Assembly: GCF_910592395.1 (NCBI RefSeq)
Contig: NC_088313.1
Coordinates: 17,766,500-17,830,499, forward strand
DNA length: 64,000 nt
Source of the DNA: Lineus longissimus
Taxonomy: Eukaryota
Direction: 5' to 3'
Of this stretch, positions 1 to 64,000 are shown one piece after another. Both the position numbers and the translations under genes were made by a program. Numbering within the stretch: the first letter of the stretch is position 1; each line of letters opens with the position of its first letter. The notes below the pieces were generated by a model. It was not told the origin of the DNA. It worked only from the letters and a program-made list of their open reading frames with translations, and searched no databases.

Positions 1-306
1 CGGGACATCCATCACAAAGCACACAACCTGTATCACTGAAATAGGAACAGGTCGTACGATCAAGAACTGCAGAGAAGACTGAATAAAGAAGAATAAACTG
101 CACAACAATACGGCGTGGCCAGGCTCACAGCAGGTGTGCCAAAGACTTGGTCAGAAACCAAAGATTTCAAACACTTTTTGAGCAAATTCTTATAGACCAA
201 ATAGAAAGTGAAAACACTTGATAGTATCTGGTCATTCATAATTCTCCATGTGTTTTGCTTATTAACTGTTGACTTTCTATGCAGGCATATGAAATGAATA
301 ACTTAC

Positions 307-3300
307 TTGCAGACTGTTCCAGGCTGACATGGTAGACAATGTGGACTACCACTCTCAGAGGCATGGTATCCGGGAGCACATGGAGTACACTCCGTACTGT
401 TTGTTAAATTAGAGAACTGACCTGCAATGTAATGGAGCAAAGCTTGAAGGGAAATTTGAGAAAGCCTTGGTCACAGGATTTCCATGTTTGTAATGGAAAA
501 TATGTTTAGCTTTGTTTCGACTGCAGCGATCCTTGGTGTCGAAACCAAAGACACACATTTGTAGTGTTTAACTGTTCACTTAACTTTATCATCACCAATA
601 CAATGTAATTAAAGTGATTACACTGTAACATTATACTGGGCCTGTTATTTATAAAGGGGAACAAATTCGCATCACAGGGAACATTTATTTTCCAGAATTA
701 CTCACCTTGTGGACACAATGAGCACAGACCCCCTCCACGATCCCCTTTGTAAGTGCCATTTCTGCATCCAGTACAATTGGTTCTCCCTTCAGTTCTAAAA
801 TGAAACAACATTTCACTTATTTTTTTCAGTTTTCATATATAATCAGCTTTTCTTCGGATAGCAGCGGGTAAGCTTTACTACACTTCATATAAGTGTTGTA
901 TATTACCAAAAAACATACTACAAATATTACTTTGAATTAATATGTCTTTGATATTACACACATAAGGTCTTTCACTTTCATGCACATAAAGTTACGATGT
1001 AAGCGTACCTTGCCTCAAATCCAGCATCACAGAAATCACAGCTAGACGCTCCAGGGTCCCTTTGAAAAGTACCTATTAATGGAAATAAAGTTTACTTTCA
1101 ACTGGGAGGAGGATACATTTGCAGCTCAACAATTTCGACAAACTTTTCCATTGACAGCGACACACATCTTTTGAGTGTTGAGGTTGCAAAACTCTTCAAA
1201 ATTCACCTTTGATAGCCTTAAATCACAGAATTGCCACTATTAAAGGGAAATTTAAGTCAAGACAGAATTACAAGACATCATACCAAGAGGATGAGTTCCA
1301 AACACCACTGCCTAAATGCTTTTATATAGGTTTCTTGGAGTGCCCTCTGATAATGGACTGAGCAGATAACAGATTACAGAATATGTCATCTTCTATTCTG
1401 AAACAACTGAGGAATATTCTGAATTAGAACCTTACCTATTGGACACTTATGACAATTTATCGTGCCCGAACTATTTGTATAACTACCAGGTGTACATGAG
1501 TCACATTCTGTACAGCCACTTTTACTGCAATAAATAAAAAGGGGTATGATCTTCTTTTCACATACATACATACAACTTCACTTATCATGCTGCTAACTTA
1601 TAAGTGACACAAAATTCACATCACACCAAAACATGTATAATTGTTAATAGGCCATATTCTTGATTTATTAACGCCTTTTAAATGACCTTTCATATCACAC
1701 AAGAATATACCTCCCAAGGTAAACCACTTAAGCCGACTGTCAGAGTATAACATCAGCTGAGTGTACTATAAGAACACATATCACTCATGCCATCTATCAA
1801 CTCAGAGTTACATCACACTGTAGCACACAAATACGTGTTGTTCCTCCCAGTATTGCAGAATTGGTGTCAATACAGTTTTAATATCTTAGTATGGGTTTAC
1901 AAATTTGAAAACGTTTTCATTATTGAAAACTTCTCTCCACTGTATTTAGGCCTCACTGAGCTATTTTCGTGGGCCCAATGATGTTACTCAAAGAACCTCG
2001 AAAAGCTCAGAAACACACCTGTATACTAATTACTCACTTGCAATAATGCCCTTTATTACATTGCTGACACTCAAAAGATCCAGTACTATTCGTAAAATGT
2101 CCTTTTTCACAAGGCTCACAGTCAACACTACCAGTTGCATTAGTAGAAGTCCCTATTTTACATTTTTTGCACTCCCCAAGACCAGGTGCTTCTGCATACT
2201 TCCCTCTATCACAGGCATAGCACCGAGTATTCCCTTGTTGGCCCCTGAAAATATATAAATAATACTGTAATAATTAAAAGTTCTAAGAATGGAGATAGAT
2301 CAGCCACAATATTAGGTAACCAATCTCAAGCATAACCCGGCAAGCCTGGACTTGGATTCCACGACGGAAAAGAAACAGAGGAAGGCCAAAAGAGAAGCTA
2401 CTAATGTCAGTGATGGGATACATAAATTGAAAAGCCGGCAGAGAAAAGAGTTGTGGAAGTGGAGCTTTGTTGATGGCCTATGTGCCACTAGGCACCAACA
2501 AGGCACAAGTAAGTCAGTTCTAATCTTACTTACTTACTTTGAAGTTAGCTTAAAAGCCCTTCGCTCCTCTGAGAGCATTGGCCACTAACAACTTTCCCCC
2601 ATTGAGTTCTAATCTTACAGTTATCATTTTTTTACTATCTTCGATCATGTTTGCAAAATAAAAAACCTGCTCTATAAATAGTAGGCCTTGTGTCCTTGTA
2701 GATAAAAACAAAAATCAGAAATATCTTCAGATTGTTGTTCGACCTAGTTAAAGTTCAGCGGGTCATGGTGTTCTTGATGATAACTCGTGAATTGCCACTT
2801 CATTTTCTTTCAGAAGTTTCAAGAAACAATTCATACCCCTGTCTTCGGAGACAAGTGAGACAAGGGTGTTGGTATACTCAGGCCATGTTCAGACTGACCC
2901 TGCCAGCAAAAAATATGTTTTAAATTGGTTTGAGCTGTCCCCCAGATTACATGTGTATCATGTAGCATGAAACTTACTTGGTAGAATGCCCCAGATCACA
3001 AGGATCGCAGTTCTCTTTTCCTGGATCTGGTTGAAAATAACCCACTGGACAATACTGGCAGCTCTGTAGCTCAATACAGTTTCCAGGTTTACAACAAATA
3101 CATGCTTGGATACCTAGAAGAAGAAAGACATGCACCGTGAGAAGTGTGAAACATAAGTCATAAGCATACTTTCATTCGAAAATGACATGAGATTTAACTT
3201 TCAAGAATGTGCAGAACTTGTGAATGAGACACATTTTATCTTTGCTGATACCATTAATTTTAATCATAGTTGAACAATTTTTTACAGAATTTGCAGTTGA

Positions 3301-3473
3301 CAGAAGAATTTAAGAGCATTTAAAGAGTATAGACTGGACTCCATACTCACTATGATTTGCATAAGTTCCTGCTGAACACTCCGTGCAGGCAGCAATGATA
3401 GTTTTATTCTCACAGTTGATTCCAAAGGCTATTGAAAGGGAACACAGCAAGATAAAAAAAAGAAGGACCAAGT
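307..3473 (-). CDS. Partial gene. It encodes a secreted or membrane protein made of tandem ephrin-receptor-like (TNFR / GCC2_GCC3 type) cysteine-rich repeats, with a signal-peptide-like stretch in the most 5' exon seen. It continues 3' beyond the window start.
   Basis: Minus-strand exons with a consistent reading frame and GT-AG (gtaagt/gtgagt) boundaries: 3473..3351 (hydrophobic DLVLLFFILLCSLSIA, then FGINCENKT; the 5' boundary is uncertain), 3113..2978, 2244..2038, 1524..1436, 1072..1009, 794..706 and 421..307. Each exon encodes one repeat of the form C-x2-C-x-x-G-x-Y/F...G...C-x2-C-P-x-G, for example CYACDRGKYAEAPGLGECKKCKIG, CDSCTPGSYTNSSGTINCHKCPIG and CTPCAPGYHASESGSPHCLPCQPG. Exon phases are mutually compatible. 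The start Met was not found; it lies upstream of 3476. Confidence 0.55.
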
Positions 3474-4227
3474 CTGCAATGAAATGAAAAGAATAACATT
3501 ATCAAGATGTCAATGCGGATAACAACCTATTTTCACCTTGCCTCTTTGCATATACATTTCACAGAGCTTCCATCCGAGGCTTACGGTAGCTTGCTTACAG
3601 CTTATGTGGGCAATGTTGATTCAGTGACAAGTCTTCTCCAGCAAGTCACTGTAAGTTCAACAGGACATGCACAGGGAGACATCATGTTACTACTCATGGT
3701 TGCGATGATAAGCCAAAGAAATGGAAGACACAAGCTGCATGGGCCTGCACACCCATGCCCATGGCCAGGTCCCCATAGGTGATATGGTGCGGTTGGTGTT
3801 TCATTGATGAACTGATGAATGGACCCATGGCCCGGCAAGGGAATGGGCCCAGGTGGGTTGATCACAACTCCCAGTCCTGGGAAGGCTGGGGTCAGGAAAA
3901 TGAAACGTCTAAACTCAACTGTCAAAAACCCAACACAGATGATGATTGATGGCATGATGCCATATACAGCCACAGGCCTACACTAATAATACAGTACATG
4001 CCATCGACCAAATTGAAGAATACAAACCTCCTGCCCTTTGGTGTGACGAGGGAAAACTCCAATAGGACATGTTGAATAGTTCTTTAAATATAATCACAAT
4101 TTAACAACTACTTCTCAGACTCTCAATCGTTACTGTCGCAGGGTCATCCGCCATCTTAATCGTTTATCACATGACCGCAAATTTTCGATTTGGGCTATCT
4201 TCGTTGAAGTACCACAATTTTATTTTT

Positions 4228-4502
4228 AGATCGTCTTTGGTACTTTACTTTGAGCGCACTTTTTGAAGTAGCTGAACGTGAAAAAATTGTTTTTACTTCT
4301 GGCGTGACACAAATTTCATCAAAAGTCAGGGTGTTGTGTGGTAACCGTAAAGTTCTTACTGTACTCCTCGAAATCTTAAGTATTTAAGGGTAAGAAATAA
4401 CCGTTTTTTACTTAGAATATGTGTTGCAGGTTCTGTAATCTTCGTTTTCTTTATGGGCTAAACTTAATTATAGCAATCAATAATGATAGCAATGCTTATG
4501 CT
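4228..4502. repeat. Dispersed repeat, segment 'Y', copy A. It is about 90% identical to 6437..6740.
   Basis: Direct alignment by eye of 4228-4502 against 6437-6740. Shared strings include ggtactttactttgagcgcactttttgaagtagctgaacgtgaaaaaattg, tcatcaaaagtcagggtgttgtgtgg, ctcctcgaaatcttaagtatttaagggtaagaaata and gtgttgcaggttctgtaatcttcgttttctttatgg, with small indels. Confidence 0.7.
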
Positions 4503-4532
4503 GGGGTCATCCTATTTTGGGTATCAGGCTGT

Positions 4533-5307
4533 TTCGCTACATTGCCAGTTCGCTACAAGTCGTTTCGCTACATGTGGCGGTCGTTTCGCTACATGGTAGG
4601 TCGTTTCGCTACATGGGTGGAGTCGTTTCGCTACATGATGGGTATGGTCGTTTCGCTACATGGAGGACGTTTCGCTACATGGGTGGAGTCGTTTCGCTAC
4701 ATGGGTGGAGTCGTTTCGCTACATGGATGTAGGTCGTTTCGCTACATGAATGTAGTCATTATTTTTACTCTATTTTACCCCACTATAATTCCCGGTGGTG
4801 ACTACAAATTTATTATAGCACAGTTTGCCGGTAAAAAAACTTATACGGTTTGATGGCGTGCAAGGGGTTCTTGTCGTCCTGGCCTGGGGCCGGGCGTTTT
4901 TCGTAGGGGCGGGCGGGGACGATCACCAACTCTTTTTTTTATGTGGCCTAACCCAGGCCAGGACGACAAGAACCCCTTGCGCGCCATCAAACCGTATAAG
5001 TTTTTTTACCGGCAAACTGTGCTATAATAAATTTGTAGTCACCACCGGGAATTATAGTAGGGTAAAATAGAGTAAAAATAATGACTACATCCATGTAGCG
5101 AAACGACCTACATCCATGTAGCGAAACGACTCCACCCATGTAGCGAAACGACTCCACCCATGTAGCGAAACGTCCTCCATGTAGCGAAACGACCATACCC
5201 ATCATGTAGCGAAACGACTCCACCCATGTAGCGAAACGACCTACCATGTAGCGAAACGACCGCCACATGTAGCGAAACGACTTGTAGCGAACTGGCAATG
5301 TAGCGAA
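4533..5307. mobile_element. Foldback (hairpin) element: near-perfect inverted repeat arms of about 370 bp around a central loop of about 40-60 bp. Each arm is built of 16-22 bp tandem subrepeats with consensus GTCGTTTCGCTACATGG(GTGGA).
   Basis: The plus ORF 4419..4853 and the minus ORF 4987..5355 translate to an identical peptide (FATLPVRYKSFRYMWRSFRYMVGRFATWVESFRYM...TYTV), which only arises if the arms are reverse complements. The spacer is itself palindromic: caaggggttcttgtcgtcctggcctgg ... ccaggccaggacgacaagaaccccttg. The unit gtcgtttcgctacatg occurs about 10 times per arm. Confidence 0.8.
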
Positions 5308-5499
5308 ACGACAGTAATTCCTATTTTGCGTCCAGTGGCGACCAGTGGCGTCCAACGCGAAATAATGAGGTGTATATGGTTAAAAATGTTTTCAAGCTCC
5401 TAAAACACTTTCAATAAACAAGATTTAGAAGTTTGGTGGAGTTTGCAAACCTAGTTTTTTTAATAATCATCACCAGAAAACGATCTTAGTATGCGTCCA

Positions 5500-5665
5500 G
5501 CAAAAGTACTGGACGGGTAGGTGTAAACTGTGGACGAAAGTGTGGACAGCGGCCCTCTAAGTTTGGTGGGCTGGCATTTCTTTGTCTTTCAATATATTCA
5601 AAAGAAATTGCAGTATTTTATGCATTATAATCTTTTTAATGGGTCAGCGAAAGAAAAAAAGAATA
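5500..5665. repeat. Dispersed repeat, segment 'X', in inverted orientation relative to copy B at 6281..6440.
   Basis: The reverse complement of 5510-5665 matches 6281-6436, e.g. ctttcgctgacccattaaaaagattata, ctgcaatttcttttaaatatattgaaagacaaagaaatg, cagcccaccaaactttgagggccgctgtccacactttcgtccacagtttacacctaccc. Confidence 0.7.
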
Positions 5666-6280
5666 AATATTTTAATCTGTTTTACGGTATGAGACTATGA
5701 CTTGTCTCAGTGAAACTGACTAGTAAGTAGTATCAAATTATTGAAGAATAAAAACAAAAAGTTGACCCTGGGATGGCGTGGGTTAATACCAAGGTAATCA
5801 AGAAAAATATTGATTTGAATTATAGACTAGTATTCAATCTTTCATAAAATATTGATTTCAGTTCTATGGTCCCCATTGTATTTTCAGGAGGGCAGCACCA
5901 GTAAGGGCTTCATTTCTGGAGACAAGCTGCTTGGAAAGTGAGAATCTGAGAACTGTTTTACAAAAATAGGATTTTCTCTAGATTTTCGTGGTGAACCCTA
6001 TGCGCCATTGCAGTGAGGGATGTCCCAGACCTTGGATATTAACCCCTTGTGGCGGTTTGTTAAAAAACACGGTTTCCTATTTTTGGCAGATTTTTAAGTT
6101 TAATAGAAAATGCATTGCAAATAATCACCGGTGTTGTCCCAGTAACCTTTCAACAGGGCTGCAGTGGTACCGCCATCTTGGATCAACGAAAGTTAGTCTG
6201 AGAGAGGGCCAACTATTTTGCCTACAACTGAATGATATTGTCATTGTCACCCAAAATCACCCATCAAAATAATTTTTGTC

Positions 6281-6740
6281 TTTTTTTCTTTCGCTGACCC
6301 ATTAAAAAGATTATAGTGCATAATATACTGCAATTTCTTTTAAATATATTGAAAGACAAAGAAATGACAGCCCACCAAACTTTGAGGGCCGCTGTCCACA
6401 CTTTCGTCCACACTTTCGTCCACAGTTTACACCTACCCCTTTGGTACTTTAATTTGAGCGCACTTTTTGAAGTAGCTGAACGTGAAAAAATTGTTTTAGT
6501 TCTGGCGTCACACATTTTTCTCCCCAAATTTCATCAAAAGTCAGGGTGTTGTGTGGTTACAGTAAAGTTCTGACTGTACTCCTCGAAATCTTAAGTATTT
6601 AAGGGTAAGAAATAAACGTTTTTTACTTAGAATATGTGTTGCAGGTTCTGTAATCTTCGTTTTCTTTATGGCATGTATAGGCTACACTTAATTATAGCAA
6701 TGAATGAATGATGTCATTGATGATAGCAATGCTTATGCTG
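6281..6740. repeat. Dispersed repeat copy B: contiguous X + Y unit of the same family as 4228..4502 and 5500..5665.
   Basis: See the two preceding entries. X (6281-6436) runs directly into Y (6437-6740), whereas in the 4.2-5.7 kb region Y and X are separated by the foldback element and X is inverted. Confidence 0.7.
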
Positions 6741-8465
6741 TATTGTATGTTGTAACCTAGTGTCCACAGGTATGTCAATGATGTTGATTGGGAGAGGAAA
6801 AAAACGATTTATGCCCTGCCTAGCATGAAAGCAATGCAGTTGTGTATCTAGCTTTCTGTGAGTAACTAAAAATGTCACAGCATGACTGCCATGAGCTCTT
6901 CCCATGCCGGGAATCAGACCCTCTTCCCAACATACGACAGATCATCTGATTATCCATGATTTATGTCATTTGCTGGCACTGTTAGCAGTGGTTGAACACA
7001 GCTCGCTGGGCCAATTTCTTGTACTTGAGGTGAAAATGCAGCGACTCCATTCTGCCAATCTATAAGACACACCATCTCGTCCAAAATCTACAAAATGGTA
7101 AAAGCAGTATTGGGAGGACATTGTCTGCATGTCCTCCGAACAATATCTTGTCTGATTTTTGGTGTTTGAAAGAGTTCTGGTGTTCCTTTAGATTGGGTAA
7201 ATGAAGTCACTATAGTTTCACCTCAAATGCAGACATTATGACAGTCCTTTCTCACATATACACCTTCCAGTCTGCTTCCTCTTCCACTCCACAGTTCCAT
7301 CTCACTTGCCTCGTCTTGTTCCAGCTGCCCTTTGGCATTAAGAATGCTAGGACTTGGAGACTTTTCTAAGGAACCCAGAAATTGATCTCTGCAGTTTCGA
7401 TGGAAGACATCTATGTACAGTTAAATGAACGCTTAAAAAGAAAATTTAAAACAAAATAACGCTGTTACATCTCAAGAAATCTTTATTCTTTGTTCGGCAA
7501 AATGTTTTGTTAGTTCCTTTTATCAATACAATACAATTTTTGTGCAGGTGTTGCCGGAAAATGCTAGTTGAACTGAGTGAGTAGGTCTGCCTTCATATCC
7601 AATGTTTTTATCATAAACTTGACATGATGAACAATTGAACTTTTGAATGTATCGTGGACATGAAGACACATGCTCAAGTGCCTTGACACACACACACCTG
7701 ACAGATAGTCAAGTTCCACTCCAGAGCTGAAAGTTCAGTTGTCGAGTGCCAATTTCATTTAGTTCAACGTTAGCACATTTATATGGGATTGAAATAGTGT
7801 AACAACATTTGCATTTGTGAAGGGTTTCATTGAGATCCAAATTATTCTAAAGGTTACTGAATTTCTTTACTACTGCCTTTGTGGAAAAAAAATACACTTT
7901 TAGTAATATTTGCTGTCACTCGACATGCTCCATTGTTGGTTAAAAAAATTCTATGGCTTGAGAAGCACCATCTGGGAATACAAGCCTTTCCCATTTTTTG
8001 GTCAAATTCTGAAGAAGTTTTCAGTTTTGCTATTTTTATTTTTGCAAATCATAGTTACTTGCTAAATCTGCAAATTTAAATTCCCATGAAAATTTCCAAG
8101 TTTTTATAGTATTTGCTCCACTGGAGTGGATAGTTAAAGTGTGTTCATGGAGCCACGCCAGATGTAGGCCAATTGTGACAATTGGGCAGAAACACACGCA
8201 CATCATCTATTATAAGAAAATAATGGTAGTCAACCGTTGTTCCCTCTGAATCGTCACATGAAATATACCGTCATATTCACTAAAAGCAGGTTGTTTGTGT
8301 AATGTCATGCTATTGAGTTTTGAATGGTGACCCATTGAGCCTTTGCAACCCATAGGGAGTGTCTGCATTAAAAATAGCTTTGCAAGGATAAGATCTTCCC
8401 TGGTAAGAGTTTCCATGGCTTAATATCCCAAATTTGCTAGAATTGATGACTCCACTATGGCAACT

Positions 8466-8798
8466 TCATGTTCTCTCCACATCCTGGTCTTTTATCAAAC
8501 TTCCTTTTATTTCACTGGCTTCCTGCACAAATGCACAACAAGGACAACAAGTGTGCATTATGATATCGCCAACGAAGCTCCCGCCGATTCCCTTCATTTC
8601 CCGAATTCTCTGTCGCGTCATTGCTGGGAATACTATGTTGGCAATAGGCACCCACATAACCAGGCCGCATAAGAGACAGTTCTCTCCGACAGCCTCTGCG
8701 TTTTTCCCAGCTGTGTAGCATGGCACAATAAAAGTCATGAGGCAGAGACTGCAATTGGAGAAACATCCGAATAATCCTTGGCCCCACTCTGCAGACAT
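8466..8798 (-). CDS. PLAC8 / cornifelin / cell-number-regulator family protein (Cys-rich, DUF614-like). Single exon, 110 aa.
   Basis: ORF 8466..8798 (-): MSAEWGQGLFGCFSNCSLCLMTFIVPCYTAGKNAEAVGENCLLCGL...RQRIREMKGIGGSFVGDIIMHTCCPCCAFVQEASEIKG. This has the PLAC8 signatures: W..GLF.CF.(D/N)C..C....F.PC, GE.C, an R..IRE.. segment, and a C-terminal CCPCCA(L/F).QE motif. Confidence 0.5.
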   Translation of the reverse strand: MSAEWGQGLFGCFSNCSLCLMTFIVPCYTAGKNAEAVGENCLLCGLVMWVPIANIVFPAMTRQRIREMKGIGGSFVGDIIMHTCCPCCAFVQEASEIKGSLIKDQDVERT

Positions 8799-10440
8799 CT
8801 TGTTGCTTTATTCGTTTTAAATCTATCGAAAGAATTAAAGTCTCTACTCCCGAAATGGCAAAAGACCAATTTTTTCTGCTGACAAGCACAGATCACCAGA
8901 CACCAGTAATCCCTGGAGTTAATTGATTTCAGTTTCTATAGATCATCCAATATTCCTTTGGCTTATTCACTGGAGTAATGAATTATTCCTAGACATCAGT
9001 TACACACAGAATCTCTTGATGCAACAGGGCAGTGGTACTCCTGAATCCACAGCTAACAGATCACACCACCTGTTCAGATATTGTCTGCCTAAATTGAGGT
9101 CAGCTGCAGGTGTCTCTTACTCCTAGTCCTAGAGCCTGTGTCATATCATAAACCTGAACACATCTGTTCCCATATCACAGTTATTGTTCATCTGTTCACA
9201 CTCGGAATACAATTCAATTTCAAGTAATCTGCTTTAAAAACACCATCTACTACTCCCAGCACCTGCTAGTTCTACAGCTTGTTGCAACTCTACACAGACT
9301 CGGCGGATAGGCAGAGATAGCAACGGCCACTCCTCTTGCTATTGCAGTAAGACAATGACCAGCGCAACGTTGGGCAAATTGGTATTTTACTGTCGGGTCA
9401 ATTATAGCTCACATGGTGTATCCAGTCACAAAGCTTTTTAGCTTCGCAGTGGAATTGTATGACTATCGCTTTGTAATTCTTGACTGTACTATCTCTGGAG
9501 GTTAGCTCGCTATGATGGGTTTCACAGTAAATAATGACTGAGTCTTGCAATTGGTTTCTTCCTATCCTTCGTTCAGCAATCGATCCAACTGTCGTGTTGC
9601 TATATTGTACTTCGTTGGCCTCAAGTTTATATTGAATGAATACAAAAATCCATATCCAACTCCTGGCTGTGATACGACTGCAGGCTTTGATGAATGTGAT
9701 ATCGGTGTTTTATGTTCGTGACACTGAATGATGAGAAAACCAGTCTCTCTCTATTCCACTGTTTGGTCTCTGCGAGCTACGCGTACTCCTAATCCAAGTC
9801 TTTGAGCTTCTAAACACAGTGTTTCACCTTGCTAAGTCCAGTATCGATTGGAGTCAAATTGCAATCTTATCACTGTTTCCTTTGCTAATTGTGTTGAAAG
9901 TATCTGTCTATCCAAATTGGTCAGGCAGTATCCACAACTACAGCTTTCCCAGGTAGCCTCTTAGAATTTTATACCATCTACCTTTTTAAACGGTGAGGGA
10001 ATAAGATACTAAGATACACTTATGGCCAAGCCGACCACTCTTCAATCCTATCCTACCCAACATACACATCAAACAACTGATGTGCACTGGTTCAGGATTT
10101 CAGCCAAGCCAGGGACCAACCAATATCAACCATGGGGAGAGATGGAAATGCCAGCACTGCTTGCCATGATGAAAATCAATATTTCGCTGCAGAGTCTGGG
10201 AATTGTTGCCAATGTGGATGGATGGCATTGGATGATGAGTCATCACATCTGAGATCTGTCTTCTCTGGCAGAATACTCGAGGGTTTCAATTAGATTTTTG
10301 CTTGGTAGTGAGATTGTCACAGTTTATAGCAATGTTGACATATTGGCTCGTTAAAGTCCTGGAAAGTAACAAGGTTCTTGCTTGGCGCAGTATGAGAGGA
10401 ACACATTTTCACTCCAAGAGTACTGAAAATACAATAAATG

Positions 10441-10478
10441 AGTGAGTGAGTGAGTGAGTGAATGAGTGAGTGAGTGGT
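10441..10478. repeat. Microsatellite (TGAG)n, about 9 units with one interruption.
   Basis: gagtgagtgagtgagtgagtgaatgagtgagtgagtgg read directly. Confidence 0.9.
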
Positions 10479-11243
10479 ACAAGTAATCACACCGACTGAA
10501 CATATCTAGTTGAAGAGTACTTCTGAGTCATCCTCTTCACATTGAAGATTTGACGCAATACTAAACACTGTCTAATTAGACATGTAAATTGTAATTGTCA
10601 CACCAGCCTCTTATTTGGGATCCTTGAATGAGGATATAATGACAAATTTAGTCATTGTCATCTACTTGTGAACCAGTTACTGTGCAAATATCGTAGTCGG
10701 TGTCAATGCAGACCTATCCAGCGTTTTCAAATCTTTCTAATCAATGGCTTTATAAAATTGATATTTGAAACAATCTTACACAACAATTTTCAATTCTAAT
10801 GGCTTTGATTGTTAGACCTGCTAGGTCATCAGTAATTGAATTGTTTTGTGTACCAGCCAAAAATATAGAAGTACAATCAATATTCAATTGTGTTGGACTG
10901 TCCTGATAAAAAAATATCAACATTATTAAAACAAGTTACAAATATGTGTCCCCATAAGTAATCCAATATTAGGTCGAAACAACAAAGCTGACTGTCATGT
11001 GCCTGAAAGCAACAACTGACTGTCCTCGATCCCAAATCCCAGCATTCAGCAACAACTTGTGACCCATTCCAACCTCCTAGAATATACCATTCCACTCTCC
11101 GATTGGATCTAAATTAGAATGCCCTAGATCTATCCCCATCAATTTCACATCAAATGAAGCCTGTAGTATAATCCTCTATGTCAACTGTCTTTTCAGAGTT
11201 GCATTTCCATGGCAACGAGAAAGTGTACTTCCTGTTTATCATT

Positions 11244-12927
11244 ATGATAATCTCTGAGTGGTGGCAGGATCCGTTATCAGACGACATCTACGCGACGTTA
11301 AAGCACAAAGAGGAAGAGATACCTCGGTATCTCGCCCAGTCGCCACAACTTCATCAGAGGCGATATCTCGTTGATTGGGCGGCAGAGATTTGCGACCAGT
11401 TTTCATTATGCTACACGACACGCCACCTAGCGATTCATCTGCTGGACTTCTTCATGGACAACTTCTTCATCGACCTGGATAGGATCTTCTTGGTTGTGTT
11501 GGGTTGCATTCTCGTGGCCAGTAAGTAAATTTGTACATTATTAGTTGAAAGGGGAATGCAATTTCCACTTGATATCAGTGGTATACCCTAAGGCTAAGTT
11601 GTGATAAAACACATTTGTAGGACACCAGTTTTTTAGGCCTCAAGTGCTTTAAGTTAAGGAGATCTTCTGTAATTTAAATTGAGAAACTTGCTGTTCAGCG
11701 ATCTGTGTTTTTCTAAGGAAGTGCGTTTTACTCTTTGGTGCATCAGAAAATGCAAATGAAAATTCAAAGCTTTTTTTTACTCCAGGCAAATATGAAGAAA
11801 AAGAAGTGGACATTCCGCGGTGGCCCCAACTCAACAACTATATCCACAACAGCACTTTTACCGGGCTGGAATTTGTCCAAATGGAGATCACGCTATTGAC
11901 GTTTTTCAAGTGGCAAGTAGGGATTCCCACCGCTGCCCACTTTACGGACTACTTCTTAATGATATCTCTCAAGGCGATTATGGTGCACTGTGAGAGTCCA
12001 AACTGGGTGAACCAGATCCAATACTTCATGGCCAAATATATCGATTACTTTTTGGAGATATCATTACAAGGTAAGTTGGAATGATATGAAAAGTGTCACG
12101 TGTTCTATATCACATCATTGGGAAGGACATGTCAGAAGGAAGCCATACTGTAGTCTGTACAGAGCCAAATTTTTTATGATGTTACTTTCAAAATGATTGC
12201 ACCCTTGTTTGTTTACACTCATACCTGCCAGTGTAACTTGAAGCTGACTTGTCGATCTTGCTAGGGAAAGTGTAATGGCGCATGACAGGCTACTTCTTCT
12301 TGACAGACCAAACCTACAGAAAGTACCGTCCGTCCCTTGTGGCTGCAGCCAGTATCACAGCATCAAGAATCTGCCTCAATATTCCACCATCTTGGCCAAA
12401 AGAGATGGAACAAGCCTCAGGTTATTTATGGGAAGAAATTGAAGATCCTGTTTGCCGTATGCTCGAGTAAGTCGGATGTCTTCCACCATATGGAAAAATT
12501 GTTGTTGTCTCTAGAGCAGCGCCTTCAGAGTATTTCAAGACAAAATAGAATGAATCGGTTAGAAGGATATGAATAATGATTAAGAGAGTCCTCTATTTGC
12601 TATGATGACTCATCAGGATGTTGCCTGGTCATGCAGTTGTTGGTTCATCCAAGCCTGGTCTCTACTGTACAATGAAGAATGATGCTGAATCTAACACCAC
12701 CAAGTCCACAAATGTTGCATGTAGTCACCTGTAGATGACCAATTTGACACCGTCTGGCCCCTGCTTCTAGCTCCCCCCCCTTCAAACCTGATTATGTTTA
12801 TGTTATTTAATTTCTCTCTGACAGGTCTCAAAAAGTCGACCGAAACAAAGACGAAACGCAGAAGTCGACTCCTCCACCGACAAAAATGCCTCTCAAGGCC
12901 CCAGACTCTGGTTATCGATCGACCTAA
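11244..12927 (+). CDS. CCNJ: Cyclin J (cyclin box fold). Three well-supported coding exons plus one putative terminal exon.
   Basis: Exons 11244..11520, 11786..12070 and 12307..12466 (phases 1, 1, 2; donors gtaagt, gtaagt, gtaagt). The product MIISEWWQDPLSDDIYATLKHKEEEIPRYLAQSPQLHQRRYLVDWAAEICDQFSLCYTTRHLAIHLLDFFMD...LVASKYEEKEVDIPRWPQLN...LLTFFKWQVGIPTAAHFTDYFL...[36 protein letters not shown] matches human cyclin J (QSPQLSLRRYFADL...RHLAVYLLDLFMD...LLASKFEEKED...PTAAHF.EYYL...MAKYADYFLEVSLQD...APSLVAAAC). The putative last exon 12825..12927 (acceptor tttctctctgacag; ESQKVDRNKDETQKSTPPPTKMPLKAPDSGYRST*) is speculative. Confidence 0.7.
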
Positions 12928-13632
12928 GCCGTCCCAGGGTGTCCTTCTCTCATAGAATTATGTTGCTTTGAGGAAGAGGATTTGAGGACAGTTAAGAAAG
13001 CCTGATCAGGCTTTGTACATGTAGATACTTTTGTTGTGAACTTCAAGATTATCTTGGTATTCAGTTATGAATAGACAAGTAGGTTATAATCCTTCTTTGA
13101 AGAAAACTAATCATGTGAGTGAAATTAGTCCAAAATTCTGCTTGTCAGAAAAAAAATTGTATTCCGTTCATCGAACCTGTTTTATATTATTTCAATTAAG
13201 TTTAATTATTCTCAGGAAAGGGGTGCTGATGCAAAGTGGCGGGCTTATACCTTCCCTTATAAACATTGTCTTGTTGAAGTAATTGTCTCGAAGCCTTATC
13301 TGAGGATCTCTGCATCTAGTCAAATCAAAAGAGATCAAAGATCAAAAATATGATGTGTCTGCCCTCCAAGAAAACTTAGGCTTTGGAGGGTCAACCCTGA
13401 AATGTTGTTTTTGAATCTTTTTCTTTATGGTGCTCGTGTTTTCTGCTGCCTCATAGACATAAGTGCGGAAAACTCCCAGACATTACATGTATCATTTCCT
13501 CTTATGTTCTATGAATAAGTGTATCTTGTTTAAACCTGTGTTCTCTTCTTGAAAAATAACTTTTTCAATGTATTCTTGCTCATTCGATCTGATTGCCTAA
13601 GATTGGGCTTGTAATTTGTGCAATTTTCATTT

Positions 13633-13722
13633 GTTCTTGAAACTTTACTTTCACTGTTTGTTGACAACATATTATTTGTTCTTGAAACTTTACTTTCACT
13701 GTTTGTTGACAGCATATTATTA
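13633..13722. repeat. Two tandem copies of a ~45-bp unit.
   Basis: ttcttgaaactttactttcactgtttgttgaca(a/g)catattat appears twice in tandem. This produces the repeated peptide text in ORFs 13530..13715 and 13618..13869. Confidence 0.7.
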
Positions 13723-15783
13723 ACAACAAAGTTACCTGTGCTACTGACTGTAGCTGTGATGTATTATTTTTGTATTTTTTGTTTCTGCCCAATAACCAAG
13801 AGCCTAACCACAAAGGGATTGTCTCATCTACATGTTGACAATACTAAAGATTTGTTATTATTTATATGATTTTGATCTAGTTGATGTTGTCTGGATAAAT
13901 ATTCTTCAAATATGATTCTCAGGGTGCTGTATGCCCATCATATCACACTGCCAAACCAATTCCTTACTTCATACATTGTAAATAACAACCAAAGAAGTCT
14001 CCAATAAAGTTCTGTTCACTCTTAGAAACATCTCATCCCTGCGAGATATATCCAGTGAGGGAAAATTATGATGAGTTTTACACTCAACTCCTTGGGACAA
14101 GAGCATCCTTTGGTTACAGCCTTCAGATGGTCCAAAGATCAAATAAGAACCATAAGTTTAGGTAAAAATGTATTGCAAAATGTGAAGTTCATTTCTCTTG
14201 AAATAATGCAAACTATTCACCACATAAACATTCCCACTTATTCTTAATCAGTTTGCATTCTTCATACATACCACAACATTGGGTGCTCTTTGTGTTGTTC
14301 ACAAGCATACTGTGTGTGTCTTGTGAAGTAAACTTTGTTTTTGTTTTGCAAAGATTTAAATTGTTCAGTCTGTGAAATATAATTTTGATAAAAATGTTTC
14401 TCAGACACGACACATTATTCAGGTTGTTTCATGTGCTGCACCTGCACAATCTTGCCAACAAGGTGTACATTTTGTTTATTTTTTCAATAAATATTTTCAT
14501 AACGTAGCATTTAGTTTTATTTCGTATTTCCTGGACAGCAGTTCATACCTGTCATTACTACTGTGTGAACATGTACTGTAACCTAGGTGACTATATCACC
14601 AGTGCAACTACAGTGGAACCACCCTTAGTGGATACTTCTGTTAGCAGGACTCTCTACAGGATTGGCAGCCCTTACATGTATATCCTTCTCAAAAGCAGCC
14701 TCATATGATCATCTGGCATTACTCTTTTTTCACAGAAGTGCCGTAGTGGTAAAATGAGCTAGTTTTCTTGAGCTTTGGTGAGGTGCATTTGCTTGCCCCA
14801 ACAGAACAGTGAACTTGATATCTCTCAGTTCAAATACCATTTGATGGCAAACTGTTTGAAGATCTGGCGATGAAATCCATTGCATGGACATGGCCTGGCT
14901 TTCTCCGATCTAATTGCCATCGAGGGGTAAATGGCATGTTGAAGTTGACATGCGCAGAACCATTGGGTGTCAAGCAGTGAGGTTCCATCACAGTGGAGAT
15001 GCTTTCACCCAACATATTCATGTAGGCCACATAGAGGTCCATTCCAAACTACACAAGACCGGTATTGGTACATGTAGTTCCGGTACTCTGTGCTGGAAGT
15101 GGACTGGTCACAACCAAGGACCAGTCAGACATTCCAATTTGTCTCACTAATGCGATCACGACAAAAAGAGGTCCATTCCAAACTATGTAAAACCAGTATT
15201 GGTAGTTTCTTTACTCTGCCTCACAGAGGCATAGAGAGAACACACCAAGCAGAAGATTGCAGAGAAACAATTTTCTGCCAGGCCTAAATCTTCAGAAAGT
15301 AGAACAGCTCCAGCTTATTACAAGATACGTGTACATGTACATGTAAGCCACAGAGTTAAGCATGAAGAAAGCACAAAAACGACTTTTCTTTATCTGAATT
15401 TTTTTTTTTTTTTCAAAAAAAGAGATTGACAAAATACATTCCAAGTTACTCCCATTTGAAAAACTTTGTGTGAATATCAATGTACCACAAATTGTTCACG
15501 TCATTGATTCTACAGCAAGTTGCCAACTACATATGCAAGAGACAATTGTACAAGCAATAGGCTGACCTTCAACCAAATTATGATGATAATGATAGTGATG
15601 ATGAAGAGACAGTTCAAGAACTATCAACAGGGACAACAAATGCAGAACTGTCTTATCTAAAGTGGAGAAAAACCCATTTTGTCTGTCTGGGTAAAGTCTC
15701 ATGAAAAAAATTCATTGGACATCAAATTTTTTCTCATCTTAAATGCACTGATATCAAACAATGTCCCAGTTAACGCGTCCTAT

Positions 15784-18098
15784 CTATTTTGGTTTCGTCT
15801 CTTGATCCGAAACATTCCGAATATAGATGGCGTCCTCTGCTGGTTTCTCTACGTTATCCATCTCCATCATGTAGGAAGATGCAATCGCTAAGGCTGTGCC
15901 ATCGTGGCTGAATGACAGGGAGGCAATGCTGGTCGGGTACCTGAAACGGATAAGAACAAAACTTTTACCTATCATTGCTGCGCTTATCAAATTTGATGAT
16001 TCTGTCCTACACCTGTCTTCTAAATTACCTCATCTTTGTCTCAAAGTGATGATATAGGCCACTCAAGATTTGAAACTGAATTCCAGAGAGCAAAAGTTTT
16101 ACTCACCTGTGAAACTGACAGAGTCGTTTCTTGTTGAAACCATCCCAAACATTGACAAAACCATCCGACCCTCCAGTGGCAAATGTGTTGTATAGGCTGT
16201 GGAAGGCGATGGAATTCACAGGGTAGATCTTCTCCATTCCATCCTCCTTGATACGATGGCATTTGAAAGCATACTTCTTCTTTTGAACCTCAGGGCTTGG
16301 GTCGAGATATTCAACTGCTACACGACCTATTGAGAAAAGTAAAGACTGTAGTTAAGTAGAAAGCTAGAAAAATCTACTTAACGTATGTTGCCAATGAGGC
16401 AAATTTCTCCTTCAGTGTTGCTATTGGTAATCTTAAAATCTCAAGTCTATGACAGTCATGAAGTTGGCAAGTTTATCAAATGCTCCTCACTTACCCTCTA
16501 TAGAGCTTAGGACATATCCTTGTTTGTTCGGGAAGGTTCGAATACATCTTGTCTGGTACTTTAAACTGGACTCTCTTTTTTGTTGTACATATCCCATATT
16601 TCGTAGATCCCAAACTAAAACTTTGCGGAGTGCTGTACCAACAACTAACTGATTACCAGTAACCCCAATGGTATAGACCTGATGAAAAAAGAAGATGACA
16701 ACAAAATAAGAGCATTTTGGGAACTGTTTTTGACTTATCAACACTTATGTACTGAAAATGGGGAACTTTTTTCAAGGCTTAGATATTCTGAGAACATGTA
16801 GTCATCAAGTGGAAGTTCCTACAATGAAACAAACACTGTTAGACCCCCATCTTATAGTCATACATGTACATGTACCAATCTCATCTCAGGAGGAATATAA
16901 TTAGGTTACGTGTATCGCTACCAATATAGGGAACTAACCAGATAAAATTGCTATGCTTTCTGTGTGTAGACTGTAACATATCATTCACATATTCCCTCTT
17001 TCATACAAATCAGCAGATATTACATGTAAGTGGAAGAACAGGGCATCAAAATATTGCCACCACTTCAAATCCATGCTTACTCCTGGTAAGCAGCACTTAC
17101 CCTTTCTGGTTGTGAATACGACCCCACGAGACATGGTGCACGGGGATCCCATAGTTTTATTGTTGAATCCCAGCTTCCAGTCACAATATAATTCAGCTCT
17201 GAACAGTATTCCACGCATCGCACTGCATCAGCATGTCGGCCAATAGTTGTTTCTGAAAGTGAAAGAAGTAAAGTTTATCATGTTTATTCAAAACCTTTTG
17301 CTAAACAGCCAAGAAATGGTGCTTTTCACAAGATAACATTGCTGATGTAACACGGGAATACAGCTTTTTGCCCCTCGACGATATATTGATACCATAAATG
17401 CTTAATTGTATTGTACAGACTGATAATGAGATTATTCCTATCCGAACAAGGCCCTCTCAAAAACCACCTGAGCTCTCCAAAAAACTTAACGTGGAAGTGT
17501 GTTTCGTATGGGTTAGTGGCCCTGAATGATACCATCTTGGAAATGGAATATCAAATTCAGAGAAAAGAAGCTTCAAGCCTACCTTGATGAGTATTTAGAT
17601 CAAAAGCTTTCAGCTGGTGGTCCAAACCTCCACTGTAACTGTGGACAGCATCCTGAAAATTGAGGTTGTTTTTTAGTTTTAAAACTTTGCAATCATTTCG
17701 AACTGATATCGTTCATCAACATTGCACATTATCATAAGATCCAAATATGTTTAAGTTCTAATTTCAGCTGATAAAGAGAATGAAGCCAGAGCAAGTCCAG
17801 CATGATGCGGATGTGATCCATCCAATCCAAGGGGCAATCACCTTCCATTCCAAGAAGATTCTCACAATATTTGGGATTTAAGTTTTACTTTTTTTCTTAC
17901 ATAAAAGCAACAGTCCAATACGGGTTCACCATGGTTGAATCGTAACCTCCTCTTGTTCTCAATAACATCATAGAGGTGGACGTGACTATCCCAGGAAGAG
18001 GCCAGCAGAAATTGCGACGAGGTTGGACTGAACTTGATGGCTGTGATCCCATCATCTGGGGCATCGGCTAACTTGAACTCATTTGGCTGGTCTGTCAT
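15784..18098 (-). CDS. BUB3: Mitotic checkpoint protein BUB3 (WD40 repeat). Complete CDS in 6 exons.
   Basis: Minus-strand exons 18098..17901, 17652..17583, 17252..17101, 16678..16495, 16326..16107 and 15940..15784, all GT-AG with compatible phases. The product [45 protein letters not shown]...[23 protein letters not shown]...[14 protein letters not shown]...[69 protein letters not shown]...[29 protein letters not shown]...ETKPK* is nearly collinear with human BUB3. An acceptor immediately upstream of the ATG (ttgttacag) implies a separate 5'UTR exon in the CpG-rich 18.5-19.0 kb region. Confidence 0.85.
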
Positions 18099-21000
18099 CT
18101 TTAAGCTTTTGCTGTAACAAGAGAATTGATTCCATTGCCACTAATTGTCTTGTTCATTGATTTTATGGTCATCTAGTGTGTGACTTTGGGCACAAGTCAC
18201 TTGTCCATCTTATTGATGGGTCATCTCGAGTATATATGGTCCTTGGAAATCAGTCTTGTCTTAGTGTTTATGAGTCATCTACAGTGTGACCTCGGGCAAG
18301 TCATTTGGCTACCTATATTCATTGGTTATATGGCACTGCACGAAGTTGGTTGGAATAGCGAGTTAATTTTGTTATAGTAGGCCTATACTACTATTACTGA
18401 GATAGGTATTCTAGCTAGGATATGTTATAATTAGAATATACTCTTGCTTGGCGCTGGTTTAGCTTAAAGTGCTGTGGTACAGCCTAGAAGCAGTGTCATC
18501 ATTGGCGAAATCGACCAAAGTTTGTGAGGGGCTGAGTTTCGTCCACAAATAGATCTGTTTACACACTATGGCAATGGCGTATTGCAGGTACACGTCAACG
18601 GGTCATTGTCGGACGTCAGTTCGCCAAGAAAACCAAAGGAATCGAAGGATTCATTGAACTCATCAACACATCATTAGTTTTCAGTGAAGTTCAATTGTAT
18701 TCCTAGATAAATCACTTTGGTATGTAGAGAGTAAGATTACAATTAACTCACGTTAAAGTTTGAGTTCCGGGGAGGTAAGAGTTGTCAGTTGGTTTAGGGG
18801 CGCAATGACCTAGCTTATAGCGAGCAATTAGTACACTAAAGTTTCAGTGATGGACGTACAATATGCGTAGCCTATATTACGCCGCGCCTACGGTAATCAG
18901 GTGATAGGCGCCTAGTTGCAAGTAATTGGCATTTTAGAGTCATATTTCGTGTTATAATAACTCAAAATTGATTCATGAAAAAGGCAGTAGGGCAAATATT
19001 AAGCAATTAGCAAACAGTAATTGAAAAAATGTAATTGTATTGTTTTTAGACACTATATTAGGCCCTATATACATTTTTGGCTGTAGGTAGGCCTATGACG
19101 TTGCAGGCAGCATAACTCAAATATCTAAAATCTAAATAACAAGGGAAAAGAAACGCATTATAAAAATAAAATATAAAGTAAAAAAGAAAAAGGAAAAGAA
19201 AAATGTTGTCCACAACCGGATTCGAACTCGCGACCTTTGGATCGAACATCGTATTCTGCCATTTCGATCGAGCGCTCTTCCAAACTGCTCTAATGTTTCT
19301 AAGACGTCTGACGTCATGTATTTGTCGAAATCTGATTGGCTGAAAGTCCCTGTACAAATGAACAATGTACTGCCCGAAAGGTTCAAGGGGAAAAAAATTC
19401 GCGAGATCCCACTGCTCTTCTATCCTGTGATGTGGAAATCTCCACTGAATTCATGAAGGTTTGTCTAATTATATGTAAATTGACGTAAACAGTTAACAGT
19501 TTTAAATTCAACAACCATTCATTTGGCGGCCACTATCCCGACTGTGGTGTAGCACCCGACTGTAACTGGCATGAAAAGGGGATACGCTGGTTATGGATGT
19601 CAGATCGTGGTTCCGTGACCCTTTGCAAACAATTTCACTGAACGTAACCCACGCGGCGACACCAAGGACCGCTGGCTGATCTATTGATATGTTCGCAGAA
19701 GGGTGTCAAAGTCGGAGAGAAGAAGAGCCACTCTTCTCTTGTACTGTTGTAGGGGGTTCACTTGGAAGTGTTTGCATTTGTTAGCTTATAAACACAAGAT
19801 TTTGATCCTTCAGTCTTGGGTTTGGCGGAGAGAACTAATCTTACATAAGTCCCAAAACAATATCATATGTCTTTATGGCAATATTTATTATTGGGACCCA
19901 GTACAGTGCCGTTCTATCCAATATTCTTTGAGGCTGTTGGAAAGACTTCTTGTCTACAGTGCCATTCTGCCCCCTCTAAGGCATACATTGGTAACTAATG
20001 AATTGAATGCGAAATGAACGCAGTCGAACACAATGTGAATAATTCAGTCTCGGTTTCGTCGCCGAAAAGAAGGCGATATGTTACTATTTGATAATGTATA
20101 TGATCATGATAATTAGGAGACCCTGTGTGGGTGTTGATCCAATCCAACATACTTTGATGTGATTGGAGATGGAAGTTTGCCATAGTGCCTTTAAAGGTAT
20201 GATAAAGACAGCATTAGTATGCTACCTGGTGCTATTCTGATGGACCGTATTGCCAGGAAAACTAAAGTGGCAGGTCTATAGTCATTTGCGTTGCGACTGT
20301 CCAAGTCAAAGGCACGTCTTGCTGAAAATTTATTGGAAGGAAATCTTGACCTTTACATGTGTTCCTGAATTTGACCATTTACTTAATCTGTCTCATGATT
20401 TCAGAGGTGACTGACCCCTCGGTTCATGAGGTGTGGAAGCGAGAATGATGAGTGCCAGTCTTCGATCAGAATGACGAGGTGACAGTGCCCAGTCACATCA
20501 CAATCACATCAACATTATCAGGATGATCAGGTCACAGATCGCCGATAATTCTGGGGAGTCGGGGGAGGCCTAATTATTATGCTCAAAATCATTTAATGAT
20601 TAAATAAAGACTAGGGTAATATTATATTAACCAAACAAGTGCGAAGGAAGTGTAAGTTAATTGACTGATTCTGATTACGAGACTCAAAATGAATTTAAGT
20701 GTTTCAGAATGCAAACCATGGGCACAAAACATCATAATTATCCTAAATCTTTTCTCAAGTTGTTGTTGGTGGTTTGCCAATGAAGACATCAAGGCTCACT
20801 CCAGATATCTACCTCTTACACCCTGTGGAGGGGTGAGTGTCCAACTCGTCTCAACAAAGGGGTTGCTGTTAGAGCATGCTACGGCCAATGTGGAATTAGT
20901 TCACAGAGGTTTATCAGAAAATGTTAAAAACATCGTGTTCAGAATTTTTATTTTTGCACGGATAAATTCAAGAAATTTATAATGTTTACAAGGTAATAAC

Positions 21001-21601
21001 TTAATAAGTTAAGTTTTATAATAATTTGAATTCCTGAAGAATTTCGGGAGACAGTGATCAGTCAATTTCTTTTACGTTTATTGTGTCTTTTGGAGTGTTT
21101 GAGCAGGAATCGGACAACCATTTTTCGGACGTCCGACAACTAATTACTGGACGTCTAAATAGGAGAACCTGTGTATACCGATTCGAATGACGCAATAGCG
21201 CGTAAACATCATAATCATCAATGGCATAGGCCTATGGCCCCTCTACGCGAACATGCATAAAAGTAAAGTATGCGAAAATTTCCAATTTTATACAACCGTG
21301 AAATAAAAGGATCGCGAATATTTCCAGCCTGAGGACTTTGACTTGGGGTGTGTGGTTAAAATAAGACTCTTTTTCACCAGGCGAGGGAAGCCTAAATATA
21401 GGAACTATGAACATAAGATCATGTGGTTTGCGACCATACGATCTTTTGTTTGCTGCTTGTTTGTTGTGGCCTTCAGTGGCTTCCTCTGCCTGTGGTGGTG
21501 AGGTCCTCTATGTATATGTTCATGGAGTGCATGAGTCTGTACATTGTACCATACACTATAGTACACCTACACTTCTAGCTGATATAGGCGTACGTTACGG
21601 G

Positions 21602-21679
21602 GAGACTGCTAAAATGTGGAATCGGGAATGATTGCATCCTTCCTTTGCCAGTTGGCAGATTCCACATTTTAGCAGTCTC
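21602..21679. repeat. Perfect inverted repeat (hairpin): 22-bp stem, 34-nt loop.
   Basis: 21602-21623 gagactgctaaaatgtggaatc is the exact reverse complement of 21658-21679 gattccacattttagcagtctc. The loop contains a mini-hairpin tgccagttggca. The hairpin lies about 330 bp upstream of the GPAM initiation exon. Confidence 0.75.
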
Positions 21680-22012
21680 ACATTGTCAAAACTGACAAAG
21701 CGTACCGTCGCAACTTCCAGGTGTTGTATTGTGTTTGGATGACAGTTGAATAGCTAATGGTTAGTCAGGTTATAAGATTTTGTCCCTCTTCTCGATGTAC
21801 AAAAAGGTCAAAAGACAACAGGTAGAGGTTAAAAAATTAGCCTTTTACAGTTTGGATTGCTAGAACACCCTACATTTTCACAATTTAATTATAATGTGAC
21901 GAGGGTGACCAGAACTTGGAGGCCTGTTCTCTATTTGGGCCATTTAAAATATATTTACTTATTTTTTTTCATTGTATTTTGTCTTTGTCTTTTTAGGAAG
22001 TAATCTCAAGCA

Positions 22013-25000
22013 ATGGGTGACACACTAAAGAATCTCCAAGGTGTCTATGAACGCTGGGAGAATAAACCTGGCAGCAGTAGAAATGTTAATGGCTATGACC
22101 CCGCTGTAAATGCTGGCAAACAGGCATGGAGGAAAAAGTTTGGTGACAACATTGGTCCGGCACCTCATCAGCGCACCAGGCGCTACAAGAACACAATACC
22201 AACATTGGTAAGTAGAGTGAGTGACTTGGATCTGGTAGAGCTTGGGCCAGTTTTTATTCGTTGAAGAGAAAAATGAATTCTCCACTCTCTCTCTTCAGCC
22301 AAAGAACTGCCTTCTTGGTGATTTCAAGAGCCACCCAATGAGAGCCGAGCATGCAATCTTCAAGAGGCCATTTATGGGGAGGTGCTGCAACTGTGTGCAG
22401 ATAAGTCGGGTATGTTGTCTTGCTATAAATATGAATGCAAAGAAAGTCATACTAAAAAATTATGTCGATTTCCGATGAAAATGCTTTTGTGGTATTTTTG
22501 CATTTTGTCAAAACTGTTGGAACCAGAGCAATGTTGGTTGACATTCCGTCAAGCATACATGTGTGAGTATCAGATGTTTCAACTGCAACATCTGTGACTT
22601 ATTTATTTGACAGAGCAAATGGGCTGGCCTATTGCCTAAAGTAAACTGAACACTAGACTTAACCCATTCTGCCTGGGTGCTGATGAGAAACAAGAGCACT
22701 CAGAAAATTTGTTGATATTGCATTGGAAGCCATGAGGTTACAGTTTTTCATTGAAAAAGTATTGAAAACCTAGTTCCCACAGGATGCTTTTTCGGATAAA
22801 CGCTTCTTCAGGACTAAGTATCGTCATTGTTTTGTCGCTTTCTACTGTACATGTACTTACTTCTTAGGTGTACTTTCAGAATACCTTTTACACTGACAAT
22901 GTGACGATGGCTGGCTCAATGAATATATTGCGGGTCGATACCGAGGACAGGGGCCAAGGTTTATTTACCAATCTGTTCTGCCACATTGCGTACGTGATGA
23001 AGCGCGACATCAGTCACAAATATCCAGATATCACAAAGGCTGTGCTCAGCAGTGACAGGTACATGTAATTCAAAAAAGATTTTTGCAAAAACTTAAAGAA
23101 CTTTTTTTGGTCAGAAATTTTTTTTCAATTTGAAAACAAATTTCAGGCAGTATGGAGTGCCTTGTTGGGAACAAGTTGAACAAAATGAAAGCTGTTCGTG
23201 TTTGAATATTTTGGAATGAAGCACAAATTTTTAGCTGAGTTGCATTAGGTGTGAGGAGAGTAATGTTAGGATTCAGTTATAACAGTAAACTGCCAAATAT
23301 TGCAGGTGTTGTAATTTAGGAATTTGATGGGTATGTCAATTTGATGTCACCCTTTCATCTTGCAGAATTCAAGATGCTATAGATGAAGAAGTCATAAATA
23401 CTACTGAAGACGCAAAGTTGCGGTTTGATCGAGATAATTACGAGAAAGTTAGCAAAAAGTGTCAGAAGAGGGTCACAAAGTTGCTAAAAAATATGAAAGC
23501 TGCAATATCCAGGAAACTGATCCGGTAAGTTGCTTACAGATACATTTGTTTATCTTAATAATCATTTAGATGAGCTACAGATAGTGCAAACACCTTTGCA
23601 CTGACCAACCACATCAAGTGGCTTAAGTTTCTCTTTTTGGAAATGATGCGCTGGTATTTGTTTCACAAGTGATGTAGTGATGAATATTGTTTTATCCAAT
23701 TGTGTTAAGATAGTTTCAAGTTAAGTCAGTTCACTGATTGTCTCTCTTTCAGCTTCACAGGTTGGTTCCTACTGAAGTTACTTGGCAGTCTTCTCAATTC
23801 TATAGTGGTGCATCACGGACAGATGGAAATGATCAAGAAAGCATCTCAGGTACATTTGTTAAAATTTTGACCACATGTGAAGCGTTCGTGCACACTAATA
23901 CCAGTTTGCCAGCAACTGGGGAAACCCTCTCATAAAGGTGAACATTTAGGGCTGGGAAAATAAAGTTTCCAGTTGTTCATAGCATTTATATATGTATTTG
24001 CATTGTTTGTATTCTTTCAGAAACATAAGCATGTGCCTTTAATTTTCCTGCCCCTTCACCGAAGTCACTTGGATTACATCATCCTGACCTACACTCTGTT
24101 CCACTGGGATATCAGCGCCCCCTATGTAGCTGCTGGGGACAACCTCCGAATACCATTCTTCAGGTAAGTGCCTTTGAAGTTCTCATTGGTGGGACTACAT
24201 GTAGTTGCTTCATATACCATCACTATACCTGCATGTTTACCAACCCAAACAGGCCAGTGAAAACATAAAATCTCTGGTGGCTGCATAGAATGACCTCGAT
24301 CATTTGCCACGCACATTATCTCCATCAGAAATCTTTGTCTGCTCGGCTCCATTGACCAAACTTGTCTCACATTACCTGTTTTCGATTCAACTCGGGAAGT
24401 TTAGATTCGTAGTTCTTCTTAAACATCAGTCCAGGCTGATGGGATTGGCTTGACTGTCTCGCGCTCGACACAAATTATCATTGAGCGCAATGATAAATAA
24501 TCAAACAATTTCAATTTTCTTACAGTTTCCTGATGAGAAGTCTTGGTGGCTTCTTTATTCGACGGAAATTGGATCGGCAGACAGGTAAAAAAGATGTGTT
24601 ATACAGAGCAGTGCTGCAGTCCTACATGTGTGAGCTGCTGAGGGAAGGTCAATCTATTGAGTTCTTCATCGAGGGGGGAAGGTCAAGAACTGGAAAAGCC
24701 TGCTTCCCTAAGGCTGGCCTATTGTCTGTGATAGTTGATGCATACTTAGAAGGTGAGTAGATGTATGGTTTACAAGGACATGCACTCCATGAGAAAAAAA
24801 CCGACTTGCCCTGTTAACAAAAATATATCTGATCTTAATACAAAACGTGTACTAAGTATGTGACTTGGGTATAACTTGATAACTTTTCAACTTTTCTAGG
24901 TGTCGTTCCTGATGTTTATATTGTCCCACTGAGTATCAGCTATGAGAAGATCTTGGATGGAAACTTCACTAATGAACAGATGGTAAGATTTGGAGAGAAA

Positions 25001-28000
25001 AAGCAGAAGGTTGTTGTTTGTGATGTTGGTAATTTGTTATATAATGACATACAAAGAATACAACTTTGGACATGATGAACTGCCTCGCACTAATACAGGG
25101 CGTACTGCCATATTGGATGGTAAACCAATGACCATGGACGGCAGAATGATGGTACAACACCACACGATTATGAAATCAATCAATTGATTGACCTGAATAT
25201 TTAATGATATTTTATCTTTTCACAGGGTGTCCCGAAGAATACGGAAACATTCTGGATGGCTGTGAAAGCAATTTGGAGACGGCTTAGGGCAAAGTTTGGT
25301 AATGTCCGTGTAGACTTCTGCCAGCCGTTCTCATTGCAGGTAAACTGATGTGAACCGAAATGTAACTGTCATGGTTTAGAGCACTTATAGAGCACTTTAA
25401 GACTACATATTCAAACTATGAAAGAGGCTCCTTTATCTTTGCTTTAATAGCTTTGATACATAGACCATTCAAGTTGAGAATATTGAATATAGATTTGTTC
25501 TTTGCCTCCAAAATTTCGGCCGTCATTTTTATGACTTCTGCCCAAACCTGCTTCCTCTATTTGAGAAAGTGGGGGAAGAGGACTAAACTGTTATCCTCAG
25601 ACAGAGAGGAAGGTCTTTGAGGTGATTCCAGTAAAGCTGATGAATATAATTTTTCCATTTCTGGCAATTCACCCGTGACTGTTTTTTTTCAGGAGTACCT
25701 TGAAGTGGCACCAAACTTCCCTGGCATGCGCAAACTCCACTCAAGTGGCAACAACAGCAGCAACGACGAAAGCAATCCGAGTCAAGGTCAAATCCAACGG
25801 ATATCGGGGAGTAGTGCATCCTTGTACGGCACAGATGTGGTCATCGAGGAACAGAGGATGATGGTGCAATCATTAGCAGAGCATATTGTTTACAGTAAGT
25901 TTTCTGAAATTTGGCTGATAAATTAGGATGGTTAAAGGTGACTTCTGACGTCACCTGAATGATTAATATGCTCGAGAAGTTAATGTATATGTTCATGTTA
26001 GAACTTAATTGAACAACCAAGACCTGTATGAATTCACTTGGCTTTGTCATTGTGGAGGAGTTTGCTGAAGCTTCTTGACAATTTGTGACAACAATAGTCT
26101 ACTTCCTTTTCCCCATATCTATGCTTACAACCTGTGTAATAATCTTTGTCTTCAATTTCAGATTCTGTGAATGCCACAGCAATAATGTCCACAAATCTGC
26201 TTGCATTTGTGCTCCTCACACAACACAGACAGGTAAGAAGACAGATATTTTCTTTGAAACACAGATATTTCATCCAGTTCATATCAGTACTTACATTTCA
26301 TTTCATAGTTTACATTAGTCATGACAACAGCCCAGTATCCTTTGTGGTGCAAATAATGTATTTAAGGGCTTTTGCAGTGATATACCAGTCTGCAGACCAA
26401 TTGTAATGTCGGATTGCCTGGTCACCTTGCAGTGTTCCTCACTTTCCATTCATTACAGGGGGCGTGTCTGTCTGAAGTTGCCATGACGTTCGAGTGGTTG
26501 AAAGATGAGATCACAGTATTGAAAGGGCGTGATGTGGGCTTCACTGGTGAGACGAAGGATGTGATATTTTATGCTGCCGACGTGTTAGGGGAACAGCTGG
26601 TGTCTGTGGCGGAACCTGATGGGTAAGTTCGAATTGTTTGACACTCACTACCAGTTTTCCTCATGAAAATTATAAGGCTGCCGGGCCCCTGGCTTTGGTT
26701 GAGAGGTCATTCTTATTTAATTGCCTCTGACTGATTTCAAGAAACTCATGGTTTATGTGGTAGGCATTCATGCAATGATTATGAATCTTGCATTCACTAC
26801 GTTTGCAGTTGTTCATCAGGTAAATAGAACTAATGTCAAGTAAAGCTTTCAAGTGAAACATTGCAATTTTGGCAGCTGTAAGTGTGGAAATTCGAAACTC
26901 TAATTTCTTGCAAATTTCCTTTACAGCGCTGACAAGGAGATCTTCATCAGTCCCAACCTCTCTTTACCCAACATCTTTGAGTTGGCATATTACTCAAATG
27001 TTGTGACTGCCATATTTCTCTTTGAGAGTGTTGCAGGTATGTAAAGCCTTTAGCAACATCGCACTTCTAAATTCAGGCTACTGTATTTCTTGGCCATCAT
27101 TCACAGCTTCAGGAGGAAATAATGTTATTCCCTCCCGACAGCTTTTATGCATATCAATCCATTTCCAGCTTCCTGCTGTTTAGTATGAATACATTTAAAC
27201 ATGTCCAAAGTTAGCTCATGCATGCGTTAGTCAGTCTGAGTCAGTCTATTTTGATTCAAAACAATAAGGATTAGATCACTGATGTTATGTGCAACTTGAC
27301 ACTTTTCAGCTGCTTCTACCTTGGCTTGCTCAGAAGATATCATGACCAACTCAAGCCCTCAACCAATCTCCGTCTCGAAGAATCAACTCAGTGATAAGGT
27401 CAAGGAACTACACCAACTGCTCAAGTTTGAATTCATGTTTGCTCCGGTAAGTGTTTCTCACTCCTCAAGATGTCAGCAGTTTAGGCCAAAATTTCACTTG
27501 AAATCAAGATGCAAGGGTGTCTTAGCGCCTCTGATTTTTACATCACACTTATTGTTTTATTTCAGAGTTGTGAATCGCAGGAGATGCGGGTCCTGGACGG
27601 AATCGACATCCTCATGACCAAAGGTGTCTTCAGTGCCGAGGAGGAGAAGTATGGCACCACTGATGACCGTCGAGCTGCTCAGCGCCTGTCGTCCATGGTA
27701 TCCTGGGATGATGAGGACTCCGACGAAGAGGGTTATGCTGATGAGGTGCTCAAGGTACAGAACTCGAGATGACACCGTTCTAAGATGATCACACCTTCAT
27801 CCAGATCTCAATAGATGAATCTTTCTTATGTGTTCACATTTTTGGAGACTCACCATATCTATACAATACCATAGTGTCTGTCACTGTCATTGTCCGTCCC
27901 CATTAGGAGAAGAATAGCTTGGCAATGTGAAGGTATTTACTCTCTGTGTCTGTTGTTCTTTATTTGCTGTGGCATTGTTGTCTCTGGCTTCATGATCTTA

Positions 28001-28864
28001 TGCAAATTTCACTTCATTTTCAACAGGTTGATGCAGAGAGTGACGGCTTCATCAAACATTTCCCATTCCTCCTGAATGTATTGGGTCCAATCATCGAATC
28101 ATACTGGGTCACAGCCTGTCACCTTCTCAAGCTTGTCGAGGCAGACATGGAAGGTAAACAGCTAGGATTTCTCATCATTAGAGGCTTACACCATTTGTTA
28201 AAAATTTGAGATTGATAATTTGTGGTTTCATCATTATCATGTGCCCCCTATCCCAATGCGGAATTCTACATAACACAGTATTCTCTGGGATCATTTTCAG
28301 AAACAAACTGCTTGTCTCCTTCCAAAACCAATCTTTGTACTTTGTTTGTCCTATTGTTTTACAGAGCAAGCATTTATCAAGGAGGTCCTGCGGATCGCTC
28401 AAGACAGAGTGACCAAGAACACTGCCTCGTATGGTAGGTATACAAGATACACTCCTGAACAAGTGATACCCTGCAAGAGTCGCAGCATTAAAAAGGCAGC
28501 AGGAATCTTACAACATAACACTGTCACTAACGTGAAAAGCACTTACGTTCAATTCTGATATTAATTACCCTGTCATTGTACAAAGTAATGTCACTGAACT
28601 ATTAGGCTAATGATTCCATATGCAAATTATCACCATGAATACATTTTTTAAGTTTCCGAGTTTAACAAGAACACTTTCCCTTCAGCTGAGAGTGCCTCAT
28701 TTGAGACGATAAAGACAGCCATGAGAAGCTTTCAACACGAGAAGGTGTTAGAGGTGTATTACCTGAACGATGTGAGGATGATCAGCCTGTGTGATAACTA
28801 CGCCAATCTCGAGGAGGTCAGCAGCTTTGTGGAAAAAGTCGAGGAATTCCGGTGCTATATGTGA
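22013..28864 (+). CDS. GPAM: Glycerol-3-phosphate acyltransferase 1, mitochondrial (GPAT/GPAM family). 18 coding exons, about 855 aa.
   Basis: Exons 22013..22207, 22299..22409, 22868..23058, 23366..23524, 23753..23849, 24021..24163, 24526..24752, 24900..24982, 25226..25339, 25693..25894, 26162..26232, 26459..26622, 26927..27036, 27310..27446, 27566..27754, 28027..28153, 28365..28433 and 28686..28864. All are GT-AG, phases are consistent, and the total is 2568 nt. The acyltransferase motifs are present: I HRSHLDY(IILTY), II FFIRR, III FFIEGGRSR(TGK), IV VPLSISYEKI. The N-terminal KRPFMGRCC and LTGWFLLKLLGSLLNSIVVHHGQMEMIKKASQ align to human GPAM (SRKRPFVGRCC; LTGWVLLKLFNSFFWNIQIHKGQLEMVKAATE). 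AATAAA sits immediately after the stop (28865-28870) and again near 29213 and 29236. An acceptor just upstream of the ATG (ttttag at about 21993-21998) implies a 5'UTR exon. Confidence 0.85.
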
Positions 28865-29269
28865 ATAAAATGGAGAGACAGACACGGACAATATCCTGGT
28901 CTTATGCAGAAAGTTACTACATGAATGTGTCTTTTAGATAATGGTGTACTCTGGCTGACCTTAAGCTGACCTCATGCTTGTAGCTGCACATAGCATCTAC
29001 ACTTTCTGAACGGGTAGAAATTATAACTGCACTGCTAACATTTTGTCTGCATGCATATGGAACCAATTGTGGTGCTGGTGGTGCTCAACAAGTGCACTAG
29101 AAAACTTGTTTTAGTAGGTTTATAAGTCTGGTGTTAAGAATATTTCGTATCGCTCTTTTGTGTAGTTGCAGACAGCCAAAAAGATATGACATTTGTGATT
29201 TAAATAAAAGCTGTAAATAATAGAGAATCTAACAAATAAAATAGCAGTAAAGTAAAACCTTCGCTCTCT

Positions 29270-31310
29270 GTGTCAGGCTTTTGAGGCTCTTCAGATCCTT
29301 TTCTCACTTCCTTAATTGCAAGGGAGATTGTCCAACTAGTCTGAAAGAGACAGGTTGTGCCTATGATCTCATGGCAGACTCTTGAGGTTCTACAGGTCAT
29401 TTTCTTAGACCTCCTGTAAAGCCAGGAAGATTGTCAAGCTGGTCTGAAAGAGACGGTTCGTGACTGTGTCTTCATGTCGGGGCCCTTGAAGCTACATAGA
29501 TCCTATTCTGAGACATCCTTTATTGCAAGGAAGATTGTCCAACTGGGCAGACAGACGCAGGTTGTGACGATGTCTTCGTGTCAGGTGGTTGAAGGTTCAC
29601 AGAACCTGTTTTGAGACACCCTGCATTCCAAGAAATATTGTCCAGCTGGTCAGAAAGAGATAGGCTATGTCAGGCCCTCGAAGCTCTACAGCTCCTTTTC
29701 TGAGTCATCCTTGATTGCAAGGAAGAATGTCCAGCAAATCAGAAAGACACAGGTTGCGACAATGTCTTCATGGCGGACCCTTCATGTTCTATAGGTCCTT
29801 TTCTGTGACCTTCAGTATAGCCAGGAAGATTGTCCAAAGAAATAGTTTGCGACTATGTCTTTCCTTTTGACCGTTGTGGCTTTACATATCCATTTTCTGA
29901 GACATCCTGTATTCTGCATGGCCTGACAGAGACAGGCTGTGGCGGTGGCTTCATGTCAGGCCCTTGAAGCCTCACAGATCCCTTTCTGAGACATCCTATA
30001 TAGTAAGAGTGATTGTCAAACTGGTCAGACAGAAACTGGTTGTGACAGTGACTTGCTACTTGTCAGGCCCTCTGGGACATCCTGTAAAGCAAGGCGCTTT
30101 AGATCGAATTCCGAGACATCGTTTAATGCAAAGAAGATTGTCCAACTTGTCTAAAAGAGACAGATTGCGACTATGTCTTCATGGCGAACCCTTTAGTTCC
30201 CACTGGTCCTGTATTGCACGAATAACTAACTGCCCAACTGTTCAGACAGAGACAGGTTGTGATGATGTCGTCATGTCAGGCCCTTGTGGCCAAGCATATC
30301 TTCTTTCTGCCGTCGACATCCTTTATTGCAAGGAAGATTTTCCCATTGGTCAGTTAGAGGTAGGTTGTGAAGATGTCTTCGTGTCAGGCCCTTGAGGCTC
30401 CACAGAACTTTTCTATGACATCATATATAGAAAGGAGGATAATCCAACTCTTCAGAGAAAGATAGGCTGGATAGGATTGTCCAACCGAACAGAGAGAGCC
30501 AGGTTGCGACGATGTCTTCATGGTGGACCCATGAGGTTTTACAGGTCCCTTTCTGAGACATCCCATATTGCTGGGAGGATTGTCCAATCGAGCATACAGA
30601 GCCAGGTTGCGATGATGTTTTCATGATGGACCCATGAGGTTCTACTGGTCCCTTTCTGAGACATCCCATATTGCTGGGAGGATTGTCCAACCGAACATAC
30701 AGAGCCAGGTTGCGACGACGTTTTCATGATGGACCCATGAGGTTCTACTGGTCCCTTTCTGAGACATCCCATATTGCTGGGAGGATTGTCCAACCGAGCA
30801 TACAGAGCCAGGTTGCGATGACGTTTTCATGGTGGACCCATGAGGTTCTACTGGTCCTTTTCTGAGACATCCCATATTGCTAGGAGGATTGTCCAACTGG
30901 TCAGACAGATATAGGTTGTGTCGGTGTCTCCATGTTCAGACCCTTGAGGCAATAGATCCATTTGTGATACATCCTGTATAACATGGACGATTGTTCAACT
31001 GGTCAGACATAGATAGGTGACGACGTCTTCGTATCAGGCATTTGAGGCCTCGAGACACACTGTATTGCAAGGAAGATTGTCCAACTGGTCAGAGAAATGT
31101 CGTGTCGATGTCTTCATGTCACTCCCTTGAGGCTCTACATTTATTTTTATGAGACATTCTGTATGGCAAGGAGGATTGTCCATGAGACAGGTTGCGAACA
31201 TGTCTTCATGACGGACCATTAAGGTTTTACAGGTCCTTTTCTGGGACATCCTGCATTGCAAGGAAGACTCCAAGTGGTCAGACGGAAACAAGTTGTGACG
31301 ATGTCTTCAA
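29270..31310. repeat. Tandem satellite / minisatellite array, 103-bp unit, about 20 copies. The central copies (about 30380-30900) are nearly identical.
   Basis: The overlapping minus ORFs 30384..30587, 30421..30690, 30539..30793 and 30642..30896 start 103 nt apart and encode the same peptide (MDNPPSNMGCLRKGPVEPHGS.MKTSSQPGSVCS...). A period of 103 is not a multiple of 3, so the frame drifts and the array is non-coding. The unit recurs as ...ggttgtgacgatgtcttcatgtcaggcccttgaggctccacag...tttctgagacatcctgtattgcaaggaagattgtccaactggtcagacagag... Confidence 0.85.
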
Positions 31311-31891
31311 ACATCAGTTATGGGGTTGAGAGAAATAAAAGTTTGGATATACTTTACAAGACTAGGTACACCAATCAAACAAGAGTATATTTTGTCATCA
31401 TTTGATAGAATTTTTTTATTCTTAACAAATTTTAGACCAGCATAAAAGTAGTCTCCATTATAGTATGTGACACAATCCCAGCACACTGTACCATATAGTT
31501 TATTCACAAATGCAGCAAGAGGGCCTAATGCAGCACATCTGGACACAGTCGTTATTTTTAAAGCATGCTAGCTAATAACAGCATGCTGACATGTAGTTTT
31601 GTGTACTCCGACTTTCAAGACTGGACCTGTATTGTCGCTATCTCAAGCCAGTCAAAGACTGTCAAGCACTGTACTGTCACAATCTCTGTCAAGACATCAC
31701 AATCTGCTCATTTCAAAAGTGCCTTGACCAGAAATATTTATCATTTTAGACGAGTCTAAATCTATAAAATAGCACTGTAATGTCACAATGTCAGTCCAAT
31801 CTAAAACCGTTGAGACAAGGACTGTATGCATAGTCACAATCTCAGTCCAATTACAAGACGGTCAAGACGATGACAGTCCATTTCACTTTCA

Positions 31892-34105
31892 TCATGCACT
31901 ACAATTCCAAATCTTGATATCACCATCGTCACTACAAGATGCTAATAATCCAGGAACTTTAGGATTCCAAGCTACACAGTTCACATCTTCCATATGAGCA
32001 TTGTTCTGAGTATGACTGAGTTCAAAAGATGGTTGGTTTGGATCAGTGGCGGTCAGGTCCTCAGAGAATATTCGTATCATGTCATCACCACTTGCTGTCG
32101 CTATGAGGTTGGTAAGTGGGCACCTGTAAGCAAATGGACAATAGACTACATAAATAGGAACAATAGAAACTACTTTGCATTCCATTTTTCTAGACATATT
32201 TTCACAAAATCTTTTAAATCGTCTTCAGATGTCTCAATCCTTTACAGAGGATAAGACACATACCGTTCTGCACTCCTCATGAGACTGATTGTGGCTAATC
32301 TATAAAGCCAATCTATCTAAGATAAGTAGTGATACAGGAAGAGGAATAAGGCCCTACATATACTTCTCCAGGGAGATAACTACTGCAATTGCGCCACCCA
32401 GAACTAGAGGTACTTACCATGCTACATCATAAACTGGTCTTGTGTGATACCCCGATAATGTGCAGACACATTTCCATACTGCATCATTGCCTGGCACCAC
32501 AATGCCTAAAGGGAATATAGAACAGCATATCAATTAAGGCAGGACATACTGCAAATTCCTTTATTTTCACAAGAGGCATCTGGACACACTAAGCGAAGAG
32601 ATTGTTGAATCCCTTGGCCAAGTGATATATCTTGCTGGTGTTTCACAGGTAAACTCTATCTTGAACAACTTTAAATGCGATCTACTGACTCTTTAATAAA
32701 GCGAATGTCCAGCTCACAGAGGTGTCCGCTAAAGAAGATTTGACTGTAGTCAAACTTTATTAATATTACCTTCAGGGTTGTCTTTTGAGTATTCCTTCCA
32801 CACTTTTAAGGTTCTGTCATCACTGGCAGATATGAGCCTTTTCCCAGTCTTATCAAATACCATACTCCACACGGTAGACTCATGGGACTCTGAAACATCA
32901 AAGAAGTGTACAACAGATCATAACAAACCATCAGAAGAACCAAAGTCGTAGTGATCTAGTTCATGGATGTGTAAAACACACAGCTACAACTGCATTGCAC
33001 TAGCACAGCCTGCACTTTGGTTTTTGAACTCAAAAAATGACCTTATGTTGAAAAAACCACAAATGATTTTATGGTACTGATTGAGATAAAGCACTTACCT
33101 AATGTAGTGAAGCTTATCCAGTCGTCACCATCATCTTTATGAAACTTGAGCGTGTTGTCATAACTTGCTGATACCAGAACCTGAAATGTAAGAACTGACC
33201 ATCAATCACTTTGTCACGAAAGGTGAGAAAACCCTTTATTTTGTTATAAGTAGGTCATTACTTAGAATGTCCGAGGATCCAATTGAGGCAAAAACCAAAA
33301 AAGACAAATGTTTGGTGAATTTCTGAACGCTTGGCATAACATTAACAATTAACAAAGACTTACATCTTTATGAGGGTGCCACACCACCTTTTTCACGTCC
33401 TGTGAATGTGAACTTAAAACACTGGCACACTCGAATTCCTCATCACCAGCAACTGAAACAAGATACACAAAAACTGACAGTCAAGCTTATAATTGCAAAA
33501 GAATAATACTAAATTATTTCAGGAGTCCGGATAAAACAAATCAGTGGTCAGCTAAGAGCCTCCTGAACATCTGAATGGAATAGATTTTATAAACTCTATA
33601 GAAAAATGCCTTACCTTCCCATAACCACACACTCTTATCCCTGCTGCATGTTGCCAAATACTGTCCAGATGGGGCCCAAGCAGCACACTTGACTTCATTC
33701 TCATGTCCCTCTAATGTGGCAATGCATTCAAAGTCATTCCCTGTCTTGCTCCAAATACACGCTGTTGCATCGAAACTCCCAGAGGCCAGGTACCTCCCAC
33801 ATGGAGACCAGTCTATACTCCGGACTGTACGGGTGTGACCGTCCTCGAGGATGGTCTTGCACACCCACTTGTCACCTGAAATGAAAACGAAACATATGAT
33901 GAAACGAACACATTAACAAGTTGTTAGTGTTTTTTATGGGACACCCTGTATTATAATATCGATGTACGCGCTTGCCTTCTTTCCCCCATATTCTGATGGA
34001 CTTGTCACCACCACAGCTTGCCAGTAATGAACCGTCAGGACTCCAGCAAACGTTCCAAACCAGATCTGAATGTCCACTGAGAGTGCAAGCTCGTTCAAAT
34101 AGCAT
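31892..34105 (-). CDS. CIAO1: Cytosolic iron-sulfur assembly component 1 (CIAO1; WD40). Complete CDS in 7 exons, 333 aa.
   Basis: Minus-strand exons 34105..33976, 33875..33615, 33452..33364, 33180..33099, 32889..32770, 32505..32418 and 32123..31892, totalling 1002 nt. The product [87 protein letters not shown]...[89 protein letters not shown]...[30 protein letters not shown]...[42 protein letters not shown]...[32 protein letters not shown] is collinear with human CIAO1. Intron 1 has a GC donor (AAG|gcaagc). Confidence 0.85.
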
Positions 34106-35435
34106 TTTTAGCAGAAATCATGCACTTTTCAAGACGATGCAATTTGGCCGAACTCGCATGAATCACTTTATTTTTTACACATCTGTTGTTGTGGTTGTGG
34201 ATGGTAAATTTTCCAATACTTTCAATTGATTCCAATTTTGCCGTAGCTCTATCAATACCTCGCCGAAGACAGAGTACTGTACCTAATGCAGAATAGAGAG
34301 GAATACTGGCCAAAGGACACCACCTTGACAACAAAGCTCTTGGGCTCTGAGGTGGAACTATCTAGGACATACAACTTCGTTACCAATGATGGACTGACTG
34401 TCTAGTGTGCATCTCAAAAATTCCAATAAGAAGAGTACTGTCAAAAGTTGAACTCGAACACGGACCAAGAAATTAGAGGAACAGTCAATCACAACCATGC
34501 AGGCATGTGAGGTCTCTGCAGAAAATTCGCTGGTAATGTGAAGTAGTTTAGAGTAGGCCTTTATCATTTCAGCTGTTTGAGACGGATTGATATATCCAGT
34601 CGTCAGCCATAGTTCGTCCTCCAGGCAAGATTGCCATATACTTCCAGTGACCAACTGCCTTTACCAGTGTTGCAGCAGGTCAAAGGAGTTTATCAAAGCA
34701 AAAACCAATTGGTCATCAATTTACAAGACAATTTTGCAACAACTGGAAGTCTCATAATTTCTGAGAGAATTGTAAACTTCACCAACCGAGGAAGTCACGG
34801 TCACATCCATTTTTAACAAACGTGACCTACAGTAGTAAATTTCAGTGCTGTGAGGTACGAGTTCCAACAGTGTCAAGATTGCCATTTGAGACAGCTGGAG
34901 CTAATGCTTATCACTCCAGATAGTTTCAAAGTTTTCAAAGAAAAGCTGCATCATGATCAACAAGGCAAACCTATATGGTACGTAAGGTTTATTTAAATAT
35001 TTACAATAATATCTACACAAGAATCTGCATCATGATAACACAGGACTCAAAAACACATGAACACATCATCATCTTTGAAAGGACTACATCGCATCAGGCA
35101 AAGAGTGAGAGCCTTGGTAATTTTTTACTTCCTCTTTTGCTTCTCATCATCTCTCCCTAAGAAAATCACTTTTCACAATCAGAGAGAGCAGGGTCTTTCA
35201 AATGACCCATTAAAAACTCCTTGCCCAAGTAGTGGTACCAAGTTGGTGGTACTGATATCCCTTCCCCCAAGAAAGTAACCTATCGAGGAAAGGAATCATA
35301 AACCCCTCCCACAATGTTTACATCAAATTGTCACCAACTTGGATCACTGTATATTAAACACAAGAATGAGCAGAGTCTTCTTATCCAAACCTTAAGTCAT
35401 GATACTACCCTCCCCTCCCCTGAATAAAGTCAGAT

Positions 35436-38400
35436 TCACTGCTGAAGGAAAGCAGCCATAGGGTCCTCCCCCACCCGTCTCTTCCTGTAATAAGCCTCCA
35501 TTTCCTCCTCTGTAGGCTCCTTAGCCTCGTACATGCTGTTATATGGCCGCTTTCGTTCATCCAGCTTCATGAGACGATTCACTTCCCGCTGTCTTTCTTC
35601 TTCTTTACGTATAGCCTGAAGTTCAATAGTCAATGAAAACTGTTAAGAAAAAAGAAGCTTTCTAGATATTTCCAATTTCATCGAATACTTGTAATTAAAG
35701 CAATCTTGAACAATATGCCCTGTACCTACATGAATAGTAGAAATCTAGAACAAGGAAGGGACACTCATGATATATCTTGCCGACGAGTCTAAACCTGGCT
35801 GATAGTGGAATCTTTAGACCAGAATGAGTCTCAAAGAGAAGTGACATGCACTTCCATTATTCTTGTATGAATACCGAAGATGGAAATCACCCGCTTACCA
35901 TTTGAACCTTCTTCTCCTTTATAGCCTCCTCATCCTCCTCTGGCTCTGACTCACTTTCGCTACTAGATGAATGATGCTTCTTATGCTTCCTCCTCTTCTT
36001 CTTTTTCTTCTTCTTCTTGTCTTTCTTCTTTTTGTCACGATTCTCTTGGTGCTCCTAGAAATAGACCGTTCACATTTAGAGTCCCTCAAAAGCCATAATC
36101 AAAGTGTAACAACCTCAGATTCAACATACCAAAAAGTGTTTCATACAGTATGCAAAATGGGTCTCTAAATACTTTTCTTGTACCAGTATTACATGTACCC
36201 CTGTGGGTGCTTTTTAGATAGATCGACCGCAAGACTTACCCTAAAACAAATAGAAACCGTATCAATCTTATTGGAGATCTGATTCCCATTTACTATCAAT
36301 CCTTCTTTTAATCAGTATAAGGAAAAAAAGATTTAAAAACACGATATACTCACTTCTAATAATGTTTTTTGCTCGGGTTCCTCCACTTGCTGACTTGAAG
36401 AAGGTGCTCCCATAAGAACCATACTTTTATCCTGAAATCAGACATCAAATTTAACTTGGTCTGCAAATTACAAATCAGTTGAGAAACTGGACAAATTGTC
36501 GTACTTTCGACCGTCATACCCTATTTCGAAAATTTGAATTGTGATGAAATGCCATGCTTACCTGATTGGCATCTTTTCCAGCTTCTCCAGTACAATACGA
36601 TCCTTTGATACATGAATGGCAGCACTTGAAACCCCACTGACCATCCTTCCAGTAGGAACCCCAGACACTCTGAAAGAAGCAATGTTAAGTCATGATCTGA
36701 AGTATAGCCATAGGCTTAGGAGGAAAACTTAAAGCAAGGAACAAGTCCAAATTGTGTCCATGACATCCTGGCCTGCCACCTGTTGTTCCTCGAATGTTAT
36801 TAAACTAGACAATCAGAAAACATCATAGACCCTCAGAGAGTAAACTCACTGATGACGATGTACATGTAGCTTGGTCACAATGTTACAAAGAAAGATAAGA
36901 CAATACAATCTTTGAAATAAGAACGACAATTCAGAACAGAACTTGTCCGTGGCTAAGTGAATATGCAGCTGAGGAACTTACTGTATGGTTATTGATGAAA
37001 ACATCTTCTTCATATTTTGACTTTGCCACTTCTTTTTCTAAACCTTTGATCACTTTGCCGTGCCGGGAATACTCTACATAATTTTCCTGTAAAAAGAAGT
37101 AAATTTCTTTTTTGGTAAAATCAACTTTATCCTATTACAGCCAGTCCTCATGACCTAAAATTTGATATCCAATTTTGTCACTCAAAACTAAAAAAAACAC
37201 ATTTAGATCAATACTTACTGTCTGTGCCAGAAGTAACTCTCTCGGCGGAGCATCTAAATGTTCCTCTCCACCGTATTTGTCCAGGATAGTGTTCTTATGA
37301 CTACTCTCGAATTCATCTGTTTTTTTCTTGAATTCTTTCGAGAGTAATTCTAACTTGGTCGGATCAGCCTGAATGTGGACTTCTGCTCCTTTTTCATAGG
37401 CATCCCATGCAAATACTGGAAAAGTGGAACAAGGATTTGACGAATTAAAATTTCAACATCAATTTGATCATCCCAGGATGTTCTTTTCACTCAGCTCATG
37501 CTCACTGTGGCTATTTCACACACTATTCATTATTGGCAACCAAGGTGATTTTCATACTCGTGTTTGTCCCACATTTAGGAATGCAGTCTTTCCTCAACAA
37601 TATCAATGTCAGTTCCGGTGAGGCATTGTACCATATTCTATGCAGAGGTAGGAAACTTCAGACATCCTTGCTGAATATCTGACCAGATATTCAAGGAATC
37701 ATCTATCAAATTTGAAATGATTACTGCCAGTTGTTCACTTACATTGTTGCTTAGCAAATTCATGCGCCTGTCCAGATGCTCGAACAAAGTTGTCACCCCC
37801 AAATTGTGCACTGAAAAGTTAAACGGAGAAATTACACTATCTCTCAGGAATCCCAAGAGGAGTCCCTCTGATGTCATATCAAGTGATAACCTCATCTCAT
37901 TCTGGACTGTACCAATGATTCCAAGGAAGTAATGGCCAGACTACATCAAGAATAATGTACATGTAGTGTCATACACGATGGATATCATAACCATAATCCA
38001 AAATGCTACATACTCTGCCTCAGATGATTCCTTTGCTGTGCCAGCCAATGGATTCTGCCTCATCGATCTCGTCTTTGGGTCATAGTATGCCGAGTTCACG
38101 TCCAAATTGAATAAGTATTTTGCGGTGTCCTCTCGGATACGTAAGTTTCTAACTGTGATCCGATGCTTGCTCTCGAATTTCTGACCAGGCATATCGACGT
38201 CGTCAGCATATTTGTCTTCGTCCTCACCATCTTCACCTTGGCTACTCTGCAAGGGGGTAATGAAACAATGATATAAATGCAGTCAAGCTTAATCATGCAA
38301 TTCTCATAAGGCAGGCTTTGTCTTCAACGTCAGCAAGGTGGTCAGCTGGTCAAAATTGATGTCAACATAATTCCTTGCACAGGCTTATAGCAGTTAGACA

Positions 38401-40040
38401 ATCAAACCTTCGGTGAAAACTGAAAATCAGCTATGTTGTAACATCTGCTTTCACAGTCATAAGGGCTTCTTATTTGGTAAGGGGTCTTCAAAAGTCAAAT
38501 TGGCAACAGGTCACCGATTTGTGGGGATATGAAATTGATGCTATCAGAAGCCCCTGGCCCTCCATTAGGGGCATGGACTCTTCGAAGAGTTACCTTCACA
38601 GCTTCTGGCTCATCTTGTACACCGTCTTCAACATTCTGATCCATTCTTTGAGATTTCAGCACTTTCTTGGCCTGAAGAGAAAGAAGAAGTAATAGGATTT
38701 AGACAGAACTTTGTAGACTTTAGATCTATCATTCAGTCAGATTCCACATCGAAATTTCACACCGATGCACGCTTTGAAATTGATCAGATCTCCGCATCTG
38801 CGATATTGAACATGCTGGGAAACATCTTTAGACTATCATGATATAAGGAAGTTACTACATAGCGATTAAAAAGGAACCCACAATCTTCCAGCGATAGGAA
38901 GTGCTCTGTCCAACAACACAACTTACCTCCTCTAACTTTGCATACTCCTCTATCGTCTCTTGATGTTCTCTCGGATCATAACCATTCCAACGATCCCTTT
39001 TCCCATCAAAATCAAAGTCGAGCTGTGGCTGGATGTATTCATCTGGGGCAATCTTGTCTCCTGTGAATCTGGCACCAATTTTCCTCGGTCTCTGCAAGTC
39101 GGAAGTGAAAGAAGAGTGAAATCTAGAGTCATAACTTTTTAGAATAAGTTGACTGATGACTTCAGGCACACTGATAACAAAGTTTCTCTGCTGCTCCACA
39201 TGTTGAGAGATCAAATTATGCCAAATAGCAAATCTAATAGTATAAAACACCAACTGGGTAAAGATGGTTGACATGCAGCTATACCAACCTCCAAACAGTC
39301 ACTCTTCTTGTGTGTCATAGCACCACAGTTTTCACAGGCACCTTTTCTGAATTTGGTGGCTATGCTGCCCTCTTTGATTCCTCTCTTGTACCACGCACCC
39401 ATCTCGGCAAACTTTTTGACCTTCTCATCTTGGACCCTTTGATGGTTGAGGGTGGGTGCCATGGCTCCAAAGTACCATGGAGCCTGCATGATGTACTGGG
39501 GGATGTGAGGGTTGATATCTCTGGAAGACAAAACCAACAAGGTGAAAATAATCATTCAATGCTGTAAAGAGGTTTAATAATGCAACTTGTATTCATTTTT
39601 GAGAGTAGGATTCATTAAACCCTTAACCAAGGGCAACTATTGCACAAAAAGTAAGACTTGTTTATCTATTTGTTCTCCTCAGACATCAGAAATTATTTCA
39701 AATTCCTTACTTTACATTTCAAAGTTTTGACATGTGATTTGTCTATTTTTAACTTTGTCCATATTCACTGACCACAAGTAGTAGCTCAATGCAAAATGAC
39801 CAACCTCAAAGGTGACCACAGATTCATACTCAGTTTCCAGTTAAGATCTACTTACTTTCCCTCTTCATCTTTCATAGCAGGTGCTGTACCAGCTTTCCTG
39901 GCCTCTTCCAGCTCTTTCAGTTTCTTCCAATCCTCCCTCTTTTTCCCAGGGGGTCCCTCGTCTATCCCACCTCCACCGTCCTCCTCCTCCTTCAGCTTCT
40001 TTGCCACCACAGAGGGTGGCATGTTTAAAACAAACGACAT
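35436..40040 (-). CDS. SLU7: Pre-mRNA-splicing factor SLU7. Complete CDS in 12 coding exons, about 594 aa.
   Basis: Minus-strand exons 40040..39856, 39520..39289, 39091..38927, 38671..38594, 38246..38014, 37810..37743, 37415..37219, 37086..36982, 36669..36562, 36431..36354, 36054..35899 and 35615..35436. All are GT-AG with consistent phases and total 1785 nt. Diagnostic segments: [47 protein letters not shown]...[79 protein letters not shown], the CCHC zinc knuckle, [58 protein letters not shown]...[44 protein letters not shown], the Lys-rich tract, and the C-terminus [55 protein letters not shown]. An acceptor upstream of the ATG implies a 5'UTR exon beyond 40050. Confidence 0.85.
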
Positions 40041-41261
40041 TCTTAAAGTTCTGAAAGAAAGGGAATGACATTGACAATTAATATTAAAACTTCACAATTG
40101 ATGCAGTCCTCATGGTCCTCACATGAACAACCTGATTAGTAAACATCACCCCCGCCCTCATATCCAAAATTATTACTCGTCATTCAACACTCGGGATGCT
40201 CAGGGTCTGTTGCGCAGTTGCTGCCCCCTGCAGCCTGTGGCAGTGCATCAATCGGCGCCATGAACCCAGTGAACTCAGTGTCAGTGACTGTCACTGACAC
40301 TCTGACATGACGTGTGCGAGATCTGTATTATCCTGTGGCTGAATGATTCAAGATGACAGCAATGATGTGGCAATTTAATGAGCCAGCCACTGATCTTGCT
40401 GAATCCTTCTTCAAAATTGAACATGCACTTTCCCATACAAATGTACAATATGTACAGTGTACATTGTATGTGTATATAGGCCTATGTACAGTGTGAAATG
40501 GTAACTTTTTAATATTTTTAGATCAAGTAATTTACATCTATGGCTCAAATGAATTATACAATATCTATAAGTGTCATCATCAACAGTTCATAAAGTACGT
40601 GTTAAGCTCACAGTATATGTTCTAGGGTTAGTATTTATACTAAAAACATACTTTATTGGTGAGTGTGAAATTTATTACGATGTACACAAAACGTATCCGC
40701 TAGGTGGCGTAGATGTGCTTCCGGTCAAAGAGCATGTTTTTTGCTCCACGAAATCATCTCATTTCTCCTTTTCAGTCCAAAAAATCCCGCATGTACATTC
40801 AAAAAATGATGTTAGAAGTTAACACATCTCTTTCTGTCAGTTTCTGAGTGATTTTTGTTTTAAATAAGTTAAATATTGATATTTCAAATATATTGTGTCT
40901 GTACAGAATTAGGAAGTACAGGGTAAACCAAAAAAGTTTCTCAACTCAATCGGGATAAAATCAAATGCGTGCACTGTACTGAGAAGTGCTGTGACGATTT
41001 CTTTTTAATTTAGTACTACAGATACACATCGGATTAAACCGAGAGTCTGTTACATCTGTTATGCATATGATAATTTCCAGTCGAATGTGTTGCCAAGATC
41101 CTCAGGCTCATACATCATTGACATTGATCTTGTACGAGTAAATAACTGAATTGCCCTTTGGGTTACTCTCTTTTCTTCAGCTACTGGACAACAAGTATCA
41201 ATACAAGATGATGAGACTGTGGAAATAAGATTGAAACAGCAAGGAGATTAACCCAGTCAAC
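40041..41261. promoter_or_regulatory. Divergent (bidirectional) promoter region shared by SLU7 (minus) and NOA1 (plus).
   Basis: The two start codons face outward and lie 1.2 kb apart. A GC/CpG-enriched block at 40140-40330 (cccccgccctc, gcgcag, cggcgcc, tgacgtg, CRE-like) sits between them. This is positional inference only. Confidence 0.35.
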
Positions 41262-44200
41262 ATGCTTGGGAGTAAAACACTTTGGGGTGGATTGAAACAG
41301 GTGTTGCATTCCTGCAGACTCCCTGCAACCAGTAATGGTTCATCCATTGGCCAATTAAGATGGGCTACACATACCAGTAAACTGAAAACTAGACGGCAGA
41401 AACCATATGGAATTCGGAGTAAAAGGAATAGTTTACCATTGATTGCTCAGGTAAATGGAATTGGTCCTAGTCTTCCAGAGTTCGAAGATGTTGAACAAAG
41501 GTTGAAAGAGATTGATGAGAGACTTGACAGATTGAAAGACAGTGAATCCCATGGTGATGAAAACTATCATGTTTTTGTTTCTGACATCAAAAACCAGATT
41601 CATGCAACCTATTCAAAACTGAAAGAAACTGTTGGTGACGAGCATTTTGAGGAATTAAATGAGGCGTTGGCTGAGAAGACGAAATTGAAAAAAAGGTTCA
41701 AAAGTCGCAGAGCGGAACCTAGACCCACCAATGATATGGATTATGGTACTCCAGACCCAACAGTGTCCATGAGTGAAGTCCCATGCCATGGTTGTGGAGC
41801 ACTCCTTCACTGCCAAGACCAAAACATTCAGGGTTACATCCCCAGTCAAAAGTTCATACCGCTTGAAAGAGAAGGACTTGAAAAGACATTGTGTCAGAGG
41901 TGTCACTTATTGAAAAATCATAACATTTGTCTAAACATTCGAATGGATCCTAAAGAATTTGAGCGAATTATACAGGAAATCCGCCCCAAAGTAGCCTTAG
42001 TGATTGTGATTGTTGACTTAGTGGACATGCCCAATAGTATCATAAGAAATTTATTGGAGATGGTTGGGCACAAGCATCATTTTTACATTGTGGGAAATAA
42101 AGTGGATTTACTTCCAAGGGATGGACAAGGGTTCTTAGATCGTGTTCGTAGAAGTTTGGAGAGGTCATGTGCTGATTATGGGCTGAATGGAAAGTGTGTC
42201 AGACATACTTGCCTTGTGAGTGCCAAAACTGGATATGGTATTGAGGAACTTGTGACAAAGCTGTTCAGCCAGTGGGATAGAAAAGGTGAGAAAATGTGGC
42301 AGGCGATTTCTGTTTTTGGTGTAAAAATGAATATTAGCCTCTTGTCAGGCTTGGCTCCGTGGTGTTTAAAAACTTCCAATAATAAAATAATGAGTAAGAA
42401 CATAAAATAATGATCTACATATGTGCTATGTCGCTGATTTCAATTAATTGTCACTGATGCGAAACAAAGACAATTTAACTGGTTGGGCTATCTTGAGGAT
42501 GGAGAAATCCCGACTTCACCTCTCTAAGGAGAAAGGTTCCACGGCAGACAGACCAGAGGTGCAGACTTGTTGATGCCTAATGCTCTCTGTAAAGCTTTGA
42601 GTTTCATGCTGACGATGATTTCAACTGCTGTATTGTTATATTGCAGGTGATGTATATCTTATTGGCAGTACTAATGTTGGCAAGTCATCTCTTTTCAATG
42701 CCATGTTATCGTCGGATTATTGCCGTTCTAGAGCCAGGGAATTAATCAGTCGTGCTACAACATCGACATGGCCAGGTAAGTTGTCTAGTCATTCCCTAGT
42801 CAATCATCAGTGCTGCTCGACTGGTTAATATAGGCCAAGTGGTCTGATTGTTATGAATTTGCAGCAATTGTAATGCAGAAGTTACTTCTATTAGGTCACT
42901 CTTTGGTTTATCGGTACGCACTTGTATCCTTTTCCAGGGACAACTCTGAGTCTTCTGAAGTTCCCCATCTCAAGGCCATCAAGAAAGGGGCTTTTCAACC
43001 GCACCCAACGGCTCATCAACAGCAGGAATGAGGCAGCACAGGAGGCTAAGATGGCACGGAAGGAACGCGAGGTTGATAAACTGCCTCGAACAGACAGGTG
43101 GAAATCATTGATAGGTATGATCATCCGAGTCTTATCTAGTGTCTCGGCAGTCTTTTTACCTCACTACTCTAGGTTGGAGAGTCTGTTGTTTTTGTTCTGA
43201 TGTGATCAAAATCTTATTAAGTCTTCAAGCAACAGCTTACAACAATAACTCTGGAACAGATGTAGTGGAATGATGGTCCCTTTCTGCTAATTTGTATATC
43301 CTTGGGGGGCCTATAGGGATGTGCTTCACCTAGGGATGTGCTTCTTTCACATGAAAGCTTACTTTCAACTTACAGGTTTCATTGGCACAACAGTTGACTA
43401 CGCACCAGATGTCAAACCAGATGCGTCATTGGACAAGGGCCTCCACCCCAGTCTTGTGTCATTCTCCATGAAGGATGAAGAGTTAACGCCGAGCGAGTAT
43501 GATCAAGATAAACTCCAGCAACAACTCCTAAGGAAACGTACAGAGGAATTGTATGAAACTTCCAAATGGTGCTTTGATACCCCTGGTGTTATACAGCCTA
43601 ATCAGGTAAGACTCCCCCGCCCCCCTAGTATTTGATTGCAGGTGAACATTCCGGACAGGAGGCACCAGAGAGGTGATTGTGTACATTTTATGTGGATATA
43701 TCCTGGACTGTAATGGTATAATTCAAAGGTACTGCTATCGTAAAATATAGGGTAGCTCAAATTACAGGGACTCTTGGTTTTATATCTCAATCAAACTACA
43801 TGACATTCAAGTAATGTGGCTTCAAGCGATATCAAACTCCCATTATTCAGATTAATAGGAGTCCAACCCCTTTACCACTAGACCACACCTCCCTCAATGA
43901 CTTCTTTTTGTTCGACTTCTTTTTACTGTAGGTGATTAACTACCTAACTCAGCGAGAGCTTTCCAACCTCATCCTGTCGAAGTCGCTCCTCATACCAAGG
44001 ACGTTCATCCTTCACCCAGGGAAGACGCTATTTGTGGGTGGGTTGGGAAGGATAGACTATTTGGAGGTCAGTATATCAACGTTGTCATCACGCACAGGTT
44101 GCTTTATTCTCCATAGTGCATGTGCAATTACTGTATGCATGTACATGTTGGTAGTGAGTATTTTGTTGAAGTATTGAAGTTCGGCGTAACATAGTCATTG

Positions 44201-45223
44201 ATTCTTGCCAGGTGCCAAGCATTAGACACTAACTTGAGGGTAAAGGGTGTCTCAAAAGCCACGACTGGTGGGCATTTAACACTCTTTTCTAAGCCGGCAA
44301 TTAGAAACTAAATTTCAGCTCAAATCTCTTCCAGGGTATCACCTATATCCTGCTGACTGTCCACTCAGCCCTCCCAGCCCTTTTTGTGTCAACAGACAAA
44401 GCTAATACATTCTATGAAGAGAATGTTGATACCGGGCAATTCAAGGTAAGCCCCTTTCTTATTTCTCTCTTTCAGTCAAATATCTTGAATAAAGCTGTGC
44501 ATTCACTGATTGTATGTCACCAGTTGACAGTGAAGAACCTGGACCCATTCGTTAGGTAGACCGCCAGTTTTTACCCACTGAGCTTTGAGAATCTTCACCT
44601 CCATTCACCTAAACGTTGCACTATAATACTTCTTTCAAGGTTCCTGTGAGAAAGTCAGACCGGTTACCACCGCTCACAGGACAAGACTTCGACGTGACTG
44701 GTATCAACTGGAAGGAGAGCGCAGCAGATGTGGTGTTATCTTCAGCAGGTATGTGTCTTGTCAGTCTCTGTAAAATGGGTGCACAAATAGTAAAGGAATA
44801 GTATAGACAGAACAGAGGTGAGGAAATCTGAGCACTTACAAGGAATACCATATGGTAGTTTATGATAAGTAATGATCGGAAAAAGTGTGGAACATTTTTA
44901 GAGTTGCAATTTGATACAACTCTTCAGAATCATCTCTCTACTTGTTCTTGTAGAAGTCGCATACTAATTCAAGACTAGGGCAAATCAACGTTGAGATAAG
45001 TGTTATACTGCCTAGGCAGAACTGCAAGATTTAGCTGATGTTTTTTTTTCTTTTTTCAGGTTGGGTGTCTGTCACAACTGGATTTCAGCGCGTCGCTCAT
45101 TTGAGGTGTTTTACACCCGGTGAAAAGGGTCTTTGTATTCGGAAACCTGCATTGTTACCGTTTGCTGTCAACCAGAGGGGAAAAAGAGCCAAGGGTCTAC
45201 CAATGTATGAGATCAGAGAGTGA
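41262..45223 (+). CDS. NOA1: Nitric oxide-associated protein 1 / YqeH-like circularly permuted GTPase (mitochondrial). Complete CDS in 8 exons, about 692 aa.
   Basis: Exons 41262..42285, 42647..42775, 42938..43114, 43376..43605, 43932..44066, 44335..44445, 44640..44748 and 45060..45223 (stop at 45221-45223 per the ORF track). They total 2079 nt and are all GT-AG. The circularly permuted GTPase order is present: zinc ribbon [10 protein letters not shown]...CQRCH, then G4 [10 protein letters not shown], then G1 [13 protein letters not shown] in the next exon, followed by [20 protein letters not shown]. An AATAAA at about 45809 is a candidate polyA signal. Confidence 0.8.
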
Positions 45224-46927
45224 AACATTTGATATATCAGGCCTAAAGACTGTAAACTGCCTGCAAATGCATCCATTGGACCGGTTAAAACAAGTTTTGT
45301 TGTTTGTGTATTTTGTGTGAAGATCCCCACCATAAATCAATCTACGAGTACTTACATTTTGTTTTATCTTTTTGGTCCTATCAAATGAAGGGAGCCACTG
45401 TCAATGTAACCTTGTCACTGTGGTAAGATTCAGAGTCTTTCTCCGGTGTAAATACATCTGGGACAAGGATGGAATTCCTGCCAGAAAAGCAGGTCACGGT
45501 GAGAAGAATGAGACAGTTTTTCGCCAGTGTGAAGACGCCCAAGACCATGCAGATTTTGTAACTGTCAATTTGGCTTTATGGGACTTAGATCCAAGTCAAG
45601 TGGCCTATCTCCTGTGTGAATATAGAAATCACGGTAACATTTATTCTACCCATCAGGTAGAAAATGTGATATTCTTGTCCACAATCTTGTTGTCCTTGGC
45701 TTATCGAGCTCACCAGAGGTGTGATAATAAGAGAAGTGCAAGTTTCATTTGAAAAAAGAAAATTTATATATTTTTATTAGGGATAACAAGCATACTCTTA
45801 CATCTTTAAATAAACATCTTCACACATAATGTACTTTCAACTATCTTATTGTGATCATAAAAGTGAGCCACACACAAGGACACACACCAATATTGAATTC
45901 ATAGCAAATTGAACAACTGTGGAAGGGCCTACTCAGGTTACAACATGGACTACATGTAAGCTAACACAATAGCACATTGTTCCGACTCATCAATTTGGTC
46001 ACAATCAAGAAAGGAATCCATCTGCATATTAAAACTAATGAGACAAACAGTCAAATCAGGTGTGAATTTTTGGATATAGCTATCCGTCCGTGCCAACATT
46101 TTAAATAATGACACTTGTAAAATTTAGCTCTGACTATGCACAATATTACATTCTTCGTAAAACTTTTAAACCAATTGAGTACAGTTAGCTTCTAGAAGAT
46201 GGAAACATTAATGAATTATCAGTGCCAGTGGCCTAAAATGTACAACTACAAGATGAGAAGTTTTAAGTCCAACCAACATTCTTTGTTTTTAGGAGGAAAA
46301 TTCCAAAGGAAAAAAATTGGGTGATCCTTACTATGTTCACCAAATTCATTTTCATGCTTTCATTGAAAAAAGAAACACACATTTCATTTGCCTGTGAGCG
46401 GCAAACACATGCCAGTTGGGCTGATGAAAAAATTCACCTCGGATAGGGTTCACCGTATGTCATGTATATACATTGCAAAATTCACAATCACGTATAATGA
46501 AAGGACGCCACAGGCAGGAGCCAGGTTGGCCAGATGAATATTCACACAGTTGCTGTTAGGGGTCTCTATTCTCTCGCAGGACATGTACAATGCAGATCAA
46601 CACTATTTACTTCTGTGAGAGCAATCTTGGTACAGAGTTGAACTAGACCAAGTGCTCTCATTGTGCATGTGCATGAATGTACATGTACATGTACTACTTG
46701 GACCCCTAACTCCAGCCTGCAGTAACTCTTGAAGAATTAGTCGACTTTTACGACCCCTAAACACATTGCAAATCAAGATTTTATAAATTAAGAGAGCATC
46801 TATCCAGTTTTCAGACAAGAAGTAAGAAGTACTTTTACTGTAAGTAAACTGGGCCCTTAGTACTGGTGTATCTTCAATCTGACCACGCTGGTTGGCTGCT
46901 TGAAACCAGATTTTTTTTCACTCCAAC

Positions 46928-49333
46928 CTAGTCCCGGTGTGGGTGAGCAAGTTGTTCATCAGATTGTGTCCTATGGGCTGCCCTGATATTATTCGGTTGA
47001 ATATCGTTATTGTTTTGTAAATCTCCATTTCTTGGATCCTCGGCCGCAGCATCTGCTCCATTCTCCTGTCCCCATTCATGTTGTGCCTCGGACGGTTTTT
47101 CACTGTCTAAATCTTCTGGGCTATAAATAACTTCATGGCACAGCGGACAACGATCCTGAACATATAACCACTTCCGCAAGCAAACACCATGAAAGAAATG
47201 ATGACAACGAGTAATGCGTGCGGTTTTCAACTCTTGATAGCAAATAGCACACACATCATTATGCAAGTCAATTTCTGCTGAAGTTGCTGAGGGCAGTGAG
47301 TTTATCTTATTCACAGCAGTCCGTCTTCGCATGAATGTTTTCCAACCTTCTTTTGCCTGAACCCAAATGTTGAAATAAGCATGTATACACATCATGCATG
47401 CTCTTATTGTCCCACCGGACTCAAACACCATAATCCAGGCTCCGTTACAAAATAAGAAAATCCCAAAGAAGAATTCAATGGTGCTTCCTGTTGAACGTAC
47501 ATAATATACATAGTCGTCTAATTCTTCCCAAAACGTGTCCCTGCATGCATCAACCATGAAGAGTGTGTACTGAAGTAATGATATTACAACTTTTAGTATG
47601 ACTTCAATACTAAAGGCTGTCACTGCCAACAGCCATGTACTAACAGTATGTTGGGTCCATAAATAGTACAGAAAACAACTTGGAAATATAATGAGGAAGG
47701 CACACATTGTCAGAACTCGGCTGTGTTTTGAAACAGACGTGTTCCGAGAAGCACTCAGTGACATCAATAAGGGGTAAACCATACTATGAACAAAATGTAA
47801 AATTGCAGTAGATAATAAACAGAAGTTTCTATACAGTCGTTGAACCCGTTTATCAGCGTCTAAACCAGTCAATCCAGTCTGTAATGCCAATATAAAGAAC
47901 AAAATTGCTGAAACTGAACCCATGTTTTGACCCTCTTCGTTTTCCGATCCAACGAATCCAGCAAAGAGAAGTCCAATATTTTGCGTGATGTATGAAACTA
48001 CACTTGTCATTCCTGATAGTGATATCACAGTGTCACAGCCATAGACCAATAGAAGCCTGCTAATAGCCCACAGGTTATCCACAGATAGTGTGTAGTAACC
48101 CAACTTGTTGTAGTTTTCAAACACTTGGTACCCACTTAGAAGAATAACTTGATAGACAAATCTAGTGATCCAGAACACACGAAGAACGTCAGGTACGTTA
48201 AGTCGTATCCATTGATTTTCAATGTAGCCTTGAATACCATAATGTCGAATCGCATACCGACCTAGCATGTAACCCATTAGCAATGAGTGGTAAATGTGCT
48301 TTAATTTTGTAACCAGTAGTAGTAGGAGTTCTACAATAGGAAATACCATTGCTATCATGGGCATGTTACATACGACACGATCAGGGAGGCCGACAAACTT
48401 ACACAGGGAGGGTAGGAGGTATGAAGAATAGGTGAAACATCGCATAAATGTTGAGAGATAATTTGTGTAGACTTCACGCCTCATCCACGGCGGTTCCACA
48501 CGCAGATTGTTGAAATTATAAGACAATCCCAACTGCAGCGTTAGATTGATTAGAAAAGTTCTAATATGCTGTGTCACTGCTTCTCCTGGGTCCTCTGATA
48601 ATGTCAATGGTTTCGAAAGTTTCATTGCCATGTTCCTGTTCCAGACATATGAGATGGCTACCATTCCCAGAGAGATAAGGTAAGTGTAGGTGTAGATCAA
48701 TTGCTCTGTTGGCAGGAAGAAGATCAGCAGCGCACAGATGAAACCTGAAAGAAGAGAGAGTAAATTGTTCTATAATTCCTAAATCAATGATCAGGCAAAA
48801 CATAGAAAAAGACTAAGTTCTAAGTTAACTTAGGACTATCTCAGCCCAACTGATCAGCCAAGGCCAGGGTATATAGATCCAGAAGGATTGTTTGCTTGGC
48901 TTTTATAATCAATGCCTGGGACAAATCAGAAGAGGGGGATTGTTCTCCACTTTCAGTTTCACTTCACTTCAGAGACGGTCAAAACTACGCCATGAACTTG
49001 ATGATTTTTACAGAAGATTGAAACAACAACAAAACAACCGCCGCAGTAGTACTAGTAATACTAGTAGTAGTAGTAGGCACCCAAAACATACCATTACCAA
49101 CGACGAGGGACACACAGTTTTTACTTACATATCAATGACACCAAGATCCAGATCAGGGCTTTCAGATTGATAACTGATTCTTCCGACGACAGAAACTCTG
49201 GGAAGAAAAACAGAAGGAAACTTCTGTTCAGCACGGAATCCAGGACGAAAAGTGGAGGGACTCTCATCACCACATCAAAAACAGCCATATATCTCGATCG
49301 AATCGGCATTTTATTGGCTCGGGGTGACTTCAA
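46928..49333 (-). CDS. RNF145/RNF139-family polytopic RING-H2 E3 ubiquitin ligase (RNF145-like), paralog A. Two coding exons.
   Basis: Minus-strand exon 1 49333 (or the second Met at 49309)..49129, with donor T|gtaagt. Exon 2 48744..46928, with acceptor ctttcag, phase 1, 1817 nt. Multi-pass hydrophobic body, then the C-terminal RING-H2 CAICYQELKTARITRCHHFFHGVCLRKWLYVQDRCPLCHEV (compare human RNF145 ...TPCNHYFHALCLRKWLYIQDTCPMCH) and an acidic tail. Exon 1 (MPIRSRYMAVFDVVMRVPPLFVLD...) is homologous to exon 1 of paralog B, with the same intron position and phase. Confidence 0.8.
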
Positions 49334-49797
49334 AGGAAACCTGGGATGTTTATGATTTACAATATATAGGTTTTACTAGTGTAATTTCATATCTTGGCAG
49401 CAAAATCAGGAAGTTTTTATCATTTTTATGTTGACAGTTCCAGCCCATTGAATGACCAATTCCTGTTTAAACTGCGCATGCGTCAAGCTAGACTTCATTT
49501 TGCGTATTGATATAAAATTTTACATTTTTACAAAAAATGCTAAAATAGCCTCTAATATACATCATTTAAAATATAAATACCTACTAACTAACGTCATGAT
49601 ACTTTTTGGATGTTTTAAAGATGTTAGCTGTGTGTAATTACTGAATACATATTGAACTAATTTGTTCGTGGAATGCTTTCCGTAGTCAAAATCTTTGGGT
49701 GTTGTTAGGCCCCCAAAAATAAATCCTGAAAAATCTTAGAAAACCTTTCATATTTCGCCTATTTATGCAGAGTTCAAGTTAAACAAACGGCCTAAAG
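49334..49797. promoter_or_regulatory. Shared bidirectional promoter / intergenic region between the two head-to-head RNF145-like paralogs.
   Basis: It is only about 465-490 bp between the divergent start codons. It contains ctgcgcatgcgtc (49470-49482), close to the palindromic NRF1-type GCGCATGCGC element. The rest is AT-rich with no obvious TATA box. Confidence 0.4.
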
Positions 49798-52165
49798 ATG
49801 CCTCGAATAACTAAAGATCATATTATGCTTTGTGCCCATGTCATTCTTCGGGTACCAGCCCTATTTCTTATGGATTGTTGGTACAAAACCAACCCGGAAG
49901 CAATCTTGGAAAGATATGGAATTGGAATGGGCCACATCAGAGATGCAGAAATGATCCTCTCTTCTCTGTATTATGCAGGTAACATGTCACTCATATAGCA
50001 ACCTAATTCATTTAGTGTAGATGTTGGGAATGAATTGTTAGGTGTCCATCCTTCAAAGAGGCCCAAGTCACAATCTTGAAATTATAAGGACAAGGAGGAC
50101 AATGCAACAACCACTGAACCAGTTAATCACCAACAACTGCACATCCTGGGCTGGCCAATTCTAGAAGAGTGTTGAAGACAAGGCAGGAAAACCAATGTTA
50201 ACAAGATCTTCATTTGTGTTATTCAATCATGCTTGATAAATTTTTGTACCTGTTCTTGTTTCAGTCATCCTGATTGCTGTGGCGCTGATGTTTCTTCCCA
50301 TGGATATGCTGTTCCAGCTCTACCTTCACATCTTGTGTGGTGGACTCCTTCTCCTGGCACACTTCACTGCCTTCAAGTATGTTGAAGAAGAGAAAGCAGA
50401 GGAAAATCTACATTCGTCCGTCTTTGATGACAATGGCAGCATGTACAGGCTGGGGATGCATCTTGTAATTCAAGTGATTCTAAGCTCTGTTGTGGCATAC
50501 TTGATGCAGATCAAAGACTGGACAAGATTCATGTTACTCATGTACACATTGCCAATGATCGCAAGGGCAATCAATTTTCCTGTAACTGAACTTCATGTGG
50601 TACACAACTTCTCAGCCATTTTTACCATGCTTATGACCCTAATGGTTGTTTTTAACCATGTTGGGACCACCATCGATACAGTGAAGACAGGACTAAACAA
50701 TGCCCATGCTATGGTACAGAACATTGGTTGGCTCCACTTCTTTTTTACTCTTGTGGACTGGTTCCACATCCCACCTCAGTTCTTCGTCTTCTGGGTCATG
50801 ACCTTCCTAGCAGAGTTATACAAATTTACCTTTGTAAAGAACTACCAAGATGGTGTGGTCATAATTCTATTGGCAACTGTGGGGGAGTGTTGCTCCACCC
50901 CTATCAGTCTGATTGGATTGTGTATAACTGTGTCTTATACATCATGGTTCATCTTGACTTTGACTAAACTTTATCTAAAAGGCTGGGAAGGTATGAATCT
51001 GGAACGGGAGCAGACTGGATGGACCGAGGGTTTCACAATGCTACTCTTGGGAGTGCAGACTGACATTATGGAGCTAAAGGCAGCTACGCGGGCATTCTTG
51101 ATGAGTATAGTCTTATTCATTGTGGTGTTATCACTCATCCAATCAATGTATGAACTCACTGATCCAGTTCTCCTTTCACTAAGTGCGTCCCACAGCCGGA
51201 ATGTTGTACGCCACATCAAAACTGTCCTCCTCGCCACTTTCCTCTGGATGTTTCCCCTGCTAATGACATGGGCCATTTGTCAGTTCTTTGACCTGGATTT
51301 CTGGCTTTTGGTCATTATATCTAGTTGTTTGTTGACATCCATGCAAGTGTTTGGATCACTTGTTGTGTACTCTTTGTTCATCTACGATTCATTATTGACT
51401 GAACCTTGGGAAAACTTAGATGATGTTGTCTATTATGCGAGGGCAGTTACAAGAGTCTTGGAATTTGTTGTTGCAGTATTCGTTGTGTTGTACGGTGCTA
51501 AAGAATCTGTTTATGGGGAATGGAGTTGGATAAATTCCTCTATTTTAATCATACATTTCTACTTTAATGTCTGGCAGAGGTTGCAGACGGGCTGGAAAAG
51601 TTTCCTCCTGAGACGTAAGGCGGTGCAGAAAATTGAATCACTGCCACTAGCTTCGCCAGAACAACTTGAGGAATGCAATGATCTTTGTGCTATCTGCTTT
51701 CAAGAAATGACATGTGCTCATATCACGCCTTGTAAGCATTTCTTTCATGGTATATGTCTCCGTAAGTGGCTCTATGTACAGGACACCTGCCCCATCTGCC
51801 ACCAGGTTATAAACTTTCCAAATGATGTATCAGAAGATGAGTCGGCCGATGTACCTGATGCTGGAATAAGAAATGATGTAGTTCCACCACCTGCTAATGA
51901 AGCGGAAGACAACCATGCTGGAAATGCAGATGAGGACGGTTTGGAAAATAGATTCTTAATAGAAAATAACGACTCTGATGAATGGGAAGATGTGGATGAG
52001 GAGGAGATCATTGGATACGAAGGTGGTGACAGTCACAGCGATTATGAGAGCACGGATTCTCTCAGCGATTTTGAACAGAATCCGTCTGAAAGGAAAGCCG
52101 ACTTGGAATCTGATCAGGTGCGCCCCAAGGTTGACGGTGCTGGGGACAATGAGGCTAATTTGTGA
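49798..52165 (+). CDS. RNF145/RNF139-family polytopic RING-H2 E3 ubiquitin ligase (RNF145-like), paralog B. Two coding exons, about 694 aa.
   Basis: Exon 1 49798..49978 (MPRITKDHIMLCAHVILRVPALFLMDCWYKTNPEAILERYGIGMGHIRDAEMILSSLYYA; donor g|gtaaca, phase 1). Exon 2 50265..52165 (acceptor tgtttcag). The RING-H2 is CAICFQEMTCAHITPCKHFFHGICLRKWLYVQDTCPICHQV, followed by a D/E-rich tail. The body aligns to paralog A, e.g. DDVVYYARAVTRVLEFVVAVFVVLYGA versus DDYVYYVRSTGSTIEFFFGIFLFCNGA. Confidence 0.8.
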
Positions 52166-53730
52166 GCATGACTGGGTTAATGAGGCTGTATCGGAATGTA
52201 TTTGGTTTCCATGTCAATTTAATGTTGTGTTTTGTTCAAGAGATAATGTCGCAAACCAGCTGTCAGTCACATCCGACATTGTCCTTGTGTGTTGTTCAAA
52301 AGACGCTGTGGCAATGATGTTTCAGTGGAAAGCCATGTTTGACATTGTCCTTGCGTGTTACTGTTGTTCAAGAGACTTTGCCACACTGAGGTTTCAATAA
52401 AGTGACATTCGACATTTTCCTTGTATGATTTCAAGAGGTCGCAATACTGTTAACATTGTTAAATGATCAACCACATCTGAGATTCTTCCTATTTGTGTAG
52501 TGGATTGCTGTTAATTTTTCAAATACTTCATGGTATTCCCATAGGGGTGGTCCTTCTTAGCTTGGTTGACAATAGCTTGAATTAAATAATCACCAATACA
52601 TCAAGTCTTTAATCAGGTTGGGGTGGAGGAAGGATGTGTAATCATTATTTCCCCAAACTGATATGCATGTCTGGTGAGGGGAATAAGTCATAGTTTTGTT
52701 CCACAATTATGTAACTGGGGAACTTGTACAATTGTCTCCAATCTCACTGTAAAACAGTTTAAGAGGGAGGAGGACTATGTTCACTGGTTCAAAATTTCCT
52801 GATATGTTGGATTATCCCTTTACATGGGCAATGAAAATTGATAAAACCACTTAGACAAGGCTGTCATATTTGATAGCCCTTGGTGGCAAGAGTCACTGGA
52901 GTCCTGGAGGGATTTTCAACAGATGTAACAGGCCATCAATTTGTAATTCTGTTTGTGACACATCTACCTTGAAGGGTACTTTGCAAGAAAGAACACTGTC
53001 ACAATGCCAGGACGAAAGAAGGTCAATTTTTGTGTCGCAATATTATTGTTAAAATTGAGTGCCTGAGACGATGAGGAGAGATTGTAAACAGTTATCTGCA
53101 TTCAAATCATTTTTCTTCCTCGTGTAATAAATATGTTATATGAATCTGTTGTCTTATTCTCAGTATGTCCATTTGAAAAAATGAAAGTAAAATCAATGGA
53201 ATAAGTCTGCGTGCACACTCCTCCCAGAAGGGTACTACCCCTGGTGATCAGATTGGCCTGGAGATACCCAATATGAAGAGTCAGTTCAATATTGGTGGGT
53301 AATAGGGTATCTGCTCCCAAGTAGGCTCATTTTCAAATCTACACTTATGGTAGATGTGCATGGATCGGGGAAAAGTCGCCGAGCTTCAAGTTTTTGACTG
53401 CCAAATCACTCACAGCCCGACAGTGGTGTCGCCAAAGCATGAGTCTGGATGGGGACCAGCATGACCCATCTAAATTAGCTAAGCTTCAACTATGTAAAAC
53501 TTGGGATATCCAAATGGCTCCCCTGAATGTTTCGATATAATCCGTAACAGCTGCCGCTGCATATAAATAGATTTGACGGAGTACAATATTCAATGAAATG
53601 GCCAGGGCCATTGTGCTCACCTCATGTGGAGGAAAGATGGATAAAGAGCATGGTCTTGTGTCATGTAGTGTTAGGTTTGATGTAGGTCCAAGCAATTACA
53701 ATTTCCCCAAAATGGCCAATTTACAGTACA

Positions 53731-54620
53731 TTCGACCTCTGTGACCTTGAAAAGTAGGTCAAATCAAAGAAGACCCGGGTGACACATTGAATGGTTGTAA
53801 GAATTAGATGTACCTATGATATAAAATTGGTGCCAATCGGGCAAGTCATTAACTAGGAATAATGGCATTTTGAAGAATTTAGGATTTGGCCCCCTCCCTG
53901 GAGGCCAAACGGCAAATCAAATCGCACCAAACTTCGGTACCTGAGATCACCTGACCAAGGGGTACATGTGTACTTAATTTGTGATCAATAGTCATTGCAG
54001 TTAAGAAACGTGCCATAGTTACGGCCTGACGGCGAATTTAGGCCATTTGGCCTCTGTGACCTTGACAAGAAGGTCAAATTAAAAACCTGTGTGACATATA
54101 CTGTATGGTGGTTAGATGTACCCATGATATCAAATTGGTGGCATTCGGGCAGGAAGTTGAGGAATAATCACATTTTTAAGGTTTTTGGATTTTGCCCCCT
54201 GGTGGTCAAGTAATGAATCATATTGGACCAAACTTCGGTCCCTGAGATCACCTGACTAAGGGGTAAATGTGTACCAAATTTGGTATCAATAGTCATTGCA
54301 GTTTAGAAACGTGCCATCGTTACATCCTAACGGCCAATTTACACCATTTGACCTCTGTGACCTTGAAAAGGAGGTCAAATCAAAAACCCGGAGGATATAT
54401 GATGCACCTTTGCTAGAAGTACCTACCATATTTTTTTCAAAATTTCATGACTACTATTAAGGGAGATATTGCATATTTTCACTTTTAACGTTTGGCCCCC
54501 TGGTGGCCAAACCATGAAACGAATCGGACCGAAACTTGGTCTCCCAGGTGTCATTACATAAGGGTACATGTGTACCAAGTTTCAACTCAATAGCTCTAAC
54601 AGTTACGAAACGTGCCCTGC
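53731..54620. repeat. Tandem repeat, about 300-315 bp unit, roughly 3 copies (53731-54043, 54044-54343, 54344-~54620).
   Basis: Recurring blocks: c(c/a)tttg(g/a)cctctgtgaccttga(c/a)aag(t/g)aggtcaaat(c/t)aaa..., ...ggccccctggtggccaaac..gaa(t/a)c.gaccaaacttcggtccctgagatcacctgac(c/t)aaggggta(c/a)atgtgtac(c/t)aa(a/t)tt.g.atcaatagtcattgcagtt(t/a)agaaacgtgccat.gttac.. are read three times in series. Confidence 0.7.
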
Positions 54621-54622
54621 TA

Positions 54623-54632
54623 ACGGACGACG

Positions 54633-54715
<83 letters not shown>

Positions 54716-54716
54716 A
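54623..54716. repeat. (GAC)n microsatellite, about 28-31 units, directly abutting the end of the ~300-bp tandem repeat.
   Basis: cggacgacggacgacgacgacgacgac... read directly. It generates the poly-R / poly-S / poly-D artefact ORFs 54457..54774, 54536..54763 and 54620..54808. Confidence 0.95.
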
Positions 54717-55106
54717 CGACGGACGCCACGGTATGGGATAAGCTCACCTCTGCTAAGAGGTGAGCTAAAAACAAAACATTTTCTTGTACATATGTAAGAC
54801 ACGTTCATAGCTTTATTTAGTTCGAGGCCTCGCCTTCATTTCACATGCGATGCATCACTAACAGGCACTAAATGGTTGTGAAGTACAACAGGGACATCAG
54901 CAGAGCTATGCTTTCTGTCCCCATCTAATATGCAGAGTAGAAGCTGACAATGAGCATAAAACAACCACATTGTTATAATTTCAACAGACTTTGTAAAAAC
55001 GTGTTTAGCACAGTTAACTGTCCAGCACAATTAGTCCAGCGCCATAATAGTTCCTTCTGAAGTCGAACGAATGACAGACTCCTAAATCCTTGAAAATCTC
55101 TATCCC

Positions 55107-58100
55107 TTACAATCCTAAAGTTGATTCCAATTCTTCAGAGTCCAACAGCGCCTGGAAAAAAGCAGAAGTCATCAGACACTGGTAGCATTATGTTTCTTCG
55201 TGCTCCAAATAATCACAAGGATGGGAAACAATGTGAACATCTGTTTTGAACGACTCCTCAGTGTTGTTTTGGGTCTGAATCCCCATCCCCAGGTTTCATT
55301 TGTCAAAACTCCCCATTTTTACAAGTGCATCTTAGGGTTCACTTTACTCTGATGTGTGTAATGGCCATTTACATTTTGGCATGAAATTGGATGACTTGAT
55401 GTCGTCAAGGGACCAAACTTACTCGTATGATATCTAATCCACCAATCAATTCTCCATTTACGTAAAGTTGTGGATAAGTTGGCCAATCAGAGAACTTCTT
55501 AAGACCCTGCCGTACTTCTTCATCTTTAAGGATGTCGAACGTTTCATACTTTACCCTGGAACATAAAACACACTCAAGTCACAGCGAGATGTCTTGTGGC
55601 CAAGCCGGAAAATTGACAAAATTCCAGGTCACCCATTTGCAGATATGATCATCAACATGATTCGTTGATCTTAGCTTAAAAACGTAAAATCTACTGGTAC
55701 ATATAATTCACCTCAGCTAGAAACCATTTCGATGATAATGGGATATTTGCCAAATAAAAACTCCTTACTCTGTGTCATTCAGGATACCAACTGTGGTCCG
55801 ACTAAATCCACACTGAGGCGCATCAGGGGATCCCTTCATGAATAGCATAACTGGAGCTTTGTTGACTAGTGCTTTTAACCTGAAACATTGAAGCAAGAAC
55901 TTGAGTTATCAGCACCAGAAGTCACAATTTTACCAAATCATTTTGGAAAGTATGCAGACTTCCACATCACATTTAAATGGTTGAATTAAACAGAAAACAA
56001 ACAGCTTATCATCCTTCTCTTACCTGTCATCCAAACTTCCAGACTTAGGAAGAACAGATTGGGACTCGTTATCTTTACTCCCAGTCTTAGGAAGAGAAGA
56101 TTGGAACTCATTGTCTTCAATCATCTGTTTGATAATGTCCAGACCACCAATCAGCTCACCATCGATATAAAGCTGAGGGTATGTGGGCCAGTTGGAATAT
56201 TTTTTCAAACCTGCAATGCAGAAGATACTCTCATGATTGTCCATTTCAGAATCATGAAACAGAATGGAATCCATCTCATTCAAGGTGAGTGCCCCTGGTG
56301 GCGTTTGTCTGTGGTGGCAAAACCAAATGTCTGACTTCTGGAGACAACTTTTGAGGTTTCCACCATCACCCTAGCCGTGACGTCAAAATCAACAATAGAC
56401 TGACCACATAACTCGATAAAGTTCAGCCAAGAGGTGCTCATCTGGAAAGAAGCAAATTGAATAACTTGTTGCCAAATTGTTGTAATGTCTCACCTTCTCT
56501 AACACTGTTGTCTTCTAGAATATTAAAAGATCCATACTTCACGTTCTCTTGTTTAAAGATGCCGACTATTTCTCTGCTGAATTCTGAAAGTTGCAAAAAA
56601 AGACAGTTCGAAATATGATGCATCAAAGACTAACACTCTGGAATAAGAGGTCGAAGACTACTTTTCGTGCACCCATCCTGGCCTTTTGAAAAAAGAAAGA
56701 TTTTCACCTTATGAAACCAAATGACAGAAGCTCAGTATAGTCTAAAACATGGCATGAATGTCATGGGTAGCCATGTTGATAGAAACTGCGCACAAATATG
56801 ACAGATAAAACACTGGTAAATAAAGACGAATGGAAATTTTTAAGACAGATCTTGATATTGAAAGATAGCGAGACAGAATCTGGTGTATGTTCATTCTCGC
56901 TGTTATGCCAGCTGTCATGTTTGTGTGTTTACAAGTAGGAGCCACTCTGGATGAAAAGCTAAGCAGGTTGCTTAACAAATTTTGTTCAAAAAACTGCCTT
57001 ACTACATTTTGGTTCCGCTTGAGTTCCCTTCATGAACAGCATAACTGGGCTTTGATTTATTACCGTCTTCAACCGAGCATTCAAATCCTGGAAATCAAAA
57101 ACACTATTCAGTTATAAAACATGATATGAATACTTTAGTTATTGCAATTGTGGCAAAAACATGCTCATTATGAAAAGACTTCTCTACATACACTGTAATC
57201 TGCCATCTGAGTGGTACAAGTACTTCTGGTTAGCTTGAAATAACTGGAATAACCCAGCACTCATCTGGAAGTTTAAAGTGTCTCTAGTCTTTATGTCAAG
57301 TTTTACTCAAAACATCCAAGATGTTTGAAATAGCTTGTCCCCGTCCCCACTGCCAGGTAACTATGGTAAAATCAGGATCTAACCCATAACTTTACTATAG
57401 GATACTTTTCTATAGGAGTGATCCCCAACCTTGGGAATTTGAAGCCCGATCATGAAGGGCACCACTTCAAAAACATACCTCTTCTGCAGGTGGAGACGAG
57501 GCAGTAGCAACTCCTGTCATACTTTCAGCAAACGTTTTCACTTTTTTGGTCAGTTCAGGAGGATGAGCACCATTCAAGCGATATACTACACTGTCGTCTT
57601 TGATGAACACAAAAGTTGGTACAGCCTCTATCTCATATTTTTGGGAGACCTCTGGTAGTCCCTCGGCCTCAACTACAATGAACTTGATATTGACAGAAGG
57701 GACATCCTTCATTATCTCTGCAAGTACTTCATTCATCTGCTCACATTGTTTGGACCATTCTGCAGAGAAGTGTACCACAAGTACACACCTGAAATAGTAA
57801 ACAGAAGAAATGAGTTGGAGTGAATGATGAGGCATTGTCATTGACGTTCGATTCATTGACATTGACGATTGAATTGTAAGTTCTATTTCCTATGCTGGAA
57901 CATCGTGCCCTTTTTGCTGGAGCGGTTGTGGTCAGAATGAACTATAAAGGGACGACGTGACATCTCTGAAATGAGGAGTGATCACCACATCTTCACATGC
58001 GTTTGTGAAGAACTATGACTATGAGTATGATTCGAATCGAAGGAGATTCGAGGGACTATCTTTCCGTTTACCCCCATCCCCAGTCAGAGTTCCAGTTGGC

Positions 58101-58209
58101 AGAACCTGACCGCAACACTTCAGCAATTTCGAATATCTTTTCCTTCTTACGATTTATAATCAGACAAGATTTTATTGAACTCTGATGAATTAGACGGTTT
58201 TAGCAACAT
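55107..58209 (-). CDS. GLRX3: Glutaredoxin-3 (PICOT): an N-terminal thioredoxin-like domain plus two monothiol glutaredoxin domains. 8 coding exons, 339 aa.
   Basis: Minus-strand exons 58209..58151 ([19 protein letters not shown]), 57788..57479, 57087..57003, 56583..56494, 56210..56024, 55879..55769, 55555..55423 and 55151..55107 ([14 protein letters not shown]). They total 1020 nt, all GT-AG. The Trx domain [83 protein letters not shown] aligns to human GLRX3 [60 protein letters not shown]. Grx2 has the canonical [27 protein letters not shown]...[27 protein letters not shown]. Grx1 has [15 protein letters not shown]|[10 protein letters not shown]...[29 protein letters not shown]. Confidence 0.8.
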
Positions 58210-58649
58210 TTTGACTTTCTGTGTGAGCGATCCTCCGCGACTTGTTACATCCTCGATTGTACACATCGAGAGATGGCGGAGTTCTTCAAGGTAATAATAG
58301 GTGACGCAACCATTCGTTCATAACGCGGGAAATACGGATGCGCACGTGTGGCCCGGTAAATTACATTCAAAAGAGGATGCCCCCCTCCGTAGGATTTGTT
58401 ACTTTTAAAGTAGGGGGTACCTCGTTGCCGCCCTTGGGCTTCTTTTGGCCAGGATTCATACTGGTGATAAACCATCCAATGGGTCATCTGAGGCATGAGG
58501 ACATCCAGACATAACCAAATACACTCCCAGTCCCAACTCCACCTCTCGACTCTCGATTAGACATTTTGTATACGATGTGGTTTGGGAGTATCAAAAACCT
58601 ATATCTCATGATGTTGCGGGGTAAGGATTGTAGGAATCATTCCTACAGG

Positions 58650-59100
58650 TAATAAACCATTTAACACCTTCAGCACCGAACCACGTAGATCTATCTACGC
58701 GGCCCAAATCCCCCCTCTTGGAGCTGGTTGTCGGAGTCTCATGGACTTCATGAAAGAACTACGCCATCTCCATCTTCAGGGCAAGGTAGGAACTGAAAAT
58801 ACCGTGAAAATACGGTTGTGTCTTTTCAGTTCCTACCTTGCCCTGAAGATGGCGATGGCGTAGTACCTTTATGAAGTCATTTAAAGTTCTTAACTACGCC
58901 ATCGCCATCTTCAGGGCAAGGTAGGAACTGAAAAGACACAACGGTATTTTCACGGTATTTTCAGTTCCTACCTTGCTCTGAAGATGGCGATGGCGTAGTT
59001 CTTTCATGAAGTCCATGAGATTCCGATAACCAGCTCAGGAGGGGGGATTTGGACCACGTAGATCTGCTTGGTTCGGCGCTGAAGGTGTTAATGGGAACTC
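58650..59100. repeat. Nested palindromic (double-hairpin) repeat. The outer inverted arms are about 200 bp each, and each arm contains its own perfect palindrome of about 45 bp.
   Basis: The outer arm 58668-58740 ...cagcaccgaaccacgtagatct..gcggcccaaatcccccctc... is the reverse complement of 59030-59090 ...gaggggggatttggaccacgtagatctgcttggttcggcgctgaagg. The inner palindrome cttcagggcaaggtaggaactgaaaa...ttttcagttcctaccttgccctgaag sits at 58775-58860 and again at 58900-58985. The block is flanked by three copies of the module gattcatac.ggtga.a.a.cat (58441-58500, 59140-59190, 59195-59225). Confidence 0.75.
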
Positions 59101-62100
59101 AAGTTATGTGGTAATCTGGGAGATAATTGATTCATACAGGTGAAAGACCATTCAATGGGAGCCCAAGTTAATGTGGTCATCTGAGGGATGTGGATTCATA
59201 CCGGTGATAAATCATTTCATGCTAACTGTAGTGGCAGCCCATCACGTCATCCAATTTGGTCTCGAGGCCGGTCCAATGCGTTTGGAGTGTAGCGAGGGGA
59301 GCAGTGACTGACTGGTTTCCTTCCAACCGCGCCGCATTTCTATCTCGGAGGTTTTTGTGGATGATTGTGTTCTTCAGAAATGGCTTTTGCAAAGTAACAG
59401 CCACTTCGAATAGGCTGGATACTCTAAGCTTAATTGAGTGCGCCTCGTGGGGATCTTGAAAATCGGAAGTACTCTTCCGAAGACAGTCACAACCCTCCAA
59501 AAAGTTGCTTAAAGTCACCACCCAATTGGGAAAGAACAATTTACTTGACTAAGTGATGCAAGGACCTAACGTTGATAAAGAAGGCTTACCATCTGATTAC
59601 CAATCAATCGGAAGATAGAAGGTGACAAACGACTTCGATTTGGAGCGAAACGACTGGGGGCGAAAAGTCAGGGAGCGAAACAACCGCAATTCGTCTGGCG
59701 TACATCATTTGCATTGACATCGTCCGGAGAGAGAGTCGAATAAAGTCCTATATTTCAAAGAAGAGAAGTTGAAACAATACCTATGAATTAGCTGAGTACG
59801 TAAAGTATGATCTTGGGTCCGAGCTGTTTTCATATTTGCCGATTATATTGCGTATTGTCGTGTGAAAAAGCATGATTTGTCGACAGATCTTTTAATTTTA
59901 TGTTCAGAATGTTCTATTTTTAGCTTCAGCAATGGTATGCAGGGTTTTACTAGTCTTTGGCACTTTGTCAAATCTGATAGGGTGAACATGGGGCTCACAG
60001 GGACTTGAGGCAAAAAGTGATGAGTGTGGTTAGCAGTTCTGTATGATGACACCTTGACGAAGTGTTTTCTCTGTAGGATGTACCAGTATGCTTTGTAGGT
60101 CTTACATAGGCCTATCTGGTAGCGCCTAGCGGCACGCGCAAGAGAGACTGTAGCCAGCACAAAACCGTAACATCGTCATATTCATATCCGAGCCAAGTTT
60201 GGAAGAAATTGAGTTGACGTCTGTCCAGCTTTAATCATAGTCGTCTGTTATGCAGTCAGTCGCACCTCACTCTGACATTTTGCCAAAAAATTCCCCGCCT
60301 GCATTCGGGAACAGTATACCACGGAGGGCAACGTGATGTAACAATTTCATCATTGCGCAATCAATGCTATATTCTGCTCTAAGATGATAAGAAATTTGTC
60401 TATGCTGTGATCTTTATGCATGTCATAGATAAATCCTGAACATCCAAACATTGTGCTAGACGCATTTTGACCTTGACCTATTTTCCAAGGTGACAGGTGA
60501 CAGAGGTCAAACTATAGAAGAGAGTTCCACCCATAATGGGACGATTGTCGTTATGTATCCAAGACTCTTAAATTTTGTTATGTGGATTGGAAATGGAACC
60601 CCTCCCCTATTAAAACTGCAGACATAAAAAGAGGTAGTTGAAAATGTAAACCTCAATGAAAACATTGTGTGGCATGGAACAGTCCAAAGCCTGAAGTGAT
60701 TAAAGATTCTGCCAAGTGAAGGGGGACAGATTTCTCTTTGTGTGGTTACCATAGTAACTGAATTAACTACCCAATACTTTGCTGGTTGCAGTGAGGTAGC
60801 TTGTGGAAACATGTCTGTGCTGCATGCTTTCAGTAGTTTACAATACTGAGCATTTGTCCATGGCTGCCTGTTGTTGTTTTTTTGTAGTTTCAGGTTAGCA
60901 TGCATGTGGATGTTATGCAGATGAAGATGATTGGGACTTTGTTCTGTTCAGACATTGACATCATTGTTTGACAGCTTGACTTTCAGTATTCAGCTCCGGG
61001 GGTTTTGCACTTTCAGGAAGCTGCACACTCAAGAGTCACAGAAAATGAATATGTTATCAAAAACTAGGCTTGTTTTTACTCTTGGTCATTTGTCTGCAGT
61101 GCAGTCTGTGTCATGATGTGCGTGTGTGATATCTGAACATATGATCTGTACTATACTTGATACATGGTGTGCATTTGCCGTGACTTTCCCGATGCTGTGA
61201 TTGGATCATTCAGTCACAAAGTTGCCAAGCAGAAGCCATGTACTCAATGATGGTCAAACACAAGAAGAAGTTTGAAAATTTCAGTACTAGTGCAATAACC
61301 AATTTCTGCAGCAAACACTTACACAGTATTCAGTTTACCTATCAGAAAGATAGTAAAATAACACCATTTTTTGTAGATCGACATAGAATTTTGTTGACAC
61401 GTCTACTTCATGTAATTGATAAGCTAATTCTGAGCTTGGGAGTGGTAGTCTGTTGTCCACTGTACAGTATGTACTGCTTCACCTTAAAAATGAAATGACT
61501 CCCCTCCCCTTAGGTAAACACAGTGCGCACAACCAATTACTGTGGTCGTGATGCACACCTACTGTACTAAATGTATCCAGGGCCCGCGAAACCTCCGCTC
61601 TCATACCATTCATGTGCAGTCAAGCTTTTCAATTGCCTTCCAAACCCGCAGCATACACTAACCCAACTTGCCCAATGTGAAATTGATTTTTCCATGGCAA
61701 GGATCTGCTGCAGTGACTGATTACGACTGCATGATGTCATCGTGTTTTACATGGAGGCGGGAAAGGAGAGCAGTGACTCAAGAAAAATAATCAACCGTGG
61801 TTGTAGTGTTGTGCGTTGCAAGTTGATAGGAGACTAGTACGGGTCCTTTGTGATTAACCCTTAAAACCCTTTAATAGACATGAGAATATGTATGATTGTG
61901 CAGGGTTTGAGATCAGATGCACCTTTCCTTGGGGACAAAGCTGAGATGACTAAAAAGAGTGGAGTCATTAGAATTTTTGCATGGATGGGGTCTTTATAAG
62001 GACCTGAGTAACATCAATCATCAGTGGCGGATTTGGACGAAAGTTTGAGTGTTTTTGTCATGTCAATCATGTTATTATCAATGAAAGGGTTAACTGAGTT

Positions 62101-64000
62101 TTTCGGCTTGACATAGTACTCACTAGACATTGGCCCATAGCCAAATTTTTTGTGCCATTGCCAGTGGTGAATGGAATAAACCACAGTGGCATACCTGAGT
62201 ACAACCATCATGACAATCAGCTGTGCCCATATCTCAATCTCATTCAATTCCAACCCGCTATCTAACCAACTGGATATTCTCATCTGTCTGGGTAGGTTGT
62301 ACATGTATATATTGTACTGAATCTATTTCTGTTTGTCTGGTGACGACAATAGGGCTGTATAACTTTACTTTCTCTGTTTGATTTGAATCCAACATTTATA
62401 AGTTCTGTCACGTCAGTTTTTATTGCACTTTTTCTACAGACGCATATGTTATCAAACAAAGGTTTTTGTATTTTACACTCATATTTTGCGCTATGACTTT
62501 GTAAAGGACCTTTAGTTACAAAATATAAAGCACACCTGCAACTACCAAAACAAATTGTGTACAAACCTGCTACAATGAAGGAATTTTAGGGTTACTTTTA
62601 CTAAGTAAAGTGCCTTGCCCATGGTTACATTACAAGCACTGTGTCATTGGCAGGTATGTGCGGGGGGAGGTTGAAAAAGTGCCTGCTAAGGAATATTAAG
62701 TTGTTCTGGTCTGATTAGCTGGTTAAGTTGTTTTGATAGTTGCTTCAAAAGCAGATTTTCCATTACAGTAGAAAGGGACCCACATTTACCCGTTCAGTGA
62801 TTTTATCCACCAAAGGTTCTGTCAATTTGAAAATAAGCATTCAGCTCTTGCAATTTTCATTTTGATTAAATTGAAAAGTGGTTTTATATTCTAAGTACTT
62901 GATGTGTACATACGTTGTGGCTTAGCATAGATCTATATTTTAATAATTTAAGTGTATTTGTCATATCTAGCATGGTATTATGTATTCCATTGTCCACTTT
63001 CAAAGGATTTGTGTACCTTCAATTCTCTGATGTCCCTGCCACATCCTGTTTATCGCCTGAGGCATAATTCCACTTTTTTGCCCTTGGCCTTGTGGTTGGA
63101 AAAAAGTCAATATTAACCCTACTAAAGAACCACGCAAGCTAGCAATTTAAGAATTACATGCATGGTAAATGTATGTAAGTAGTGTTTCAGCCAGGATTTC
63201 AAAAAGGCAGGGCAAGTTCGGACTCTGAAAAGGCAGGAGCAATTTTCAGCCAAAAAAGGGCTTTTTAGAATTTGTATGTCATTGCATTCCTAGAAGTCTC
63301 CTACTTTCTCACTTTTCCACCTGGTGACCAGCACTGGTGTTTAAAAACAAGCTTTATTTTTTACGAAAGTTCCTGATAACATCTATTTCAGTACGTTCAG
63401 CAGATTTAATGTATTTATAAGAATTTCTGAGGCTTAATTTGCCAGGAATTACAGCCTATTAAAGGATTCTCTCAATTCATGCATACATACATGTACGAGA
63501 ACATGACTTTCAATCCCTCATACTTGAAATCTTATGAAAGTCAATGTCAGACCATTTTCTAGCGAAATCTTTCCATCCTATACTTTCAGGTGTTATGGAG
63601 CAGCAGATATCAAAGACAGTTTGAAACGTCGAGATTCTTCTCGTACGCAACGAAAACGGGCCGTGCGTTGTCGCTGCGGGTGTGGGGTGTGGTTGGCGAC
63701 TCCCATTATCACACATTTATGGTAGCGCCACCTACCCACCGACTGTGTCATCTCCCACCTCGCTACAATGGTGGATTTAATCACAGAAAAGTTCCGACAT
63801 CAAACTCTGGCCGAGTCTCATTTACGCATTCAGGCGGAACCTTCACACCCGGTAAGTTGAAAAAGCTTAGAAACTTCTGAAGAAGAGGCAAAAATATTTC
63901 ATGTATAGTATGACCCACTTCAAGTGTGCAGAAGACAGTGGAGTGCATGTAATACCCTGAGGCCCGGGCTTCTTCTCATCAGAATGTGCTCTGCTGGCTG

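Follow-up and report, generated by a model that had tools for sequence, protein, structure and literature searches.

The window, by which we mean the whole 64-kb stretch of DNA analysed, is DNA of Lineus longissimus (Nemertea) and probably belongs to chromosome 6. Its positions 4520-5318, which lie between genes, are fairly likely to hold a single Foldback-like DNA transposon of the cut-and-paste type, non-autonomous and classed as a large MITE. The foldback is an ordinary mobile-element relic, real and tidy, and represents no new kind of system. It has a length of ~800 bp (799 nt), ~92% of which is taken up by its two arms of ~362 nt each, and it is devoid of coding capacity, the sole ORFs being read-through of the arrays. 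The element and its immediate flanks comprise the following features, given in window coordinates:

4510-4519, unstranded: left putative target-site duplication, TCCTATTTTG, an exact direct repeat of 5319-5328
4520-4528, + strand: left non-inverted terminal motif, GGTATCAGG (9 nt), between the duplication and the inverted repeat, from the arm alignment with flanks
4529-4748, + strand: left arm, outer domain, with 2 degenerate and 9 full 16-nt cores (GTCGTTTCGCTACATG) and spacers of 3-9 nt
4749-4888, + strand: left arm, inner non-repetitive domain, pairing with 4952-5091 and holding the three arm mismatches
4889-4951, unstranded: loop or middle domain, 63 nt, unique, GC-rich, non-palindromic and without an ORF
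4952-5091, - strand: right arm, inner non-repetitive domain, from the arm alignment
5092-5314, - strand: right arm, outer domain, with 9 full and 2 degenerate cores and spacers identical to the left arm, in mirror order
5315-5318, + strand: right non-inverted terminal motif, TAAT (4 nt), from the arm alignment with flanks
5319-5328, unstranded: right putative target-site duplication, TCCTATTTTG, an exact direct repeat of 4510-4519

Alignment of the arms gave a gapless inverted repeat between 4531-4888 and 4952-5309, with 358 nt per arm, ~99.2% identity (complementary) and 63 nt between them, and this reaches 4529-5314 once a 2-nt indel is allowed, which agrees well with the near-perfect inverted repeat of ~370 bp placed at 4533-5307 in a preliminary description of the region. 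The arms differ at three pairs of positions (4749/5091, 4781/5059 and 4859/4981), all of them transitions and all within the inner non-repetitive part. That description had also presented the arms as arrays around a palindromic spacer. The arrays hold for the outer ~220 nt of each arm but not for the inner ~140 nt, which is unique sequence, and the 63-nt middle at 4889-4951 was found to be non-palindromic. Folding of the single strand predicted a hairpin of ~360 bp at -484 kcal/mol, in keeping with the long hairpin that had been proposed. Arms composed of an outer tandem-repeat domain and an inner unique domain, separated by a short middle, reproduce the described Foldback layout (PMC4079207, PMC3169594), and this arrangement of arms, arrays and middle bears out the earlier view of a Foldback-type transposon or large MITE architecture. 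No further copies of the arm or loop were detected in the 64-kb window.

Using Tandem Repeats Finder, the arrays showed a period of 22 with 8.8 and 9.2 copies, and higher-order periods of 63-66 and 88. The 16-mer GTCGTTTCGCTACATG, allowing up to 2 mismatches, occurs 19 times compared with an expectation of 0.05, with every occurrence falling within 4559-5312. While the core is conserved at 143/144 positions, the spacers between cores vary in both sequence and length (3-9 nt) and are changed at 20/54 aligned positions (Fisher P=4e-12). A conserved core with free spacers fits sequence-specific protein binding, and the earlier suggestion that the subrepeat may be a protein-binding motif is supported to this extent. 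By analogy, the 16-nt cores are probably transposase-binding sites, with Galileo, in which tandem repeats inside the long terminal inverted repeats have been shown to carry extra transposase (THAP) binding sites, adopted as the functional model for this candidate role.

We then considered the ends of the element. The longest word common to both 40-nt flanks is the 10-bp TCCTATTTTG, with P(>=10)=0.0038 against window-derived controls. A flanking duplication had been named beforehand as a test, and the P of ~0.004 obtained for it is good yet not overwhelming, many features having been inspected. Between this duplication and the inverted repeat lie 9 nt on the left and 4 nt on the right, motifs of unequal length, and the exact termini of the element are therefore inferred; its ends are short and non-inverted, and the inverted repeat is therefore sub-terminal. 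The predicted pre-insertion (empty) site would read GGGTCA-TCCTATTTTG-CGTCCAGTGG, giving the predicted junction sequence GCTGGGGTCATCCTATTTTGCGTCCAGTGGCGACC, and when every flank and every segment between repeats was aligned pairwise by a sensitive method, neither a paralogous empty site nor extra homology emerged in the window. The ratio of observed to expected CpG is 1.31 in the element against 0.50 in the window (2.6 times the surroundings), and this value and the presence of only three transitions between the arms both fit a recent arrival. We read the insertion as recent from the 99.2% identity of the arms and the lack of CpG depletion.

These same observations bear on an unlikely alternative, namely that the structure is not mobile and arose as a local palindromic duplication, in which fold-back priming or a template switch, in the course of replication or repair, made an inverted copy of a pre-existing array of 22-bp repeats together with the adjacent 140 nt and left 63 nt between the two copies. 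Such an origin would be in line with the lack of a second copy in the 64-kb window, with the near identity of the arms, as expected soon after the event, and with the gap that separates the ends of the inverted repeat from the flanking direct repeat. However, a template switch would give no reason to expect a 10-bp direct repeat on both sides, conservation of 143/144 core positions with free spacers or a CpG ratio 2.6 times that of the surroundings, and the domain layout agrees point for point with described Foldback families.

We also weighed whether the host might make use of the locus, as a source of hairpin RNA (endo-siRNA) or as a CpG-island-like palindrome of arrayed transcription-factor or insulator sites ~1 kb upstream of an Ephrin_rec_like gene, an origin as a transposon still being compatible with such use. 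It would give a perfect hairpin of ~360 bp if transcribed, has ~20 conserved cores with CpG retained (observed/expected 1.31), and is ~1.05 kb distant from what is putatively exon 1 of this signal-peptide gene (3310-3471, - strand). Nevertheless, there was no match to an Rfam family, and the retained CpG and the identity of the cores are accounted for just as well by a young insertion, so that we regard host use as very unlikely.

If the foldback is a transposon, an autonomous relative would supply transposase in trans, which would bind the 9-11 core sites per arm and pair both ends; the transposase would then excise the element and insert it with a 10-bp staggered cut, leaving TCCTATTTTG on either side. 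Tentatively, and by analogy with Tm1, Tetris and Drosophila FB, the superfamily may be Mutator/Phantom (MULE), because of the 10-bp duplication and the sub-terminal inverted repeat, an assignment that uses solely duplication length and end structure since the analysis turned up neither a transposase gene nor an autonomous partner. Most Foldback elements are placed in Mutator and have duplications of 8-10 bp (PMC4079207). Phantom MULEs likewise have duplications of 8-10 bp, and the 10 bp seen here falls within the Mutator/Phantom range of 8-10 bp, in which 9 bp is usual. The element shows a further Mutator/Phantom feature in that its inverted repeat stops short of the termini, with GGTATCAGG and TAAT lying outside it as short non-inverted ends; ends of this kind occur in Tm1 and in some MULEs and are not universal (PMC3169594).

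Derivation of a Foldback-like element from a non-Mutator superfamily (P/Galileo-like, hAT, or another with independently lengthened terminal inverted repeats) we consider highly improbable, even though the Foldback structure arose independently in several superfamilies (PMC4079207, PMC3169594) and the element has no transposase to decide the superfamily. The sole candidate duplication, at 10 bp, is a misfit to hAT, P/Galileo and piggyBac/Kolobok. Duplications are 8 bp in hAT, 7-8 bp in P/Galileo and TTAA in piggyBac/Kolobok elements. A Galileo-like member of the P superfamily was therefore rejected, the sole significant flanking repeat being 10 bp vs 7-8 bp. Likewise, a hAT MITE was rejected, with no 8-bp repeat abutting the inverted-repeat ends, which read CTGT...ACAG, and no hAT-type YARNG ends flush with an 8-bp repeat, and so was a piggyBac or Kolobok MITE, the foldback flanks not being TTAA. 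Other palindromic MITEs do occur in the genome: one at 58665-59087 of the window, unrelated to the foldback, is bordered by TTAA at either end.

That the palindrome is an artefact of assembly or library preparation, for instance a chimeric read, is scarcely credible: palindromes are a recognised class of long-read artefact, but the assembly has 79x HiFi coverage and was built using hifiasm with 10X polishing, the 0.8-kb palindrome is far shorter than a read and, because the assembly is HiFi/hifiasm, the ~800 bp lie well inside single reads, and the locus has three arm mismatches, distinct unique flanks with a direct repeat, and a unique 63-nt loop that is presumably not SMRTbell adapter sequence.

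Among described families, the foldback invites comparison with Tm1, a Mutator/Foldback family of Meloidogyne whose ends have 7-bp asymmetric motifs, A1/A2, within a 9-bp duplication, followed by arrays of a ~14-bp unit (Gross & Williamson 2011, PMC3169594). The left end motif GGTATCAGG is analogous to A1/A2. It resembles Tm1, and especially the MITE-like Tm1-ML, in having composite terminal inverted repeats formed mostly of a short tandem unit (~14 bp in Tm1; a 16-nt core repeated every ~22 nt here), a conserved domain further in, short asymmetric end motifs that are not inverted and lie within an 8-10-bp duplication, and MITE-like members without coding sequence. It has no sequence similarity to Tm1 and differs from it in the length of the end motifs (9 and 4 nt, against 7 and 7 in Tm1), in arm identity (99%, against a Tm1 average of 93%), in the variable length of its core spacers and in its host phylum, Nemertea; no autonomous copy of Phantom type is known for the Lineus element. 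Drosophila Foldback (FB) and Tetris/DAIBAM are likewise built of long, modular inverted arms that contain tandem subrepeats around a short middle devoid of coding sequence, and have the 8-10-bp duplications that underlie their Mutator assignment (PMC4079207). In Tetris, however, the arms are up to 1.7 kb with 220-bp repeats and the non-repetitive domain lies outside the array, whereas the array here extends almost to the tip with a unit of ~22 bp, and there is no sequence similarity to FB, Tetris or DAIBAM. Galileo (P superfamily, Drosophila) likewise has foldback-like long arms with internal tandem repeats, but it is a P-superfamily element with a THAP transposase, its duplications are 7 bp, which the 10-bp repeat here does not fit, and its copies have caused inversions while the Lineus copy has an intact duplication. 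The sea-urchin TU elements (Liebermann/Hoffman-Liebermann 1983-85) are reportedly marine-invertebrate foldbacks with outer ~15-bp tandem repeats, inner unique domains and 8-bp duplications, and would resemble the Lineus element in their outer tandem-repeat and inner unique domains but differ from it in duplication length.

Searches for relatives found no second copy in the 64-kb window or in metagenome, viral, prokaryotic-genome or plasmid collections; absence from these public collections says little, because none holds nemertean genomes. A strict motif-pair pattern had no match in metagenome, viral or prokaryotic-genome contigs, while a relaxed version matched 4 metagenome contigs, 3 of them chance-like and 1 a weak lead. 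This last, an unrelated contig (L004, PJEL010180226.1), has ten copies of TTTCGCTACATGTAGCG in both orientations. Scanning viral contigs with a single 14-mer gave isolated matches, one per contig, as by chance. The 122-aa read-through ORF of the right arm had no match in a set of 5.8 billion proteins, a negative that is uninformative because the window's own copy is also absent from that set, where the genome is represented by annotated proteins only. A plasmid or viral iteron-type replication origin was rejected, the context being a metazoan chromosome without an adjacent ORF and searches of plasmids, viral contigs and prokaryotic genomes having given no match. We consider it improbable that the 16-nt core, which has a half-site related to the palindrome GCTACATGTAGC, marks an undescribed Foldback/MULE-like lineage of several marine eukaryotes, or else that the host has adopted this copy, lying upstream of the neighbouring secreted Ephrin_rec_like gene, as a regulatory element of hairpin-RNA or CpG-island-like type.

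A literature search returned no description of such transposable elements in Nemertea, and the Lineus copy, if confirmed genome-wide, would provide a described Foldback-type family for this phylum. Its youth and tidy structure suffice to delimit the ends and a putative transposase-binding core. Palindromes of this length and perfection act as fragile sites and may give rise to double-stranded RNA, and near genes they may affect genome stability and regulation. Current understanding is unchanged by this copy, and its main use would be in annotating the repeats of nemertean assemblies from the Darwin Tree of Life.

We finally assessed the repeats neighbouring the foldback, termed X and Y, which are arranged as follows:

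4235-4503, + strand: Y copy 1, ~91% identity with indels to 6439-6740, separate from the foldback
5503-5676, - strand: X copy 1, inverted, 94-96% identity to 6263-6450, carrying GTCCACACTTTC-type subrepeats
6263-6740, + strand: X-Y copy 2, contiguous, with X at 6263-6450 and Y at 6439-6740

These positions confirm that a direct Y and an inverted X flank the foldback, with a contiguous X-Y ~2 kb away. The X-Y family had been called dispersed, but there are two local copies of each repeat, all within 2.5 kb, and none further in the 64-kb window. Likewise, the foldback had been suggested to have inserted into, or recombined with, an X-Y copy, but 7 nt separate its duplication, which is intact, from the end of Y. 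The intact flanking duplication argues against any exchange involving the foldback copy since insertion, and the foldback is 285 nt away from 4235 and 175 nt away from 5503, the points of separation of X and Y. A foldback-mediated inversion of X was rejected on these grounds, the duplication being intact and the X/Y breakpoints 175-285 nt away. Searches of Rfam (gathering threshold and E<=1) and a tRNA scan found nothing, so X and Y are without a detectable small-RNA or SINE head. We infer that X and Y reflect a separate local duplication or rearrangement that was not caused by the foldback. Other genes in the neighbourhood include a PLAC8 ORF and a TRC8 homolog (P0001).

The foldback element occupies 4520-5318, and its anatomy can be read directly from the sequence. 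Its two 358-nt arms (4531-4888 and 4952-5309) are 99% complementary and separated by 63 nt, which upholds the inverted repeat of the preliminary description with small corrections only, and when the flanks are included in a global alignment the paired sequence reaches from 4529 to 5314, allowing for one 2-nt indel. All three mismatches between the arms (4749/5091, 4781/5059 and 4859/4981) are transitions and fall in the inner part of the arm. Using Tandem Repeats Finder we detected arrays at 4558-4748 and 5083-5282 with a period of 22 (8.8 and 9.2 copies, respectively) and higher-order periods of 63-66 and 88. The 16-nt core of these arrays, GTCGTTTCGCTACATG, is present in 19 copies at no more than two mismatches, compared with 0.05 expected in the window, and is confined to the element. 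Each arm contains two degenerate outermost cores and nine full cores, whereas its inner 140 nt are non-repetitive, and the view of the arms as subrepeat arrays thus holds for the outer part but not for the inner. Likewise, the 63-nt centre, first described as a palindromic spacer, is GC-rich and not palindromic. Folding prediction of the element as single-stranded DNA gave one ~360-bp hairpin (-483.7 kcal/mol, z = -66). This layout is the standard Foldback scheme of an outer repeat domain, an inner domain and a short middle (PMC4079207).

Four features set the element apart from a simple palindrome. Examination of the flanks for a target-site duplication revealed an exact 10-bp direct repeat, TCCTATTTTG, at 4510-4519 and 5319-5328. 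Among 20,000 control pairs of 40-mers, sampled across the window with the spacing kept, the frequency of sharing a word of at least 10 was 0.0038. The repeat does not abut the inverted repeat but is set off from it by 9 nt (GGTATCAGG) on the left and 4 nt (TAAT) on the right, neither of which is an inverted copy of the other. Within an arm the core was conserved at 143/144 positions, while the spacers between cores, 3 to 9 nt long, differed at 20/54 aligned positions (Fisher P = 4e-12). Plain satellite expansion would also copy the spacers, and the conserved core with free spacing instead resembles an array of sequence-specific protein-binding sites. The observed/expected CpG ratio reached 1.31 for the element as a whole and 1.5 for its arrays, compared with 0.50 in the window and 0.41-0.47 in adjacent unique DNA. 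Together with the 99.2% arm identity, this retained CpG suggests that the element arrived recently in a genome otherwise losing CpG.

Both the architecture and the flanking duplication back the earlier Foldback or MITE reading, and we consider the element to be probably a copy of a non-autonomous Foldback-type transposon. Tm1, a Mutator/Foldback family of root-knot nematodes, has duplications of 8-10 bp, usually 9, and from the outside in carries asymmetric 7-bp terminal motifs beyond the inverted repeat, arrays of 13-15-bp units and an inner conserved motif; its members include MITE-like ones and one autonomous element with a Phantom-type MULE transposase (PMC3169594). The same order of duplication, non-inverted end motifs, tandem arrays and inner domain is found here. 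The Mutator superfamily takes in most Foldback elements (PMC4079207, PMC3169594) and 8-10-bp duplications are listed for Phantom MULEs (PMC6446971); from duplication length and sub-terminal ends alone, we tentatively suggest a Mutator/Phantom affiliation. In the mechanism that we infer, the transposase of an autonomous relative would bind the 9-11 cores of each arm and synapse both ends, with pairing eased by the foldback geometry, before cutting at or near the non-inverted tips; integration by a 10-bp staggered cut and repair would then leave TCCTATTTTG on each side. [quoted passage not shown] For those annotating repeats in nemertean genomes the element is of use; a specialist in transposons would find it unsurprising.

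A local fold-back duplication would account for the single copy in the window and the near-identical arms, but under it the 10-bp direct repeat at the flanks, the contrast between core and spacers and the excess of CpG remain unexplained, and we regard it as unlikely. A hairpin-RNA or regulatory element used by the host, which would be compatible with a transposon origin, is improbable. Foldback structure is convergent, having arisen independently elsewhere, as in Galileo of the P superfamily (PMC4079207, PMC3169594), but a superfamily other than Mutator is quite improbable as the 10-bp repeat does not match the hAT, P or TTAA families. An assembly artefact is very improbable: the assembly is HiFi-based (tnLinLong1.1: hifiasm on 79x PacBio HiFi, 10X-read polishing and a separate alternate-haplotype assembly; PMC8593623), reads are much longer than the palindrome, the loop and the flanks are unique, and the arms carry mismatches.

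The neighbouring X and Y repeats are laid out as first described, with Y at 4235-4503 and 6439-6740 (~91% identity) and X at 5503-5676 (inverted) and 6263-6450 (94-96% identity). However, self-BLAST of the whole window returned no additional copy of X, Y or foldback pieces, and what had been called a dispersed family is local within the window. Nor is the proposed interplay between the foldback and X-Y supported. X and Y come apart where Y copy 1 begins (4235) and where the inverted X has its inner end (5503), at distances of 285 and 175 nt, respectively, from the element, and Y copy 1 ends at 4503, with the foldback's flanking repeat beginning 7 nt beyond it; the foldback therefore did not split an X-Y unit. 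Both copies of the flanking repeat are intact, which also makes ectopic exchange or aberrant transposition of this foldback copy since insertion less likely. Three models of X and Y remain: an older palindrome of the form rc(XY)-586 bp-XY had one of its arms broken by inversion of 4235-5502, for which an imperfect overlap of 12 nt between both broken ends (CTTTGGTACTTT / AAAGTACTGGAC, 8/12 matching) would fit staggered breaks; two copies were truncated independently; or the two-copy Y repeat adjoins a separate element at 5503-6450 whose terminal inverted repeats are the X copies. Sensitive alignment of the flanks detected no more homology to choose among them. The X copies at 5525-5667 and 6274-6416 form a 143-nt inverted repeat (94%) with ~600 bp between, and 5503-6450 could be a separate terminal-inverted-repeat element. 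X also holds three tandem GTCCACACTTTC units (6394-6428). CpG observed/expected in X/Y was 0.7-0.9, and the contrast between window, X/Y and foldback suggests methylation-driven CpG loss in host DNA and repeats of graded age.

The foldback sits between two minus-strand genes, the first two of the following features:
3310-3471, minus strand, signal-peptide-like first exon of a gene with Ephrin_rec_like cysteine-rich exons
8466-8798, minus strand, complete 110-aa PLAC8-family ORF
11178-11528, plus strand, Cyclin_N exon near the foldback

The region is therefore intergenic metazoan DNA, and bacterial and viral collections served as negative controls only. Neither the exact PLAC8 ORF product nor the TRC8 homolog described below had a record in the contig index, and the gene model annotated for PLAC8 may therefore be a different one. 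A 122-aa ORF reading through the arm array had no match in a protein search, which did not recover the window's own copy either, and the element had no match among plasmids. A strict core-motif pair was not found in metagenome, viral or prokaryotic-genome contigs, while a relaxed pair (TTTCGCTACATG, 3-16 nt, TTTCGCTACATG) matched four metagenome contigs. Three of these are probably chance matches, each with two copies in sequence that is of low complexity or contains Ns. The fourth, L004 (PJEL010180226.1; 1-1426, 1.4 kb, 42% G+C), carries ten TTTCGCTACATGTAGCG copies in both orientations, three of them tandem at 20-nt spacing and one identical to the window core at 16/16 nt; the innermost foldback units GCTACATGGATGTAG and GCTACATGAATGTAG are close to GCTACATGTAGC, the palindrome at the core of the TTTCGCTACATGTAGCG copies. 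As a lead only, this may mean that another eukaryote has a related binding motif, or it may be coincidence. L004 also contains a nested inverted-repeat element (765-1358) that has CAGGGGTGGACAGTTATAT as its terminal repeat and is densely filled with subterminal CGCTTATATAAGCG repeats.

In the 64-kb window as a whole (G+C ~40%), a tRNA scan and Rfam search gave no match, and only three ORFs reach at least 150 aa, two of which encode TRC8_N + RING proteins, one with 100% identity to the annotated Lineus longissimus 'protein TRC8 homolog'. These single-ORF genes (46928-48700, minus strand; 50279-52165, plus strand) lie head to head ~1.6 kb apart, share only 29% identity and look like adjacent RNF139/TRC8 and RNF145-type paralogues. 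A palindromic MITE-like element of 423 bp at 58665-59087, unrelated to the foldback, is 89% self-complementary over its full length, rising to 97% in the nested arms of 144 nt. The TTAA that borders it at 58661-58664 and again at 59088-59091 is suggestive of a non-autonomous element of the piggyBac or Kolobok type. It ends in CACC...GGTG, whereas the ends given for Kolobok are RR...YY (PMC9587614). A 103-bp tandem repeat spans ~2 kb (29268-31309), with a block at 30473-30897 (4.1 copies, 94% identity) between older copies at 67-80%. Finally, 53711-54725 contains 2.1 tandem copies of a 301-bp unit (74% matches), after which a (GAC)31 microsatellite occupies 54626-54721.

What the first reader, a model, noticed from the sequence alone, without database searches (positions are those of the whole stretch)
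11244..58209. Ancestral linkage group: orthologues of human 10q genes (CCNJ, BUB3, GPAM, GLRX3) interleaved with orthologues of human 5q33 genes (SLU7, RNF145) in one 64-kb window
In human, CCNJ, GPAM, BUB3 and GLRX3 all map to distal 10q. SLU7, RNF145 and the cyclin-J paralog CCNJL cluster together at 5q33.3. Finding CCNJ, BUB3, GPAM, SLU7, a tandem pair of RNF145-like genes and GLRX3 together within about 47 kb suggests this window preserves a pre-duplication block. The 10q and 5q33 regions would then be ohnologous paralogons descended from it.
Basis: partly seen in the sequence, partly recalled or inferred. Interest (0 to 1): 0.6.

Follow-up and report, generated by a model that had tools for sequence, protein, structure and literature searches.

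The report
Ribbon-worm gene block matching human paralogons
A 47-kb stretch of bootlace-worm (Lineus longissimus) chromosome 6 carries ordinary housekeeping genes whose human counterparts lie on 10q, 5q33, 2q11, 4q12 and 8q24, which is the expected and already published footprint of one ancestral chromosome copied in the early-vertebrate genome duplications.

Summary
The window is Lineus longissimus (Nemertea) chromosome 6.

There are two corrections:
- The "tandem pair of RNF145-like genes" is an RNF139/TRC8 orthologue and an RNF145 orthologue. They are 29% identical and sit head-to-head, with start codons about 490 bp apart. Human RNF139 is on 8q24 (own knowledge).
- CIAO1 (human 2q11.2) and NOA1 (4q12, own knowledge) also lie inside the range but were not mentioned.

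- A tree places vertebrate CCNJ and CCNJL as a vertebrate-only sister pair, with the worm gene outside both.
- RNF145, NOA1 and CCNJ share a chromosome in another nemertean and in gastropods.

It is not new:
- The 2p/8p–4p–5q–10q (NKL/MetaHox) paralogon has been described since the 1990s–2000s.
- L. longissimus is published as keeping bilaterian ancestral linkage groups intact, so almost any multi-gene window of this genome should look like this.

One modest extra is the order RNF139(−)/RNF145(+)/GLRX3(−). It recurs with the same orientation in an annelid-like contig. Human CCNJL–SLU7 and GPAT2–CIAO1 also remain close neighbours. This hints at local linkage surviving, not just chromosome-scale linkage.

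The parts
8469..8798 (-).
   Evidence: Pfam PLAC8 E=2.8e-21
11244..12927 (+). Cyclin J gene, pro-orthologue of human CCNJ and CCNJL. Four coding exons: 11244-11525, about 11791-12075, about 12318-12467, 12826-12927
   Evidence: 100% identical to NCBI cyclin-J-like isoform X2 [Lineus longissimus] P0241; Cyclin_N domain; NJ tree
15787..18083 (-). BUB3 orthologue. At least six coding exons mapped; first and last few codons not mapped
   Evidence: tblastn against human BUB3 gives 61-84% identity per exon over residues 5-324. The human sequence was verified as exact. In the PDB the best hits are the paralogue RAE1 (1.6e-53) and yeast Bub3 (8e-27)
22013..28864 (+). GPAM (mitochondrial glycerol-3-phosphate acyltransferase 1) orthologue, many exons. 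The start is approximate
   Evidence: Human GPAT1 8e4y_A E=1e-125 over query 305-994; Acyltransferase domain; exon ORFs read
31892..34105 (-). CIAO1 orthologue (WD40 protein of cytosolic iron-sulfur assembly), tail-to-tail with GPAM.
   Evidence: Human CIAO1 3fm0_A E=6.9e-101; Drosophila Ciao1 4.6e-85; WD40 domain
35436..40040 (-). SLU7 orthologue (second-step splicing factor), about 10 coding exons. The start codon is approximate
   Evidence: Human SLU7 5xjc_Z E=7e-189; Pfam Slu7 3.3e-31; exons
41262..45223 (+). NOA1 (nitric oxide-associated protein 1, YqeH-type mitochondrial GTPase) orthologue.
   Evidence: About 98-100% identical per exon to NCBI nitric oxide-associated protein 1-like [Lineus longissimus] P0121 at the clean exon matches; human NOA1 8csp_9 E=3.1e-68
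46928..49309 (-). Exon 2 is 46928-about 48760; exon 1 is about 49130-49309
   Evidence: TRC8_N 3.3e-140 plus RING. 48% identity and 437 bits to human RNF139 (verified exact), against 31% to a recalled, unverified human RNF145 sequence. 52% identical to 'protein TRC8 homolog [Lingula anatina]'. Falls in the RNF139 clade at 100% bootstrap. Exon 1 read
49310..49797 (.). About 490-bp interval between the divergent start codons of RNF139-type and RNF145-type genes. This is a bidirectional-promoter layout (inferred, not tested)
   Evidence: Start codons at 49309(-) and 49798(+)
49798..52165 (+). RNF145 orthologue. Exon 1 is 49798-49977; exon 2 is about 50261-52165
   Evidence: 100% identical to NCBI RING finger protein 145-like [Lineus longissimus] P0001; TRC8_N plus RING; RNF145 clade
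55423..58209 (-). GLRX3 (PICOT) orthologue with one thioredoxin and two monothiol glutaredoxin domains. The 3'-terminal exon is not mapped
   Evidence: Human GLRX3 domains 2wz9 (2.5e-29), 2yan (4.7e-30) and 3zyw (5.4e-28); Thioredoxin domain; exons

Best explanation
The window is an ordinary gene-dense piece of Lineus longissimus chromosome 6.

Its neighbouring genes are functionally unrelated housekeeping genes: cyclin J, BUB3, GPAM, CIAO1, SLU7, NOA1, RNF139/TRC8, RNF145 and GLRX3.

[quoted passage not shown] Most duplicates were then lost, leaving a different surviving copy for different genes. This step is inferred:
- CCNJ, GPAM, BUB3 and GLRX3 survive on the 10q copy.
- CCNJL, SLU7 and RNF145 survive on the 5q33 copy.
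- GPAT2 and CIAO1 survive on 2q11.
- NOA1 is on 4q12 and RNF139 on 8q24.

Read against the human map, a contiguous worm segment therefore looks like an interleaving of several human regions. No mechanism acts in the worm; the pattern records differential gene loss in vertebrates.

Shown here: gene identities, the species, the vertebrate-specific CCNJ/CCNJL duplication, shared chromosomes of three of the genes in other lophotrochozoans, and local conservation of RNF139-RNF145(-GLRX3).

Inferred or taken from the literature: that all these human regions descend from one pre-2R chromosome.
For: - Species and chromosome.
- Gene identities.
- CCNJ/CCNJL: vertebrate clade 100%, CCNJ 100%, CCNJL 95% with a skate included, and the Lineus gene outside.
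- Human positions from papers: CCNJL and SLU7 at 5q33.3, two genes apart (PMC9956985); RNF145 next to EBF1 at 5q33 (PMC3851033); BUB3 and GLRX3 in 10q26 (PMC5668427); GPAT2 and CIAO1 five genes apart at 2q11.1-11.2 (PMC4757728).
- The 2p/8p-4p-5q-10q paralogon: PMC2211742 and PMC2655272.
- L. longissimus retains most of the 24 bilaterian ancestral linkage groups (ALGs): PMC11789643.
Against: - Only one gene family in the window (CCNJ/CCNJL) has a demonstrated 10q/5q33 duplicate pair. GPAM/GPAT2 was not tested phylogenetically.
- RNF139/RNF145 are not 2R duplicates; their split predates the protostome-deuterostome divergence.
- NOA1 (4q12) and RNF139 (8q24.13) lie outside the classical 4p and 8p arms of the published paralogon. 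Their membership of the same pre-2R chromosome is therefore not shown.
- Positions of GPAM (10q25.2), CCNJ (10q24.1), NOA1 and RNF139 rest on my own knowledge.
- The ALG letter of Lineus chromosome 6 was not determined.
- Shared chromosomes were tested only in lophotrochozoans, not in amphioxus or echinoderms.
Confidence: 0.85

Rival explanations
1. The interleaving is partly a lophotrochozoan artefact. Two different ancestral linkage groups fused and mixed in the spiralian ancestor, so some neighbours in the worm (for example NOA1 or RNF139 against the 10q-type genes) never shared a chromosome in the bilaterian ancestor and do not belong to one vertebrate paralogon.
For: - Four fusion-with-mixing events (J2+L, O1+R, O2+K, H+Q) are shared by annelids, nemerteans and molluscs (PMC11789643).
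- NOA1 (4q12) and RNF139 (8q24) lie outside the 4p/8p arms named for the NKL paralogon.
- My shared-chromosome tests are all within Lophotrochozoa.
Against: - CCNJ/CCNJL directly ties 10q24 to 5q33.3.
- The literature places 5q and 10q in one paralogon.
- NKX6-1 (4q21.23), NKX6-2 (10q26.3) and NKX6-3 (8p11.21) show that 4q also takes part (table).
Confidence: 0.1
2. The block is a constrained microsyntenic unit. Shared regulatory elements or bidirectional promoters would hold these particular genes together, so the arrangement is functional and not passive inheritance.
For: - RNF139(-)/RNF145(+) sit head-to-head with start codons about 490 bp apart.
- The same pair occurs in two annelid-like contigs, L001 and L003.
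- L003 also carries GLRX3 exons on the minus strand downstream, as in the window.
- Lingula RNF145 and TRC8 homolog are both on a 218,111-bp scaffold.
- Human CCNJL-SLU7 and GPAT2-CIAO1 remain close.
Against: - No RNF139-type gene lies within 10 kb of RNF145 in four other contigs (L004, L005, L006, L008) or in the bivalve-like L007.
- The scorpion genes are on different scaffolds.
- In human the genes of the window are spread over five chromosomes, and the four 10q genes span about 34 Mb (own knowledge).
- The genes have no common function apart from the two ER E3 ligases.
Confidence: 0.25
3. The co-occurrence of 10q and 5q33 orthologues is coincidence, or the gene calls made by eye are wrong.
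For: CIAO1 and NOA1 were left out, and one RNF gene was mislabelled.
Against: - All named genes were verified by strong matches.
- Rough binomial p is about 1e-4 for four of nine genes on 10q alone.
- Linkage was independently confirmed in five other species.
Confidence: 0.01

Closest known systems
NKL / MetaHox (FGFR-type) paralogon of human 2p/8p, 4p, 5q and 10q (Holland, Booth and Bruford 2007, PMC2211742; Finnerty et al. 2009, PMC2655272)
   Same: The human counterparts of the window's genes fall on 10q24-26, 5q33 and 2q11, and on 4q12 and 8q24 (the latter two positions from my own knowledge). These are the chromosomes of this paralogy group. BUB3 lies by HMX2 at 10q26. CCNJ/CCNJL behave as a vertebrate-specific duplicate pair.
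   Different: The published definition rests on homeobox and receptor gene families at 4p16, 5q35, 2p/8p and 10q26. The present genes are housekeeping singletons at 5q33.3, 2q11, 4q12 and 8q24, somewhat outside the classical bands. Whether NOA1 and RNF139 belong to it is not shown.
Bilaterian ancestral linkage groups conserved in Lineus longissimus (Simakov et al. 2022; Lewin et al. 2025, PMC11789643)
   Same: Same species and same phenomenon. Orthologues stay on one chromosome across phyla, and I see RNF145, NOA1 and CCNJ on one chromosome in another nemertean and in gastropods.
   Different: ALGs are defined statistically at chromosome scale with no conserved order. This is a single 64-kb window. 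I could not assign it an ALG letter because the supplementary gene lists are not held.
Ancient conserved microsynteny and bidirectional gene pairs (for example the metazoan microsynteny blocks of Irimia et al. 2012; cited from memory)
   Same: RNF139(-)/RNF145(+)/GLRX3(-) keep order and orientation between a nemertean and an annelid-like genome. The two E3 ligase genes share a short divergent intergenic region.
   Different: Conservation is patchy, being absent within 10 kb in five other contigs. No regulatory element was shown. In vertebrates the three genes are on three different chromosomes.

Membership tests
Conserved macrosynteny / ancestral linkage group | Orthologues of the genes lie on one chromosome in distantly related species | tested here: met
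Pairs match in Haliotis cracherodii, Babylonia areolata and Littorina saxatilis. Only three of the nine genes were tested, and only in lophotrochozoans.
Conserved macrosynteny / ancestral linkage group | Linkage also holds in deuterostome invertebrates (amphioxus, echinoderm), so it dates to the bilaterian ancestor | not tested
The literature states it for the genome as a whole (PMC11789643).
2R ohnologous paralogon (10q / 5q33) | One invertebrate gene is sister to a vertebrate-only clade holding both paralogues | tested here: met
   CCNJ/CCNJL: vertebrate clade 100%, CCNJ 100%, CCNJL 95% (NJ, 300 bootstraps, 29 sequences). The CCNJ subclade was sampled from teleosts only.
2R ohnologous paralogon (10q / 5q33) | Duplication predates the gnathostome radiation | tested here: inconclusive
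   The CCNJL clade contains a skate (Leucoraja) with bony vertebrates. No cartilaginous-fish CCNJ and no lamprey or hagfish sequences were in the set.
2R ohnologous paralogon (10q / 5q33) | The paralogues map to the two regions claimed | tested here: inconclusive
   CCNJL at 5q33.3 is confirmed from PMC9956985. CCNJ at 10q24.1 rests on my own knowledge. A literature search for CCNJ and GPAM positions found nothing.
2R ohnologous pair RNF139 / RNF145 | Vertebrate-specific duplication | tested here: not met
   Each type has protostome and vertebrate members, and the bipartition has 100% bootstrap support. The duplication is pre-bilaterian or at least predates the protostome-deuterostome split. 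The worm has one orthologue of each.
   Gene A scores 437 bits (48% identity) to human RNF139 against 254 bits (31%) to a recalled, unverified human RNF145 sequence. A and B are 29% identical to each other.
Conserved microsynteny block | Same neighbours in the same order and orientation in another phylum | tested here: inconclusive
   Met for RNF139-RNF145 in L001 and L003, and for GLRX3 in L003. Not met within 10 kb in L004-L008. The taxon of L001 and L003 is only inferred as annelid-like from a best match to Capitella.
BUB3 (as opposed to its paralogue RAE1) | Closer to BUB3 than to RAE1 | tested here: met
   61-84% identity per exon to human BUB3 over residues 5-324, with the human sequence verified as BUB3_HUMAN. 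The PDB holds no human BUB3 chain, so RAE1 (1.6e-53) outranked yeast Bub3 there.
GLRX3 / PICOT | An N-terminal thioredoxin domain followed by two monothiol glutaredoxin domains | tested here: met
   Thioredoxin domain (2wz9). Two glutaredoxin units at 57001-56104 and 55905-55423 match 2yan and 3zyw.
GPAM as opposed to GPAT2 | Orthology to GPAM alone, or co-orthology to GPAM and GPAT2 | not tested
   Only GPAT1 is in the PDB (1e-125). No GPAT2 sequence was available, so co-orthology is an inference.

The most novel reading that the evidence does not exclude
The window may preserve a local neighbourhood of bilaterian age, beyond chromosome-scale linkage.

- RNF139/TRC8 and RNF145 are two ER E3 ligases. 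From my own knowledge, both act in sterol-regulated degradation of HMG-CoA reductase. They arose as an inverted tandem duplicate sharing a short divergent promoter.
- That arrangement, with GLRX3 next door, has been kept in nemerteans, annelid-like genomes and probably brachiopods for more than 500 My.
- Remnants of the same neighbourhood survive 2R in human: CCNJL-SLU7-RNF145 within about 1.3 Mb at 5q33.3 (distance from my own knowledge), and GPAT2-CIAO1 five genes apart at 2q11.

This would imply co-regulation of the two ligases in invertebrates. It would also supply a worked example of reciprocal gene loss across three paralogons.
Probability: 0.4. Interest if true: 0.4.

Novelty: already known. 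Interest (0 to 1): 0.22.

Why it matters
The main finding matters little. It restates, for one 64-kb window, two published facts: Lineus longissimus keeps the bilaterian linkage groups, and human 10q and 5q (with 2p/8p and 4p) are 2R paralogons. It is a clear textbook-style example of differential gene loss after genome duplication.

The side observation could be a small, citable addition. An anciently duplicated RNF139/RNF145 pair is kept head-to-head, with GLRX3 beside it, in two or three lophotrochozoan phyla. That bears on the evolutionary history of the TRC8-type ER ligases and is a candidate for shared regulation.

Tried and rejected
I used selected ORFs instead.
2. Looking up the annotated Lineus RNF145 protein for its genomic context found no gene on record. 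I therefore could not obtain annotated gene calls for the source genome and built exon maps by hand and with local tblastn.
3. A chimeric protein query (CCNJ + NOA1 + GPAM + PLAC8), meant to save capped searches, failed. NOA1 hits filled all 120 listed rows, and even the self-hits of the other segments were missing. It still gave NOA1 names and chromosome fingerprints.
4. The PDB search could not separate BUB3 from RAE1, because no human BUB3 chain is in the copy. I resolved this by verifying my recalled human BUB3 as exact.
5. The first bootstrap run with Biopython's calculator timed out. I replaced it with a numpy distance routine.
6. Literature searches for CCNJ/CCNJL ohnolog lists, for GPAM/CCNJ cytobands and for the ALG letter of the NK-cluster chromosome gave nothing usable. 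Supplementary gene-to-ALG tables of Lewin 2025 and Simakov 2022 are not held.
7. Rejected: a functional gene cluster. The genes' functions are unrelated except for the two E3 ligases.
8. Rejected: a recent tandem duplication of RNF145. The two genes are only 29% identical and each has its own orthologue.
9. Pfam scans of long ORFs at 3605-3982, 4416-4850, 29901-30392, 45336-45749, 53988-54167, 60510-60947 and 63563-63877 found no domain. These are probably repeats or non-coding sequence.

Full report
**What the window is**

Base composition is about 40% G+C, with short exons separated by introns, so this is an animal genome. The long ORF at 50279-52162(+) is 100% identical to NCBI 'RING finger protein 145-like [Lineus longissimus]', carried on a contig of 21,663,950 bp. 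The genome note for the bootlace worm lists chromosome 6 (OU342997.1) at 21.66 Mb (PMC8593623). The window is therefore a piece of chromosome 6 of the nemertean L. longissimus.

**Gene inventory**

I listed stop-to-stop ORFs in six frames. I identified them with Pfam, with the sequences of solved structures, with the large protein database and with local tblastn. From left to right:

| Gene | Coordinates and strand | Main evidence |
|---|---|---|
| Partial gene with Ephrin_rec_like cysteine repeats | about 300-3500 (-) | Pfam |
| PLAC8-like | 8469-8798 (-) | Pfam PLAC8 |
| Cyclin J | 11244-12927 (+) | 100% identical to the annotated Lineus protein; all 41 database hits are cyclin J or CCNJL |
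| BUB3 | 15787-18083 (-) | See below |
| GPAM | about 22013-28864 (+) | Human GPAT1 1e-125 |
| CIAO1 | 31892-34105 (-) | Human CIAO1 7e-101 |
| SLU7 | 35436-about 40040 (-) | Human SLU7 7e-189 |
| NOA1 | 41262-45223 (+) | Annotated Lineus protein; human NOA1 3e-68 |
| TRC8_N+RING gene 'A' | 46928-49309 (-) | See below |
| RNF145, gene 'B' | 49798-52165 (+) | 100% identical to the annotated Lineus protein |
| GLRX3 | about 55423-58209 (-) | Thioredoxin plus two glutaredoxin domains; human GLRX3 domain structures |

For BUB3 the PDB was ambiguous, with RAE1 at 1.6e-53 ahead of yeast Bub3 at 8e-27. My recalled human BUB3 sequence proved to be exactly BUB3_HUMAN and isoform b. The worm exons are 61-84% identical to it over residues 5-324.

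All seven genes it named are present.

**Two corrections**

Second, the 'tandem pair of RNF145-like genes' is not a pair of RNF145 copies.
- Genes A and B are only 29% identical.
- A is 48% identical (437 bits) to human RNF139, whose sequence was verified as exact. It is 52% identical to 'protein TRC8 homolog [Lingula anatina]', but only 31% identical to a recalled, unverified human RNF145 sequence.
- An NJ tree of 20 sequences splits an RNF139/TRC8 clade from an RNF145 clade with 100% bootstrap support. Each clade contains protostomes and vertebrates.
- The worm therefore has one orthologue of each gene, and the duplication predates the protostome-deuterostome split. RNF139 and RNF145 are not 2R ohnologues.

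**Testing the interpretation**

(a) Orthology and ohnology. In an NJ tree of 29 cyclin J proteins, vertebrate CCNJ plus CCNJL form a clade with 100% support. The CCNJ subclade has 100% and the CCNJL subclade 95%, the latter including a skate. All invertebrate genes, Lineus included, are outside. This is the topology expected of a vertebrate-specific, 2R-age duplicate pair. The worm gene is a pro-orthologue of both.

(b) Linkage in other species. The protein-search output gives the length of the contig carrying each hit, and an identical length to the base identifies the same chromosome.
- RNF145, NOA1 and CCNJ share a chromosome in the palaeonemertean Tubulanus polymorphus (31,900,244 bp) and the gastropod Gigantopelta aegis (91,665,651 bp).
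- RNF145 and CCNJ share one in Haliotis cracherodii (60,096,789 bp).
- RNF145 and NOA1 share one in Babylonia areolata (72,335,630 bp) and Littorina saxatilis (85,557,633 bp).

(c) Human positions from papers.
- CCNJL and SLU7 lie at 5q33.3 in the order CCNJL, C1QTNF2, C5orf54, SLU7 (PMC9956985).
- RNF145 lies next to EBF1 at 5q33 (PMC3851033).
- BUB3 and GLRX3 lie at the two ends of a 9-Mb 10q26 interval, BUB3 beside HMX2 (PMC5668427).
- GPAT2 and CIAO1 lie five genes apart at 2q11.1-11.2 (PMC4757728).
- GPAM 10q25.2, CCNJ 10q24.1, NOA1 4q12 and RNF139 8q24.13 rest on my own knowledge.

(d) Prior knowledge. Human 10q and 5q, with 4p and 2p/8p, are the long-recognised NKL/MetaHox paralogon (PMC2211742; PMC2655272). 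L. longissimus is published as retaining most of the 24 bilaterian ancestral linkage groups on single chromosomes (PMC11789643).

**How it works**

Nothing is 'operating' in the worm. The pattern is historical. One ancestral chromosome was inherited largely intact in the nemertean. In vertebrates it was copied by genome duplication, and most duplicates were lost, with different copies surviving for different genes. Read against the human map, a contiguous worm segment therefore alternates between 10q, 5q33, 2q11, 4q12 and 8q24. Only cyclin J kept two copies among the families I could test.

The gene identities, the CCNJ/CCNJL topology and the lophotrochozoan linkage are shown here. The common pre-2R origin of all five human regions is taken from the literature for 10q, 5q and 2p/8p-4p. 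For NOA1 (4q12) and RNF139 (8q24) it remains an inference.

**Is it more than chance?**

Against random placement, yes. Four of nine genes on 10q has a rough binomial p of about 1e-4 using my own gene counts, and linkage is confirmed in five other species. Against the appropriate null, a genome that keeps its ancestral linkage groups, it is what nearly every multi-gene window should show.

A partial rival is that lophotrochozoan fusion-with-mixing of two linkage groups contributes some neighbours. I cannot exclude this for NOA1 and RNF139, but it cannot explain the 10q/5q33 link.

**What goes beyond the expected**

Local order seems partly conserved.
- The RNF139-type and RNF145-type genes are head-to-head, with start codons at 49309 and 49798, about 490 bp apart.
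- The same divergent pair occurs in two ENA contigs, L001 and L003, whose RNF145 is closest to that of the annelid Capitella.
- In L003 GLRX3 exons follow on the minus strand, exactly as in the window.
- Lingula RNF145 and TRC8 homolog sit on a scaffold of the same length, 218,111 bp.
- The pair is not seen within 10 kb in five other contigs.
- GPAM-CIAO1 are immediate neighbours in the worm, while GPAT2 and CIAO1 are five genes apart in human.
- CCNJ, SLU7 and RNF145 lie within 41 kb in the worm. In human I recall CCNJL, SLU7 and RNF145 as lying within about 1.3 Mb.

These observations are suggestive of surviving local linkage. They are post hoc and were not tested against a null.

**Verdict**

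As a discovery it is already known, so its interest is low. The RNF139/RNF145(/GLRX3) arrangement is a modest lead worth a systematic survey.

Noticed in passing
window 46928-52165, with 55423-58209; loci L001 4574-11974 and L003 3940-21719: RNF139/TRC8-type (-) and RNF145-type (+) genes lie head-to-head, with start codons about 490 bp apart. The same divergent pair is in two annelid-like ENA contigs, and in L003 GLRX3 exons follow on the minus strand as in the window. The two genes are ancient paralogues (29% identical), not recent tandem copies.
   Followed up: yes
window 22013-34105: GPAM and CIAO1 are immediate tail-to-tail neighbours. In human the GPAM paralogue GPAT2 and CIAO1 are five genes apart at 2q11.1-11.2 (PMC4757728). 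This may be a remnant of the same adjacency on a third paralogon.
   Followed up: partly
window 11244-52165: Cyclin J, SLU7 and RNF145 lie within 41 kb. In human CCNJL and SLU7 are two genes apart at 5q33.3 (PMC9956985), with RNF145 about 1 Mb away (own knowledge). This suggests local, not only chromosome-scale, retention on the 5q copy.
   Followed up: partly
window about 300-3500 (-): A gene running off the left end encodes repeated cysteine-rich Ephrin_rec_like units (Pfam 7.7e-11, 1.7e-6, 1.5e-5). Its identity and human counterpart were not determined.
   Followed up: partly
window 4531-5309: A 358-nt inverted repeat has arms 99% complementary and 63 nt apart. Each arm contains about nine copies of a 22-nt tandem unit. 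It looks like a foldback or MITE-like element, and its long ORFs have no Pfam match.
   Followed up: no
window 29315-30897: Two arrays of a 103-bp satellite (5.2 copies at 67% and 4.1 copies at 94% matches) lie in the GPAM-CIAO1 intergenic region. They create long spurious ORFs on the plus strand.
   Followed up: no
window 53915-54721: A 301-bp unit repeated about twice is followed by a (GAC)31 microsatellite, in the gap between RNF145 and GLRX3.
   Followed up: no
window 58757-59013: A 135-bp unit is present about 1.9 times (82% matches), just upstream of the GLRX3 start. The consensus unit looks partly self-complementary by eye; this was not tested.
   Followed up: no
protein P0002: A JGI 'hypothetical protein' on a 10,278-bp contig is 89% identical to the Lineus RNF145. 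A close relative of L. longissimus therefore seems to be present in some JGI metagenome or assembly.
   Followed up: no
From my own knowledge human PLAC8 is at 4q21, beside NKX6-1 (4q21.23), which would fit the same paralogy group.
   Followed up: no

Follow-up and report, generated by a model that had tools for sequence, protein, structure and literature searches.

The two genes that lie head-to-head in the Lineus longissimus (Nemertea) window, that is, the whole 64,000-nucleotide stretch of DNA analyzed here, are very probably the single Lineus orthologues of RNF139/TRC8 and RNF145, and would have stood in this position since an inverted duplication that preceded the split between protostomes and deuterostomes. 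Vertebrate RNF139/TRC8 and RNF145 are RING-H2 E3 ligases of the ER membrane that have HMG-CoA reductase among their ER-membrane targets, and studies in mammals treat them as partly redundant in cholesterol and membrane-lipid homeostasis. The relation between them has so far been given only as "27% identical, closest relatives"; the Lineus locus would give the pair a definite evolutionary origin, in a single inverted tandem duplication of a gene with two exons. The genes themselves are already known and annotated, and it is their deeply conserved arrangement that appears not to have been described before.

Both genes are intact and their splice sites are canonical. Gene A lies on the minus strand and gene B on the plus strand, with the orientation and coordinates given in an earlier note on this DNA, and the region they share is also as proposed there, except that it measures 488 bp from ATG to ATG instead of about 470 bp. 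In gene A, coding exon 1 (49129-49309, minus strand, 181 nt, beginning MPIRSRYMAVFDVVMRVPPLF) is followed by a phase-1 intron of 384 nt (48745-49128, minus strand, GTAAGT...polypyrimidine-CAG), which contains a (AGTAGTACT)n microsatellite at 49045-49076, and by coding exon 2 (46928-48744, minus strand, stop codon included), which encodes residues 61-665. In gene B, coding exon 1 (49798-49978, plus strand, also 181 nt, beginning MPRITKDHIMLCAHVILRVPALF) is followed by a phase-1 intron of 286 nt (49979-50264, plus strand, GTAACA...CAG) and by coding exon 2 (50265-52165, plus strand, stop codon included), which encodes residues 61-693. Over its full length the model of gene A is 100% identical to the Lineus longissimus RefSeq entry "protein TRC8 homolog" (665 aa), and that of gene B to "RING finger protein 145-like" (693 aa); these exact proteins are encoded on one genomic contig only. 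In each gene the intron splits codon 61, and residue 61 of A is aligned with residue 61 of B; the common structure described earlier (a small first exon, a phase-1 intron at a homologous position and a huge second exon) is thus borne out by the models.

The domain content of the two proteins agrees with this likeness. The Pfam profile TRC8_N (PF13705) matches residues 9-528 of A, from profile position 2 to position 494 of 494 (E 5.7e-153), and is matched end to end by B (E 5.2e-123); most of the domain is encoded by exon 2 in gene A, and RING models are matched by both proteins. The RING-H2 (C3H2C3) pattern C-x2-C-x11-C-x-H-x2-H-x2-C-x10-C-x2-C is found at residues 559-596 of A and 535-572 of B with all ligands kept, and the tails that follow are disordered and acidic (15 D+E vs 5 K+R in the 65 aa of A; 38 D+E vs 6 K+R in the 117 aa of B), as had been claimed. 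The tail of B is the longer one, with residues 589-693 disordered in the AlphaFold model, and a longer C-terminal extension on the RNF145 copy is also found in vertebrates (PMC5322959). AlphaFold places approximately 14 long helices N-terminal to the RING in each protein, in keeping with the 12-14 membrane helices predicted before, and a membrane helix bundle of the Hrd1 type lies directly before the RING. A sterol-sensing region, which had been suggested as something to look for, did not emerge: no canonical sterol-sensing fold (SSD of the SCAP, HMGCR, NPC1 or Patched type) was detected in either protein by profile or by fold, and the C-terminal membrane half resembles Hrd1 instead. The ERAD ligases Hrd1/synoviolin and gp78/AMFR align over some 215-300 residues at 8-15% identity, and Hrd1 lacks a counterpart to the N-terminal half of TRC8_N.

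A full-length alignment of A and B (BLASTP E 2e-68) shows 27% identity, below the 35-45% of the first estimate and equal to the value reported for human RNF139 and RNF145 (PMC6292692). The vertebrate proteins also have the same architecture, TRC8_N followed by RING-H2. Neighbor-joining trees of 37 and 41 sequences, which are distance-based, lack an outgroup and include one named vertebrate RNF145 (Collichthys), separate the RNF145 sequences from those of RNF139/TRC8 in two clades with a bootstrap of 100% each, and vertebrates, amphioxus, echinoderms and spiralians are represented in both. The vertebrate sequences were retrieved with a chimeric bait based on the human proteins, and only the returned database sequences were analyzed. 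Lineus A groups with the RNF139 of Erinaceus and Sinocyclocheilus and with Drosophila Trc8, to the exclusion of RNF145 (NJ, 100%), while Lineus B groups with Collichthys RNF145 and with amphioxus, sea urchin and crinoid genes (NJ, 100%). Judging from these trees, gene A is the one-to-one orthologue of vertebrate RNF139/TRC8 and gene B that of RNF145. The family assignment that had been called for therefore places A with RNF139/TRC8 and B with RNF145, both carrying TRC8_N and neither belonging to an unrelated RING family; the earlier idea of two RNF145-like paralogs holds insofar as both are homologous RING-H2 ligases of the TRC8/RNF145 family, and fails insofar as both were taken to be RNF145-like and additional to the vertebrate genes.

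Because A and B are one-to-one orthologues of the two vertebrate genes, the duplication would have occurred before the protostome-deuterostome split. A search for relatives returned 199 at E <= 1e-30, the deep-branching ones being Logan or ENA proteins, and a literature search for a date of the duplication based on non-bilaterians gave nothing. The phase-1 intron in codon 61 is also present, at canonical codon 61, in the RNF139 of the hedgehog Erinaceus, so that a mammalian RNF139 has it in common with the Lineus genes, and the large second exon begins at residues 56-72 in Tubulanus, Lingula, oyster, amphioxus and Antedon. The common position and phase of the intron fit an origin at the DNA level, in agreement with the inverted tandem duplication proposed earlier: a two-exon ancestor would have been duplicated in inverted tandem to give A and B. 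The human genes, by contrast, are located on chromosomes 8 and 5, and RNF145 is reported to have 16 exons (PMC7966793), whereas the Lineus genes are adjacent and have two coding exons each; the gene structures indicate that the 16 exons reported for human RNF145 are a derived condition.

The divergent pair, which had been considered a notable arrangement, is not confined to Lineus and is present in the same orientation in six other genomes. Related species, the proposed place to look, provided two of them: a second heteronemertean (contig L007), in which the start codons are 479 bp apart, and Tubulanus, with a spacer of 341 bp. The other four are Lingula (507 bp), the oyster Saccostrea (2.3 kb), the crinoid Antedon (approximately 2.2 kb) and the amphioxus Branchiostoma (4.3 kb). 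The pair, with tree-checked orthology, is thus distributed over Nemertea (three genomes), Brachiopoda, Mollusca, Echinodermata (the crinoid) and Cephalochordata. Its adjacency and orientation are kept across several distant phyla, which places it among the ancient conserved microsyntenic pairs as defined in PMC3514665. Since the arrangement is common to these five phyla, head-to-head is most simply read as the ancestral bilaterian state, with vertebrates derived; the position of the genes in Lineus would be the original one, which several phyla with slow rearrangement have kept and which others, vertebrates among them, have lost. In the loci examined of the sea urchin Lytechinus, Owenia, the millipede Chamberlinius, the horseshoe crab Tachypleus and the hedgehog Erinaceus, no partner gene lies within 10 kb, and the examined family gene is retained in each of the five, so the arrangement is dispensable. 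In Owenia both genes are nevertheless on one chromosome.

Searches by ORF, Pfam, tblastx and PDB identified the neighbors in the window, in which scans for Rfam families and tRNAs gave no match. Tail-to-tail with gene B lies a GLRX3-like gene with thioredoxin and glutaredoxin exons (55420-57862, minus strand), recognized by a Pfam Thioredoxin match on 57467-57862 and by tblastx to the millipede and amphioxus neighbors. GLRX3 is tail-to-tail with the RNF145 gene also in Branchiostoma, Chamberlinius and Antedon, and on this comparison the GLRX3-like gene can be considered part of a conserved block of three genes. In human, RNF145 is at 5q33, RNF139 at 8q24 and GLRX3 at 10q26.

The spacer between the two start codons (49310-49797, assigned to neither strand) is presumed to comprise the divergent promoter region and the 5' UTRs. 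It is AT-rich (32% GC), with a CpG o/e of 0.71, and is not CpG-island-like. Its identity to L007 is 61.6%, compared with 46-51% for the introns, which show no alignment above the forced-alignment baseline, and it retains two conserved blocks, both unstranded. The first (49440-49520, 70-80% identity to L007) holds the CGCATGCG core, and the second (49685-49725, 77-87% identity to L007) reads GGGTGTTGTTAGGCCC..AATAAATC.TGAAAAATCT and is situated 75-110 bp upstream of the gene B ATG. The NRF1-like core announced in the earlier note is indeed present, as GCGCATGCG at 49474-49482, and is the sole copy in 64 kb (0.04 expected; at least one copy in 4 of 100 shuffles); the close relative has preserved its 8-bp core. 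The element agrees with only 9 of the 12 consensus positions, the full 12-bp consensus YGCGCAYGCGCR being absent from the spacer, and it is missing from the spacers of Tubulanus, Lingula, oyster and amphioxus, for which reasons it was rejected as a deep regulatory signature. Nor do the spacers of different phyla share k-mers or motifs above a shuffled null. The distance between the genes falls under the 1 kb used to define bidirectional promoters, and the vertebrate-type signature of such promoters (a CpG island plus NRF1, GABPA or YY1 sites) is absent from the spacer.

What has kept the genes together admits more than one answer. The adjacency could be a neutral relic in genomes that rearrange slowly (nemerteans, brachiopod, bivalve, crinoid, amphioxus), with two independent promoters and linkage under no selection, a serious contender to which we give only a little less than an even chance. 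The absence of a partner within 10 kb in five of the sampled lineages, each of which keeps the examined gene, is what this would predict, as are spacer lengths that range from 341 bp to 4.3 kb and carry no motif common across phyla; moreover, the GLRX3 neighbor shows a similar breadth of conservation, although its tail-to-tail position precludes a common promoter. Unselected linkage is harder to reconcile with an orientation that is identical in 7 of 7 genomes, with spacers below 510 bp in four of them, with spacer blocks that persist where synonymous sites are near saturation, and with the enrichment of conserved 5'-5' pairs for co-regulation in published surveys (PMC3514665). A and B are putatively transcribed divergently from the spacer, and shared cis-regulation may help to hold the pair together. 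In its strongest form, which we put forward tentatively and consider somewhat doubtful, RNF139-RNF145 and GLRX3 would constitute an urbilaterian block, with the ligases kept in divergent orientation for over half a billion years by one compact bidirectional regulatory region. If this were true, the dosage of two ER ligases acting on the same lipid-metabolic and ERAD substrates would be coupled, and in vertebrates the unit would have been split and each gene brought under its own regulation, such as the control of RNF145 by LXR.

The likeness between phyla has a further possible source, convergence through independent, lineage-specific inverted duplications. In its favor, tandem duplicates often have independent origins, as do 68% of paralogous "conserved" pairs (PMC3514665), and bivalves carry additional RNF145-clade copies. 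It is already contradicted by the trees, in which every genome with the pair contributes one gene to each of the two clades (100% bootstrap), and by a within-pair identity of only about 27-32%, and we regard it as extremely improbable. A common ancestral duplication remains the preferred reading.

Both genes are under strong purifying selection, with dN/dS of 0.047 (A) and 0.046 (B) against a relative at dS ~1, which, together with the low identity of the paralogs and their orthology to both vertebrate genes, upholds the earlier view that the duplication is old and both copies have been kept. The notion that one copy is a decaying or unexpressed pseudogene is already contradicted by these values, by the intact frames and canonical splice sites, by the complete RING ligands and by the 56-60% identity of each protein to its Tubulanus orthologue, and has next to no probability.

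The closest parallels to the pair are COL4A1-COL4A2 and HSPD1-HSPE1, divergent neighbors whose orientation is likewise kept across distant animal phyla; the COL4 genes are, as RNF139 and RNF145 would be, two paralogs from an ancient inverted duplication (PMC12141075; PMC3514665). Those pairs have been kept in vertebrates and their bidirectional promoters have been demonstrated experimentally, whereas RNF139-RNF145 is broken in vertebrates and its promoter is putative. The pair would add one more example of deeply conserved divergent paralogs, and the many invertebrate genomes that keep the two genes promoter-to-promoter could serve as a natural test system for obligatory co-expression.

With respect to function, A and B are each predicted to be multi-pass ubiquitin ligases of the ER membrane, in which an Hrd1-like core would be built from the C-terminal membrane helices, with a cytosolic RING-H2 after it to recruit an E2. 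By homology, they would take part in regulated ERAD of membrane proteins, enzymes of lipid metabolism among them. These activities are extrapolated from the vertebrate proteins, and ER localization, E3 activity and cooperation with signal peptide peptidase are known only for mammalian RNF139/TRC8 (PMC8922271). A Y-I/L-Y-F motif, of the Insig-binding type, has been placed in the N-terminal membrane region of RNF145 (PMC6292692, PMC5322959). Lineus B lacks the literal motif, and the position that is YLYF in the human protein reads YLHI in Lineus B and fish RNF145, YTHI in amphioxus, YLYV in Tubulanus and YMY[ILV] in many spiralians; as it varies even inside the RNF145 clade, the motif was rejected as an RNF145 diagnostic.

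The window is eukaryotic DNA of approximately 40% GC, and its two longest open reading frames lie at 46928-48700 (minus strand) and 50279-52165 (plus strand). Each large frame was extended to the nearest acceptor and then joined with a small upstream exon, and both resulting genes are complete. Gene A, on the minus strand, consists of exon 1 (49309..49129, 181 nt), an intron of 384 nt (GTAAGT...CAG) and exon 2 (48744..46928), and encodes 665 aa; gene B, on the plus strand, consists of exon 1 (49798..49978, 181 nt), an intron of 286 nt (GTAACA...CAG) and exon 2 (50265..52165), and encodes 693 aa. The two first exons have exactly the same length, 181 nt, so that each intron interrupts codon 61 in phase 1; the split residues are aligned with each other in the A-B alignment. 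The splice models are confirmed by full-length, 100% identity to two NCBI proteins of Lineus longissimus, "protein TRC8 homolog" (A) and "RING finger protein 145-like" (B), both encoded on a 21.66-Mb sequence. The genes are already annotated, and the TRC8/RNF145 family is well known. Their start codons are separated by a spacer of 488 bp (49310..49797).

The two proteins are 27% identical (E 2e-68), less than the 35-45% given in the earlier note, and the same value, 27%, has been reported for human RNF145 and TRC8 (PMC6292692). Their best homology hits form two sets without overlap: "TRC8 homolog" or "RNF139-like" proteins for A (45-60% identity) and "RNF145-like" proteins for B (42-58%). Neighbour-joining trees were built from 570-580 well-aligned columns with 200 bootstraps; the vertebrate sequences were found with a bait sequence, and only the returned database records were analysed. 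The family falls into two clades, each with 100% bootstrap. Lineus B groups with fish RNF145 and with amphioxus, sea-urchin, crinoid, millipede and spiralian genes. Lineus A groups with RNF139 of hedgehog and fish, with Drosophila Trc8 and other arthropod genes, and with crinoid, amphioxus and spiralian genes. Both superclades persist when the tree is enlarged with 50%-identity representatives. By this placement A is the orthologue of RNF139/TRC8 and B that of RNF145, so that the description of the pair as RNF145-like paralogs holds for B and has to be revised for A; the two-clade split likewise dates the duplication, which had been called old, before the protostome-deuterostome split. Saccostrea cucullata has a third TRC8_N gene (locus L008, 18000-19903), located downstream of the RNF145 orthologue at a distance of 5.5 kb. 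In the RNF145 superclade it sits on a long branch with P0450 and P0351, divergent proteins from Mytilus and Mactra, which suggests a bivalve-specific expansion.

The coding sequence of hedgehog RNF139 is split into two exons by a phase-1 intron whose position in the alignment is homologous (canonical codon 61), and the large exons of both genes start at residues 56-72 in Tubulanus, Lingula, oyster, amphioxus and Antedon. An intron common to both paralogs favours duplication at the DNA level over retroposition, in agreement with the homologous phase-1 intron proposed earlier. From these comparisons, the two-exon structure of the family is ancestral. For human RNF145, 16 exons have been reported (PMC7966793), an intron-rich form that is thus derived; in invertebrate RNF145 genes approximately 90% of the protein is encoded in one large exon, which implies intron gain along the vertebrate RNF145 lineage. 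The RNF139 gene of the hedgehog Erinaceus europaeus (L011) retains the two ancestral coding exons, with an intron of 11 kb.

Pfam TRC8_N spans both products end to end (E 5.7e-153 for A, 5.2e-123 for B), and both match several Pfam RING models and fit the RING-H2 pattern. The AlphaFold models (mean pLDDT 81-83, pTM 0.72-0.75) place approximately 14 long helices ahead of the RING, which agrees with the 12-14 membrane helices predicted before, and an acidic, disordered tail at each C-terminus. The suggested sterol-sensing-like region finds no support: no sterol-sensing-domain protein is among the top hits, and the Pfam sterol-sensing model matches neither protein. The YLYF motif of human RNF145 (PMC6292692, PMC5322959) proved unreliable as a marker, the equivalent position being YLHI in Lineus B and in one fish RNF145.

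It is known that in mammals both ligases have HMG-CoA reductase as a substrate, RNF145 also has SCAP and ADIPOR2, and TRC8 acts with signal peptide peptidase on tail-anchored proteins (PMC6292692, PMC5656429, PMC9531299, PMC8922271). By homology, each nemertean product is predicted to be an E3 ligase of the ER membrane that would ubiquitinate membrane substrates through its Hrd1-like helix bundle and RING-H2.

A TRC8-type gene diverging from an RNF145-type gene on the opposite strand is also found in six further genomes, where trees confirm the clade of each member. The distances between coding starts are 479 bp in a heteronemertean close relative (L007; 92% and 90% amino acid identity for A and B), 341 bp in Tubulanus polymorphus (L001), 507 bp in Lingula anatina (L002), 2.3 kb in Saccostrea cucullata, approximately 2.2 kb in Antedon mediterranea (L009) and 4.3 kb in Branchiostoma belcheri (L003). 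No partner lies within 10 kb of the RNF145 genes of Lytechinus, Chamberlinius and Owenia, or of the TRC8/RNF139 genes of Tachypleus and hedgehog; the Owenia TRC8-type protein is from a contig of equal length, and its gene is apparently on the same chromosome as the RNF145 gene. TRC8, by its name, is a chromosome-8 gene. Human RNF145 lies at 5q33.3 (PMC7966793). On the most parsimonious reading, the last common protostome-deuterostome ancestor had the head-to-head pair, and the arrangement was lost several times. In the Branchiostoma spacer (L003, 9680), the RNF145 exon-1 start (MPLREHVSGWVERGVGVVLRVPSL...) occurs a second time, 321 bp ahead of the annotated ATG, and this looks like a local first-exon duplication.

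Behind gene B, tail-to-tail, lies a GLRX3-like gene with thioredoxin and glutaredoxin exons (55420-57862, minus strand). The same neighbour follows RNF145 in Branchiostoma, Chamberlinius (L005) and Antedon, and neither Tubulanus nor Lingula has it there; its presence in nemertean, amphioxus, millipede and crinoid makes the conserved block one of three genes.

Purifying selection on the two genes is strong (dN/dS against L007 is 0.047 in A and 0.046 in B, at a dS of approximately 0.9-1.1), as expected if both copies are maintained, which had been proposed. Against the same relative, the introns have changed three- to five-fold in length and are 46-51% identical, no better than forced alignment. 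The spacer is 61.6% identical, with three conserved stretches: 49310-49345, adjoining the gene A ATG; 49440-49520, containing the CGCATGCG core; and 49685-49725. The 9-mer GCGCATGCG occurs once in 64 kb (0.04 expected). The NRF1-like core of the earlier note is conserved in the close relative; it matches the NRF1 consensus only partially and is absent from the Tubulanus, Lingula, oyster and amphioxus spacers, and no k-mer common to spacers of different phyla exceeds the shuffled null. At 32% GC and CpG o/e 0.71 the spacer is AT-rich, unlike the CpG-island bidirectional promoters of vertebrates. The Tubulanus spacer (L001, 9660-10000) carries tandem ETS/GABPA-like CCGGAA sites (CACCGGAAACCCGGAAGTCC), and the Lineus spacer carries CAGGAAGT at 49406-49413, not kept in the close relative.

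From the geometry and the local conservation, it is reasonable to infer a shared divergent promoter in the spacer. The main rival is that adjacency reflects neutral retention in slowly rearranging genomes, and it is favoured by the repeated loss of the arrangement and by the equal conservation of the GLRX3 neighbour. Divergent transcription out of the compact spacer, which would coordinate the expression of A and B, is the likeliest account. The locus explains how RNF139 and RNF145 originated and offers a case in which promoter sharing over long times could be tested; it is a further example of the ancient conserved divergent paralog pair known from COL4A1/COL4A2. Literature searches found no paper on RNF145 and RNF139 with synteny, or on RNF145 and TRC8 with "head-to-head"; the main text of a metazoan microsynteny survey (PMC3514665) mentions neither RNF139 nor RNF145, which its supplements may list.

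Other features surround the pair. A 382-aa frame at 41262-42410 (plus strand), without a Pfam hit at E ≤ 0.001, matches nitric oxide-associated protein 1 (PDB 8csp_9, E 4.7e-39); it corresponds to the first large exon of a gene for a NOA1/YqeH-type GTPase, convergent with gene A at the 3' end of the latter. The frame at 38855-39274 (minus strand) matches the pre-mRNA splicing factor Slu7 (E 5e-11) and probably represents a single SLU7 exon. The DNA that separates gene B from the GLRX3-like gene holds 2.1 copies of a 301-bp unit (53915-54537, 74% match) and, at 54626-54721, a (GAC)31 microsatellite. A 135-bp unit occurs in 1.9 copies at 58757-59013; the consensus of this repeat appears internally palindromic, and it may be a transposon terminal structure.
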